A DNA stretch of 64,000 nucleotides, taken from contig CBFDEM010000058.1 in assembly GCA_965603825.1 (NCBI GenBank), forward strand, positions 620,001 through 684,000. The letters run 5' to 3'. Origin of the DNA: Blepharisma stoltei ATCC 30299 (Eukaryota; Protista; Ciliophora). The notes beneath the pieces were generated by a model that had not been told where the DNA came from, searched no databases, and was given only the letters and a program-made list of their open reading frames with translations. A program made the position numbers and the translations under genes. This document shows positions 1 to 64,000 of this stretch, piece after piece (the stretch's first letter is position 1; each line of letters opens with the position of its first letter).

Positions 1-149
1 TAGCAGCTGCTGAAGAAATTATCCAGAAACTGAGAGCAAAACTATCAAAAACTCAAGATTTAAGCACTTTTGTAGCAAAACTTGATCATCAAATCAACCG
101 TCATAAAAGCAAGATAATCGATATGGGAAAAAATAATTTAAATAACTAG
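1..149 (+). CDS. 3' end of a gene entering the window (coiled-coil-like C-terminus ...AAAEEIIQKLRAKLSKTQDLSTFVAKLDHQINRHKSKIIDMGKNNLNN*)
   Basis: Open frame from position 3 to TAG at 147-149 with helical, protein-like composition. Truncated by the window edge. Confidence 0.55.
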   Translation, partial: AAAEEIIQKLRAKLSKTQDLSTFVAKLDHQINRHKSKIIDMGKNNLNN

Positions 150-159
150 TTATTTTCAA

Positions 160-1821
160 TTAAAACAAAAAACTCCCTCCATGCGAATTGCGAGCAGATT
201 TTGCATGTATTTCGAAACTTCGCTTTTGCTTATGTACAGGCTTAACTATTTCTGTTGACTTAGGGGTTGTTGAAGCTACAGGGATCTTAGAAGCCCCATC
301 CACAATCCAAGGATGCCTTAAAGCTTCTTCAGCCTTAATTCTCACTGCTGGGTCCCATTCCAAGCACTTTTCAATGAAATCCTGAAACAATGCATCAGTC
401 CCATGCAAAATTTCTTTGAGATCTCTTGAGCTTGGATATCTTCTTCTCCCTCTAGAATTTGTAGTAATTTTAGGATACCCTGAAGCGTCAAAAAACATTT
501 TTACTCTTGTGCCTTGCTGAAGAACGTTATAAGGAGGCATTCCTTTTACTTCCATAATGCATTGAAACTGCTCAATTTCAGACTCTCCAGCAAAGAGAGG
601 GGAGCCTGTATAAAGTTCTACTAAAATGCAGCCGAAACTCCAAATATCAATGGCAGACGTATATGGGATCCCTAACATAATTTCAGGTGCCCTATAAAAT
701 CTGCTCTGTATATATGTATAAAGCTTTTGGTTTTCATAGCAAGATGACCCAAAATCAATGACTTTTAAGCTTGACTTATTAGAATGCTTAAGCAAAATAT
801 TTTCAGGCTTCAAGTCACAATGAATCACCCCTAGTCTGTTTGAAACCTTCAAGCACTGCAGTATTTGATATGCAAATCTCCTTATCAACGGCAGACTAAG
901 CCCTTGAAAGTTATTGCTTTTAAGAAAATCATACAAATTTATGCTTAAAAGCTCAAAGGAAATGCACAAATGGTTTCTAAAAACAAAATGGTCCTTTATG
1001 TGGACTATATTGTATCGGTCTTGGGCATCATACTCTTTCAGAGATTTTAAGATTTTTACTTCAACAGCGCCTTGCTGGTGAAATCTCGTTTTATTTCGGA
1101 TGATTTTTAAAGCGACAAATTCTCTCACCTTGTGGTCATATGCTTTGAAAACTTGTCCAAATGATCCTTTGCCAAGTTGCTGACTTATTTCATATCTATA
1201 GCAAATATGCTCCCCAATCGTAAACTTATAGTCCCCTCTTTCATCATCAAACCCATGGTTCGGACCTACCCCGCTACTCGATTTTTCTTCATGTTTTCCA
1301 ATATAATAGATTACATTGTAATCTAAAATCTCCCCTTGCTCTCAATCATTTAAATATGATTTAAACTGTTTTAACACAGAAATCCCTGAAAGCGGCAATT
1401 TTAATTCGTTTGGGGAGTCTGAGATATTTTCTTTCATTTTCTTCTGAGTGCTATTCATAATTTTTGAAATATTTTTGGGGGTTTGGTTAAGTAATTTAGG
1501 AGCCAAAATTGAAGAATTTGAAAAATTTGATTCTTCTTGGGAAATGAGCGTAGTGTTTTGGCTTGAATTTTTGCTGCTGGGGAGTATAGATCTAGAAGTT
1601 GAATGCTGGTTTATTCAGCCATTTGTGGAGGATAAGAACTTTCCTATTGGAAGTGTTGGGACTACTCTTGAAGATTTAGGTGTTTTTTGAATAATAAGAG
1701 AATGATTTTCTTGGACCAATTTAGGTGGATTAGGAGTAATTTCTTGTTTTTTAGATACGCTTGGGATTCTTGATCCTTTTCTTTCGTCGTCAAGCCTCAG
1801 TTGAAGCTTATACTTATTCAT
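160..1821 (-). CDS. DYRK: Class-2 DYRK (dual-specificity tyrosine-regulated) kinase, 553 aa
   Basis: ORFs 1615-1821 and 160-1128 share a frame and join through TGA at 1615 and 1342, with no TAA/TAG between. Motifs: NAPA-like LNDWEQGEILDYNVIYYIG, DH box GFDDERGDY, GKGSFGQV, VALKII, HCDLKPEN, DFGSSC, YTYIQSRFYRAPE. Confidence 0.95.
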
Positions 1822-1916
1822 ATTTAAAAATGCTGAAAAAGTTAACGATATCTAACTGATATTAATTTTGGCATTTTGAGAAGAAAACAGGCTAGATTAA
1901 GAAATTAAATTAAAAA

Positions 1917-3157
1917 TTAGGTAGATCTGCTTATAATTTTGAAGAAATATTCACATTCAAGGATTCCGTCTTCAGGTATGTCAGTACAGTGAACTGCGTT
2001 TTGGACCTTATTTATACCGAATTGCGATCTAATTGATTTCGGCCTTAGACGTTTGGCGACTTCTGGGTCTGCTGGGCCACATAGTTCTCTGAAGCTTTCT
2101 ACTACATTTTCTTGTCTGATTTCCATAGCTATACAAGGACCTGATATAAATTCATCTACAAGACTTCCATATTCAGGTAAAACGTCTTTATAAACCTCTA
2201 AAAATTCTTCTGTAGTCTGTTTATCAAGCTTAAACATTTGTAAAGCTGAAATTTCAAAGCCTTCAGAAAGAATTATATCAATAATTTTACCTGCGTTATT
2301 TATAGCATGGGGTTTTATAATACAGCAAGCACAGTCACTAAGCACTGCAGGGTTTCCTTTCAAGCCAAAAAAAAAGCTAATTTCTGTTATTGCACTAGAA
2401 GGGGAGTCACTTCCGTGCACTGCGTTATGGGTTCCTTCAGTTCCAAAAACAGCCCGCAAGCTTCGTGGTGCATCAATTCTGGCTGTATTAGGATTTGTAG
2501 GGCCTATTAATTCTCGTCATATTGCTACAGCATTTTCTGCGATCAATTCCATGCCAACTACGACATCACTGGATATGAAATTGACTAGATCATCGAAAAA
2601 TGGTTTACCTTGATGTTCAGAGTAGAATTGAACTGCATCATTTAAGGTAAAACGGATCATTTTCATAGAATTTATTGTAAGCCCAGCTTGGATTATAGAA
2701 TCAATAACTCTGCCTATGTGAGTATAGCAGTCTGGCTTGATCATTGCAAAAGTTTTGCCTCTTTGGGATTCAAAATATGACCTAGTGAAGATGTCAGCGT
2801 ATTCAGCTACTTTAAGTTGTCTGGCATAAATATATCATTTTGAGGAAATATAGAGATTTTTATAGAGAATAAGCCAATTTTGAAATAGATATAGGAGATG
2901 CTTATGATTATAGCTGGCATTATGATGCAAGGGATCATAGTAACAGTTGAACCAATGAATAAATCATTTAATGATAAACTGGGGTATTGGCAGCGCTTTA
3001 AGAAAATACGATGATTTTTAATGTCATACTAAGTTTGCAATACCATTTCAATTGTGCTGTTTGCGTAAAAATAAGTAAGCTGATATTTGCGAGTGAGAGA
3101 AGCCTGCTGGTCAAAAAAGTCTACTATGAAGACAAACTGATCTTCTGGATTTGCCAT
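1917..3157 (-). CDS. NME7: Nucleoside diphosphate kinase 7 (DM10 domain + two NDK domains), 372 aa after removing one 15-nt intron (3029-3043) and a 107-bp insertion (2831-2937)
   Basis: MANPEDQFVFIVDFFDQQASLTRKYQL...YDIKNHRIFLKR...DLFIGSTVT/IYARQLKV is DM10-like. It is followed by AMIKPD...NAVHGSDS and IIKPHA...NAVHCTD. TGA at 2517 gives W in AVAIWRELIGP. Exon sum 914+91+114=1119 nt. Confidence 0.92.
2831..2937. other. IES-like insertion (107 bp, TA-bounded, ATA terminal direct repeat) inside the NME7 coding sequence
   Basis: TA at 2831-2832 and 2938-2939. Excision leaving one TA gives gtt act att tat gcc aga (VTIYAR) and restores the frame and the DM10 alignment. The segment has no GT..AG borders. 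Confidence 0.8.
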
Positions 3158-3502
3158 ATAAATATGCAAACTTCTTTAAAATTGCATGGAGTAGTTTTAA
3201 TATTTTAGATAATAAAAATCTAATTTGGTTTTATTGTAATTATTCTAGCATCAGGGCATTTATTAATTCAGTGCAAACCTCAGCTAAGCTTTGAGCTTTT
3301 GAGAAAATAGCGTTAAGAAGATTCCTATGCGAAAATTATAAATTATTTGGTTGTATATGATATCTAATTAGAATATTTTAAAGATTTTAATTAGATATTT
3401 AGTAAATAAACTCATGTCATGTCTGTCTTTCTTGTGTATACAAGATATTTGATATAAAATAAAATTAATAAAAACCTATAGGATTTTTCAATTTCATAGA
3501 AA

Positions 3503-4714
3503 ATGGAAAAGAGAATTAGCTTGAGCCTGAATTTCTTCCCAACTGAGTTTGAAGATGTATTTTATATGTCAAGAAAAGTTCCAAATTTAAAAGCTTTACC
3601 GAAATATCTCTATTTAGCATGATTTGAGTACTTGATATTTTATTTTCCAGAAAGAGTTGAAAATACAATTAATATCCTCAATTCTCACCAATATTCTTGA
3701 ATAAATCTAATCCAAAATATTCTTTTAACTCGCGACTGTAATAAATTGGATAACTTGAGCGCTAGGCAAGACTTCTTCGATTCATTAAGATCTTATTATT
3801 TTTTAAAAAACAAAACAACCTCTGATCTGCTTTTAAGTTTATCTAAATTATTCAAGCTTAAAATTATCAAAATTAGACAAAATCAAAACTTGATAATTTC
3901 TATATATGGAAATCCTTCGTGGTCTAGCTTATTTTTATTTGTTGATCGTAATACAAACTATTCAATATTATACCCATTTTATGATAAAATTGATTTTCTT
4001 AATAATTGAATTGATAGGTTTCCAAGTAACTATCCAGGAATGATTGAATGTGTTTGCTTAAAAAATCATAATCTTTGTAAATGCAGTCAATTGATTCGAT
4101 CTCTTTCAAGCAGCTCAGCAGTCAAAAAGAACAGTGAAGAAAGCAAGCAGGAATTTTCAATATTGCCTGCAGAAAAACAATTTCAAGAAAAATCTCCTAG
4201 AAAATATGAAGATCAAAAAGACTTACCTGATAACCAATATGCTATGCATGATCGTAAAACAAAAATACTAAATTTATCACGAAATCCAAGTAAAATGTAT
4301 GAAAATCGAGTTGAAATGAATCAAATGTTAGCAAAAAATAAAAGTCCAGAAAGGCAACAAGGCTCAATAAATGAGTTGACTAAGAAAGAATGCGGCCACG
4401 AAAAACCATTGTTTAAAAATTTTTGTGGCTGTTTATTGTGCCGATCTTGCTCTCACAATTATATTATAGAGAGAACATGCAAAATTTGTAATGACTCTTA
4501 TTTATTAAAGGATAGGAACGAAAGAGCAGACAGATTTTTGGAACTTAATAATATTAAAAAATTAGAATGCGAGATTTGCACAAAACCAAAAAACCCCTCA
4601 CTTTTAATATTTCTCTTGCCAGAAATGTGTAAAGTATGCAGAAGCATACCCTGTATAAATAAACATATAGGAAAATGCAATTCATGCAAAAAATATTATG
4701 TAGAACCTTGATAA
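3503..4714 (+). CDS. Hypothetical protein, ~403 aa, with C-terminal Cys/His-rich (RING/zinc-finger-like) region
   Basis: ATG 3503 is in frame with ORFs 3746-4009 and 4040-4711 through TGA codons. C-terminal CGH..CGCLLCRSC..CKIC, CEIC..CKVC..C..H..CNSC. Ends TGA-TAA-TAG. Confidence 0.7.
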
Positions 4715-5394
4715 TAGATATTTTACAAAAGAAAATAAAATAAATAAGCACTAAACAATAATTTTTTCATATGAAAATTTTAATCGAAGCTAATAGAACT
4801 CTTTAAATATGATTTCAAGAAAATTAAAAGAGTTCAAAGAATGAGCAGATATAATAACCATTACTATTTATATAAGAGTATTTAATAACTAGTTATAATG
4901 AATTTCATATTGCAGATCCTTTTAATTGCTTGATATATGGTCTTGGTCTAGATTATCTTCAATTTATAGTTTTGCTAATCTGCGATAAATTTAAAAGTAA
5001 ATAACTTCCATTAAGCTAGAGACATTTTTATGCAAAAAAATAAGAAAACAGCAGATAGATATTAAATATTGAAGAAGGCACGACCACCATCAATACACAG
5101 AGCTGTTAAAAGATTATAAATTTTCTTAATGAAATAGAAACCTAAAGTATAGCCCAAGAAAAGCAGAAGAAGATGATTAAATATTGCGAATAATTGTGAA
5201 TAAACTTATTTAAAATTTATTAGAGTTTAAAATTGAGTAAATATAAAGTTTGCAGCTGATAATAGATTTGAATACTATTGTTAAAGAATTTTATTTGTTA
5301 TTTTTCAATTATAAGCGATTATCTCATGATATGAAAGGGAAGGAATGCACTTTTAATAACTTGCTTGATTTCACAAATTATAGTTTCAAATGCA

Positions 5395-5530
5395 CTTAGT
5401 TTGTTAATGTTTTGCATAAGAAAATCTAAAAGTTGATCTAATAAATATAGCCCAGAGCAATTTAAATGCGTTTCTAGTCTGTAATCAGCATAAAAAGACT
5501 TTCATAAAGTTCCAGTATTTTATGCACAAT
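5395..5530. repeat. Partial copy of the duplicated upstream segment (also at ~6180-6310 and ~8853-8990)
   Basis: Shared cttagtttgt...aagaaaatctaaaagttgatctaataaatatagc.cagagcaattt. Confidence 0.8.
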
Positions 5531-6079
5531 CACAAAGTGATATTGCTTCTCTTTTTATCGGACTAGAAATTATCTGGCCTCTAGAATATAATCCTTATAA
5601 TTTTCTCATAATCCAAAATGATTGTTATAAGAAGAAATTGATTTGCAAAAGCACTTGATCTTCCTTCATCATATAAAAACTTCATAGCATACTAAATTCA
5701 CAGCGATTTTGGAGCAATTGTGGGAATTTATTAATTTTATGCTCATAAGAGCATTTTCACTATATATTTTTTCTTTGTCTTGACTTATCATTATTCCTTC
5801 CTTTATCAAGCAAGAACTTGCAACAAAATCTTTTAAAACTCTATATGAGAAAGGTTTATTTCTTATTGTGCTGCTAAAACATTTGAAATGTAGAAATTAA
5901 TATTTATATCTAATAGCTCTTGATCTCTAGCATCTTTATCATTATCGTCATCTGTATCGTCTTCAATCTTTATCTGCTTTGAATCTCTACTTAAATATTA
6001 ATAGGAAACATTATTGATTTATTTGTAGATGAAAGACTTATGTGCTCAGGATTTTGAATAACTGAGAAAACCCATAAAA

Positions 6080-6880
6080 TCATATGGAAATTATATCTAT
6101 AAATTAAAAAAAATACATAAAATCAATTAGCAAAAGTTTATTAATATGATATAAATTAGTGCTATTGCAAAATTGAGGACTTAGTTTGTAAGTGTTTTGC
6201 ATAAGAAAATCTAAAAGTTGATCTAATAAATATAGCCCAAAGCAATTTTAATCTCTAGTCTGTATTCAGTATCAAAGACTTTCATAAATAAGCATCAGTC
6301 TAATTATGCATAAGCAATTTCTTTATATAGACTTGATTAATCTTAAAATAATTCATATTTTGCAAGTATTTAATTGATAACCTGAATATTAAAAAAAATA
6401 TAGTTTATTCATATATATCAAGATTTTAAATCCAATTTTAGATCTCATTATTTCTATTTTTACTTGATTCATTTTCCAAATTTTTATTCAATAATTTACC
6501 CAAGACTAGGCAAAGCTTACTTATTTAGCTATTCTAAACAACATTTTAATTCCACAGATTATTCTATCACATAAATGAATATAAATATTCCAACATATTT
6601 TATTAGATTCACTTTAGTGCTGCATTCCTTTATGAAGCATGCTTAATAATTAATAAGAGCAAGGCATAAAAATGAGGGAAGAAGAATTTGATAAATCATT
6701 TCTCATCTATAGCATCGTTTTCACCTATATAGCCAGTTTTTCATCTGAATTTTTTATTCAGATAGTCGCAATTGCAATAGTTTTAAATATTGATGAAGGC
6801 AGCCGATTAGGTAGTTTCTAAATAGACAAGTATGAGCAGCTGTTAATGGTTTTCTTATTGTAATTTATTCTTTATTAATG
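6080..6880. repeat. ~0.8-kb segmental duplication unit, paralogous to ~8761-9570 and more weakly to ~10180-10700
   Basis: Colinear near-identical upstream and 5' coding sequence, e.g. aattatgcataagca, ttaatcttaaaataattcatatttt, caacatattttattagattc. Confidence 0.8.
6672..6880 (+). pseudogene. Truncated pseudogene copy (A) of the small membrane-protein family
   Basis: The first intron donor is mutated (gaattttttattcag). There is a 10-nt deletion in the GSCDKP codons and a further deletion after intron 2. The 3' half is absent. Confidence 0.75.
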
Positions 6881-7011
6881 CACTATCTATTTCTTCATCT
6901 CCTTCATTTTTCAAAGTTTATCTTTTAATGAATAATTTTGATACTTTATCTCCTATGTAAAAAAATACTCTATTAAAAAAAACCGTTTTATTTTAATTTC
7001 CAAATAAAAAT

Positions 7012-7527
7012 ATGAATCAAGTTGTGCAAGTGAAACCCAAAGGAGTTATGGGTAAATCAGCAAGCATTTATAGAATAATATTTTCTATCGTTTTTAACCT
7101 CGCTTTTGTATATTTTATTTAGGTGATTGCAGTCGCAATTGTTCTGGGAGCTGATGATGGCTCTTGTGATAAGCCGATAAGGTAAATTTCACATAGGAGA
7201 TATCTTATTATCTGGGTAGTCGTCAACGGCGCTCGTATACCTATTTTTGTGCTTGCCTGAACCCCACAAATAAATAGAAATATCAGAGACACCTTAGTTT
7301 GCGTAATTTTTGTACCTGGAGAATGCTTCAATTTTACGTTGATGATTGTTGGGAGTGTGTGGGAGTTTACAAGCGATAGTTGCTATGATGAATTTTACAA
7401 TGGTTGGGCTATGACTTTGGCAGTTTTGATTTTCGAGTATGTTAAGATTGGTTTAGCTTGCCTTGTGGTATGTGGTGTTAGAGTCTTTACTGGAGGGTCA
7501 TTTCTAGAACTTTTTAAGAAAGGCTAG
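7012..7527 (+). CDS. Small multi-pass membrane protein (copy B), motifs SCDKPIR.YLI.W and MIVGSVWEF.SD.CYDEFYNGW
   Basis: Intact frame after splicing 15-nt introns 7108-7122 and 7182-7196 and reading TGA as Trp. The pattern resembles the TM module seen N-terminal to some membrane RING E3 ligases, but no RING is present. Confidence 0.8.
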
Positions 7528-9351
7528 AATAATGTAACTAATCTGACAATACATGATAACTTAAAAACTAAAAGCATTCGTCTGAAAAGCAACCGAATAT
7601 AAAAAATTAATTAGAAAAACAATTAGACTGAGCCTAAAAATCATATAGATTGAACTCTCAACAATCGATAAGATATAATTAGAATTTTGTTTTTATAATA
7701 ATGATGGTTTTATTTTTATAAGTCAATCAGATAAGAAAAGATACCCAATACTGATAGTTTGTAACACCCATTAGTGGATTCTTTATTCTTCTCAAACAGT
7801 GCTCAGTGCTTGATACAAAGAGTCAAAAGAAATAGGCCTCCATTTTGCACATCACATTACTTAAGCAATAATGAGTTCTATTGGGCTTCTCTATACCTTA
7901 AGAGAAGAGGAAATTCTAGAGCCTTTTTAAAAGACTAACTATAAGGTCATAAGCTGAGGAGCTGAAATTAGTGAAAAATCAGACATATAGAAGCAGAAAG
8001 TCTCTAATTATCTCTGTATTAGCTTAGGCCCTAAGTGGTATGCGTGAATCCATGTGATATTCGTTATTCCCAATTGTTTCACTTTGAAATTTTCCTATTT
8101 TTAATAATAGTCATATATAAAAATCTATAGGCTTAATCCTAAATTTCAATCTGTTTAGAAGTTTTAATATTAAAAATTAAGAGTGAGCAACAAACATTGA
8201 TTAATGTAAAATTGTTTTATTCTTCATGTACACCCACAAAACCCTAGGAGAAAAGTAATTCTAAATTTTCTAAATTATGCACCTCATTATGCGGGAATCA
8301 AACTGAATTCTATTAAATAAAAGCATGGCTAGGCAAGGATAGAATTCTACCCATATTTGAATAAGAAGAGGCGACGCCCATAATTTGAGATTTAATTTAG
8401 AAAATAAAATACAATTTTTTACTATCGAAATATTTATTTCGGTTTTATATAAAAATAAAAATAAATTTTTTAATTGAACTAGGTTTAATGCATTAATAGA
8501 TAAAATATGGAGAACAGGAAATTATTAAAGAAGAAACTCCAAACTAACCAAGCTTCATCAATATTATAGCATTTTATATGGTTTTAGGTTAGTTTGCTTG
8601 CTATCTGTATTTTTGAGCAGTTTAAAGGAGACCAATTAATGGTTAAAGATTCCAACAAAAGAAATGAAGCTTCGGTTACAGGAAAGAAACGAATTTGAAT
8701 GAAAAGGAAGAAATTAATAGGTAAAATATTAGTATCTTATAAAAGTTCTAATTAAAACGATAAATCATGTAGAAATTATAACTATAAATTAAAAAAATGC
8801 ATACAATCAATTAAAAAAAGTTGATTAATATGATATAAATTAGTGCAATTGACTTAGTTTGTAAGTTTTTACACAAGAAAATCTAAAAGTTGATCTAATA
8901 AATATAGCTCAGAGCAATTTCAATGAGTCCCAAGTCTGTATTCAGCATCAAAAGGCTTTCATAAAGAAGTTCCAGTCTAATTATGCATAAGCACTTATTT
9001 ATCCTGTAATTATACAGACTTTATTAATCTTAAAATAATTCATATTTTTCAAATTATTAGCTGTTGATAACCTGAATATGAGAAAAAGATAATTTATTCA
9101 TATATGCCAAGACTTTTAAGTCAATTTTAGATCTGATTGCTTCTATTTTACTTGATCCATTTTACAAATTTTTATTTCAATAATTTACCCAAAACTAGGC
9201 AAAACTTGCTTATTTATGCTACTCTAAATATAATTTTATTTCCGCAGCCATATAAATCAATAAATATTCTAACATATTTTATTAGATTCGTTTTAGTGCT
9301 GCATTCCTTTATGAACATATTTAATTGCTAATAAGAGCAAGGATAAAAATT

Positions 9352-9849
9352 ATGGAAGAAGAATATATCAAGCTATTTCTCATTTGAAACCTAGCTTTCA
9401 CCTTTATAGCTAATTCTCCGTTTGTATTTTTTATTCAGATACTTGCAATTGCAATAGTTTTAAACATCGATGATGGTTCTTGTGATAAGCCGATTAGGTA
9501 GTTTCTAAATAGGCAATGACTCATTGTATGAGAAGCTGTTAATTGTTTTCTTATTGTAATTTTTTCTATATTAATAATAGAGAAAATCAATAAAAAAATC
9601 CAAAAATTCCTGCTTATTTTTATTTTCATACCTGGAAGACTCTTTAGCGTTGCGTGAGTGATTGTTGGGAGTTTATGGGAGTTTAAAAGTGATGACTGCT
9701 ATGATGATTTTTACAACGGCTGGGCTTTAAATTTAGCAACATTAATTGTTGATTATATCAGTATTGGAGCATTTTTCTGCTTACTATGCTACATTGGCAT
9801 GTGTTCTTGTCTTACTCACATGTTTAGAGGATGGAAAATTACATTTTAA
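9352..9849 (+). CDS. Small multi-pass membrane protein (copy C)
   Basis: Intact frame with 15-nt introns 9424-9438 and 9498-9512 and several TGA-Trp codons. Same motifs as copy B. Confidence 0.8.
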
Positions 9850-10440
9850 AATAAATAATCAATTAATCGTAAAATGAACTTTAGCAATATTAATTATTGA
9901 TTATTTTAGCATTGTACTCATTTCCTTCTTACTATACTTTTATTTTATATGTTCTTCTTGGATGAAAAAACGAGGGCTAAATTCTTGAAGCACTCAATAG
10001 AGTAAATTCCACATATGAGATGGCTAATTGTATCGTATTTGTCAAGGGTATTTTATATTTGGTTTTGATATACACCCTTGTCGAAAGAATAAAAAAATCA
10101 GCGTTTATGGAAAATATAAAAATATTCTCCAATAAAGAAATTAAGCAATAACTTTGCACTTAGATATTAATCATACTATATTTTATTATTTTAAGTAGTA
10201 TTTACTCAAATCTTAATAAAATAAGTAACAAATAGGCAAAAAATTTTACTAATATTTTTCACTTATTTCGAGTGTATAAAGCCATATTCTATCTATATTT
10301 GGATAAGAAGATTCAAGACTCCATAGCTTATTTAGGCCATTCTAAATAGCATATTTATTTCTGTAGATTATTTTATCATATAAATAAATATAATACTCCG
10401 GCATATTTTATTAGATTCATTTAGTAATATAAGTAAAAAT

Positions 10441-11117
10441 ATGGGAGAGGAAAAATCAGGTGCCGAACTCCAAGGAGCCGAAATATTAAAGAAGTGAAGC
10501 AAATCATTTTCCATTATAAACATATCTTTCACCTTGTTTGTCAACTTTTCGTTTGTATTTTTTATTCAGATAGTAGCAATTGCTATAGTTTTAGGAATTG
10601 ATGAAGGCTCTTGTGATAAGCCGATTAGGTAGTTTCTAAATAGACAATGACTTATTGTATGGGCAATTGTTAATTGGTTTACTATAATAATTTATACTTT
10701 ATCACAGACAAAAAAATCAACGAAAAATTCCGAAATTTCCTGTTTAGGTATATGTTCACGGCTGGGGGATTCTTTAACTTTGCGTGAATGATAGTTGGAA
10801 GTGTATGGGAGTTTGAAAGCGATGGCTGCTATGATGATTTTTACAACGGCTGGGCTTTAACTTTAGCAATATTAATTGTTGATTATGTGAGCATTGGATT
10901 AGTTTGCTGCTTGCTAAGCTGCTTTTGTATATGCTCTGGAGCAGTGATTTTTGGGATGAGCAAACTAAATAAAGATATTATGCTCGAAGAACTAGAAAAG
11001 AATTTGAAAGAGGCGCAAAAAGAGATGCAAAAAGAGGTAGAACGAGAGCGTGAAAATCTAGCTAAAGCAAACGCTGAATTAAATAAAAAAGAAGGGCAAG
11101 AAGAAAATCAGGCTTAA
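10441..11117 (+). CDS. Small multi-pass membrane protein (copy D) with C-terminal coiled coil and an apparent 1-nt deletion in the A7 run at 10710-10716
   Basis: Introns 10555-10569 and 10629-10643. Alignment to copy C needs 8 A's to stay in frame, so this is either a homopolymer assembly error or a recent pseudogene. Confidence 0.65.
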
Positions 11118-12535
11118 AATTAATAGCCACCATTTAGATCAATTAATTTATAATTGAAATATTTAGCTTTCGATTAAAAAGGCTAAATATTAAAGCAAAG
11201 ATCTATATTTTTGCTGATAAAGCTAACTTACTTATAAATATTAATTTCTAAAATAAAATATTTTTTTAGTTCTTATATTTTCAATCATATTATTCAACTG
11301 GTGCATATTTAATTCAGATCATGAATGGCATATTTTGACTAATTATTAGCTAAACAAACTAAAACACTAATTACTCAGCTGCATTTGTAATTTACGATGA
11401 TTGAGAGTTCAATCAATATTTACATTTAGTGTACTTAGGGTCCAATTCAACATATAATAAATGCCCAATAATGGCAGTCAATATGACATCATCGGGCAAC
11501 CTATATATTAAATTTAGAGCTTTACTCTATTTATTGGCTTATAAAAATCTTACTTAATGGGCAATCTTTTGTTTTGAAAGCGCTATTAATTCTCTTATTT
11601 TTAATATTTTTTACAATTGCAATCAAAGTCTTAAATTTTAAAAATAGTTTAAATAGGTTCCAACTATAAAGAAATTGCCTTAAAAATTAAACTTACACAA
11701 GAATAAGCTTATTTATGAAATATAGCTCGTAATTCTTAGCCAAATCTGTCATTTCCTATTTATTAATAAGCGGCGTTAAAATTTTTTCAAAAATGATCAA
11801 AGTGCAAAATCTTCTTTGAAAAATATTAATTTTTCTCCAGCAACTCACTCTCGTTCATAATTTGCCTTAAAAGGTAATTTCTATAACTAATTTGAATTAA
11901 AAATAAAATTAGATTTTATTTAGGTATTTTATAAAATTTCAATAAATGCAAGTCTGATCTAGTTTTATAATCCTGCTATGCAGGATTATATAGCAGCAAT
12001 ATCAGCATAAAAGGGCTAGGCGCTTAAAATAAGAAGATTAAATTAGGATCAAACATATCGGGAAATTATTAAGCCTTAGGTTGATAGTTTCAATAGTGGG
12101 ATTAATTAAGATCTCGATTTCTGGATTAGTTATAAATCAAATCAAAAGCAAACTCATTTATTGATTCACAGATATATCCTGAATTATAAAATTATTAAAG
12201 TCTTTCAAAATAGCTAGGAATGACGAAAATGCAAATACGGTATTTTGACAACTAGAGGAAGGAACAAGAAATTATGGTTGCAAAATTACTAGGAATTTGC
12301 ATTAAAAACAATTTCTTAACATTTGGAAACTTAATAATCATAATTCTCGCTACTCATTTTAGCTTTTTTTTTTACAAGAGAATCGTGCAAATCTAATCTT
12401 TTCGTTTTCTACCTTTTGATTCGCCTTCATAAGCACTAAACCTCCAGGTTGTTAATTTCTTCAAATGAAGATTCCAGTCATTTAATATTTCTTAATGCTA
12501 ACTTTACTAAAACAAAAAATTATAATAATCATACA

Positions 12536-13234
12536 ATGACACCCATCAGATCAATGACAAAATATTTAGCTACACACCTAAGATCATTTCACAAGCGCGG
12601 CCTTAAGCGCACAAGCTTTGAAAAGAGACTACTTGGACTTTTCTTTACAAACAAAAACAAGAAACTAAAGCCTCCTAAAAAAGAAAATTTAAGATGTAAA
12701 ATCATTCGCGGACACAAGAAGCTTATTAGGCAGTTTCAGAAGTCTACTACTCCGATTCGAAACTTAAACAAATGCGATCTCTCAATTAGCCAATCTGCGG
12801 AACTTTGGGATGTTATGCAGAATCATTATTTTATTAATAAAAATGAACTTGACGATATAAGTAGAACAGAAAATGGGCCGAAAACTGATGGAAAGACAAA
12901 AAGAGGCTTAGGCAGAAAAGGAATTCAGAACAGTTATAATTTATTATTCTGCAAAGAATATTTCAAGTCTTCAGTAGTAAAGCAATCTTTTTTTTATTAT
13001 GTCCAGTTTTTATTTTCATATTTGGAGCCTGAACTCTTGTGTGAAAAATTTGATTTGAGATGTTGCAGATACGAGCATGATCGAAAATGTGCAGAAAAAT
13101 GGTTGCTTTTAAAAAAATACTTTACAAATTATATGATTGAAGATTTAGAAACCACTCCATATGTTCCTTCTCAAGACGAAAATTATTTGCCAATCTTGGT
13201 GGATTTGCAGAATACTCCAGTTGAAGGTTTATAA
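12536..13234 (+). CDS. Uncharacterised basic protein, 232 aa, with LRCKIIRGHK and C-x5-CC-x3-H-x3-C motifs (putative Zn-binding; paralog of 19513-20229)
   Basis: ATG MTPIRSM aligns with MTRLNSM of the paralog. The two are colinear over the whole length. Confidence 0.8.
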   Translation: MTPIRSMTKYLATHLRSFHKRGLKRTSFEKRLLGLFFTNKNKKLKPPKKENLRCKIIRGHKKLIRQFQKSTTPIRNLNKCDLSISQSAELWDVMQNHYFINKNELDDISRTENGPKTDGKTKRGLGRKGIQNSYNLLFCKEYFKSSVVKQSFFYYVQFLFSYLEPELLCEKFDLRCCRYEHDRKCAEKWLLLKKYFTNYMIEDLETTPYVPSQDENYLPILVDLQNTPVEGL

Positions 13235-13479
13235 AATAATATACACTTAAAAACATGTTTTTTATAATTAGTTATTCAAATAATTTATTATCTTCACAGA
13301 ATAGTGGGATATTTCCAAAAATTTCTTAGACTCTGCTTAACATTATCTATCGCTAAGTGCATAAAGGCTTTGAAATACTTAACCCAAATTATGTAATTTT
13401 TCACTCTTAATATTCTCATAGAGCCTCTTAGCTTTAAAAAATTTCGTTAAATTCTTATAGCCAGCATTTAAGGCTAAAT

Positions 13480-14550
13480 ATTGAGATTGGATGCAACAGA
13501 GCCTGAAATGATCAGCACTAGTTTTTGCAAAACAAAACTACCAGTAAAAGAGAGCTTGCTCTATTCTTGATTTTTGCGGGCGATATTCAAAATGTTAAAT
13601 TCTACATCACTGAGTGGGACAGCTACCAGCTCAAAATGAAGAACAATTATTCAGCAAAAACTTTATATGGGGCACAGAAAAACAGGATGTGAGCTATTGG
13701 TGTGCCTTCAATATATCAAAAAAGCACACTACGACTACCACATATAATGGAGCTCCACATATGTCAAGTTTCTGCCAAGACCTGTTCGTTAAGAAAAATT
13801 GGAAGTGCTACACCCAAATGATACAGTTTTTGCGAATCCCTTGATGACTTTTGCCCATTTTTTTGAATTCTCATTTGTAGAAAAAGGGATCTCAGAGCGC
13901 GCTAAAGAGTACGCCAAAGCAAAGAATAAAACCTATTGGGCAGCAGTTGCCAAATTAAACTTAAAAGCTTTATTGAATGATTATGTGTATACTGATAGTA
14001 TGTTATCTGATAATGCAAAAGATCCAAATCCTCCCCTTATAACATTTATCGAAGAAACATTCCATGCTCACAAAAGACCTAAAACCCTGAACCTGTTGCA
14101 CCTGCGATGAAAATACAACAAAAAAGACCAGGACTTTGAATTACCTGAAGAATTCACCGCAATTAAGCCTTTTGTAGATTGGAAAACTCAAGAAGAAAGC
14201 AATAATTTACTTTTGCAGAGCAAAATCCTCGACACCCACACGCCCTTAGCAAGAGTTGATGTTGGCAAGCGGGGAAACTATGATATCGATGATAAAATCA
14301 AAAGAGATCTAAAAAAAACCTCAAAGGCATGGAAAATGGCAGAACCAGAAGCTTCCTAAAAGCGACTAAACACCTCCTCCCTGAATGAAACAATATATCA
14401 ACATGCTGAATGAAAGTGAAAAGTATTCAACATAGTGTCTTTAGAAATCGACCAAGGGATGATAAAAAAAATATTTCCTGGTTATTGGCGCAGATAGTGT
14501 CGTTAGCGCTGCCTGACTCCTATATGAAAAAAACGATATGTCTAATATAG
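13480..14550 (+). pseudogene. Degenerate coding-like sequence of unknown origin (longest segment ~13799-14359 with TGA=Trp)
   Basis: Protein-like frames broken by TAA and frameshifts. A/C-rich composition. No recognisable domain. Confidence 0.4.
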
Positions 14551-14570
14551 ACTTAATAAGTTATTAAAAA

Positions 14571-14627
14571 GTCACTGGGAAGCTGGGCACTAGTATATAT
14601 ATTCATATTTAATTACTACCCAGTGAC
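14571..14627. repeat. Inverted repeat / hairpin GTCACTGGG...CCCAGTGAC with inner TAGTA/TACTA pair
   Basis: Perfect 9-bp GC-rich arms at 14571-14579 and 14619-14627 in very AT-rich surroundings. Confidence 0.65.
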
Positions 14628-14644
14628 CGGTGACATTTTATTCA

Positions 14645-14955
14645 TAAAATCCACCCTTTTTAATCTTAATTAAAAATCAATTAAAAACCTTGCTTCTTCC
14701 CGTTATCGCACAGCAAAACTAAATATATAGTCAGATAAAGCATCCAAAATCATTCATTCGTGACCTCCCTTTTAACCCTTAAATCCTAATATTTAAAAAG
14801 TTATTACATATATAAAAAAATCCTCCCTTTTTAATTCCTAATTTAAAAATCAATTCCAACTAGCACATCTTCCCGTTACCCTACACCGAAACTAAATATA
14901 TATTCAGATAAAGCATTAAAAACCGTTCATATGTGACCTCCCTTTCATTAATCCA
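14645..14955. repeat. Imperfect tandem direct repeat, period ~171 bp
   Basis: aaaatcc.ccctttttaat...tcttcccgtta...aaactaaatatata..tcagataaagcat...gtgacctcccttt occurs twice (~14646 and ~14817). Confidence 0.8.
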
Positions 14956-15069
14956 ATCTCAAAAAACAAAAACTTATTCACATAAAAACATATGTTTTTA
15001 TTATAGTGTTATTATAAATGGATAATTAGGTTTAGATATTAAATTGTATATCCAGTTATAATTAATTTA

Positions 15070-17146
15070 TGGGAGAGAGTGTTATTTTCATTATAGTTTT
15101 AGTTTTTTATGAAATGCTAATCGATTTGATGAAAATTGAGGGCTTATTTTGATTGAGAGAGAGGAGGTTGTGTTATTAGAATATGAAAATGAAGAAGTTT
15201 ATGCTGATTAGTTTAATTTCAAATACAGGTTTAGCTAAAGACAATTGGTATCTTTATAAAAATAATGAAGATTCTTTGATTACGAGTGCTGAAGTGATTA
15301 TGTATTTGAATTCTAATAAAGTAAAGAATTTAGACTATCGGCTTAAGGTATGTGTATGTTTAGGTTTGATTTCTGGAAGATTTAATATTTTATCTGGAAC
15401 TCCGTATCATGAATGATACTCGCTAGAAAAGCAAGTGCTTGAAAATATTCACAGTGCAAATCGTTGGATAATCCAAGAAGATGAGTTTACGAATCAGTTA
15501 ATAGAGAATTTTATGGGCTTATTTTTTTCTCTGGATTTTAAATATCTTGGGATTCATGAGGTGTATTCATTACTGAATACGATTAATTTCAAATTGAAAG
15601 CGAAAGAAAGATGTCGGTATATATTCCAAATATTGAAAGGAAGTTGTTGATCGGTTCTGTATTTTAAGATTTTTGACTCTCAGTTAAATTGGGATTGAGT
15701 ATATGCATTAATTGAGTGGATAACCTTCTTATATTCTCGTATTTTAAAGACCGATGTATTACAGTATGTAGATTTCAATGTAAGGCTATCGACTCAGCTC
15801 CTGTTGTTATTAGTTTATTTCTGACAGATATGAATTTAAAATCAGTTATCACATCCCATTGTATCTAATAAATCAGATTTGTGAAGTTTCAGCAATAAGG
15901 CATTATTTGGATTCTATATATTGCAGTAGCCAAGGTCTTTTGCCTTCTAGGCTGTGTATTTGCCAATCTAGTTATGAATTTCGAGGTCGTTTTTTGCAGT
16001 TACAGTGCTTTATGAATCGTGACACAAATGCAACGATCGTTGCCTAGCATATGCAAAATGGCTTGAGAGAAAAACAGAGGGTTATATAAAAGGTTCACAA
16101 GATATTTTCCCTATGTTTTATCAAGCATGAATATCTCTTCTAGACTCGTGCTGTGAGAGTGTGTGAACACCATATAAGACTCCTATGTCTTTATTACCTC
16201 CAGAAACTGAAAATAATCTATAATACTGCATCAAGAGATGACTTGGTTGAGGGATTTGCTGTTATTAGGCCGACATATACATCACGAGACTTTACAGATC
16301 CCAAGGTCGCATATGATTACTTATTATCTCAGAATTTTACTTTGTTATTATCAGTGTATCCTTATAGAATTAAAGTAAATAAGGCATTTGTGCCATGTGG
16401 AGGGTGTATCTTTAAAAGAAAAAATTCATTTTGCAAATCGTAATCGTTATCCTGATAAATTATGTTTGCAGTGCGATAACCGACCATATTTGCATTATAT
16501 AGGTTTGTATTTCATCATTGGAAAAGTTGTGTTACAACGCTTGCATCTTATGTAGATATATTATTTAATTGTGACAGATTCCCTAAGAGAAATGAAAAAA
16601 TTAAATATAAAGGCAGTGTTGATTTATGGAATAATTTTATTCATATTGTAGGTTTATTTTGGTCATTGCATCTTGAAGAATACATTGAAGCTGGATACGA
16701 CATTATTTCCCGTGTAGTATTTTTTGTAAATTATAGTATAGGTATTGATTCAAATTCATATCTTATTGAGGTCCCAGTCATTCAAACTGCTATTTTGCAC
16801 AGTAGTACAATGCAATTAACTTTGTATTCACTGTATAACAGGCAAGTGCATGGACCCATCGACTTACTAAAGAGATCTAAACAGAAAAAGATGTGCAGTA
16901 CTTTAAATCTTATTGACATTCTCTTAAAAGAAAACCTATATCTATGTGACTATTATTATTGATTATCTCAATATTAAATGCAACATTTTTACATTTAGAA
17001 TCTTTATTCGTATGTTTAGAGAGCATCAAGAAGAGGAATTTGAAAGATCGACATATTTAAGTGTAACTTCGCGCCAATTAAGAGGTTTATATGATAAAAT
17101 TAACCAGAAATATTCGTGGAGAGAGCGAAAGGCTATTAATAAATAA
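15070..17146 (+). pseudogene. ~2-kb degenerate, frameshifted coding-like sequence of unknown origin
   Basis: Successive plus-strand frames, e.g. 15183-~15838 open ~218 codons with TGA=Trp, then 15859, 16153, 16666, 16946. They hop frames and are T/G-rich, unlike neighbouring host genes. Confidence 0.4.
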
Positions 17147-17599
17147 TGTTATAGAGAAAAGGCTTTTCTGATCAGTTTATTTTTTGAGTGTAATGGCTTT
17201 CAAATAGACTCAATCTGAAAGATATTCTTTAAGGCTTGCAAGTATATCTTTGCATCAAAAGCATCAGCATTGGAAAGAGTTATTGTTTATATCATGCTTT
17301 TTTGAGCTTATATTTGGTATTTTTTAAAAAACTTATAAAAAGCTATCTTTAAAAGTAAATATTTGCAAAAAATACCATTAAAAAATTAGTGGATAGCATT
17401 AATTGAAAATAAGACTTATGGAATTTTATACATATTGATTGATTACTGTTGCTAGCAAATGGGATTAGAAACTATATATTACTGCAAGGAATTAAAATTA
17501 TTGAATTAAGAAATGATATTTAACTATAAAATAAACTTTCATGTGCAAAAATTTACATTGAATGTGAAATTTAAAGCTATTAAATAGCATTATAATAAA

Positions 17600-17810
17600 T
17601 AATAAAGCACCAGCCAAATCAATCATCAAAGTTTAGTGCAAAATAAAAACAATCAGCAATGCAGCATCAAGCAAGCGAGTTTTGAAAAGAGACAACTAGA
17701 AATTTCAGCAAAAAAAGCCCAATCTCTACAAAAGAGTATCGAATGAAAATTATTTGGTGAGCACAATGGTCTTTTTAAGCAGCTTCAGAAATTTAATCCG
17801 CAATACTGAA
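17600..17810 (+). pseudogene. Possible decayed 5' remnant of the 12536/19513 gene family
   Basis: IKQASFEKRQL vs LKRTSFEKRLL, and KLFGEHNGLFKQLQK vs KIIRGHKKLIRQFQK, in the same order, with a stop/frameshift upstream. Confidence 0.35.
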
Positions 17811-17867
17811 ATTCATCAATTTTATATCAATATTAACTGTAAAAAGCAAATTTAATTATAATAGGAA

Positions 17868-19229
17868 ATGGAAAGCACTATTGCTGAAGATTTTCTTAAT
17901 GATTTAGATGAGCTTAGTGAAGAGGATTCAAACTTAAAGCAGCAAAAACTTGATGAAGACACTAATGAAGAAATTCCAATCCTTGAAGATTCAATAATTC
18001 TTAAGCAAAACGATCTTTCAAATCATCTTTCTCAAATCTCCAGTCAAAATCCTCAGATTTTTGACTATAAATTAGTAATGAAAAGCAATGATTTCATTCT
18101 TCAAATAGATCAAGAAATTTTGCAATTGCACAAATATTTAAGAGATCTTTATTTCCCACATTTTTCTGAACTTGAAGAATTGATACAAAATCCTATTGAT
18201 TTTTCCAGAACTCTTATAAAATTTATCGAAGAAAATAGCACATCTGCTGAAATCTCTTCAATAGTCCCTAATCATATAATAATAGCAATCGCAATGGCAG
18301 TTGCCCATGATCCTCCCAAACCAATTCCTATTGAAAAACAAAAAATTATTTTAAAAGTATCATCACAGATCCTACAACTAAACGAAGCTAGAAATACAAT
18401 TCAAGATTACATTGAAGAAAGAATGACAAAAATAGCCCCAAGTCTTACATTTCTATTAGGAAGCTCAGTTGCAGGAAAACTAATAGCAGCTGTAGGAGGA
18501 CTAGAAAAGCTTGCTGTAATGCCAGCATGCAATATACAAGTATTAGGGATAGAAAATAAAAATGCTTTAGGACTCTCTGCATTAGGCTCAGGAAAACACA
18601 AAGGATTTTTAGCCCAGACAGAAACAGCAATATCTGCTGGAAGGCTTCAGAAAAAAGCAATAAGAATGCTTGCAGCTAAAACAGCATTGGCGGCCAGATA
18701 TGATTTATTCAATAAAAATAATGACGGAAGTCACGGAAAAAGTTTATTAGAAAATATCAATGATAGGCTGGAAAAAGCTATTGAGCCTCCTCCAAGCCAT
18801 AAAAGGCAGCCATTGCCAGTACCAAAAGATATTAAAAAGCCACATCGAGGAGGAAAAAGAATAAGGGCAGCTAAGAGAAAATACGAATTGACTGAAATGA
18901 GGAAACTAGCTAGCAGAGTGCAGTTTGGAACTGAGGAACAAGAAGAATTCAGGGAAACAGGCCATACTTTTGGCTCATTGGGTAAATCTGGGAAGCTATT
19001 GATAAAGCCTGCATCTCATCAGAAATATAAATTATCTTCAAAACGTCAGGAGCAGCTCAATCAGCAGGCATCAGGGCTTACAAGCTGTTACGCATTTAGC
19101 TCTCAAGCTGAGCTTAAATTAGATAACCCATCAGCCTCCCTTATATCTCCAGTTCCGAACAAATTATTTGACTCAAAGTCAGGGTTTTCTACAGTAATCG
19201 CTGAGAAATCAGAAAAAGATAAAAATTAG
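17868..19229 (+). CDS. PRP31: U4/U6 snRNP protein Prp31, 453 aa
   Basis: N-terminal EDFLNDLDEL, NOSIC-like LHKYLRDLYFPHFSELE, Nop domain GGLEKLAVMPACNIQVLG...LAARYD, and C-terminal RGGKRIR...TEMRKLASRVQFG. Confidence 0.93.
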   Translation: MESTIAEDFLNDLDELSEEDSNLKQQKLDEDTNEEIPILEDSIILKQNDLSNHLSQISSQNPQIFDYKLVMKSNDFILQIDQEILQLHKYLRDLYFPHFSELEELIQNPIDFSRTLIKFIEENSTSAEISSIVPNHIIIAIAMAVAHDPPKPIPIEKQKIILKVSSQILQLNEARNTIQDYIEERMTKIAPSLTFLLGSSVAGKLIAAVGGLEKLAVMPACNIQVLGIENKNALGLSALGSGKHKGFLAQTETAISAGRLQKKAIRMLAAKTALAARYDLFNKNNDGSHGKSLLENINDRLEKAIEPPPSHKRQPLPVPKDIKKPHRGGKRIRAAKRKYELTEMRKLASRVQFGTEEQEEFRETGHTFGSLGKSGKLLIKPASHQKYKLSSKRQEQLNQQASGLTSCYAFSSQAELKLDNPSASLISPVPNKLFDSKSGFSTVIAEKSEKDKN

Positions 19230-19512
19230 TTTGTTTAATAAATTCTAGAAGCCAAGCACTATTGTAAACCTTTAATGGTAATCATTTATTCATATTTTCT
19301 GTCTTCATTTTAATTAGAATTTCTATTAAATTCCAAATAAAATGTCAAAAATTTTAAGTCTAGAAGAACTACATTTTAAAAAAATGTAGTAATAGAAGGG
19401 AGGTCAGTCACTCCAAAAACAACCAAAGCTTTTCTTTATTAGCAATATGCAAAAACTTAAGAATCCTACATTAAAAATATTTTCTTTCAAACCAAATTTT
19501 ATTTAGTATAAG

Positions 19513-20229
19513 TTAGCATGGATTATTTTCTGATTCTCCGATATCTTTGCTATAGAGAGTCATAAGTGCAGGCAGATAGAAGCTCTCTACTTTTTGCGGC
19601 ATGTAGGGCTCTAGCCCTAGATCTTCAATCATGTAGACGTGCAGGTATTTCTTCATATAGAGCCACTTTTCATAGCATCTGTCATCATGCTTTACCTTGC
19701 AGCACCGGAAATCAAACTTCGTACATAGGTCTTCAGGATCTATCTGCGAAAAAAGAAACTCTACGTAGTAGAAGAATGATTCTCTTACCACTTCGGATGC
19801 AAAATAATGCATGCAATAATCAGTATTGAAGCTGCTTTTCGTTGACAGAATGTTTTGGTTTCTTTTATTTTTGGCACGATGCTTTGGCTTTTTGTCTGTC
19901 ACGCTTAATGCGTCGAATTCTGATTCTCGTTTGTGATAGCAGTCTGTCATAACCTGTCAAATCTCTAAAGCCATCTTGTTTGAAGGCTCTAATTTATTGA
20001 TTGTTTTGCTTGGCAAGGTATTCTTCTTGATTTGACGATTTGCTCTTTTGTGTCCACGAATAACCCTACATCGTAAGTATTCCTTCTTTGGTAGCCTAAT
20101 AGTAAAATTTTTTACTGTGAAAAATAGGCTTCGTATCTTGGATTCCAATGTATTTTTCCGGACTCCGCGCTTGTGAAAAGGCTTCAAATGACCTATAAGG
20201 AAAGAGGTCATGGAATTCAGGCGTGTCAT
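19513..20229 (-). CDS. Uncharacterised basic protein, 238 aa, paralog of 12536-13234
   Basis: ORFs 19957-20229 and 19513-19950 are in frame through TGA 19957, which aligns with the TGG Trp of the paralog (EIWQVM vs ELWDVM). Confidence 0.85.
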
Positions 20230-21141
20230 TATGTTATAAGTATTATATTAAGACATGATAGTGCTTTGAGGACAGCATAAATAAATGCTTAAGAAAATAA
20301 TTAAAGCAATATTTTAAATAATTTCTGATTAATATTTTTGGAGACATAGTAGATTCTAACAGTCCTAAACCCATACCAAAAAATTTTTTGACGTTTCATA
20401 ATTTCTCAAAACTTTGCTATAAATGGATTTTATTATAGCTAAACTGGCATAGGGCATTTCCTATAGATCTTAGCAAACTAATCAGGCCGTCACTTTACTG
20501 TATCCCCTATTTATAGCACCATTTTAATAATGGTTCAAATAAATCGAGACCTAAACTTTACTGGCAAACGTTAATAAATTCGCCCTTATGAATAATAATT
20601 ACTCTTTTCTAGGCCTAAAATGATGCTTTTTTGCATGCTATTTGCATCCAAGTATGCTTCAAAATAATTTGTTTGGACTTAATAATAAATATATAGAAAA
20701 ATAATAGTACTTGCTTACTCAATTCATTCATAATAAATATAAAACGACTGCTACTTATAAGATTGCAAGTAATTATTGCATAAAAAAAATGATAACAATC
20801 TAAATTTTAAATGAATGAAATAAATAAACTTCTAGAATTTTTTTTTCCATTTAAGCTCTTATGTTTTATTTTTTAAAATTCTACTTTTCTCATTTATGAA
20901 GAGCATGATGATAGTTTAAATATAATGGAAAAACCTAGTCTTTTGCTTATGAAAATTTCTCATTTAATTTAATTTTAATTTAGCGAATCTATAAAGACCA
21001 GTAAAAAGTAATATAAGCAAGTCTTCGCTATAAATGCATATTTAAAATTATTTTATCATTTTACATTAAATATCTTAAAGGGCATCACTCACTTTATCAA
21101 TTGAACCTTTATTGATGGGCTCCTTTTATTTAGAATAAAAG

Positions 21142-21978
21142 ATGCTATTTCATCGAAAATTTACAGTGAGAATTCTATTCGGAATTCCTGTAGCTTTGGT
21201 GTTCCTTATCATCTCAGGACTCTATTATTGCTATATTGCAGGGTATATAGAGCAAGTTGACACAACAGGATTCAGAGTTTTTGTGTATCTCTTATTTCAT
21301 CTTGATTTATTTTTGACATCCTGAAGCTACTGCATGTGCTTTTTGACAGATCCTGGCTCAGTGCCTGAGTTTTTTAATTTAGATACTCTTAACAATCAAG
21401 AATTGATTGAAGAGTGCGTAGAATCTGACATTGTTTTCGCGAAAAGCTCATTTTGTAACAAATGCCAAAAAATTAGGCCAGCTAGGGCTCATCATTGCTC
21501 AGTATGCGACAAATGCATTTTAAGAATGGACCATCATTGTCCTTGAATAGGAAATTGTGTCGGATTTTACAATCATCGGTATTTTGTCCAATTTTTACTA
21601 TATGCAGGTATAGGGCTATTTATTGTCTCAATGAGCTGTGCAAGCTTATTATGGGAACACTATGGGGATGGACATATCTCCACATTATTTGGAGGCATTG
21701 TAGGGTTTTCTTTAGCCTTATCAGTATTCGGGATGGGAATTTTCCATTTGTGAATGATAGTGAATAACAGATGTTCAATAGAAATTAGATACTTAGGGCA
21801 TTATAATGTATTCGACACAGGAAGCAGAATGCAAAATTTTCAGCAGATTTTTGGGCAAGTTTGATATAAATATTTTTTGCCAATTCCAATTAAGCCAAAG
21901 TGTGGAGGAATTAACTATCCAGTGAGAATAAGGACAAAGCAAGGCTCTGTTATTCTATTTGAAGAATTTTCTGGATAA
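21142..21978 (+). CDS. DHHC-type palmitoyltransferase (ZDHHC family), 278 aa
   Basis: TDPG, C..C...[24 protein letters not shown](TGA)[17 protein letters not shown], NVFDTG...NFQQIFG. Stop TAA 21976-21978. Confidence 0.95.
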
Positions 21979-22099
21979 CATTATAGTAAAATGAAATTTT
22001 TAAGTATGTTTTAAGATAATAGAAATGAGATCTCAAATTATTAAAATTATTAATCATTATTCAAAATAAAATACATTCTCATTATTTATCAAAAATATT

Positions 22100-23773
22100 A
22101 TGAACAAATCCAATGAATACAAAAAGTCTCAAACCTTAAAACCAATTGAATATCGACGGGCTTCTCAGCCGTTAAGTCCACTTAGAGCTAAACAGTATCA
22201 GATCGTAAACCCTTTTCAAAGAAATTTATCTGCTGTTACTAAACTTAAAAGAAGACCATATAACTCAATAGCACAGGATAAGGAGCAATTAAAAGCATTT
22301 AAAAACCTGAGTTCTGACGAAATTTCAAAATCGTTTAGCAATTCTGATGAAAAACATAGAATGACGCCTTTGAATTTCACTAAAACTAAATGTATTTCAG
22401 CATCAGAACAAAATTTAAGCTATACAAAAACAAATACAAATGCTTCAAAGAATATCTTAAAATCAGATTCATGAATAAAAATCGAAGATATGGCTAAATC
22501 TCGCAGAAATTCATTTAACCCTCCGCTAACTTTTAAAAAAATAATCCCTGAGTGGCTTTTATCAAGGAGTGATTTTTATGCCACTTATATGAAAATGAAA
22601 CAACAAGTTGGTCTGGACCTTGGAGAAGTTTGTTCATCAGCGCCTTCTGAGAGAACAGAAGACGAAAAAGAAGCTTTGATTAAATGGGTGTCAAATACAA
22701 GATTTTTTTCAGCAATTCCGAAGGTGATAGTTCAAGAGACATGTGATAAATTCTCAGTCCTTGAATTTTCGCCAGGCGCCCAAAGTAAGTTTTATTTAGT
22801 TATAAAAAAAGATGACATTGCTGATTGCATGTATTTAATTTACTTCGGAATGGTAGGAATATATGTTGATGGGATCAGAATTGGACAGCGGTCTCAAGGA
22901 GAATCTCTTGGAGAAACTGCTCTTGATAATATAAAGTTAAGGTCAGCTGACGCATTTTCAGAAACAAATGTCGTGCTTTTTAAGCTGAAGAAAATCGATT
23001 ATGAGCATATCATATTAAATTTAAAAAAGCTTGAAAAACATGAATATACAAAATTTATTATGACAATTCCATTTTTCCAACGATGAAGCTTCATTAAGGT
23101 ACAAAACCTCAGCAATTTGTTGATACAGTCTGTATATAATCCTGGAGATGGTAACTGCTATTTAGTCATATACGAAAAAGGAGACCAATCCGCTACATTT
23201 TACATTATAAAAGAAGGCAGCATTCAACTTCAAACATACACACACTTGGAATGGCAAAATAAATGGCCAGTTGGGTCTCGGCAGTGAAAGCTGAGAAAAA
23301 TCACAAATAAATTCATTTATCCTCTGAAGACTCTTTTAAAAGGCGAATTTTTCGGGGAGTCTGAAATTATCAGCAATTGTACCAGGGAAACTCGGGCTGT
23401 GGCTCTTGAACATTCAATTTGCCTTGTTCTTAATAAAGACGAGTTTCTTGAGCTTTTTCCTCCTAGAGAGCTAGAAATTCTTAAACAGCGGTCGGTTTTG
23501 AGAATGCCAAGCAAACAAGAAATGGAAATGAAAATCAAGCAAGAAATGTACTCAAATGAAGAAAAAGAACACATTTTGTTAGAAGCCATGAGACTAGGCC
23601 ATGGGTTCGAAAAAGGAAGAGAATTTCTGTTAGATGCTGTATAATTTATATAGAGATCCAAAAAGCTTAGAGGATGATACAGCTCTTTAAAGCAGAGAAC
23701 TCGTCAGCAGAGAGCCAAAATCCAAAGTAAAATAATCGACCAAAAAGAAGAAAACTTAAACATGTCAATGTAA
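22100..23773 (+). CDS. Protein with two cyclic-nucleotide-binding (CNB) domains
   Basis: Joined through TGA-Trp and 15-nt introns 22785-22799, 23151-23165 and 23639-23653. CNB motifs GESLGETAL..RSADA and KGDQS.TFYIIKEG...GEFFGESE..TRETRAVA. Confidence 0.85.
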
Positions 23774-23800
23774 AAATAATTAATTGTAATTTTTTAGGAT

Positions 23801-24133
23801 ATGGAACAACAATATGTGCTGCCTCCAAAAGACTTATTTTTTAAGCTAATTGCCAAAGATATCAATCTAATCGTAAAGAATTACGCAATTCCTCGACAAG
23901 ACACATGGGAAAATGTCTATAGCAAAGCTACTGAAATCACAAATTTTCCACAGCCTAGAGAAACGTCGTTTAATCCAAATTTAGAAGAGCCTAAATTGCC
24001 ACCAGTAGGAAATAGAAGTTTACTAAAAAAGAAAAAAATCCCTAGCAATACTTCTTTTAGGTCAAGTTCTGTGTCGAGGACATCTAGAAGATCATTATCC
24101 ACAAATAGAAAAATATATGATGCCTATTTTTAA
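23801..24133 (+). CDS. Small hypothetical basic protein, 110 aa
   Basis: ATG-to-TAA ORF filling the gap between two genes. No recognised domain. Confidence 0.55.
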   Translation: MEQQYVLPPKDLFFKLIAKDINLIVKNYAIPRQDTWENVYSKATEITNFPQPRETSFNPNLEEPKLPPVGNRSLLKKKKIPSNTSFRSSSVSRTSRRSLSTNRKIYDAYF

Positions 24134-24209
24134 CTTGTGTTTTATTAGAAAAATATTTGAGTAATAATCTAACTAATGCATACACACTATTTTTGATATT
24201 AAAAAATCA

Positions 24210-26036
24210 ATGGAATATTTTGACGAAACATCCAATTGGCTTGATAAACCTTTATTTCATTTGCTTAATATAGAAAATGCGCCAGAAATTATTATAAATC
24301 CGTTTTTAGACTTAGAAAACCAAAGGACGATAAATATTGATGCAGAAAGAACGAAGCCTGATGTATTGACACCAGATGAGACTTTTCAGCTGAAGCAGAT
24401 TTTGACTTTTTATTGCAAGGAAGAAAAGATTTTGTATAAGCAAGGAATGAATGAAATCATGGCGCCGTTTATAATTTCTTGCAGATTTGGGGTTACCTTG
24501 AGTCAGGCCTATTTTTGTTTCAAAAAATTAATTTCCTTATGCCTCCCTACAATGTTTGAAGATACTGTAAATTCCAAATAGACTTTTCGGCCAATTCAAG
24601 GTCTTTTTGTAATCTTAAAGCTCCTTATGAAGTATCACAGTCCTGAAATTTTTACATTTTTTACAAAAAAGGAAATCACCCCTGAAGTTTTTGCAACTTC
24701 ATGATTTTTGACACTTTTTTCAAGTAGAATTCAAAATATAGAAATTTTGTTTAGTTTGTGAGAACAAATTATTATTGAAAAAGATATGTTTTTTCCTTGT
24801 TTTTTTGCATTAGCGTTATTAGATCACAATAAAACAGAAATATTAAAATCTAATGAATTTATGCCAAAAATAATCAGCAAATTTCAGATAGAAAGTTATG
24901 ATTGTTTAAATACTATGCTAGAAAAAGCTAGAAATATGAAAAGATATATGCCAAGATCGATGAGAATTAGATTGAAAAAATATAATATTTATAAACTGGA
25001 GTCTATCAATCAATTAGTCAGAAAATTAAGCAGAAGCCCAAGCTTACCCCTGCTGCCTAAAGAAGTGGTTTTAAGGACTTATCCACAAGAATTTGTATGC
25101 AAATGTGATAATAATTCCTGCTCTTGGTGCACTCATCAAGACCCTGACCCTCCTTTGATAATTCTTGACTGCAGATCTCCAGATGAACAGTCTTTTGGCT
25201 GTCTACCGAATACTGCACTTATAGATCCTCAGTACTGAGAAGGCGCGGCTTCAATAGAAAGCATAGTAAATCAATACTCAAACGAGAAAGGAGTGTTTCA
25301 TATATCATTATTAGGAAGCCAATTTATTTATGAAAAATCACAAGAAAATGAAGAAACAGAGAACTCAGCAAAAATGATAAAAAAATTATTCCAAAATTTC
25401 ACTGAAAGCGGGTTTCCTTATATAAGCATCATAGAAGGTGGTTATAAATTATGCCATGAAGCTATAATAAGACGATCTTTATCATTGCAATCCCACAATA
25501 TTTCTTTATGTAAAGAATGCGTTGTTCTTAACTCTTCATCAGAAAGAAATTCAACTAAGCTAAAAGAGCTTAAAGAAAAAATCATTGGAAACGTTCAATC
25601 TCAAGTAAAAGACTCCCTAATAAACCAGCGTCGCATTTCTCGAGAAGAATCAATAAAAATATTCAATGATTTAAAATCAACAGCTGAAAAAATACAGATT
25701 GACCTCAGCCTAAAGCACTATGAATGCCGAAAATACAATAAAAATCTAGGCTCATGCTACCCAGAAGAGTATATTTTGCTTTTAGACTCAAATTATCTGA
25801 TTTTAGCTACCCCTCTTAATGAAGAAACAGGAATCGTCGTCGAAAAAAGACATATAAAAGACCTTCAAAAAATTACTTCTATCAAAAATTCTCCTAAAAC
25901 CCTCACATTTTCATTTTTTGAGCAGAAAAAGAGATCTTTCACAATGAAGTCTAAAAAAGAAGCAAAAGCGGTCATAAAGCAGCTGACAGGCCTTTATAAT
26001 TTGTTCAAGCAGACTAGAAATGTGGAATCATTATAA
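24210..26036 (+). CDS. TBC (Rab-GAP) + rhodanese-like + C-terminal PH-like protein (TBC1D23/TBCK-like architecture)
   Basis: INIDAERT, YKQGMNEIMAPF, KYHSPE, PEVFATSW(TGA)FLTLF, ILDCRSPDEQ.FGCLP, FPYISIIEGGY. 15-nt intron 24567-24581. Confidence 0.85.
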
Positions 26037-26083
26037 ATTTTTACGAAAATGAAATAATTTAAATTTCATTAATAATTAAAATA

Positions 26084-26962
26084 ATGTCTGTGTTGAATCC
26101 AAGTACCCCCGCATTTGAGCCTTTTGCATGGAATTTCTCTACAGTCGACAGTAGCTCAAAAAATAAGATAAAAAACGTCTGGCACCACAATCTGAAAGAA
26201 GAAATTTTAGATATTTCGAGACTGCTGGAGAATTATCCTTATATTGCCATGGATACTGAATTTCCAGGCATCATTGTGAGGGCTCAAGGTGAGCTAAGAG
26301 ATACGCAGTATCAGACAATTCGGCATAACGTTGACAGATTGAAGCTGATCCAGGTAGGAATCACACTGTCAGATATTAATGGAAATTACCCTCCTGATAC
26401 TTGTACTTGGCAATTTAACATGAAATTTGACTTAGAAACTGATACTTATTCAAGTGATTCTATACAATTACTAAAAAATTCAGGCTTCGATTTTGAAAAG
26501 CATGCTCAAGATGGGATTGATCCTCAAGATTTCGCTGAACTCTTTACAGTATCTGGTCTATGTCTCAACGAAGATATAACTTACATTACATTTCACTGTG
26601 GCTATGATTTCGCTTATCTTCTTAAAAGCTTAACTTGTCAGAAACTCCCTGAATCACAAACAGAATTCTATAAAAAACTTTTATTGTATTTCCCAGCATT
26701 TTATGATTTAAAATACATGGTAAGAGGAATTGATAGGTTTCGAGGAGGCTTAAATAGAATAGCTGAAGAGCTTGGGATTAAAAGAATTGGTAGAATGCAT
26801 CAAGCTGGCAGTGACAGTATGGTAACTCTAGAAGCATTTTTTGGGGTAAAAAATGCATGCTTCCCTGAACCAATTTCTATTGAAGATCACGAAAATGTGA
26901 TATGTGGGCTAAATGAAAATAATCAGATCAGAGAGACTGAGTATATTAGCCAATATCCTTAA
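26084..26962 (+). CDS. CAF1: CCR4-NOT deadenylase subunit CAF1/POP2 (CNOT7/8), 292 aa
   Basis: YIAMDTEFPG, LKLIQVGITL, TWQFN, FHCGYDFAYL, HQAGSDS (DEDDh nuclease). Confidence 0.96.
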   Translation: MSVLNPSTPAFEPFAWNFSTVDSSSKNKIKNVWHHNLKEEILDISRLLENYPYIAMDTEFPGIIVRAQGELRDTQYQTIRHNVDRLKLIQVGITLSDINGNYPPDTCTWQFNMKFDLETDTYSSDSIQLLKNSGFDFEKHAQDGIDPQDFAELFTVSGLCLNEDITYITFHCGYDFAYLLKSLTCQKLPESQTEFYKKLLLYFPAFYDLKYMVRGIDRFRGGLNRIAEELGIKRIGRMHQAGSDSMVTLEAFFGVKNACFPEPISIEDHENVICGLNENNQIRETEYISQYP

Positions 26963-26981
26963 TTAATTAAATTTAGCAAAA

Positions 26982-28259
26982 TTATACTTTTTGTTGATAT
27001 TTGGGTGAAACAAGCGAAAAAAGTCCTTTTGAAGTTTTTGGGTCTTGAGCTTTGCTCTGTGACGCAACTGTTTGCAGTGCAAAATGGGGTTTTGTTAATG
27101 CATTAGCCTTTACCCCTGAGTTTTTTCTTTTTTCAGATCTTGATGAAACTGTAGACTCCCTTCTATCCATATTGATAATTCACAGATCTTTTAAAGACGT
27201 AACCTCATCAAGCCTCTTTGGCTCTGAATAATACGGATCTCTCGCATTTTCCCAAAACCTTTCTTCTTCATCATTAGGTAGCTGAGGTGTAGAAAATGTT
27301 TTTTCAAAAGGCTTTGGGACTTTAATTCTATATAGCTTTTACCCTAATTTTGCTTTTAGCTCAGAAATTTCTTTATCTTTTCCTTGCATTTGGTTTCTCA
27401 TTTTCTCTAATTCTAAGTTTTGTTTTTTAAAAATGTCTTCATATTGCTTTAGTTTGCCTTCAAGATCTCTGATAATAGACCGGTATTCAAATTCAGCCTC
27501 AATATTGGAAAAATCTTGGTTTTTTGATGTACTTTCACTTGGCCAGATATCAGAATCAATCATGTCTGAGGTTTTTTGGTAGCGAGACTTACGAGAACGG
27601 CTTGAAGGAGTTGGAGAGTCTGATTGGGTTGGGCTTGGATATCTTTCAGAAGTGTTTGAGGATTTTTTTTCTCGAGAAATAGATGATTTTTGTAAGGCTT
27701 TTGTGGACAAATTTGAATTTTCTTGGAGTTTTGAGTGGGATTTTGAGTTTTCTTTTTCTGTTATTTGAGAGATCGAGTTATTGCTGGTAATATTTGCCCC
27801 TTTTTTAAATTTCGAGCTTGAGATTGAGGATTCTTCTTTTTGACTATTTTGCCTTATATGATTTTGTGAAATTTCTATTTTTGATTCTTTTGACACAGAT
27901 TCTGTGAGCTTATTTTCACTGTTTTTTTGGCTGATTTTTGGATTTTCCTGCAAATCTTCAATTTTTTTATTTTCATTCTGAGTCTCAATCTCATTGCTTT
28001 CTTTATTTTCATTTATTGCTTTATCTTTTATATTTTCTTCTTCCTTTACAGCATTTTCTTGTTCTATTGAAGGATTTTCTTTTTGATCAGCTAATTTATT
28101 ATTCGAGCCTTCTTCTTTGAATTGACTTGATTCTATTCCTTGTTCAGGCGGCAAAGGATTATTGATATTTTCCCCTTCAATACGGATTTCTTGTTGGTTC
28201 CCTTCATCTTCAGGAGCTTTTGCATTGCTTGCTTGACCCATGTTTAAATGTTCAGACAT
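26982..28259 (-). CDS. Hypothetical low-complexity/coiled-coil protein (~420 aa)
   Basis: ORF 27339-28259 is joined by 15-nt intron 27328-27342 (gtaaaagctatatag) and one TGA-Trp to ORF 26982-27170. Confidence 0.75.
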
Positions 28260-29084
28260 TACAACATTGTTTTAGTAAAAGAATTATTCAATAAATTTTC
28301 CAAAATATACTAGTATTTATATTATATAAAGCTCTATTAGATTATATAAAAATCAATAAAAAATATGTCTGTCTTTGAAGATCACGTTTAGTAAGTATGA
28401 TTAATCTAAATAAGTTAAAAATAATTGAAAATCTTATTATTTTAATTTTGACATAGAGTTGCCATTATATACTGTAAAAATTACCCTTTAAACTGGAGAA
28501 GTATATATGAAACATAATTCTTATCATGATTTTATGCTTGCACTCATGAGTAAATTTTATTTGATAGGTATAGATTGAAGGAAAACGCTACAAAACTTGT
28601 GCAAAAACCTATAATCAGAAGCTCTATTAAAAGATTAAGCTATTTATAGTTATAATATTAAAATTTTATGTTTGGAATATTTCAGTTTAATCTTTGATGG
28701 GAACGAATCAAAAAAATATAAAATTTCAAATATCTCAATAAGCGCAGACTTGATTAAAACCAGATAATCAGATTCAAAGATAATTATAGAATATAGTTAA
28801 AATATATAATCTAAAAGGTGATTATTTTCTTTAAAATGCTAAACATTTTATGATAAGTTAGAGCAAATGAATAAGACTAAAATAAAGAATGCTCTAGAGT
28901 GGCTTTCATTGGTGACTATAAATAATTTGTATCATATTTCTTAAGCAGACCATGTCATTATGATAGGATAATAATAAAATGTTAATATTGATTATTTTTC
29001 CGCTAAGCTATAAAATTGATCTTTAATTAAATATTAAGAAATAATTGTATATTTATAAGTTGAAAAGATTATTTATAATAAATT

Positions 29085-30500
29085 ATGTCTGCAATCATAG
29101 AATTGGATAAAGAACTTGAACCCGAAATTATCGAGAAAAAAGTGCTGAATAATTCTGAAAATAGCAATTATTTATTAAAAGTGCAGGCACTGTTTAAAGC
29201 GTATTATGCTAACAAGTTTTTTAGCTTGCTAAAGACGAAGACTTCAATTCCAAATACTGAATTGTTTACAGTATTTTCATCCTTCAAAAATTATTTCTCA
29301 AATTATCTTCGTAGTGAGACATTAGATTATTTGGAAAAATTTGGAATGTATTTTAAGCCTGAAATATTAACAGATAAATCATGGGCTGGGCCCCTCACTA
29401 CGGATTTTACGCATTTTTATTATGGAGAAACAGATGAGAAAAAGGTTCCTTATGGCTCTGGAGTTTTAATTTCATTCAATTACATTTACGAAGGATGATT
29501 TTCAAATGGCAAATTTGAAGGAAAAGGTAGAATGATAGATGATAAGCAAGGAGTTTATGATGGAGATTGACAATCAGGTCAAAAGCATGGAAATGGAACT
29601 ATGACTTATTGAAATTGCTCAAAATACTCAGGAAACTGAGAAGATAATAAAAAGCATGGGCAAGGAGCGCTAGATGAGCAAAGTTCACACTATGAAGGGT
29701 GCTTCGAAAATGACTTAAAATGTGGATATGGAGAGCAAACGTTTAAAAATGGAACATGATACAAAGGAAACTTTGTCAATGGGCTTTATGACGGAATCGG
29801 TACGCTCAATAATAAGCAAAGTAATGAGTCATATGAAGGTGAGTTTAACTGCGGCTCCTTTGATGGAAAAGGCACATTAATAATGCCTGATGGGTGAACT
29901 TACGTTGGCGACTTTAAAAATGGGAATAGATCTGGCTTTGGGACTCTTAAATCTAGTGAAGTTCGATATGAAAGTAAATGAATTAATGATGAGCCGTTTG
30001 GAGAGTACAATAAGTATTCATCAAAGCAATATGTTATAAAAGGTGTTTGGAAAAAATTTCTGCCTGTAAATCATATGGATGAAGTAATACAAAATATATT
30101 TCTGGGAAATTTTTTAGCAGCTACTAATGGAAAGTGACTAAGAGAAATTGGAATAAAATATATAATAAGAGTTTTAGATGACGAAAAAGTTGAGCTACTA
30201 CCAGGATTTATATATTTTTATATAAAAGCTAAGGACACTAAAACACAAAATATTAAAAAATATCTACCTGGAGCCCTAGATTTTATAGATGATCTAATTA
30301 AAAAAAATGAAAAGGTTCTTGTACATTGCTATGCAGGAATTTCAAGAAGTCCTTCAATTGTGATAGCACTCATAATGAGGAATTTTAGAAAAACCTTTGA
30401 TGAAGCTTACGAATATCTTAAAGAAAGAAGGCCCTGCATTCGCCCAAATAAAGGTTTTATTAAGCAACTGAAAGAGCTAAAATTTAAGAAGAAATCTTAA
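29085..30500 (+). CDS. MORN-repeat + dual-specificity phosphatase fusion, 471 aa
   Basis: Single frame through TGA-Trp codons. About 8 MORN-type repeats (YEGWFSNGKFEGKG, YDGDWQSGQKHGNG, YSGNWEDNKKHGQG...). DUSP domain NIFLGN...VLVHCYAGISRS...RPCIRPNKGFIKQL. TAA 30498-30500. Confidence 0.92.
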
Positions 30501-30534
30501 TAATTCCAATTTGTAAAAAATTGAGAAATAAAAA

Positions 30535-30735
30535 TTATAAGCCAGAAATCAAGTATGAATGGAACTCTTCAGTGTCGCATTCAGAAATTGTAGTTCCTAT
30601 GCTGATTTCTTTAGTCTCTTCCACTTTGGTTAAACTTTCTGTACTTCACTCAGAATACTGGGACAATGTCGTATCATGTTCGCTTTCTTGAATTTGCTCT
30701 GAAGCATCAACTGAGTCTAAGTGGATCAGCATCAT
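30535..30735 (-). CDS. Possible small acidic protein, 66 aa (…KVEETKEISIGTTISECDTEEFHSY…)
   Basis: ATG-TAA frame with one TGA. A diverged paralog at 31077-31369 supports coding potential. Confidence 0.35.
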
Positions 30736-31076
30736 TTTGCAGCGCACCTATTTCGATTTTTCATTGCACAAACGGGTTCGGTCTATTGAGTTAAATACTA
30801 TCGGAATTTGGTTTATTTTGAGTCAGCTATTGTAGAATTAGGAAATTTTTCTATGATATCTTCGATTGAGTCTCTCGAAGAATCGCCTAAAGAGTCAATC
30901 TCGAATTTTGATATGTTCAAGTTATTCATTATAAAAATATGGAATTATGCAAAATGAAATAAAATTATAAATAAAGTTATGAGTAATCAACTGAAAGAGC
31001 TATATTTTAAAAGGAAGAATTAATTTCACGATTTAATTTTGCTTTATTTCACCAATGATAGATAAAAGCTGCATTT

Positions 31077-31369
31077 TTATCTGGTCAATTTTTCAGAGAG
31101 AAGTCAGGGAACGTGATTACAGTGAGCCAACTCTCTAAGAGCCATGTCTGTAAGACCTTTTATTTCAGAAAGTTCCAAATAGTAACGTTTAATCCAGTAT
31201 GAGTGTGGCTCATCAGTCTCACACTCAGAAATAGTTGACTCAACGGCCATTTCTTTAGTTTCTTCTAATTTTATTGAATTTTCAGTCGTTAAATCAAAAA
31301 ATTGGGAAATTGTAGAGTCCTGCCCGCTTCTTGAGTTTGCTCGGAATTCTCAGTCTTTATTGGATTCAT
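31077..31369 (-). pseudogene. Frameshifted paralog of the 30535-30735 small ORF (…KLEETKEMAVESTISECETDEPHSY…)
   Basis: Colinear amino-acid similarity, with a 1-nt deletion near 31330. Part of a ~520-bp duplication (caactgaaagagcta at ~30465 and ~30988). Confidence 0.35.
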
Positions 31370-31520
31370 TTTGTGACTATCAATATATATTATATATTAT
31401 GTTCAAAATAGCATGAAATTTAAAAATCTGAATTAGCAAATTAATATGATTATTAAAAGAGAAAATAAAATCCTAGTAAAGTAAATTGGTGAATTATATG
31501 GGTTTTTATTTATAAATGAC

Positions 31521-33545
31521 TTAATACTTGATATTTGTCATTCTGCAAATTAAGCATTTCATTGAATTAATTTGTGACATTATAGCTTGATAATCTTGGC
31601 TATCAATTTTACTTTGCAGAACTCTACCAAATATATCTGAAAAGCAATCAAATTCTTTCTCTGAAATCCCTAAATGCTGATGAGATGCTCTGATTTTTCT
31701 TCTCAATTCTAATCCAGCTTGCCCATTAAATACACGAAATAGACCATCCACAATCATAGTAAAATTTTCTATATTTGTATCCTCAAAACGATAGCCAATT
31801 ATATCATTCTCTAGTATTTCATCAAATAGAGAAGCAGTAAATTCATGTCAGAAATTGTCTCCATATTTCAAAATCAAGCTTTCGTTTTTTAAACACGATA
31901 ATTTTGAATTAAATTTCATTGCGTCATAATTACTAATGATTTTATTGAAATGCTTTCTAGTTGGCGATTCATTTTTTCTATTTCGGAACATTCTACTTGA
32001 TGGAGACTGTTCAAGACAAGCTGATTTATTTAAACAGCTGCAAACATTAGGACACTCATTCTTTCTCTGCTTAAAAATTGTGTTATACGTTTTATTACTT
32101 TGCTCTTTAAAGTTTACTGATCAGTGACTATTGTGTAAGCTGCTGACAGCGATTTTACTATCCCTCGCAAGAATTTCTTTTTCAATAACTTCACTTCTTA
32201 GATGCACTGAATTGCTTCTTATTCTAAAAAGCTTTTTCGGAGTACTGCATATTTTTTCTTGTCGGTCGCTAATATCAGAATCTTCATTGGCATCATTTTC
32301 TAAATCTGCTTCTATATGAAGCCCAGCAATTTGGTCTTTTTTAATATTATTTAAACTTTCTACAGAATATCTCCTCTTTGCTCATTTATTTTCATCTACT
32401 TTTAACTCATTTTTTTCTATTGTAGTCCATTCTTGAATATCTAAAAAAATTCAATTTTTATCTTGATTTTGCATAAAATCAACAACAAGCCCTTTAATCG
32501 GTTTTCCTTTAAATTCAGAATTATTGAGAAATGAGACCAGCTGATTTGTCATTTTTTCTATTTCTGGGATATTAATTTTGCTTTGGATAGCAAAGCAGCT
32601 ATTCTCATTTTTAGTTTGGACGGTAAATGCTTCAAAGTTTTTTGGCTCATTGGAACTTGTCCAAAAAATATTTTGTTTTATGCCGTTTGATATAGCTTCA
32701 TCAGAGGCACTTAAAGATAATCTATTGGGTTCCGGATCTAATGAATTTCTCAATAAAGGTGTTTTATTGCGGACTTTTACTATAGGAGACCTTTCTATTT
32801 TCTTGCTTGTAAAAGGGTTATTAATTGACTGTGATGTTTTGAGCATCAAATTAATATGCTTAAATTCTGTTATTTGAGGCTGAGACTTTTTTGCTTTATA
32901 TTTATACCTTTGTTTATTAATATTTGAAGACTTTTCTTGGAATTTCAAGAGATTTATAATAGAAAAATATTTTAATTTTTCGTTATGTTTTCACACAACT
33001 CTTGTGATTGATGCTGGATTTGGAGGCTTAATAAACTGCTGAATCATTGCAGAGTGATTTGAAGAATTTCAAAGTGTTTTTGCTTCTGCAATAGAGGACA
33101 GGACGATTGATTGACTATCGTCTTTATAGTAGAATAAAGGAGTCTCATTAGATTGCTTAAATTGATCAAAAAAATCATCATCATGGCTTTGTCTTGAAAT
33201 AATTCTTTTATTTTTGTTAGTTTTGATTAAATAAGGTGTAGGAATATTATCAGCCTTTATAAGTGTTATTGGGATGTTTAGCTTTATTCTATCAGTCTCA
33301 GAAATTTCAATTAAACGAAATAATATTTTGATTTTATTTTGCTCAGTCAATTTTGGTAATAAAGAACTCAATTTTTTTATATAAGAGCTGTGCCTGGGAT
33401 CTGTAAAACTTGCATTTGAGTCGTAGGTAATCTGAATCTTTGGAGTTGGAGAAATCAGTGAAGGCTTTGATGATTTATTTTCTTTTGCCAAAAATGAGGA
33501 ATTTTCGACAGAAATTGTTTTATTTTGCGTTTTTGTCTGTTCCAT
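31521..33545 (-). CDS. ATP-grasp-like + truncated hemoglobin fusion, copy 1 (674 aa)
   Basis: Three track ORFs share a frame, and I checked the gaps codon by codon (only TGA). C-terminal 2/2 globin ...RRKIRASHQHLGISEKEF..., with B10 = Phe. Confidence 0.88.
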
Positions 33546-33672
33546 ATTATTTTTTATTAATCAATATTTTTGGAAATCAAATTATCATAATATAAATAAT
33601 ACTTGACTATTATTTACAATATCTATTTACTAATACTTTTTTTTACATAAATTGATATTTAATAGCAGAATC

Positions 33673-35688
33673 TTATTTCGAATGCGATTGATTGCATACA
33701 AGCCATTTCATAGACCGTGTTTGAGACATTACAACCTGCAGATCTTGAGTCTCCATTTTATTATCTGCAAGACTCCTTTCAAAAATATCTGCAAAGCAGT
33801 CAAATTCTTTTTCAGAAATTCCCAATTTTTTGTGCACTCCTCTAACTCTTCTTCTGAATTCTAAATTAACTTGCCCATTAAGAACCTTAAATAAACCATC
33901 TATAATCATTGTAAAATTTTCCAATTTGGTGTCTTTGAATCTTTTATTTAATATATCATTGCCGAGAATACTATGAAAAAGGCAAATTATAAATTGATTT
34001 CAAAAACTGTTCCCGTACTTTAAAATTAAGCTTTCATTTCTTAAGTGTGAGAGCTTTGAGTTAAATTTGATAGCATCAAATTGATTTATTATATTTGTAT
34101 AGTGTTTTCTAATTGATGTATCATTATTTTCACTATTTGATGATAAATGTGGATTTTTACAATGATCAGCAAAATGGACTGAATTAATTTTTCTTGTTTT
34201 AAAAATCGTGCTATATGATTGAATGCTTTGCTCTTTAAGATTTACTAATAAATGTGCAGCACTTTGGCTTTGGTTTTTGAGGTTGTTAACTTTCTGCGTT
34301 ACTTTGCAGTATCTTTCTGCAATATCTTTTTCGTTTAATTCATTTTTTTGTACAGAAATTCTTTTTTTTCTTATCTTAAAAGGAAGTTTATCTTTTTCAG
34401 CATTAGTTTCTTCTTTTTCAAACTGTAAGATTTCATTTTCTTCTATATCAGGCTCACTTTCTGATTCCTCATATACGCTATTTCTGCTATGGTCTACAGA
34501 TTGGCTCCTCTCTGAAGATTTCATGGCCTTTCCTCTTCCTGGACACTCAACCGCTGATTTATCAGTCGTAATCCATTCTTGTAAATCCAAAAAAATTCAT
34601 TTTTTATCTACATTTTGTACAAAATCAAGAACAACTCCTTTAATAATTCTACCTTTAAATACAGAATTATTAAAAAAAGAAACAAGCTGATTCGCCATTG
34701 TGTCAATTTCTTGTATTTTAATTTTGCTTTGGACTGCAAAGCAACTGTTTGTATTTTTAGTTTGGACTAAAAAGCTTTCAAATCCTTTTGGCTCAGCTGA
34801 TTCATTAATTATGTTTTCATTTTCCTGGTCTGCTAATTCCATAAACGACCTCGAAATTAAAGATCTTGAAGCTTTAACTATAGAATTTCCAGAAAAATTG
34901 CAAAATGTATGTGCTAAGTTTTTCGATTTATTTGATTTTTTCTGAATTTTTATTTTGTAAGGGTTGTTTATAGATTTAGATGTTTTTTGTATAAAATCAG
35001 TGTATTTAAAATTATATAATTGGGAATAAGACCTATTTTTTTTTAGCTGCATTTGAGGTTTTATTGTAGAGTCTTCAGGTTTTTCGTGAAATTTCAGCAG
35101 ATTTATAATCAAAAAATATTTTGTTTTAGCATTTTGTTTCCACAGAATTCTAGTAATAGATACTGGATTTGATGAAGGCTTAATAAATTGCTGGATCATT
35201 GCTGGCTGGCTTGATGAGTTTCAAAGTGCTTTAGCTTTGGCTATTGAAAATAAGACCACAGAATGATTTTGAGCTTTATAGTAAAATAAAGGGCCATCTT
35301 CTGATGATTTAAACAAATTAAAAAATTCTTCATCAGCACATGGCTTTGAAATTATTTTTCCGTTTTTCTTCGTATGAATTAAAAATGATACTGGCATTTT
35401 ATCTACTCTTAACAGAGTAAGCGGAATATTTAGCCTCAAATTGTTGTCTGAATCATGATTATTGATTAAATGGGAAAATACATTGAATTTTTGGTGCTCT
35501 GGGAGTTTTGGTAGCAAAAAGTTAAGCTTTTTTATAAAAGAATTTTGCATAAGCTCTGTGCGGAGTCCGCTTATAACGGGTGCTTTATTTTTCAGAATTG
35601 ACAAATTTCATGAAGATCTACTTAATTGGTGATCTTTAGCAAACTCAGATAAGTTTTGATGATTTTCTAAATATTCTTGTCTGTCCAT
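33673..35688 (-). CDS. ATP-grasp-like + truncated hemoglobin fusion, copy 2 (671 aa)
   Basis: Four in-frame ORFs joined by TGA-Trp, ATG at 35688 (MDRQEY). Globin RRRVRGVHKKLGISEKEF, B10 = Phe. Confidence 0.88.
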
Positions 35689-35828
35689 TATTTACTCAAA
35701 TAAACAGCTAATAAAGAGTTGCTTATAAATATTTACAAATTAACAAATAGGGGATTTTCAACTCAAAAAAGTCATTTCAGAATATTATTTTAAAAAATTT
35801 GAAAATTAAAAAATTTAATTTTTATGCA

Positions 35829-37856
35829 TTACCTGCATATCAAGCATTTCATTGATTTTATTTGCATCATTATTGCATGCTTGTCTTCTTCTTCAACCTG
35901 GAATTCCACCAATGTTTTTTCAAAAAGATCTGAATAAGCATTAAATTCGTTTTCATTTATTCCTCTATTTAAATGAGACCCTCTTACTTTTCTTCTAAAT
36001 TCCAAACTTACATTTCCATTAAAAATTTTGAACATCCCAGTCACTATCATTTCAAAATTGTCTAAATTGCAGTTTTTAAAGTAAGAATAAAGCTGCTCGC
36101 TGCCTAAAACTTTATTATAAAGTGACAGAATAAAATTATTCCAAAATTGGTCTCCTCCGTATTTTTCGACTAAATTTTGTCTTTTAAGCTTGGCGACATG
36201 AGCATTTAAGGTCATTTCGTCAAAATTTTCAATAATTCCGGAAAAATGTTTTTGGGTCATATGGTGGCACTTGTCGTCCCATAGGGATTCTGAGATTTGC
36301 AGGCGTTTTTTGCCAACTGGAGTATTTGGAAGAGGGGTCATATCGTTTAATTGTGTATAAGAGGAGCTGCTGAGGTAGTTGTGAGGGCTTTCGGTTTGGA
36401 TGAAATTTGTGGAGGATGCTCTTAGGAGCTTTTTACTTGAGATTATTTGGTCGACTTTTTGGTTAACCTCAGCGCATCTTTGAAGCAGCTCTTTTTCATC
36501 AGTTATGCGTGGTCTTTCTTTAATGGTGTTTGATGGCTTTAATTTGACGGAAACTGTTTTTTGCCTTTTTATTATATCCTTTGGTGGCTCTTCAGATTTA
36601 ATTTCTTCATCTTCAAAATTTGATACTTTCTTATGGCATATAAGTGATCTGCTTCTCCTCGGCTTATTTATCCTTGGCATTATTATTTTTTTCTTTTCAA
36701 TTTCATCTGCCAAATATTCCTTACAATCCAGCAAAAACCAATTATTGTTTCTATTTTGAAGAAAATCCAGCACAATAGCTTTTAGACTATTCTGGAATAT
36801 TTCATTATTTAAAAACTGTACAATTTGATTGACCATATTTTCTATCTCTGGGATTTTCACTAAACTTTCTATTGCATAGCAGCTTTCTGAGTCTTTTGTA
36901 GTTACTATAAATTCTTTATAAGTGCCTTCTCCAATAATTTTTGATAGTTCTTCAGTAAGACTGCATTGTTTAGTCTCCCTCGAAAATATTCCAGGAGAAG
37001 CGGCTCGATTTATTCCTAAATCTTGTTTAGGGAGTTCTGAAAATGAAGCATTTTTTAAATTTTTATTTTTTATCGGAGTTTTTGCAACTTTATAAGGATT
37101 ATTGACTGATTGGGATGAAGGTAGCATCATATCTCTGTACTTAAATTCCGATAAATTAGTCGAAGAAATTGATCTTTTATGCACAAGTTTTTGCTGCTTT
37201 GGGGAAATTTTTTTCAATTTCTTTTCTTTTTTGGCTTTATTTACGATGTTGAAATATTTATTTTTTAGACCTTGTCGCCATAAAACTCTTGTAAAAGAAA
37301 TTGTGCTTGACCGCCCTTGGATAAATTGCTGCATAAACGCATTAGTTTCGGATGGATTTCATATTTTTAAAGCACTGTCAATTGTAAATACCGCTACTGT
37401 ATCTTGGCCAGGACTTTTAAAACAGAATAGTGGGCAGTCAGAATCCTTTTTTTCTTGTGTCAGATTAAAAAAGTCTTCACTTGTGCAGGGCTTTGAGTGT
37501 ATTTTTCCATCCTTTTTTGTACGAATAATGCATGAGGTTTCTTCGAGCTTAATCAGAGTAGTTGGAACACTGGCGTTAATATTGACTTTATTTGAAAATT
37601 TTGCGAGTAAAGAAAATAAGTTGAGCCTTGGGCTGAATTCAGACTTTGGCAGCAAGTTGTTTAGTTTAGATATATAGCAATTTTGGCTGCTATCAGGACA
37701 TAGCTTGTTACCAAAGTTTGAGCCTCTTAAGCCAGTTTTTTTAGAAAAGTCATGAATAAAATTAATTATATCTTCCCTTATATGAGTAATCTCATCTCTC
37801 TCAATTGTGTTTTGGTGATAGTCCTTAAGATGCTGAAGGATTATTGGTACTTCCAT
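35829..37856 (-). CDS. ATP-grasp-like + truncated hemoglobin fusion, copy 3 (675 aa)
   Basis: Two in-frame ORFs joined at TGA 37359. LVEKYGG..FW....SLYNKV...YF...FNG...RGSH..GINENEF. Confidence 0.92.
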
Positions 37857-38122
37857 TATTTATTTACTGACTTTTAGATCAATAAATCATAAGACCTTAT
37901 CACTTTTAATTTTAGGCTAATTCATATGAGAGCTTATTATAAATTACTATCCTGAGCCTTATTGTATATTCCTAAGATCTATGATCAATCAATCCACATA
38001 TTTATTGGTTCAGTTTTATTTTTCTGCAGTCTCAATAATGAGATTATTTTTCTAATCAGAAATAATTCTAAATGCAAATTTTTAGTTTTTATATAATTAA
38101 AGAATTTTTCAGTTTTATAAAG

Positions 38123-40108
38123 TTATTTGCATATTAAACACTTCATGGATTTGATTTGTGACATAATCATTTGCCGATCGTCCTCCTCAATATGGAATTC
38201 TTTTAGAGTGCTTTCAAAAATGTTAGAGTAGGAGTCAAATTCTTTTTCACAAATTTTTAAATTTTGATGGGCAGATCTTACTGTTCTTCTGAATTCTAGA
38301 GTAGCATTTCCATTGAAAACTTTAAGCATGCCTCTGATAATCATATTTAAGCTTGAAGTGCTAAAATACTTGCACAAAGATTCATTTTCTATTACTTTTT
38401 TGTATAGTGACATAATAAATTGATTCCAAAACTCGTCTCCTCCATAGTGGTGTATTAAATCTTTTCTTTTGACTTTGATTAATTCGCATTGGACTTTCAT
38501 CTCATCTAAATTATTATTAGTCTCTAATAGATGCCTTTGAGCATGGTCATTTACTTTATGGAATAATAAAGTATTCTTAGCATTTTCTATGTTTGGCTTT
38601 TGTTTAAAAATTGGACAAGATATTAAAAATTCATCGTTACGGTTCATATCTTTTTGGATTTTATCCAAATAAGTGCATGTATTCTGATTGAATCTCATTT
38701 GATAAGCTTTAATGCTTTCTTCTTTAAAATTTACTTTATTGAGATGTCTAGCCGGCTTTAGACTAGTTAAATAATCAATTTTTTGGCTTAGCTTATTGCA
38801 TCTTTCAAATAAATCTTGTTCACTACTGGCTTCTATTGTTCGATTTAGGTTAAAATTCTTCTTCATTTTGAAAGGTAGAGTTGCTGTAGTAGGAGTTTTA
38901 CATCTTATTGACTCCAAAGGTATTATATTTTGGATGCCTTCTGATAGTGATCTTTTATTGCGCGGAGGAGAAAGAATTTTTGGTTCTGATTCACTATTTA
39001 AACTATCTATTGGAGAACTACTCTGAGTTGAGTATTCTTTGCAGTCTAAAAATACTCATTTTCCATTCTTATTGTAAATAAAGTCTGCTACAAGATATTT
39101 TAATTTTTCATCTTTGCAAAAATGGTTATTTAAAAAAGTTACAATCTGATTGATCATATCATCGATTTCTGGAATTTCAGACTTGTTCTCTGTTACTATA
39201 TATTCTTCTTGTGATTTGGTGCTCACAATATAAGTGATAGGCATTTTGCAAGGAGATAATGATTTAGATCTATTTTCAGCTATTTTTTCACAAGATCATT
39301 TATTTTCATTCATAATAGCACTGGAGGAGCGGATATCTTTTTTTCTATTTTTTTGAGCTATACAGAATTGGGTATTATGAGATTTTTTAGTTTTAGGTAT
39401 CATATGAGAATATCTGAATTTTGAAAAATGGTTAGTTTTACCTATATTATTGCTAGATGCTTGAGAAATCTTTGGCTTGCTTTCAACCAATCTTGTGTTT
39501 TGTATTGATTTACTTGCTATGCAAAAATATTTATTCTCATTTCCATCCCTTCAAAGAACTCTAGTTATAGATGGGACAATTGAATAGCCATTTATAAATT
39601 TTTGCACTAAAATTGGTTCATTTCTTGCCTTTTTCCAAGCATTTTCTGCAGCCTCTATGGAATAAAATAGCTGAATATCTTTAAGTGGAGACTTAATACA
39701 AAAAAGTGGATTTTTTTCCTGGGTATTATTTTGATTAATTGAAAAAAAATCCTTTTCATGGCAGTTTCTAGCATAAATACGCCCATTTTTCTTTGTTTGT
39801 ATAATATTGTTGATCCCACTTTTGTTGTCTTTTATCATACTGGTAGGTATGTTTATATAAAACTTCCCTAAGTTAGAGTATAACAGAAATAAGCTATAAA
39901 TATCAAGGTGGCTTTCTTTAGAACGTGACAGCATCAAATTAATGGTAGCAGAAGAAGAAAGATCATTGAAATCTTTGAAAGAGCTGTTGAGACAAGATTT
40001 AAATTGATTAAAGTGTGAAGGATTTTGAATACTAGAAGGAATTTTGCTTAGCTTTTCTAACTTTACAGACTTTTTTGAGGTGATAGGAGAGGATAATGAA
40101 GGGTCCAT
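38123..40108 (-). CDS. ATP-grasp-like + truncated hemoglobin fusion, copy 4 (661 aa)
   Basis: Four in-frame ORFs joined at TGA 39551, 39296 and 39056. Globin with RSAHQNL. Confidence 0.9.
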
Positions 40109-40594
40109 TATTTGCAGTAATTTTATATATTATAAGTAAATTAATTAATTCAATAACTTCAGCTTCTATAACCCAAATAAAATTGAAGATAATATGCTTT
40201 TATAGCAATGGCTTTTGATTAAAGGTTATAAAATCTTAATTCTTAAAATATGAAAAATGTTTAAAGTTTTTAAGAAAGAAAAAGAGTAAATGCCTGATAA
40301 TAAGAAATAGTCTTTAGAGTATTTTCACAAAAATTTCGGTAATTTTTTAATTTTAATAAGCAGTAAAGAGTTTTAGGGAAAAAGATATTATGAAAAATAA
40401 TCTCTTTTTCAAAATTTCGCTTTTAAATAAGCTTTATTTGACAAGAATTAATTTATTCTAACATTTTTTAGGAATATATAATCTTTTAGGAAAATCTAGA
40501 GAAAATTTAAGGCTATAAAATGTGATAATATTCATGATAATTTAAAAATATTAAAAAATTATTAATAAAAATTATAGATTAATTTCCACATAAA

Positions 40595-42679
40595 TTATCT
40601 TGCAATAAGCCCTTTCATCGATTTTAATTGGACTATAATCAAGTCTCTATCCTCTTCAGACACATTAAAATCCATCATATTTCCAATAAAAATTTCAGCA
40701 AAAAGGTTAAACTCGCTTTCTGCAATTTTAAGTTTTAAATTCAAATGAACTGCTCTAATCTTCCTTCTAAACTCGAGATTTACATTCCCAGAAAAAAATC
40801 TAAACATTCCTTTAATAATTTTTTCAAAATTTTCCAAACTTGTAGCTTTAAAATGCTTATTAAGAATTTCATTTGCTAGAACTTTTTGATATAAAGACAA
40901 TAAAAAATGGTTCCAAAAATCTATTCCACCATATTTTTCAACCAAATTTACTTGTCTATATTTCGATACCCTTGCGCATGTAACCATTTCGTCGAAGTTG
41001 TTAACTATATTTACGAAATGTTTTCTAACGTGAGAATAGCTGGGTTCTTTCCAAAGAATATTATTTCTTGTTTCTTGATTAGGATTTTTATTTGCTCTTA
41101 AAAGAGAATTGAATTGAGAGCTACCAAAAGCTTTATTGCTAATGGACCCACTCTCTTTTAAGCTGAATTTTTTGATGCGTATAAATTGGCTCACTTTTAT
41201 GGCTTCTGAGAATTTTTTAACTGATTTTAAATCTTGAAAGTCTTCGCTTAGGTTAATATTAAATAATGACTTGCCATTTTTCTTTTTCAAAGATGAGCTT
41301 CTTTTGGATTGCATTGTTTGGACATCATTCATGTTTGAATTATGTTCACTTTCTCCAACAAAATGTCCTTCGTCTGGCATCTGCAGTGTACTGAAAGATT
41401 GTGATTTTTTTATTCCTAGCATTTGCTTTTTAACTTTCCTTCTATCTGGGCACAAATTTGGACTTATTTCAATTGAATGCTCTCTGTAATCCAATATAAT
41501 CCAATCCTTTTTATAGTCTTGCATAAAATCAATCACAATTCCTTTAAGCTGATTTTGATTATTAAAAACAAAAGTATTTAAAAAAATTACGATTTTATTC
41601 ATAATTTTTTCAATTTCTGGGATACTTCTGTAGCTTTCAGTTGCAAAGCAGCTTTCAGGATTCTTGGTAATTACAAAATAATGCTTAGTTTCCTCCTCTT
41701 TAAATACTTTGGACAGTATGCTTGTTTGCGCCAATAGCTCATTGTTGAAAATATCTATATCAGTTTCTTCATCTGATTTTATTATTTTCAAGTCTTTATT
41801 ATGCGGAAGACAAGTTAAAGAATGTGATCGGAAATTCCTAATTTTCGGAATATTTATTGGCTTAGTGCCAATGGATGGAAGCTGGCTTGATCTTTGATTT
41901 ATCTTGTGATATGGAACATCAAGGGTATCAGATTTATTTCTTATATCTGAAAATTCTTGCCAGCTGCAATAGCTCCTTTGCTCTTTAAATTCATATTCAG
42001 AAGAATCTGGCTGTAAGAAATCTTGGGAGATTTTTGGTAAATTTCGATTTTTTACCTGGTATTTATTTTTATTATTAATAATAAAATATTTGCTTTTCAT
42101 ATTTTTTCTCCACAATAATCTCAAAATTGTAGCCGGATTTGATTGATTTTTTATAAAATATTGAATAAAAGAGCCATATTCTGCTTTTTCTCAGGCTGAA
42201 ATTGCATCCCCGAGAGAAAATAAAGCTTTAGTGCATTGATTCTTTTGCTTTAAGCAGAAAACAGGGAAATTTTCATTTATCCCTTCAAAAATGCCAAAAA
42301 ATTCTTGATCATCAGATTTCTTTGAGCACACAAATCCACGATCATCTGTATAAATTAAATATGGTTTCATATCTAAGTCATTTATTTTTAGGAGAGTTGT
42401 TGGAATATTAATTTTGCACTTTAAATCACCAGCGTGAGCTGCGAGCAGTCAATAAAAATCCAGTTTATCTTGCGTTTTTGGAAAGAAGTTATTTATCCTG
42501 TTGATGTACTCATTATGAGCCAATTCAGGGATTCTTGACTTCTGTTTAATTCCACGCAAAAGCCCTTTTTGAAAGGACTCAAGTATAAGATTGCCGAGGT
42601 CTTCTTGATATTTGGATATTTCTTTCAAAAAATGCTCGTTTTTTAGCTCTTTTAGAATTGCTGGAATTTCCATCTTCAT
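40595..42679 (-). CDS. ATP-grasp-like + truncated hemoglobin fusion, copy 5 (~694 aa)
   Basis: In-frame join through TGA 42449 and ~42191. Globin RAVHLNL. Confidence 0.9.
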
Positions 42680-43082
42680 ATCAGATAATTTGTGAATTAA
42701 TGGATAGTTAGGAATTTAGAGAATGGATATCTAAATTTTCAGATTTTTGTAAAAACCATGAAATGCAAATTATTTATTTTAGAGAATAAGCTATTAGTTT
42801 TCTTCTATTATGAGCAAAATTTTATTTTATTAAAATTTATTATGATCTGCGAATATTAAGCGTGTGGTAGATAACTGACCTCATCCTTATCCTGGCGCTT
42901 TCGAAAATAATTTCTAAAATAGAAGCCATATTTTGAAAGACAGATGAGTCTTATGATTTAGCCGCTCTTAAATAGAGTTGAGGTGAAAAATTATTTTTAT
43001 TATAATTAAATTAATTATATAATAATAATAATTTTAAATGGATAATTAATTATATTAATGTAATATAAAAACCTATAATAAT

Positions 43083-45125
43083 CTAATGCAATTTGCATAC
43101 CAAACACATCATAGATCTAATTTGTGACATAATGCACGCTTTGTCATCTTCTTCAATACTGAATTCACTAAATGTTTCTTCAAATTTATCTAGAAAAAGA
43201 TAAAAATCCTCCTCAGCTACCCCAATGCTCTGATGGGCATTTCTTATTGATCTCCTAAATTCAATATTTGAATTTCCACTAAAAATTTGATGAAATCCTG
43301 TATAAATCATTTTTTGGCAGGAATTTTTGAAATACTCATTTAATTTCTTGTCTGAAATAAATTTCCTATAGAGTGAAATAACAAATTTATCCCAAAAATT
43401 ATCCCCACCATATTTTGATATAAAGTTTTTGCTAAGAGAAATATTTTTTGAGTTTATTTTCATCTCATCATAAATTTCTGCGATATCTGAATAGCATTTT
43501 TTGGCATAAGCATGGCTCTCATCATTTCATAATGGCTTATTTTTGTGTTTTAATAAGTCTTGATTATCATGACTCTGCAAGAAAGGACAATTTTTCTTTG
43601 GCTTCTCTTCTTTTACTAGACAAGAATTTGTGTCATTTTTGTGACATTTTGTGTCTATGATTCAATTCTTGTGTAGAATAAAATCATTATAAGCATGAAT
43701 GCTTTGCTCTTTGACATCATTATTTGATAATGAAGGCAGGTGATTTTTTTCAGTTATTTTATCAATTTTGTTAGATAAGAGTGTAAGTCTTTTAAATAAT
43801 TCTTTTTCTGAAGACTTTGGTGCTTCAGTTGTTGTAGAAGCTTTAACTATTTTAGTAGGCTCCTTAAATTTTCTTATCTCTAAACCTTTTATTGGGTAAT
43901 TATCACCAATTTGGCGATAATTGCAGTTAGTAGGAGCTCTATCATCCATTAAGCTAAGATTTAGATCAGGAGAGCTTTTAACCCTTAAATGAGAACATTT
44001 AGGGTTTTTATCCAAAATAATATTATTTTTCTTTACAGTTGAGCACTCTTTACAGTCCAGAAGATATCATTTACTTTCTTTTCCTTGTATAAAGTCAAGC
44101 ACAATTCCTGAAACTTCTTTTTTAGTAAACACACAATGATTTAAAAAATTAACAAACCGTATAACCATTTCTTCAATTTCTGGGATTTTTATTTTGGATT
44201 CAAAAGAAAAACAATCATCAGATTTTTCTGTATTTAAAATTAATTTTTCGTAATTTTCTGGCTCATCTTTTAAAGCACCTAATGAATAGCTTTTATTTAC
44301 GAGCTTAGCTTTATTGAAACTTATTTTGCTGTCTTTTAGGGCTGAGTCAAAAATAAGAGATTTTCTTTTTTCGCTGATTTTAAAAGGATTATTGATAGAT
44401 TGTGATGACTTTTGTAATAAATCTGTATACTTAAACGTAGATAATTCATTAAATGATGAATTTCTTCGCTGGTATTTGATATTTTTTGAATTGATTTTCG
44501 GACTGAGTTTCTGATAATTATGAGTTTTATTTCTTTTGATGATATTATAATATTTAATGGCCTTCCCTTGGATTCAAAGAGCTCTAGTAATTGAAATTTG
44601 ATTACTTTTGCAGTGAATAAATTCTTGAATTATATCGTAATCAGTATTAAATGATTTTGAGTCTTCTGAGCCATGCAAAGATATTGTACCTTTGATTGAA
44701 TTTTTATAGCAAAAGAGATTTTCTGCAGCAAATTTATGCCGAAAAAATTCTTGTTCACAGCTTTCTTTTATATGAATCTTTCCCGAAGAATTTGTTTTTA
44801 TTAAATATGGACTTGGGCAGTCTTTAACTTTTATAAGTGTAGCCGGGACATTGAGAGCAAGGCTAGTATTTTTAAAATTGTTTAATATTGACTCAAAAAG
44901 ATTCAATTTATAGCTATAAAAGCATTTTGGCAATAAAGAATTTATCTTCTCTGTTGACTTTTCAGCAAGCCTGGTTTTGTTAATGGGATTTTTGGGATTG
45001 AAATTGGTTAATCCTTGGCTATAAATAAGTCTCAAAAAATTAATTTTGAGTTCACTATTATCAATTTCTCCTAAAGCACTCTGATGAGAGTTTTTCAGAT
45101 GCTCAATGAACACTGTGCTTTCCAT
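43083..45125 (-). CDS. ATP-grasp-like + truncated hemoglobin fusion, copy 6 (680 aa)
   Basis: In-frame ORFs 44574-45125, 43662-44015 and 43083-43463 joined by TGA-Trp. KNCPF motif; globin RNAHQSIGV. Confidence 0.9.
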
Positions 45126-45363
45126 ATTTATAAATATCTATCCAGTTCAACCAAAACAAAAAAAATCTATTTCCTAGAAAATTTAACAGCTTCTATATAT
45201 TTTCTCAGTTTTCTTCAATTATTTAAGCTCTAAAAGGTACTATAAATAATCAAAAAATGAATTTACACAATACAATTCCATAATTAATATAATTAAAATA
45301 TCTAGAAAAATTAAATAAATAAATTTTAATAAAGGTAATTAAAATTCATATCATTAATCTATT

Positions 45364-47358
45364 TTACTTGCAAATAAGACATTTCATCGACCGTATCTGG
45401 GTCATTATGACATTTTTATCGTCTTCTTCAATATCAAACTCCATCAAAGTGCCCAAAAACAGCTCGGCATACACATTAAATTCTCCTTCCAGAACCAGCA
45501 TATTCTGGTGGGCTGCTTTTACGCTCCTTCTGAATTCCAAAGTAGCGCATCCATTAAATATCTTAAACATCCCACAAATGATCATTTTTAAATCAGAGTT
45601 CTGGAAATGTTTCGCCAAGCAGCTATTTCCCATTACTTTCTTATATAAAGACTTTATAAACTGGGTCCAAAATTCATCGCCCCCATACTTTTTTACCAAA
45701 TTTTGGCTTTTTACTTTAGATAATTCTGTATTCATCTTCATTTCGTCAATTTTTCCTACAGCGTCAAGTATATGTTTTCTGCTTAAATCCCAAGAAGTGG
45801 TATTTCCAAAATTAATTGAGCCACTATAGGTGCGGTTTCTAAGATAAGGACAATGTAAACCATTTGAAGAATTATGGCTAGGGTGCTGTCTGTCTAATTT
45901 TGGAAGGTTTTTGGAATGGAATTTTGACTGATAGGTCTGGATGCTGGATTCGCTGAAATTTGTATGCATGGTTTTTACGACAGGGGATAAATTTAAGTTC
46001 ATGATGTGCTCAAGCTTTGCGTTTACTTTATTTCACTTTTCTAGAAAAGCTTCTTCAGAGCTAGTTATAGATCGTCTTAATTGTCTGGTAACATTGCGGA
46101 TTTTGAATGGTAGCTCAGAAATTAATTCATTTTGGTTCTTTTTTTGGCATTCAACTGGCTCTGTTTCAGCTTCTTTTTCTTCTGGAGCTTTTTCTTCTCT
46201 ACTGGCACTTCCTTCAAATGATTGACTTCTATTTTTTTCTATAATAACGAGTTTTGGCTTATTTTTTATATTATTTTCTCTTGAAGTTGACGAGCTTATA
46301 GTAACTTCTTTGCAGTCTATCATAATCCATTTTTTATCATTATCTCTGATAAAGTCAGCAATAACCCCTTTTACGCTTTCTTCTCGGAACAGATTTTCAT
46401 TTAAAAAAGCTACGATTTCTGACATCATAGCGTCAACTTCTGGGTGTTTTATAAAGTTTTCAACCACGAAGAGATTGTCACAATCTTTAGTGTTTATGAT
46501 AAAATCTTGACTGGTTTCTTTATTTATAAGATTTTTTAAATTTTCTTTAATTGGGAGGGTTTTAACTTCAATAGGTTTATATCTTCGTTTGTCAGGAGAG
46601 GCTGAAATCGGGATCATTTTATAAGGATTATTGATTGATTTTGAAGTCTGCAATATCATGTTCATATATTTAAATTCATTTATTTGGGTTTTATATTTGC
46701 TTTTACTATTGTTGCGGACATTTTGAGGAGCTTTTTCTCTTGAATTTTTATTAATTTTGCTTCGGTTGATTATAGTAAAATACTTGCAGTTTCTGCCTTG
46801 TCTCCATAGCACTCTATTTATACATGCTGGATATGAGCGGCTTTTTATGAAAGTCTGTAGGTAAGAAATCGCTTCATCTGATTCAAAAGCAATTTCTGCG
46901 TTTTCTTTTGAGTAAATAGGCACAGCTTCTTTCTCAGGATTTTTATAAAAATACAAAGGAATTTCATTTGAAATTTGTTTGGGCGTTAAATTTAAAAACT
47001 CAGGCAGTTGGCAGGGTTTGGATATGACTTGTCCATTTTTCTTGGTTTGAACCAAGAATGAAGATTCACTATTGGCTATTTTTATAAGTGTTGCTGGAAC
47101 GTTAACATTGAAATTGGTTATATTCGAATATTGAGCTAGTAAACTAAAAATATCAATTCTTTGGCTGTTTTTCAGCCTTGGCAGAAAATTTTGCTTTTTT
47201 CTGAATTGGGTGAAATTAAGATCACTATCTGTTGTAAGCTTTTCTAGGTTTTCAGCAGACAAACAGTTTTGCAAGACTGAATGGTCACATGGCTCTTCCT
47301 TTTTAGTAGGAAGATCAAGACTTTCTTTTAAAGCGGCTTGCATATATTGAATATCCAT
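45364..47358 (-). CDS. ATP-grasp-like + truncated hemoglobin fusion, copy 7 (664 aa)
   Basis: Two in-frame ORFs joined at TGA 46033. HCPYL; globin KAAHQNM. Confidence 0.92.
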
Positions 47359-47782
47359 TTTATAAGATTTATTGGAGTTTCAGGTAATAGTGTAAGATTA
47401 GATGCACTTATCAATTAGAGAAAACCAAAATAAATTTATTTTTTAAGCGGATTTTGGTATGGAAACTAGATTTTATAAGGTATTGAAATAATATTAGATT
47501 TATAATAATTTAGCTAAAGAATTATCCAGAAGCAGGCTGTTGAAAAATCTAAATGCATCCCTATTTCTTCTTGTGGTAAGTATTTGAAACTTATTTCTAA
47601 AAGACTAATAACGAAAAGCTATTAAATTATAAAAATATCTCTACTCAATACCTTATGCATATAATCATAATAAATTTAAGCAGGTTGATTTATATGAAAA
47701 TTTTTTATTTCCATATTATATTAATTTATTTGTTATAAATTGTAAAAACAAAACTTTTATTAGTGATTTATTTTATTAAATA

Positions 47783-49876
47783 TTATATTTGCTTGCAAAT
47801 AAGACTTTTCATTGATCTTATTTGTGACGCAATAATTCGTTTATCAACTTCTTGAATATTAAATTCCTCAAGCGTCTTAAAAAACAGCTCAGTATATGTA
47901 TCAAATTCTATTTCATTGATTCCCATATTATGATGGACAGCTCTGATTTTCCTTCTCAAATCCATTCCAACATTTCCACTAAAAACCTTGAAAATCCCTG
48001 TATGGATTCTTTCAAAATCTTTTAGTTTTGAGTCTTTAAAATATTTTCCAAGGGTGTCACAGCATAATATTTTATTATATAATGATAAAATAAATTCATC
48101 TCAAAACTGGCTGCCGCCATATTTCTGAACTAAATCTTTTATCCCTGCTTTTGACATTTGAATTTTTGAAACAATTTCATCAAAGTGGTCAACTGTTTCA
48201 CAAAATGTCTTTTTGGTGCATATATATTGTTGGTCAGCTCAGAGTGAATCTATTGATTTATTAGTTCTTCTTCTTTTCCCTGCACGGATTTGATATGGTT
48301 GGCTATTTTTTAATTCATTAGATGATTGTGAAAAGTTATTGTTACTAAAAGGATAGCTGTGGAACCCTTCATCAGGAGGGTTAAATGAAAAATTTGGCTT
48401 TTTATTTGAAATTATTTTGTTGACTTTTTCATACAAGTTATTATATCTCTCAACTAATTCTTTTTCATTGCACATATTTTGGGGAGCTAGGCAGGGCTTT
48501 GTTCTTATTTTAAATGGGAGAATTTCTTCTTTTTTTGCTTCTTCAGGACCATTGTCGCTTTCTTTTTCTCTTCTTTCGGTTTCTTCTGATTTTTTATTTA
48601 TCGATTCGTCAACTGATCTGGCCCGTCTTGACTTTACTACTTTGGTCTTTTGTTTTCTAATGACATTGACCTCAATAGGAAGCTTATAGTCAATGAAATA
48701 TTCTTTGCAGTCTAATAAAAATCAGTTTTTGCTTTGGTCTTGTATAAAATCTAATACAATTCCTCCAAGGGCTTGCTGGCAAAATAAATAGGTATTTAAA
48801 AAATTGACAATTTCGTCAGTCATTTTTTCAATTGGGGTAATTTTTGTGTTATTTTCAATAGCATAGCAGCTATCAGGTTCTTTTGTGTTGACGAGGAATT
48901 CTCGACCTTTGGCTTTGCTGAGGATTTTTTTGTCAATTGGGAGAGGATTCTCTTGGGGATTAAAATTATCTTCTGCTAGAAAAGATGCGGAACATGAAAT
49001 GCTGGTGGGTTCTTTTGCCTCCTGGGCGATTCGTGATAAATCAGCGCTTGAATTAGTAAATTTCGGCTTAAGTGTATCAGTGGTTCTTGACTTCAGTTTA
49101 TAAGGGTTATTCACGGACTGAGAAAGTGGCTGCATCATATTCATGTATTTAAAATCACATAAATTTGAATATGACTTGCTCTGCTTCATAGATTTTTTTT
49201 TATTTTTCTCTGATGATTTCACAGATCTTGCACGAACTTTTGAGCGATTCACAATTGTATAATATTTTTCTTTTGCGCATTTTTTTCATACAATTCTTGT
49301 AATAGACAAAGGGTTGCATTTGCAATGAATAAAGCTCTGCAAAAAAGAATTATTTTCTTTTAGTTTCCATATTTCTTTAGCGTCCTCTACTGAAAACAAA
49401 GGGGAAACATCTTTTTCGGCTGATTTATAACATATTGATGGGTAGCAAGGATCAGGCTTTTTTGTTAAACACTCGAAAAACTTGTTTTCTATATTTTGGT
49501 TTGAATGCGTTTCAAGATGACCTTCAATTTTTGTTCGTAATAAAACAGGAAAAGAAGAATCATCTGTTCTCAAAAGTGTTGTTGGGAGATTAATATTGAG
49601 CTTTAATTTGCTAGAATATTTAGCAAATTGCTGAAAAATATTAAATTTGTTGCATTGCGATGATTTCGGAAACAAATTATTTAATTTGTGTACATATGTG
49701 TTTTGAACATTATCTTTAAAAATGCTATGATTTGGCTGAGCAGCTCTAAACAATCCATTCTGTAACGACGTATTAATTAAAGACCTGATATCTTGCCTGA
49801 AATTAATAATCTCATCTCTCGCCAGTGCATTTTGATGAAAATCTTTTAAATGTTCTAATATTTTCGGTATATCCAT
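47783..49876 (-). CDS. ATP-grasp-like + truncated hemoglobin fusion, copy 8 (697 aa)
   Basis: Four in-frame ORFs joined by TGA-Trp. Globin YFKDSKLKDFERIHTGIF...RAVHHNMGI. Confidence 0.9.
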
Positions 49877-49963
49877 TTATGTTCTAATTATAGCTAAAAT
49901 TCCTTCCATCTCTTCTGTTATAAAAAAATAAAAACATCTTTAAATTATTAATTAAAATAAAAA

Positions 49964-52024
49964 TTATAAGAGTCTTCCGTTATTTTTCCCTCTGCAAATC
50001 AGCCATTTCATAGACCTGATTTGAGTCATTATTATATTTCTGTCTTCTTCTTTTATACCATGCTCACAGAGAGTGCTTTCAAAAATCTCAGTATACATAT
50101 TAAACTCTTTTTCAGTTATTCCCATAGATTCATGGGTTGTTTTTATTCTTCTTCTGAAATCGAGGGTTGCACATCCATTAAATAATTTAAACATCCCGTT
50201 AAATATCGTCTGCAAGTTATAATGTTTGAAAAATTTTGTCAATGGGCCACAAACTGTGATTTTTCTATACAATGAGGATATAAATTGGCTTCAAAACACA
50301 TCTCCTCCATAAGACTGAACTAAATTTCTGCTTTTGACTTTTAAAAGTTCAGTGTTCATGTTCATTTCATCAATTTTATCAATTACCTCTGTAAAGCATT
50401 TATTGATGTGATCGTTATATTTATCGTCCCATAATGAATTTGAAGTATTATGGATTAAAATCGGTATTTCCGGCTCAGTTTTGTCTTCTTCTATTGGGTT
50501 ATTGTCAATGATTTCACAAATAGACTCGCTCTTAGGATTATGTCTGGCTTGATAGGCCTTTATACTTTGTTCTTCTATATCAGCAAATCTTGCAATTGAT
50601 GACGGTTTTAGGTTGACAGCATGGTCAATTTTTTGAGAAGCTATGTTCCACCTTTCAAAAAAATCAGATTCTGGTGATTTTTGAGAATCACTTGAAGGAG
50701 AATTTAAATTAAATGGACATTTTTGCATATCGCTTGGGGTTAAACTCATTCGAGAAGGTCTTTTTATGTTATTTTGTGGGGAGCTTATCAGGTAAGGGCA
50801 TTTATTTTGTGAGTCAGGGATGCTATTAATTTGTATATTCAAGTTAAAATTTCTCCCTGAATCTTTAAGTTTCGCTAATTCCATATAAGAAATTGACCGC
50901 CTCTGCATCGATTTCATTGCTAAATCCCCTCTTTTTACAGCTTTCAATTCAGGTAGCATTTTTTGCTGCAAAATGATTTCTTTACAGTCTAAAAACACCC
51001 ATTTTTTATCTTTATCACATATAAAATCAAGCAGGATTTCACTAAGCTCTCCATTTCTATACATATTTTCACATAAAAATTTCGTGACTCTATTAACCAT
51101 AATTTCGACATCGGCAACTTTCATTGTGTCCTCAATTACAGTTACGCTATCTATTTCTCTAGGATTTACAATAGGATTATTAGCATTACTGGCAACACTA
51201 ATAACAGACGATTCTTCACATATGCTTTTTTCTCCATAAAATTCTGGGTGCATTAAAAATTTTTGGGACTCAAAATGCTCAATTTTCGGTTTTTGCTTTT
51301 CTAAAGCTTCGTTGACTTTGAAAGGGTTATTTATTGATTTCGATGTTCTGAAAATCATGTCTGTATATCTAAATTTGCCGCCCATGGTGAGGCTTCTTTT
51401 TTTTATGGATGCTAAAGCCATTGGGTGAGGTTTTTTGACAGTCATTTCTCTCTGTTTAAAACTGTATTTTACTCTGTTTGAAATAAGGAAAAATTTGCTT
51501 TTCATGCCAGCTCGCCAATGGACCCGGATAATTGAGGATGGTTTAGATCTGGACTGAATAAAATGCTGGATTCGGGCTGTAGTGTCGTTATTTGAATTCC
51601 AAAGAGATTCAGCGCTTTCTCTAGAATAGAGAAAGATAGTTTCGTTGCCTAAAGTTTTGTAGCAGTATATTGGGCTTTCATTATCATTTTTTGTATTAAT
51701 TATATTAAAAAATTCAGTATCTGTACAAAGTTTAGAAGTTATAGCACCATATTTATTGCTTTGAAGCGAATAAGGCTGCCCAGTTGTACTTAGTCTTATT
51801 AGTGTTATAGGAATATTGACACAAAAATTATTTGATTTAGCATAGGTCGCAAAAATTCTGTAGGGATCGAACTGCTGGCCATTATACAGTTTTGGGAGAG
51901 AGTTAAATTCCCTTCGATTTGTAAAGTAGTCGTTTACTTTTTGTTGCGGGGTTGGAGTTGCATTGGTAGGGATTTCAATTGAGGTGTTTCCAAGTGAATC
52001 AATTACAATTCCGGTTTCTTCCAT
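49964..52024 (-). CDS. ATP-grasp-like + truncated hemoglobin fusion, copy 9 (686 aa)
   Basis: ATG 52024 (MEETG); TGA 50291 is the conserved W of YGG..FW. Two KCP(Y/F) motifs; globin KTTHESMGI. Confidence 0.92.
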
Positions 52025-52448
52025 GTAATTTTTATAATTTTTAATCTTTAAAATTATTAAAATTATTGTCTGCAAATCAGAGTGATTTTTATTGTCCTAA
52101 TATATGAGTATATCTATCAATACAATAGAAGTAAAATATACCAAAAATAGCCACAAAAATATTTAAAATTATAAAAAGAAATAATTATTCTATTTTAAAG
52201 CTGAAAGATTATTAAAGATATCATGAAAATAAATTAATAAAATCTTTTAAGCTTAAGAAGAATATATCCAAATTCACAAGCCATTTGAGCTGCTATTTTT
52301 TGAATTGTTTATAAAAAATCATTGAGCTATTTTGAAACTTATAAATGGTTTCCGCAAATTTTTATCCCGTTTAATCCTCTATATATTTTATAATTTTTAA
52401 TAATTTGATATCAAATTCTTAATTAAACTGAATTTAATTTAGAACAAT

Positions 52449-54407
52449 TTACGGGAAAGATTGTCTACAAATTAAACACTTCATAGATTTAATTTGGTTC
52501 ATAATTGACTGCCTATCTTCAGGTTCGATTTTGAAAGCTTTTAAAGTATCCTCAAATATAGTGGAATACAAGAAAAAATCTCTTTCTGAAATTCCCAAAA
52601 ATTCGTGAGCTGCTTTAATTTTCCTACGGAATTCCAATGTGGCACATCCATTGAACAATTTTAGCATCCCACCAATAATCATCACAAAGTTAGTATTTTT
52701 GAAGTATTTTTTAAGAGACTCATGGGACATAACTTGATCATACAGTTGGTTTATAAATTGATACCAAAACTCTTCACCGCCATATTTTCTTATTAAATTC
52801 CTCCTCTTTACTCTTAAAAGCTCTGTATTCATATTCATTTCATCAATTTTCCCAATGATATCTAAAAAGCATCGATTAATATACTCATTTGATTTATCAT
52901 TCCACAAGGAATTTGCTTCAGCAGACTTATAAGGACATTGGCTTTTAGAAACCTCAGAGAATTCTTGTTCACTTTCATTAGTTTCTACATTCTGATTTAA
53001 AGAATATCTGTTTTGATAAGCTTTTATGCTCTGCTCTTTTAAGTTCATTGTTCTAACATTTTGAGGCTGTAGTTTAATTATATTATCTAATTTTTGGTTA
53101 ACTTTATTGAATCTTTCCATAAATTCGTTTTCTATTACATTTTGGGATCTTCGATAGAGCTTAGGACTTTCTGAAGCTGGTTTTGACTTATCTTCATCCG
53201 TTGTTTCCCTTTGGTCATCAACTGGTATATCGCCAATTAAAATTGGTTCAGGATTCACAATTTTTTGAGTCCCTCCAAAGGACATTGTCCTTCTCTTTGA
53301 AAGTGGCTCCAGCTCTGTTCTTTTTTTAATTAAAGAATCTGACGGTGACCTGCTGAACGCTGAATATTCTCTGCAGTCTAAAAATACCCATTTTTTCTTT
53401 CTATCTTGAATAAAATCAATAATTATTTCTTTTAGCTCTGAACCTTTAAAGTAATTTCCATTAAGAAAAGCAATTATTTGCTGGACCATGCTTTCAATTT
53501 CTATAACTTTTGTGCTGTCTTCTATGACAAAAAAACTATCTGGAGCCTTGGTATTTACAATAGGGTTTGAGCCATCCTCATTAGATGGCAAGCTATCTAA
53601 GCCTTTAGGGCTTTCTAAAAGTCCTAATAACCGGTTTTCATTAGTATCAATTGCCATCATTCTTGAGAATTTCTTTTTTTTGGTAGTTTTTGCAAGAGGA
53701 TTTACATTAAAAGGGTTGTTAATGGACTTAGAAGTTTTTGATATTAAATCTGACCATTTGAAGTCTCCAACCATAGTCAGACTCCTTTTTTTCCTATTAG
53801 CGACTGGTGTTTGCGTTTTTTTCATATTGACGCTTGAGTTACATTTAGGGTTTTCCCTATTTATTATTACAAAATGCTGACTTTTGGACCCGATTTTCCA
53901 ATAAACACGAGTAATCGCAGCATTTTTTGTCTGACAAGCAGTAAAATGCTGCATCATGCATACAGGCTCAGTCGATTGTCTCCATACCTCTTCAGCACTT
54001 TCTTTTGAATACAGAAAAACAGTATCTGTATTAGGGATTTTATAGCAATATAAAGGAATATCTTGTGAGATCTTTTCAGGGCTTAGTAAAAAGAACTCTT
54101 GATCGAGACATAGCCGAGACATAACTGTCCCATTTTTATTGCTTTGCACAAGGAAAGGATAATTAGAATCTTCAATGCGGATTAATGTTGTGGGGACGTT
54201 GATGTTTAAAAGACTACTATTGGCGTGGAGGGCTAGCAGCTTAAATAAACTAAGCTGTTGGCTGTTTGAGATTTTTGGTAAAACAACATGGGCTCTTTTC
54301 ATTGGGCTGTATTCAAGGTGCCTTAGATTGGCATCTATTGATAATCTCATTGATCTTCGGGACAGAGATGACTCGCTTACAGATGCCATAAGTTTTGTGT
54401 CTGCCAT
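52449..54407 (-). CDS. ATP-grasp-like + truncated hemoglobin fusion, copy 10 (652 aa, no TGA codons)
   Basis: Uninterrupted ORF containing the whole architecture. It shows the fusion is real and does not depend on the code assumption. Confidence 0.95.
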   Translation of the reverse strand: MADTKLMASVSESSLSRRSMRLSIDANLRHLEYSPMKRAHVVLPKISNSQQLSLFKLLALHANSSLLNINVPTTLIRIEDSNYPFLVQSNKNGTVMSRLCLDQEFFLLSPEKISQDIPLYCYKIPNTDTVFLYSKESAEEVWRQSTEPVCMMQHFTACQTKNAAITRVYWKIGSKSQHFVIINRENPKCNSSVNMKKTQTPVANRKKRSLTMVGDFKWSDLISKTSKSINNPFNVNPLAKTTKKKKFSRMMAIDTNENRLLGLLESPKGLDSLPSNEDGSNPIVNTKAPDSFFVIEDSTKVIEIESMVQQIIAFLNGNYFKGSELKEIIIDFIQDRKKKWVFLDCREYSAFSRSPSDSLIKKRTELEPLSKRRTMSFGGTQKIVNPEPILIGDIPVDDQRETTDEDKSKPASESPKLYRRSQNVIENEFMERFNKVNQKLDNIIKLQPQNVRTMNLKEQSIKAYQNRYSLNQNVETNESEQEFSEVSKSQCPYKSAEANSLWNDKSNEYINRCFLDIIGKIDEMNMNTELLRVKRRNLIRKYGGEEFWYQFINQLYDQVMSHESLKKYFKNTNFVMIIGGMLKLFNGCATLEFRRKIKAAHEFLGISERDFFLYSTIFEDTLKAFKIEPEDRQSIMNQIKSMKCLICRQSFP

Positions 54408-54840
54408 TTCGAATTTATTTTAAGGTTTTAATTAGCTTTCAATAACCATTTATTGGCAGGTTAATTTACAGTTAATAGATAATTATTAAGAGAAATTTAT
54501 TTGATATTATCATATGTTGTATATTTTTGAAAATTATATTATTTATGTATATGTAATTGTTTAGAAGTTTTGGCTTTCTAAATTTTATTATTTTATTGAG
54601 AATTGAAATGGTGAATTTAATAATGTGAAATTTAATATATCACTTGGGAAATTGGCTGAATATACAAAAGTTGATTTATTTGGTATTTTTGATGATTTTT
54701 ATTATGCAAATTATATTTTTCAGGCCCATAGATAATAATTTTAAATTAAACCTTTAATCACTAATAATAAAAATCTTATACGAATAATTATTTATATTGA
54801 TAATAATTTGAGCAATAATAAATAAAAATATTAATTTACT

Positions 54841-56778
54841 TTATGAATTCCCTGCATGAAATTGGCATATCAGACATCTCATCGATCTGATCTGCGTCAT
54901 TATCACTCTTTTATCCCCTTCTTCAATTTTGAACTCATTCAATGTACTTTCAAAAAAATCCGAATACACATTAAACTCCTTTTCACTAATCCCCATATTT
55001 TGATGTGCTGCCTTTATTCTTCTCCTAAACTCCAACGTGGCACACCCATTAAAAACCTTAAACATCCCTACAATTATCATATCCAAATTTCTCCCATTAA
55101 AAAAAGTATGTAGATTTGACTCTTTTGACACAATTTTTTTATATAAAGACCGGATAAATTGGTTCCAAAAATCATCGCCTCCGTATTTTCCTACCAAATT
55201 TTGATGCTTTACCTTAAGAAGCTCAGTATTCATGTTCATTTCGTCAATTCTGCCTATGACGTCTGCAAAACATTTGTGAATGTGGAGGTTGTCGTCGTTT
55301 TTTCATAATGAATTTGAGGTAGGCTGAGGGGTATTGGAGACTAAAGGACTTATAACATGCTCTGCTTCTAGATTTGGAGTGGCTGGCTCAATTATTGTGC
55401 CGTGTCTTGCATTATATCTGGTTTGGTAAGATTTGATGCTTTGCTCTTTGTCGTCTTTTATATAGGAAGGCTTTAAGTTTACAATTTTGCCTAATTTTTC
55501 GTTGACTTTGTGTCACCTGTCAAATAAGTCTTGCTCTTTGTTGCTGGCAGGACTGGGAGCAGGGAGCGGAGATGATCGAATCATAAAAGCGCAAGGGTGG
55601 CTATGCTCAGCATGAGTTAAGACTAGCGGATTAATTTTGGTCTCAGGTCGTAGAATGCTTTTCAGTATGTTTACATCCCCATTAGAGCTTGTCCGCCTTT
55701 TAATTTTTGATTTTTTTCCATTCTCATAAGGAGTTTTACTTCGTCCTACAGAAACTTCTTTACAATCCAGCAAAACTCATTTATGTTGTCTACAAGGAAT
55801 AAAATCCAAAATAATCCCATTTACCTCTTCTTCTTTATATACATTTGAATTTAAAAATAAAATCACTTGCTCTATAAGCATATCTAGCTCAGCTCCTTTG
55901 CTTGAGTCTTCTAAAACTAGTATGTTTTCGGGTATTTTAGGATTTACAATCAAATTATTTTGATCGTGAAAATGAAAATCTTTGAGGTCTGGGTGCCTTT
56001 CTTCTTGAAATTTATTTGCCGTCATTATCCTATCGGATCTTGTTTTTTCTCTTCTTAGAGTTCTAAAAGACATCGCAACTTTAAATGGGTTATTTATCGA
56101 CCTTGATGTCTGGTGCAGCATATCTGTATATTTAAAGTCTCCTAATAGACTTAAACTCTTTTTCCTCTGATACAAACTAGGCGTGGCAGGGGCCTTTTTA
56201 GGGCTTTCACTCATATTATTGGCAATATGAATTCTATTTATAATTGTAAAATATTTTGATTTCATGCCTGATCTTCATACAACTCTTATTATTGACCTCG
56301 GATTTGACTGACACTCTACAAAATTCTGCATCATAGCTGTTAGATCCTTAGCAGAATTTCAAAAATTTTCTGCATTTTCTTTAGAGTTAAACAAAATACT
56401 ATCTTTATTAGGAGATTTATACAAGTAGCCACGCCCTTCACAATTTTTGGTTTTATGCTTGAAAATAAAAAAATCGTTGTCTTTGCATTGCCTTGAACAA
56501 AGAATTCCATTATTTTTTGTTCTCAGTAAACAAGGGACTGATATTTCTTCTGATTTTATAAGTGTAGTAGGCAGATTAATGTTAAATTCTCCTGAATTAG
56601 CGTATAATGCAAAGAGAGTAAAAATATTGAGGGGTTTGCCATTTGCAAGCTTTGGGAGAATATTGAAATTCCTTGTAGCATGGTCTCCTGGCTTTTGATG
56701 AATATTTGTGGAGCTTCTTAACGAGGTTCTGCTAATTGATGCTGTGGTAGGCTCGGAGTGGATTTTAAGCTCTTCCAT
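54841..56778 (-). CDS. ATP-grasp-like + truncated hemoglobin fusion, copy 11 (645 aa)
   Basis: Four in-frame ORFs joined by TGA-Trp, ATG 56778 (MEELK). Globin KAAHQNMGI. Confidence 0.9.
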
Positions 56779-57193
56779 CGTGATTGGGTGATAAAATATT
56801 TGTATCAAAAAACATGGCTATAATACTTAATAAATCTATTCAGTATTTTATAAAAACTCACAATAATTTTTCTATCTATTATCAGATTTTTAGGAATTTG
56901 TCTAAATATAGATTATATTAAGCATCTATATTACTGATTTAAAGATTTTATCTATCGAATGAATGCTTTTTGCTGGCCAATAATGAAAATTTTATACTTA
57001 TATATTTTTAAGTTTTGACTATCTATTTCAAATAATTCCCACAAAACTCAAAAATCCAGCCCATTTTCTATATTTTAATCATTATTGTAAAGGTTTTTCT
57101 ATAATCCCTATAACCTAAAAATCCTCAATAATTTTCAAAAAAAAATCTCTATCAACATCATAACTTCATAAATTAATTTTATACATAAGCTAT

Positions 57194-59155
57194 CTAAAGT
57201 ACTGTGTGTCTGCAAATTAGACATTTCATAGACTTGATCTGTGACATAATAACGTGCTTATCCCTCTCATCAACCTCAAACTCATCAAGAGTATCTTCAA
57301 ATATCTTTACATACAGCAAAAAATTACTTTCACTAATCCCTAACGACGTATGGGAAGACCTGACATTTCTCCTGAACTCCAATGTGGCGCATCCATTGAA
57401 AATTTTAAACATCCCGTCTACTATCATTTTCATATTTGGGTGCTTAAAATAGCTTTTTAATGATTCATAAGTCAGCACTTTTTGATATAAAGACCCTATA
57501 AACCGATTTCAAAACTCGTCTCCGCCGTATTTTCCCACAATATTGTGACTTTTTACTTTTAAAAGTTCAGTGTTCATCTTCATTTCGTCTAAATGATTGA
57601 TTCCGTCTGATATAAGCTTTCGGGTATGGTCAAGAATTTTGTCATTAAATACAGCATTTGTGGTTGATTCCTGCTTGGTAATGGATGGGGTTTCTATAAT
57701 AGAAGGTTCTGGTTTTGGCTGAGAGGAGTTAAATGAGTAATTTTCAAGCTGAAATCTGTTTTGATAAGACTTCATGCTTTGCTCTTTTAGATTGACGTCT
57801 TTTAAGTAGCTCATAGGATTTAGGCTTGCTATTTGTTCTAATTTTTCATTGACTTTGTTACATCTTTCAAGAAGCTCTTTTTCTGAACAGTTCATTTTGG
57901 CTTGAGTAAGCTTATTACGGGTAGTCCGAATCCTAAATGGGAGTTTAATTTTATCATCCACGACAGAATGGCGCTTTTCTTGTTCAATAGAATCAATTTC
58001 TGAGCATATAGGAGAATCTGGCTTGCTTTCACATAGTTTCAATGTAACAGAAGACTTGCTTCTCCGTTTCTGAGGCAATTTAGCATCATTTCTTGCTAAA
58101 TCAGAAATTTCTGCAGGAAGTTTGCTATTTAAACTAATTTCTTTACAATTGAGAAATACTCATTTATTTTCTTTATCATTTAAAAATTCAAAAATAGCTC
58201 CTTTCAGCTCTTCTTCTTTAAAAACGTGCGCATTTAAAAAATATACGATTTCGTTAATCATTAATTCTATTTCAGGGACCTTATTTTTGCTTTCTACAAC
58301 AACAAAGCCTTCTGGGTCATTTATATTGATAATTTGTTTTTTCTTTTTATGTATTTCTGCTGATGAGTCTTCTGATCTTGATTTTTTAGGTAACTGTGGC
58401 TCATCTATAATTATTTCTGATGATGCCACTTTCGGTCTTTCTTTTAGGTTCGATTTTGACAGAGAATTTACTTTGAAAGGATTATTTATAGATTTTGACG
58501 TCCTAAACATCATATCTGTATACCTGAAATCAATACTCTGAGACACATTTTTTTTCCTTTTGAAAGATGATGCAGGACAAGTAACTCTTTTTTGAGTATC
58601 TCTTGACCGAATTATAGGCTTATCACAACTAATTATGCTATAATACTTAGACGCCATTCCTAGCCTCCACAATACCCTTGTTATTGAAACAGGCTTCGAA
58701 ATGCATTCTACATGACACTGCATTATCCCTGATAAATCCTTGGAAGATTTCCAAAAATCCTCTGCGCTTGTTTTCGATTGAAAAACAAGGCTTTCTCTGA
58801 ACAAAGACTTGTATAAGTAAATTTGTGAGTCTGGGGTTTTATTTTTGTGACTGAAAACAAAAAACTCATTGTGGCTGCAGGATCGGCAGTGAAGCATACC
58901 ATTGCTTTTGGTCCTGAGTAAGCAGTGGTTTGGAAGGTCTTCGGACTTAATGAGGGTGGTAGGGATATTTACATTGAAATTTCCAGAGTTGGAATAGAGG
59001 GCAAAGAAGTTATAGATATTGATAGGTTTTCCATTAAATAGCTTTGGGAGGGAGTTGAGTCCTTTTTTAGGGGTTTCTGTGAATTTTTGATGTGTAATTG
59101 CGTATGAGGTTTTATGGGAATTGTGATCTGGGCTGGATTTAAGCTCTTCTTCCAT
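57194..59155 (-). CDS. ATP-grasp-like + truncated hemoglobin fusion, copy 12 (653 aa)
   Basis: Three in-frame ORFs joined at TGA 58160 and 57509, both at family-conserved W. Globin RSSHTSLGI. Confidence 0.92.
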
Positions 59156-59696
59156 CAAGCTTTATAAATTATGTATAAGCCACGAAAGATGGTCATAAGT
59201 TTGAATTTAATAAAGGTTATTTAGATGCGAAATTTTTTATAAAAAATACAAGAAAAGTGCGCAATATCGCTTGTGTTTGATATAAAAAGACAATGAGTTT
59301 GAGAATTTATAGATACTTATCGGTATTTTGTAATTTTTTTTAGTTTATTATTTGTAAAAAAGATGAATAGTAGACAATTTTAAAGAACTTATTGAGAACG
59401 AATAAATTAAAAATATTGTGCCACTTCTATAGCAAATGACTATATTAATTACTGTTGCTTTAACTATTATTGTTTATATTGCAGATAGCAGAAATTAACA
59501 AATTTTATATTTGTCTTTATCAGGTCTGATACTTATTATAGTTGTATTTTATAAAAAATTTCTTATCTCAGACTATTATATAAACTTTTTGAAATTGCAT
59601 GGTTAAAAATTCCAAGCATTTTTTAAATATCAAAAAATATGATTTGAATTTATATAAAGAGTAAATATCAGCCATTTTAAAAATTTTCTGATTAAA

Positions 59697-59996
59697 ATGG
59701 GCTGCTGTCATGGGACGTCTCTTGATAAAAGTGAGCTTTTAATGAACAACAGCACAGACACCATATGTGATAACGCCGCAAAAGCTTTAGCTTTTAGCTC
59801 AGCTGAAACAAAATCAAAAATTAATAGCAGCATAGATTGGACAAACCCCTATCATAACTTAAGATTCTCTACTTTTTCAAATCAATCAAGGATTTCTGAC
59901 ACATTAAATATTGAAATTGTTGATTTGCCGCTACCCAGGGAATCTAGTCTAAGCAATAATCATACTCAATCAGAGAATAAAAATAATTATGTGTAA
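59697..59996 (+). CDS. Small protein, 99 aa, with N-terminal MGCC dual-acylation (myristoyl/palmitoyl) signal
   Basis: ATG-TAA ORF in an otherwise AT-rich spacer; MGCCHGTS N-terminus. Confidence 0.7.
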   Translation: MGCCHGTSLDKSELLMNNSTDTICDNAAKALAFSSAETKSKINSSIDWTNPYHNLRFSTFSNQSRISDTLNIEIVDLPLPRESSLSNNHTQSENKNNYV

Positions 59997-60068
59997 TAAT
60001 ATAAAATAAAATTTGTTAGAACTTAAAAAATATTTATCATAAATATATTTAATTATATTCAAATAAGC

Positions 60069-62129
60069 TTAAGCAGCTCCTTGTTTGAATATCAAAGTTT
60101 TCAACGACTTGATTTGCGCCATCATAATGCCTTTATCGAATTCATTTACTTGATATTCTAGCAGCGTATTTTCATAAATGTCACTGAAATTGTAAAACTC
60201 TTTTTCTGAAAGCCCCAAAGATTGGTGAGCTGCTCTTACTCTTCTTCTGAACTTAGGGCTAATTGTCCCATTAAATAAGTTAAACATCCCAGACACAATC
60301 ATTTTAAAATTTTCAAGCTTTGCGCCTTTAAAATATTTGCTGAGAAATTCACTTTCAAGGATTTTATTATAAAGTGACAGTATGAACTGATCCCAAAATA
60401 ATTTTCCACCATATTTTTCAACTAAATTTTCATTTCTAACTTTTGTCGCCTGCGTGTTTAGGTTCATTTCATCTAAATTATCAATAACGGCATTAATATG
60501 ATTTTTTGCATAAGTATCAACCATGTTAGAAAACGATGGATTTTTTGCTTTTGCGGAATTATCAATTTCTAATGTAGACTTATTTATGAGAGGGTTTTTG
60601 CTTCTTGATAAACTGAATTGGCATGACATAGGGCTGGCACCTGCTGAATAGAATGGGCACTTTTTGGCTTCGTTTAGGATTGTATTTGCGTTTATCTCAC
60701 CTTCTTTATTCAAGATTTTATCCGGTTTTTCATTTAATTTAGAGTATTTATCAAAAATCTCATTCTCAGGAATTTCAGCTAAAGGTATAAGCTTATTTGA
60801 TTTATTTCTGTATTTTCCAGCTAAAGAGCTTTGGGAATCTGCAAGTTTTCTAATTGACTCAAGTTCTGGCACTTCAGTAATAGACTCTTCTACTTTGAGA
60901 TGGCTTAAATCAACCGACATAGTTCTCTGTTTTCTGAAGCATGCTTTTTTAGGCTCAGGAGTTTTAAGAGATTCAAATCTGCTTAAATTTGTATTTAAGC
61001 CATTTGAAAATTCTTTACATTTTAATAAAAACCATTTTTTGTCCCTGTTTTGTATGAAATCAAGGACAATTCCTTTGACATTATCCTCTTTAAAAGGATG
61101 TCTATTTAAAAATTCAATAATTTGGGCAGTCATTGCGTTAATTTCAGAAAATTGCCCTTTGGTTTCAACGACGAAGCAATTTTCGATTTTTTTTGAATTT
61201 ACCAAGAAATCATTGCTGTTATCCTTGTTTAGTTGCCCAATTAATGTATTTTTTGCCTCTTTAGGGGGGTTAAGACTAGCATAAAATTCTTCAGGTGTGC
61301 TATGAGAAAATGACTGTGACCTCCTTTTTTGTTTTGATTTTAATACTGGCTCTTTCTCACTTTTTACCTTAAAAGGATTGTTTATAGATTGAGAGGTTTT
61401 TTTGAGCAAAGTCCTATAGTCAAAAGTAGAAAATCTTCTCTTTTGATTATAATTAGGATCAACAGCTATTGGCTTAGTTTCATTTTTTGCTGCTCGCTTT
61501 ATTTTTTTATGATTAATGATAGAAAAATATTTGATTTTCGCTCCATCTACCCACAAGACTCTTATAATTGATGGAGGGTTCGATAAACTCTGTATGCAAT
61601 GCTGCATTTTTGCAGGCTCTTTTGAAGAATTTCATACAGATTTGGCAGAATCATTTGAGTAAATAAGATCTCCTTCTTTATTCAAAGCTTTATAAACATA
61701 GAGTGAGGTATTTTCGTTATCCTCAAAAAATCGTTCAGTTTCTATATTAAAATATTCCTCCTCATTGCAAGGTCTTGCAATTACTTTCCCATTTTTTATA
61801 GTCTGAACTAAAAATGAAACAGGCAAATTTCCATTTCTGACCATTGTAGTAGGAATATTAACATTAAGACTACCGACGTCTGAATACTTTATAAAAGTAT
61901 CAAAAATGTCTAATTTTCTTTGATTAGAAGTATTTGACAGTAGGCTATTGAATTTCTTGGTATTATTTATTTTTAAGTATTCAGAACTGCTTCTGATACA
62001 TTTGACATAGGAGTCTGATGATTCCTTTATCAAAGAAACGATATCTTCTCTTGCATTTTTAATTTCTTCATGTTCAAAAGCTTTTTGATGAAGAAAATTC
62101 AGCTTCTCTAACTTAGTTGGCAAGTCCAT
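60069..62129 (-). CDS. ATP-grasp-like + truncated hemoglobin fusion, copy 13 (686 aa)
   Basis: Joined at TGA 61632. ATG 62129 (MDLP) matches the MEVP/MDIP starts of paralogs; an upstream in-frame ATG exists at 62201. KKCPFY; globin RAAHQSLGL. Confidence 0.92.
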
Positions 62130-62767
62130 TATTATAACAAAAAATGATATAAAAAAAAGTGTTGTATATGTAGGTATGCCAATTTGCTTAAACTTTTGCA
62201 TAATATGGGCTGTTAAAAATTATAAACTTGTTTTTTATTGTAATTGATTTCTAATTAATTTTATTTTCCAATAAATCTATTTTTTGAGATTTTATTTAAA
62301 ACAATTTTATATCAGAATTGCTATATTTAAGAGCTGAAGTAGTTATAAGAATTATAAATAAATTCTGGCATTTAAATAATGATTTCTGATGCTGTTAAAT
62401 TAAAACAGTTAATAAAATAAAAGGAATTCTGCAGAAAGAAAGAAAGAAATACGTATTTGCTCTAGAATTTTTATATTAAAAATAGAGCACCAAGATCAAC
62501 TTTATTACTGCGAGATTTCATCTATCTGTTCTTTTATTCATCTACTTCAAGTCATATGATTAATTCCCAAGTGATAGAATGCTGGCTTTGCATTCATTTT
62601 TTGTTAAAGATTCGTCATTGAAATAGACAATTCCCACATGATTATTTCATAGTCTCTAATTTATTTTTTTAATAAAACACTTATTAAGCTATCTATTAAC
62701 TTCAAAACTGTCCGTTTGCATTTTCGCTTAAATTTTACCTATGGTATATTTAATTATTCAATTAAAC

Positions 62768-64000
62768 TTAATCAGTTCCTTGTTTGCATACCAAAGTCTT
62801 CAATGACCTGATTTGCGCCATCATAATGCTTTTATCAAGCTCTTTTATTTGGAATTCTACCAGTGTGCTTTCGTAAATATCGCTGAAACTATTAAACTCT
62901 TTTTCAGAGAGCTCCAAAGGTTGATGAGCAGCTCTTATTCTTCTTCTGAACTTAGGATCAATTGTTCCATTAAATAAATTAAACATCCCAGAAACAATCA
63001 TTGTAAAATTTTCAAGTTTTGCACATTTAAAATATTTGATGAGAGAATTATTTTCAAGAATTTTATTGCAAAGCGAAAAGATGAATTGGTCCCAAAATGG
63101 TTTACCGCCGTATTTTTCTACTAAATTTTCGTTTTTAACTTTTGTCGCTTGTGTGCTTAGATTCATTTCGTCTAAATTATCAACAATGGTATTGATATGA
63201 TTTTTTACAAAAGTATCAACCATTGTAGAAAATGATGGTTTTTTTGCTTTTGCGAAAATTTCAGTTGGATGATTAATTATAAGGGGATTTTTTCTTCTTA
63301 CTGAGCTAAATAGACATGACATAGGGCTTGAGTCTGCAAAATAAAATGGGCATTTTTGAGGTGCTGTAGACATTGAATTTATGCTCATTTCGCCTTCATT
63401 ATTGGCGATTTTATCTGATCTTTCGTTTAATGTATAGCATTTATCATAAAGCTCATTTTCAGGTATAGGTTTGGGATTCGATTTATTTCTATATAACCCA
63501 GCTAAAGAGTTCGTAGATTTTACCACACTTTTGTTTAAATCTTGTTCTGGAGCTTCAACAATAAATTCTTCTACTTTAGAATTATCCAGACTACTATATT
63601 TGTTTCTTTGTCTTCTAAAGCATATGCTTATTGTTTCAGGAATTTTAATAGGCTGAGATCTTCTTAAGCTTGTATTTAAACTGTTTGCAAATTCTTTGCA
63701 TTTGAGCAAAAATCATTTTTTATCCCTGTTTTGTATAAAATCAAGCACAATTCCATTGATATAATTATCTTTAAAAGGATATTTATTTAAAAACTCAATG
63801 ATTTTGGCAGTCATAGCGCTAATTTCAGGAAATTGCCCTTTGGTCTCAACAACAAAACATTTTTCAGGGTTTTTTGGATTTACTAAAAATTCATTACTAT
63901 TGTCTTTACTAATTTGAGTAAATAAATTATTTTTTGTCTCTTTGGGGGGATTAATACTAGCATAAAATTCTTCAGATGTACTATAAGAAAACGACTTTGA
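62768..64000 (-). CDS. ATP-grasp-like + truncated hemoglobin fusion, copy 14 (5' part outside window)
   Basis: Close paralog of copy 13. The frame continues through TGA-Trp at ~63713 toward the window edge. QKCPFY; globin RAAHQPL. Confidence 0.9.

What the first reader, a model, noticed from the sequence alone, without database searches (positions are those of the whole stretch)
31521..64000. Tandem array of at least 14 intact genes fusing an ATP-grasp-like domain to a truncated hemoglobin: candidate eukaryotic globin-coupled sensor family
Seen in sequence: 13 complete and 1 partial head-to-tail, minus-strand, intronless genes of ~645-700 aa filling >32 kb. They are highly diverged from one another, yet the fragments of each share one frame and break only at TGA. 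The last ~115 aa are a group-I 2/2 globin: L..KYGG start, B-helix LY (TyrB10), CD1 Phe, and HisF8 in all 14 copies, followed by G(I/L)(S/T)E.EF. From CD1 to F8, copy 3 aligns without gaps to Paramecium caudatum trHb as I recall its sequence. Established: characterised ciliate trHbs (Paramecium, Tetrahymena) are ~120-aa single-domain proteins, and globin-coupled sensors are best known from prokaryotes. Inference: a large N-terminal module coupled through a conserved helical segment (LW.D...H....I..IDEM..N....K.K..NL) to a heme domain suggests an O2/NO/redox-regulated protein family. I do not recognise this architecture from any described protein. Standard-code ORF calling shreds it, so it is easy to miss.
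Basis: partly seen in the sequence, partly recalled or inferred. Interest (0 to 1): 0.92.

Follow-up and report, generated by a model that had tools for sequence, protein, structure and literature searches.

The report
Haemoglobin fused to dynein-dock domain
The ciliate Blepharisma stoltei has a 16-gene tandem array (14 genes in this window), part of a family of over 50 genes. Each gene joins a small haem-type globin to a domain that anchors the ciliary motor in trypanosomes, which suggests, without proof, an oxygen- or NO-sensitive part of the ciliary machinery.

Summary
With TGA read as Trp, the Blepharisma stoltei nuclear code, window 31521-64000 holds 13 complete genes and 1 cut gene, all minus-strand, intronless and intact (645-710 aa). 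They belong to a 16-gene array, and a collinear 15-gene array lies on another contig.

The C-terminal ~115 aa are a group-1 truncated haemoglobin. The proximal His is invariant, a family profile hits only trHbs in the PDB, and the fold matches at Z 13.

The N-terminal ~310 aa have an ATP-grasp fold. [quoted passage not shown] The nucleotide-pocket Lys/Gln/Arg/Asp equivalents are kept, but the Mg-binding Glu/Asn pair is lost, so the domain is probably non-catalytic.

The architecture also occurs in Stentor and in many unnamed environmental proteins. All are annotated as hypothetical, and I found no paper describing it.

"Globin-coupled sensor" is unproven, and formal membership of that family fails. 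The most likely role is a haem sensor or scavenger tethered to ciliary microtubules, which is inferred only.

The scan found the same family earlier on another contig of this genome (s1-624626), with the same reading.

The parts
31521..33545 (-). copy c1, CDS incl. stop, 674 aa, 6 TGA-Trp; B10 = Phe
33673..35688 (-). copy c2, 671 aa, 4 TGA-Trp; B10 = Phe
35829..37856 (-). copy c3, 675 aa; long-form E-helix start; globin aligns gap-free from CD1 to F8 with the stand-alone trHb
38123..40108 (-). copy c4, 661 aa (= database protein P0012)
40595..42679 (-). copy c5, 694 aa
43083..45125 (-). copy c6, 680 aa
45364..47358 (-). copy c7, 664 aa
47783..49876 (-). copy c8, 697 aa
49964..52024 (-). copy c9, 686 aa; covered by contigs of runs X1-X4 up to about 52014
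52449..54407 (-). copy c10, 652 aa, no TGA; reference copy for all searches and models; covered end to end by contigs of runs X1-X4, with no joints
53358..54275 (-). c10 N-terminal DC4/TTL-like ATP-grasp-fold domain (aa 45-350), with a low-complexity insert at aa 186-281. Equivalents of TTL pocket residues: K123, Q153, R167, D331
52806..53357 (-). c10 linker (aa 351-534): mostly low confidence. Conserved R373-x-x-S376 basic motif, KEQSIKAYQ helix, and a long pre-A helix (aa 505-533)
52458..52805 (-). c10 C-terminal group-1 truncated haemoglobin (aa 535-650): Y556 = B10, F569 = CD1, H601 = F8 (codon 52605-52607)
54841..56778 (-). copy c11, 645 aa (= P0006); contigs of runs X1-X4 begin at 54855-54885
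57194..59155 (-). copy c12, 653 aa (= P0008)
60069..62201 (-). copy c13, up to 710 aa from the first ATG
62768..64000 (-). copy c14, cut by the window end. Complete in the genome (open frame C58:682771-684825, 685 codons). B10 = Cys. Two more copies follow, up to C58:690427

Best explanation
SHOWN: The region is a tandem array of old, intact and probably transcribed paralogous genes of Blepharisma stoltei. Each gene encodes a two-domain protein.
- N-terminal domain (~310 aa): an ATP-grasp fold of the DC4/TbDC65 family. [quoted passage not shown] The domain keeps the equivalents of the nucleotide-pocket Lys, Gln, Arg and Asp but has lost the Mg-binding Glu/Asn pair.
- Linker (~180 aa): largely disordered, with conserved basic-Ser motifs and helices.
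- C-terminal domain: a group-1 truncated haemoglobin with an invariant proximal His, a mostly conserved Tyr B10 and Phe CD1, and an apolar E7/E11 distal side.

INFERRED: The N-domain is a non-catalytic docking module that places the protein on ciliary or cortical microtubule structures, most plausibly at or near the outer-dynein-arm docking site. The haem domain binds O2, NO or another redox ligand there, and so reports or buffers the local gas or redox state for the beating machinery. The many diverged paralogues, each kept in the same order in two duplicated arrays, would serve different ciliary structures or conditions.
For: Genes:
- 14 open frames of about 2 kb in 70% AT DNA.
- TGA aligns with Trp columns.
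- dN/dS is 0.15-0.28.
- All 31 copies in the two collinear arrays are intact, with reciprocal best hits in the same order at 44-69% identity.
- Contigs of four runs cover c9, c10 and c11 and fall to zero in both spacers, with no joints.

Globin:
- The family profile hits 24 PDB sequences that are all group-1 trHbs; the best is Tetrahymena 3aq5 at E 1.4e-5.
- BLASTP against Blepharisma's own Pfam-positive trHb gives E 2e-12, and hhalign gives 98%.
- VIA Z is 13.6 to THB1 and 12.8 to the Paramecium and Tetrahymena trHbs.
- His F8 is present in 30/30 close and 45/46 distant family members.

N-domain:
- AF2 pLDDT is 82 with the core above 90.
- An exhaustive structure search puts dDC4 at Z 18.0 and TbDC65 at Z 16.4, then a gap to generic ATP-grasp enzymes at Z 12 or below.
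- A 72-sequence profile hits 'ODA dDC4' at E 2.4e-6, TbDC65 at 3.5e-3 and TTL at 0.033.
- Residue conservation is given.

DC4 biology:
- DC4 binds the DC1/DC2 coiled coil and the ODA alpha heavy chain.
- Its loss slows swimming.
Against: - There are no localisation, haem-binding or ligand data for any member.
- More than 50 highly diverged paralogues is unusual for a stoichiometric axonemal subunit.
- Globin-less Blepharisma paralogues exist (P0043, P0055, L006) and may be the true DC4 orthologues, leaving the fused family free to act elsewhere.
- Homology to DC4 shows shared ancestry and fold, not a shared binding site.
- Pfam Bac_globin is below its gathering score for every fused copy tested.
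- The kind of the sequencing runs (RNA) is a guess by the tool.
Confidence: 0.5

Rival explanations
1. Haem-regulated enzyme. The N-domain is an active ATP-grasp ligase or nucleotide-dependent enzyme, for example a TTL-like tubulin-modifying enzyme. Its activity is switched by ligand binding at the C-terminal globin, making it a true globin-coupled enzyme.
For: The equivalents of TTL K150, Q183, R202 and D318 are conserved in 13/13 close and 33-53 of 59 distant members, by residue (mapping from the TTL alignment). Unlike DC4, which has Tyr or His at that position, the ciliate family keeps the Asp of the D-F motif. The conserved KTS..INNPF motif aligns with the TTL strand that carries R222.
Against: The equivalents of the Mg-binding Glu331/Asn333 pair are not conserved. 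The first is Asp, Gly, Asn or Ser in the close family and Lys, Ser, Gly or Ala in the wider family; the second is Lys. There is no Pfam TTL or ATP-grasp hit. The closest relatives are structural docking proteins. The alignment to TTL is weak (E 0.033), and the TTL residue numbers are recalled from memory.
Confidence: 0.13
2. Tethered detoxifier, not a sensor. The globin works as an NO dioxygenase, nitrite reductase or oxygen/ROS buffer, as proposed for many group-1 trHbs. The N-domain only anchors it where it is needed, for example to protect cilia or cortex of a pigmented, photosensitive, microaerophilic ciliate.
For: Group-1 trHbs with Tyr B10 are classically linked to NO detoxification (established knowledge; discussed in the papers read). 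Tyr B10 is kept in 28/30 close members. High copy number and tandem amplification fit a dosage-type function.
Against: The polar E7/E11 residues used by NO-dioxygenating trHbN are replaced by apolar residues or deleted. Simple dosage does not explain why a dozen diverged paralogue types were each kept after array duplication. A highly expressed stand-alone 'bacteria-like globin' already exists in this species.
Confidence: 0.2
3. Haem-free globin fold. The C-terminal domain has become a structural or protein-interaction module and no longer binds haem.
For: Pfam scores are below threshold. The second Gly-Gly motif is changed to F-N-G. B10 is lost in 3 of the 14 window copies and varies in distant members.
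Against: The proximal His is the best-conserved residue of the whole protein family, present in 75 of 76 members. Phe CD1 and the basic pre-F residues are also kept. Such a pattern has no obvious reason without haem.
Confidence: 0.08
4. Decaying or non-functional repeats, or an artefact of reading TGA through.
For: None beyond the fragmentation of the frames under the standard code.
Against: The published genetic code has UGA = Trp. TGA lies in Trp columns. All 31 array copies are open over about 2 kb, dN/dS is well below 1, and contig coverage is limited to the coding parts.
Confidence: 0.01

Closest known systems
Group-1 truncated haemoglobins of ciliates and algae (Tetrahymena pyriformis 3aq5, Paramecium caudatum 1dlw, Chlamydomonas THB1 4xdi), and Blepharisma's own stand-alone trHb (L002/L004)
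   Same: 2-on-2 fold (Z 12.8-13.6, rmsd 2.7-2.9 A over 112-114 aa). His F8, Tyr B10 and Phe CD1 are present, as is the N-terminal K-Y-G-G motif, shared with the Blepharisma stand-alone trHb together with the following F-W.
   Different: It sits at the C-terminus of a ~650-aa protein. E11 is apolar, and the E7 region is apolar or shortened by 3 residues. The second Gly-Gly is F-N-G. It has a conserved F-R-R before helix F and a Cys-rich C-terminal end. It is below the Pfam gathering score.
[quoted passage not shown]
   Same: ATP-grasp-like fold (Z 18.0 and 16.4). Shared sequence motifs include L-Q-x-F-I-x-P...S-x-x-R-V-x-W, with profile E 2.4e-6. Both have an N-terminal folded domain followed by a long extension.
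   Different: DC4 has no globin. Trypanosomatids have two paralogues, whereas Blepharisma has over 50. The ciliate family keeps the Asp of the D-F motif, which DC4 has lost. The location of the ciliate proteins is unknown.
Tubulin tyrosine ligase and TTLL enzymes
   Same: Same fold (Z 9.8-13.2). Equivalents of K150, Q183, R202 and D318 are conserved.
   Different: No Pfam TTL hit. The Glu/Asn Mg site is lost, and a ~95-aa low-complexity insert lies in the central part.
Globin-coupled sensors of bacteria and the oxygen-sensing adenylate cyclases of trypanosomatids
   Same: A haem globin joined to a second module in one chain. There is a eukaryotic precedent for globin-based O2 sensing.
   Different: Those have an N-terminal 3-on-3 sensor globin and an enzymatic or MCP transmitter. 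Here a 2-on-2 globin is C-terminal and the partner is probably non-catalytic.
Androglobin (metazoan cilia- and sperm-associated chimeric globin)
   Same: A chimeric globin linked to ciliated cells (abstracts listed).
   Different: Unrelated partner domain (calpain-like) and a permuted 3/3 globin; no shared ancestry of the fusion.
Other trHb chimeras (Streptomyces trHb-monooxygenase, raphidophyte nitrate reductase with 2/2Hb, multi-unit trHbs of ciliates)
   Same: They show that 2/2 globins do occur in fusions, including T1 chimeras noted in silico in ciliates.
   Different: The partners are different. I could not read Hade et al. 2017, so I cannot exclude that members of this family were listed there.

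Membership tests
Group-1 truncated haemoglobin (T1 / trHbN; Pfam PF01152) | 2-on-2 alpha-helical fold | tested here: met
   VIA Z 13.6 to THB1 (rmsd 2.7 A, 114 aa) and Z 12.8 to Paramecium and Tetrahymena trHb. Foldseek TM 0.69-0.77 by target.
Group-1 truncated haemoglobin (T1 / trHbN; Pfam PF01152) | Proximal His F8 | tested here: met
   Present in all 14 window copies, invariant in 18/18, and found in 75/76 members across the wide family.
Group-1 truncated haemoglobin (T1 / trHbN; Pfam PF01152) | Tyr B10 and Phe CD1 | tested here: met
   Tyr B10 in 11/14 window copies (Phe in c1 and c2, Cys in c14). Phe CD1 in 14/14. In close members, 28/30 and 29/30 respectively.
Group-1 truncated haemoglobin (T1 / trHbN; Pfam PF01152) | Gly-Gly hinge motifs at AB and EF | tested here: inconclusive
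   The AB motif is present (K-Y-G-G, degenerate in c1 and c2). The EF position reads F-N-G, with only the last Gly conserved.
Group-1 truncated haemoglobin (T1 / trHbN; Pfam PF01152) | Sequence-model membership | tested here: inconclusive
   Pfam gives 14.7-18.6 bits against a cut-off of 21, or no hit. The family profile finds only trHbs in the PDB (E 1.4e-5). BLASTP to a Pfam-positive Blepharisma trHb gives E 2e-12.
Group-1 truncated haemoglobin (T1 / trHbN; Pfam PF01152) | Haem binding | not testable with these tools
   Needs recombinant protein and spectra.
Globin-coupled sensor (GCS) | N-terminal 3-on-3 sensor-type globin followed by a C-terminal transmitter (MCP, GGDEF, kinase, cyclase) | tested here: not met
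   The globin is 2-on-2 and C-terminal. The partner is N-terminal and DC4-like, with no transmitter domain in Pfam.
ATP-grasp superfamily | ATP-grasp fold | tested here: met
   All 50 best chains of an exhaustive search are the DC4 pair or ATP-grasp proteins.
ATP-grasp superfamily | Catalytic Mg-binding acidic/Asn pair on the last strands | tested here: not met
   The equivalents of TTL E331 and N333 are variable and Lys respectively. The mapping rests on the weak TTL alignment.
DC4 / TbDC65 (ODA docking-complex subunit) | Sequence and fold similarity to dDC4 | tested here: met
   Profile E 2.4e-6 to 9e78_5K 'ODA dDC4' and 3.5e-3 to TbDC65. Z 18.0 and 16.4, 4-6 units above any other chain.
DC4 / TbDC65 (ODA docking-complex subunit) | Binding to the DC1/DC2 coiled coil on the doublet, and axonemal location | not testable with these tools
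   Known for Leishmania only.
TTL/TTLL (Pfam PF03133) | Model membership | tested here: not met
   No Pfam hit. The profile hit to TTL is only E 0.033.

The most novel reading that the evidence does not exclude
These proteins are the gas or redox receptor of heterotrich ciliates. [quoted passage not shown] This would explain the oxygen- and light-dependent swimming responses of Blepharisma, Stentor and their relatives. The dozen conserved paralogue types would tune different ciliary organelles.
Probability: 0.18. Interest if true: 0.9.

Novelty: new variant of a known kind. Interest (0 to 1): 0.68.

Why it matters
Globins joined to signalling or enzymatic partners are well known in bacteria and rare in eukaryotes. 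The only cilia-linked globin described so far is metazoan androglobin, whose function is still unclear. This is a large, conserved and apparently expressed family in which a haem domain is joined to a relative of a motor-docking protein that was only recognised in 2025.

If the proteins sit on the axoneme, they offer a direct and testable link between oxygen, NO or redox state and ciliary beating. How ciliates perceive oxygen is an old open question. RNAi in Stentor and cryo-EM of doublets could test the link.

The family also extends the DC4 family into ciliates with a new architecture. The two collinear arrays give a clear case of paralogue types being retained for a long time after an array duplicated.

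Tried and rejected
Searches that gave nothing useful:
- Pfam on whole copies gave nothing usable.
- The narrow 13-sequence N-domain profile found nothing in the PDB. The Ploeotia and Thecamonas homologues alone also found nothing. Only the 72-sequence profile reached DC4.
- The search for homologous proteins with a diverse full-length alignment returned only two close hits because of its word limit, so it says nothing about range.
- The Atlas feature search says only 'Ciliophora, hypothetical'; its first attempt failed.
- An IQ-TREE run was killed for memory or time. The FastTree tree has many long branches and was used only for a coarse picture.
- The flanks of the two arrays share no genes, so a larger segmental duplication is not shown.
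- Hade et al. 2017 is not held in the library.
- No paper mentions the three Stentor gene ids.
- The taxa of the environmental members could not be established.

Not run:
- Complex prediction. I make no firm binding claim, and the DC1/DC2 partners of Blepharisma were not identified.

Rejected readings:
- Pseudogene array or standard-code artefact.
- Introns: no joints, and the frames are continuous.
- Bacterial origin.
- Formal GCS membership.

Full report
WHAT IS THERE

The window is contig C58:620001-684000 of a 41.46 Mb assembly in 64 contigs. The matching database proteins are from Blepharisma stoltei. The genome paper for this species reports a 41 Mb somatic genome, UGA reassigned to Trp, and 15-16 bp introns (PMC9942806).

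Under the standard code the region breaks into 34 ORF fragments. With only TAA and TAG as stops, the minus strand of 31521-64000 gives 14 head-to-tail open frames of 656-717 codons, the last cut by the window end.

There are 37 in-frame TGA codons. Of these, 29 fall in six alignment columns where the other copies carry TGG-Trp. TGA and TGG are used about equally (37:41), and the true stops are 12 TAA and 2 TAG. From the first ATG the products are 645-710 aa, and the spacers are 87-913 bp.

The copies are old. They share 26-68% aa identity (median 31%), and synonymous sites are saturated (median pS 0.72). Where dS can be estimated, dN/dS is 0.15-0.28. The globin part is the best conserved (median 43% identity) and the loop and linker the least (18-23%).

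In the genome the array has 16 intact copies (C58:651524-690427), so it runs about 6.4 kb past the window.

EXPRESSION

One study with four runs holds the region; the tool only guesses that they are RNA. I laid them on 50001-56000. In all four runs the contigs match c9, c10 and c11 at 99-100%. They stop at the ends of the coding parts and leave both spacers (about 52015-52450 and 54400-54855) uncovered. They show no joints, and depth differs consistently between neighbouring genes.

This is what separate, unspliced mRNAs would give and what DNA would not. It remains an inference, because the run type is not on record.

THE C-TERMINAL DOMAIN

Pfam Bac_globin is only sub-threshold on the fused copies. 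Scores are 14.7-18.6 bits against a cut-off of 21, though they cover positions 2-117 of 121, and two copies give no hit. Other evidence is decisive:
- An 18-sequence profile of the last 133 aa finds, in all PDB sequences, 24 hits that are all group-1 truncated haemoglobins. The best is Tetrahymena pyriformis trHb at E 1.4e-5. Tyr B10, Phe CD1 and His F8 are in register.
- Blepharisma has stand-alone ~118-aa trHbs that pass Pfam (35-37 bits). Copy c3 aligns to one of them at E 2e-12 and 27% identity, with no gap from CD1 to F8. The family profile aligns at 98% probability.
- In the AlphaFold model, residues 535-650 superpose on Chlamydomonas THB1 (Z 13.6, rmsd 2.7 A, 114 aa) and on the Paramecium and Tetrahymena trHbs (Z 12.8).

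His F8 is present in all 14 window copies, in 30/30 close relatives and in 45/46 distant ones. It is the most conserved position in the family. Tyr B10 is present in 11/14 window copies (Phe in c1 and c2, Cys in c14).

The distal E11 position is apolar. The start of helix E is three residues shorter in 7 of the 14 copies. The second Gly-Gly is F-N-G, and an F-R-R triplet before helix F is invariant.

The fused and stand-alone Blepharisma globins share the K-Y-G-G-D-x-F-W start. This points to an origin from the ciliate's own trHb lineage (inference).

THE N-TERMINAL DOMAIN

Pfam finds nothing. AlphaFold folds residues 45-185 and 285-350 with confidence, around a low-complexity insert. With a 72-sequence alignment the mean pLDDT is 82, and 193 of 319 residues score above 90.

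Structure searches give a consistent ranking:
- Foldseek's three best PDB matches are chains of trypanosomatid doublet-microtubule structures (E 5e-7 to 5e-6). ATP-grasp enzymes follow.
- An exhaustive VIA-align search of 48,161 chains ranks 9e78_5K first (Z 18.0, rmsd 3.5 A, 216 aa) and 9e5c_7c second (Z 16.4).
- There is then a gap to synapsin, Ddl, TTLL11, RimK and TTLL6 at Z 12.0-9.8. All 50 listed chains are the DC4 pair or ATP-grasp proteins.

At sequence level, the 72-member profile hits 9e78_5K, named 'distal DC4 | ODA dDC4', at E 2.4e-6. It hits 'TbDC65' at 3.5e-3 and TTL at 0.033. The shared motifs include L-Q-x-F-I-x-P...S-x-x-R-V-x-W.

According to Doran et al. [quoted passage not shown] It sits on the DC1/DC2 coiled coil and contacts the alpha heavy chain, and its loss slows swimming. 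PMC11971395 adds two points. pDC4 is needed for assembly of the proximal docking complex, and DC4 orthologues exist in other flagellates, including Chlamydomonas.

Using the TTL alignment, I mapped the equivalents of TTL pocket residues. The TTL residue numbers are from my memory of the published TTL structures. K150, Q183, R202 and D318 equivalents are conserved in 13/13 close members (the Asp once replaced by Glu) and in 33-53 of 59 distant members, by residue. The Mg-binding E331/N333 pair is not conserved: the first position is Asp or variable, the second is Lys.

The domain is therefore most likely a non-catalytic relative of TTL. It may still bind a nucleotide.

THE LINKER

The linker is mostly low-confidence in the model. 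It has conserved features:
- a basic cluster followed by Ser, just before the F-K-Y-T-D-M...K-T-S-x-S-I-N-N-P-F motif in the insert;
- an invariant Arg and a near-invariant Ser in K-R-R-x-x-S after the N-domain;
- a K-E-Q-S-I-K-A-Y-Q helix;
- a long helix leading into the globin.

The basic-Ser motifs resemble basophilic kinase sites. That reading is mine and is untested.

FAMILY AND HISTORY

A six-frame search of the genome finds about 50 full-length loci on 14 contigs, which is a lower bound.

An exhaustive profile search of 1.84 billion representative proteins with the N-domain gives 151 hits. Together with the proteins from the earlier search, 84 of 155 proteins also carry the C-terminal globin.

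Named sources are B. stoltei and Stentor coeruleus. The three Stentor proteins looked up all have both domains. Globin-less homologues occur in Thecamonas trahens and the euglenid Ploeotia vitrea. The rest are unnamed environmental sequences. Structure look-alikes in the ESM Atlas are hypothetical proteins of ciliates and oomycetes.

In a rough FastTree, the window's genes fall in an all-globin clade. Stentor proteins lie in neighbouring clades and the non-ciliate proteins lie outside. The fusion therefore predates the Blepharisma-Stentor split. This inference rests on a tree with long branches.

A second array of 15 intact copies lies on contig C22 (175423-212914). Eleven C58 copies have reciprocal best hits in the same order in C22, at 44-69% identity. 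These are c3-#2, c4-#3, c5-#4, c6-#5, c7-#7, c8-#8, c9-#9, c10-#10, c11-#12, c12-#13 and c15-#15, while c13 and c14 both match #14.

So an array of about a dozen already distinct paralogue types was duplicated long ago, and every member has been kept. The flanks are not shared.

WHAT IT MOST LIKELY DOES

Shown: the gene structure, both domain identities, the conservation of the haem ligand, and purifying selection.

Inferred: the DC4-like domain docks the protein to ciliary or cortical microtubule structures, and the haem domain binds a gas or redox ligand there.

I rank the possibilities as follows:
- a tethered sensor or modulator of the beating machinery is most likely;
- a tethered NO/O2 scavenger is next;
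- a haem-regulated enzyme is less likely, because the Mg site is lost;
- a haem-free globin is unlikely, because the proximal His is almost never lost.

None of these can be separated without protein work.

COMPARISON WITH WHAT IS KNOWN

The protein is a member of the T1 globin lineage by fold, key residues and homology, and a member of the DC4/TTL-like ATP-grasp lineage. It is not a globin-coupled sensor in the defined sense, since both the globin type and the domain order are wrong.

Eukaryotic globin-based O2 sensors do exist, for example the trypanosomatid oxygen-sensing adenylate cyclases. A review also notes in-silico chimeric T1 globins in ciliates (citing Hade et al. 2017, which I could not read).

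I found no paper on this fusion. The genome paper mentions only a single-domain 'bacteria-like globin'. NCBI holds correct gene models named 'unnamed protein product', and one paralogue has an automatic 'Globin family profile domain' name.

EARLIER NOTES OF THIS SCAN

After I had reached this reading, a word search showed that a follow-up agent had reported the same family and the same reading on another contig of this genome (s1-624626). Two first-reader notes also apply: s1-657695 covers the continuation of the array, and s1-657769 covers the altered ATP-grasp signatures. Both agree with what I tested.

VERDICT

This is a new variant of a known kind (chimeric globins), it is real, and it is probably functional. 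Its biological role is still inferred.

Noticed in passing
G000:C22:175423-212914 (loci L007, L011, L008, L012): A second tandem array of 15 intact fusion genes. It is collinear with the C58 array by reciprocal best hits at 44-69% identity, so the array was duplicated as a unit long ago and all members were kept. The flanking genes are not shared.
   Followed up: yes
L002:195-548 (+), L004:179-532 (-); L001, L003, L005: Blepharisma has two kinds of stand-alone ~118-aa globins. One is a canonical trHb pair that passes Pfam (35-37 bits). The other is a diverged group starting M-L-Y-R-Y-G that scores only 13-17 bits.
   Followed up: partly
L006:1068-2822 (+) = G000:C33:59567-61321: A 585-codon paralogue with the DC4-like N-domain but no globin. 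B. stoltei proteins P0043 and P0055 are similar. These may be the true DC4 orthologues of the ciliate.
   Followed up: partly
window 53280-53291 and 53736-53790 (c10), and the same columns in all copies: Conserved basic-Ser motifs: K-R-R-x-x-S after the N-domain, and a K/R cluster followed by Ser before F-K-Y-T-D-M. They resemble basophilic protein-kinase sites and are possible regulatory phosphorylation points.
   Followed up: no
window 31930-33129, 34103-34960, 57810-58643 (+) and others: Long plus-strand open frames (200-400 codons, many TGA) lie antisense to the fusion genes. They are even similar between the two arrays. I take them as by-products of the conserved sense strand and its composition skew, not as genes.
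   Followed up: partly
window 17865-19226 (+) and 26063-26959 (+): Ordinary housekeeping genes lie upstream of the array: a Prp31/Nop-domain protein and a CAF1-family ribonuclease.
   Followed up: no
protein P0002 (JGI metagenome, 401 aa, contig 1881 bp): An environmental fragment is 92% identical to c10. It shows that a close relative of this Blepharisma strain, carrying the same gene, occurs in a public metagenome.
   Followed up: no
proteins P0132 (Thecamonas trahens), P0123 (Ploeotia vitrea), and Atlas clusters from Oomycota: The DC4-like domain occurs widely in flagellated eukaryotes without any Pfam model. This agrees with the remark in PMC11971395 that DC4 orthologues exist outside kinetoplastids.
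   Followed up: partly
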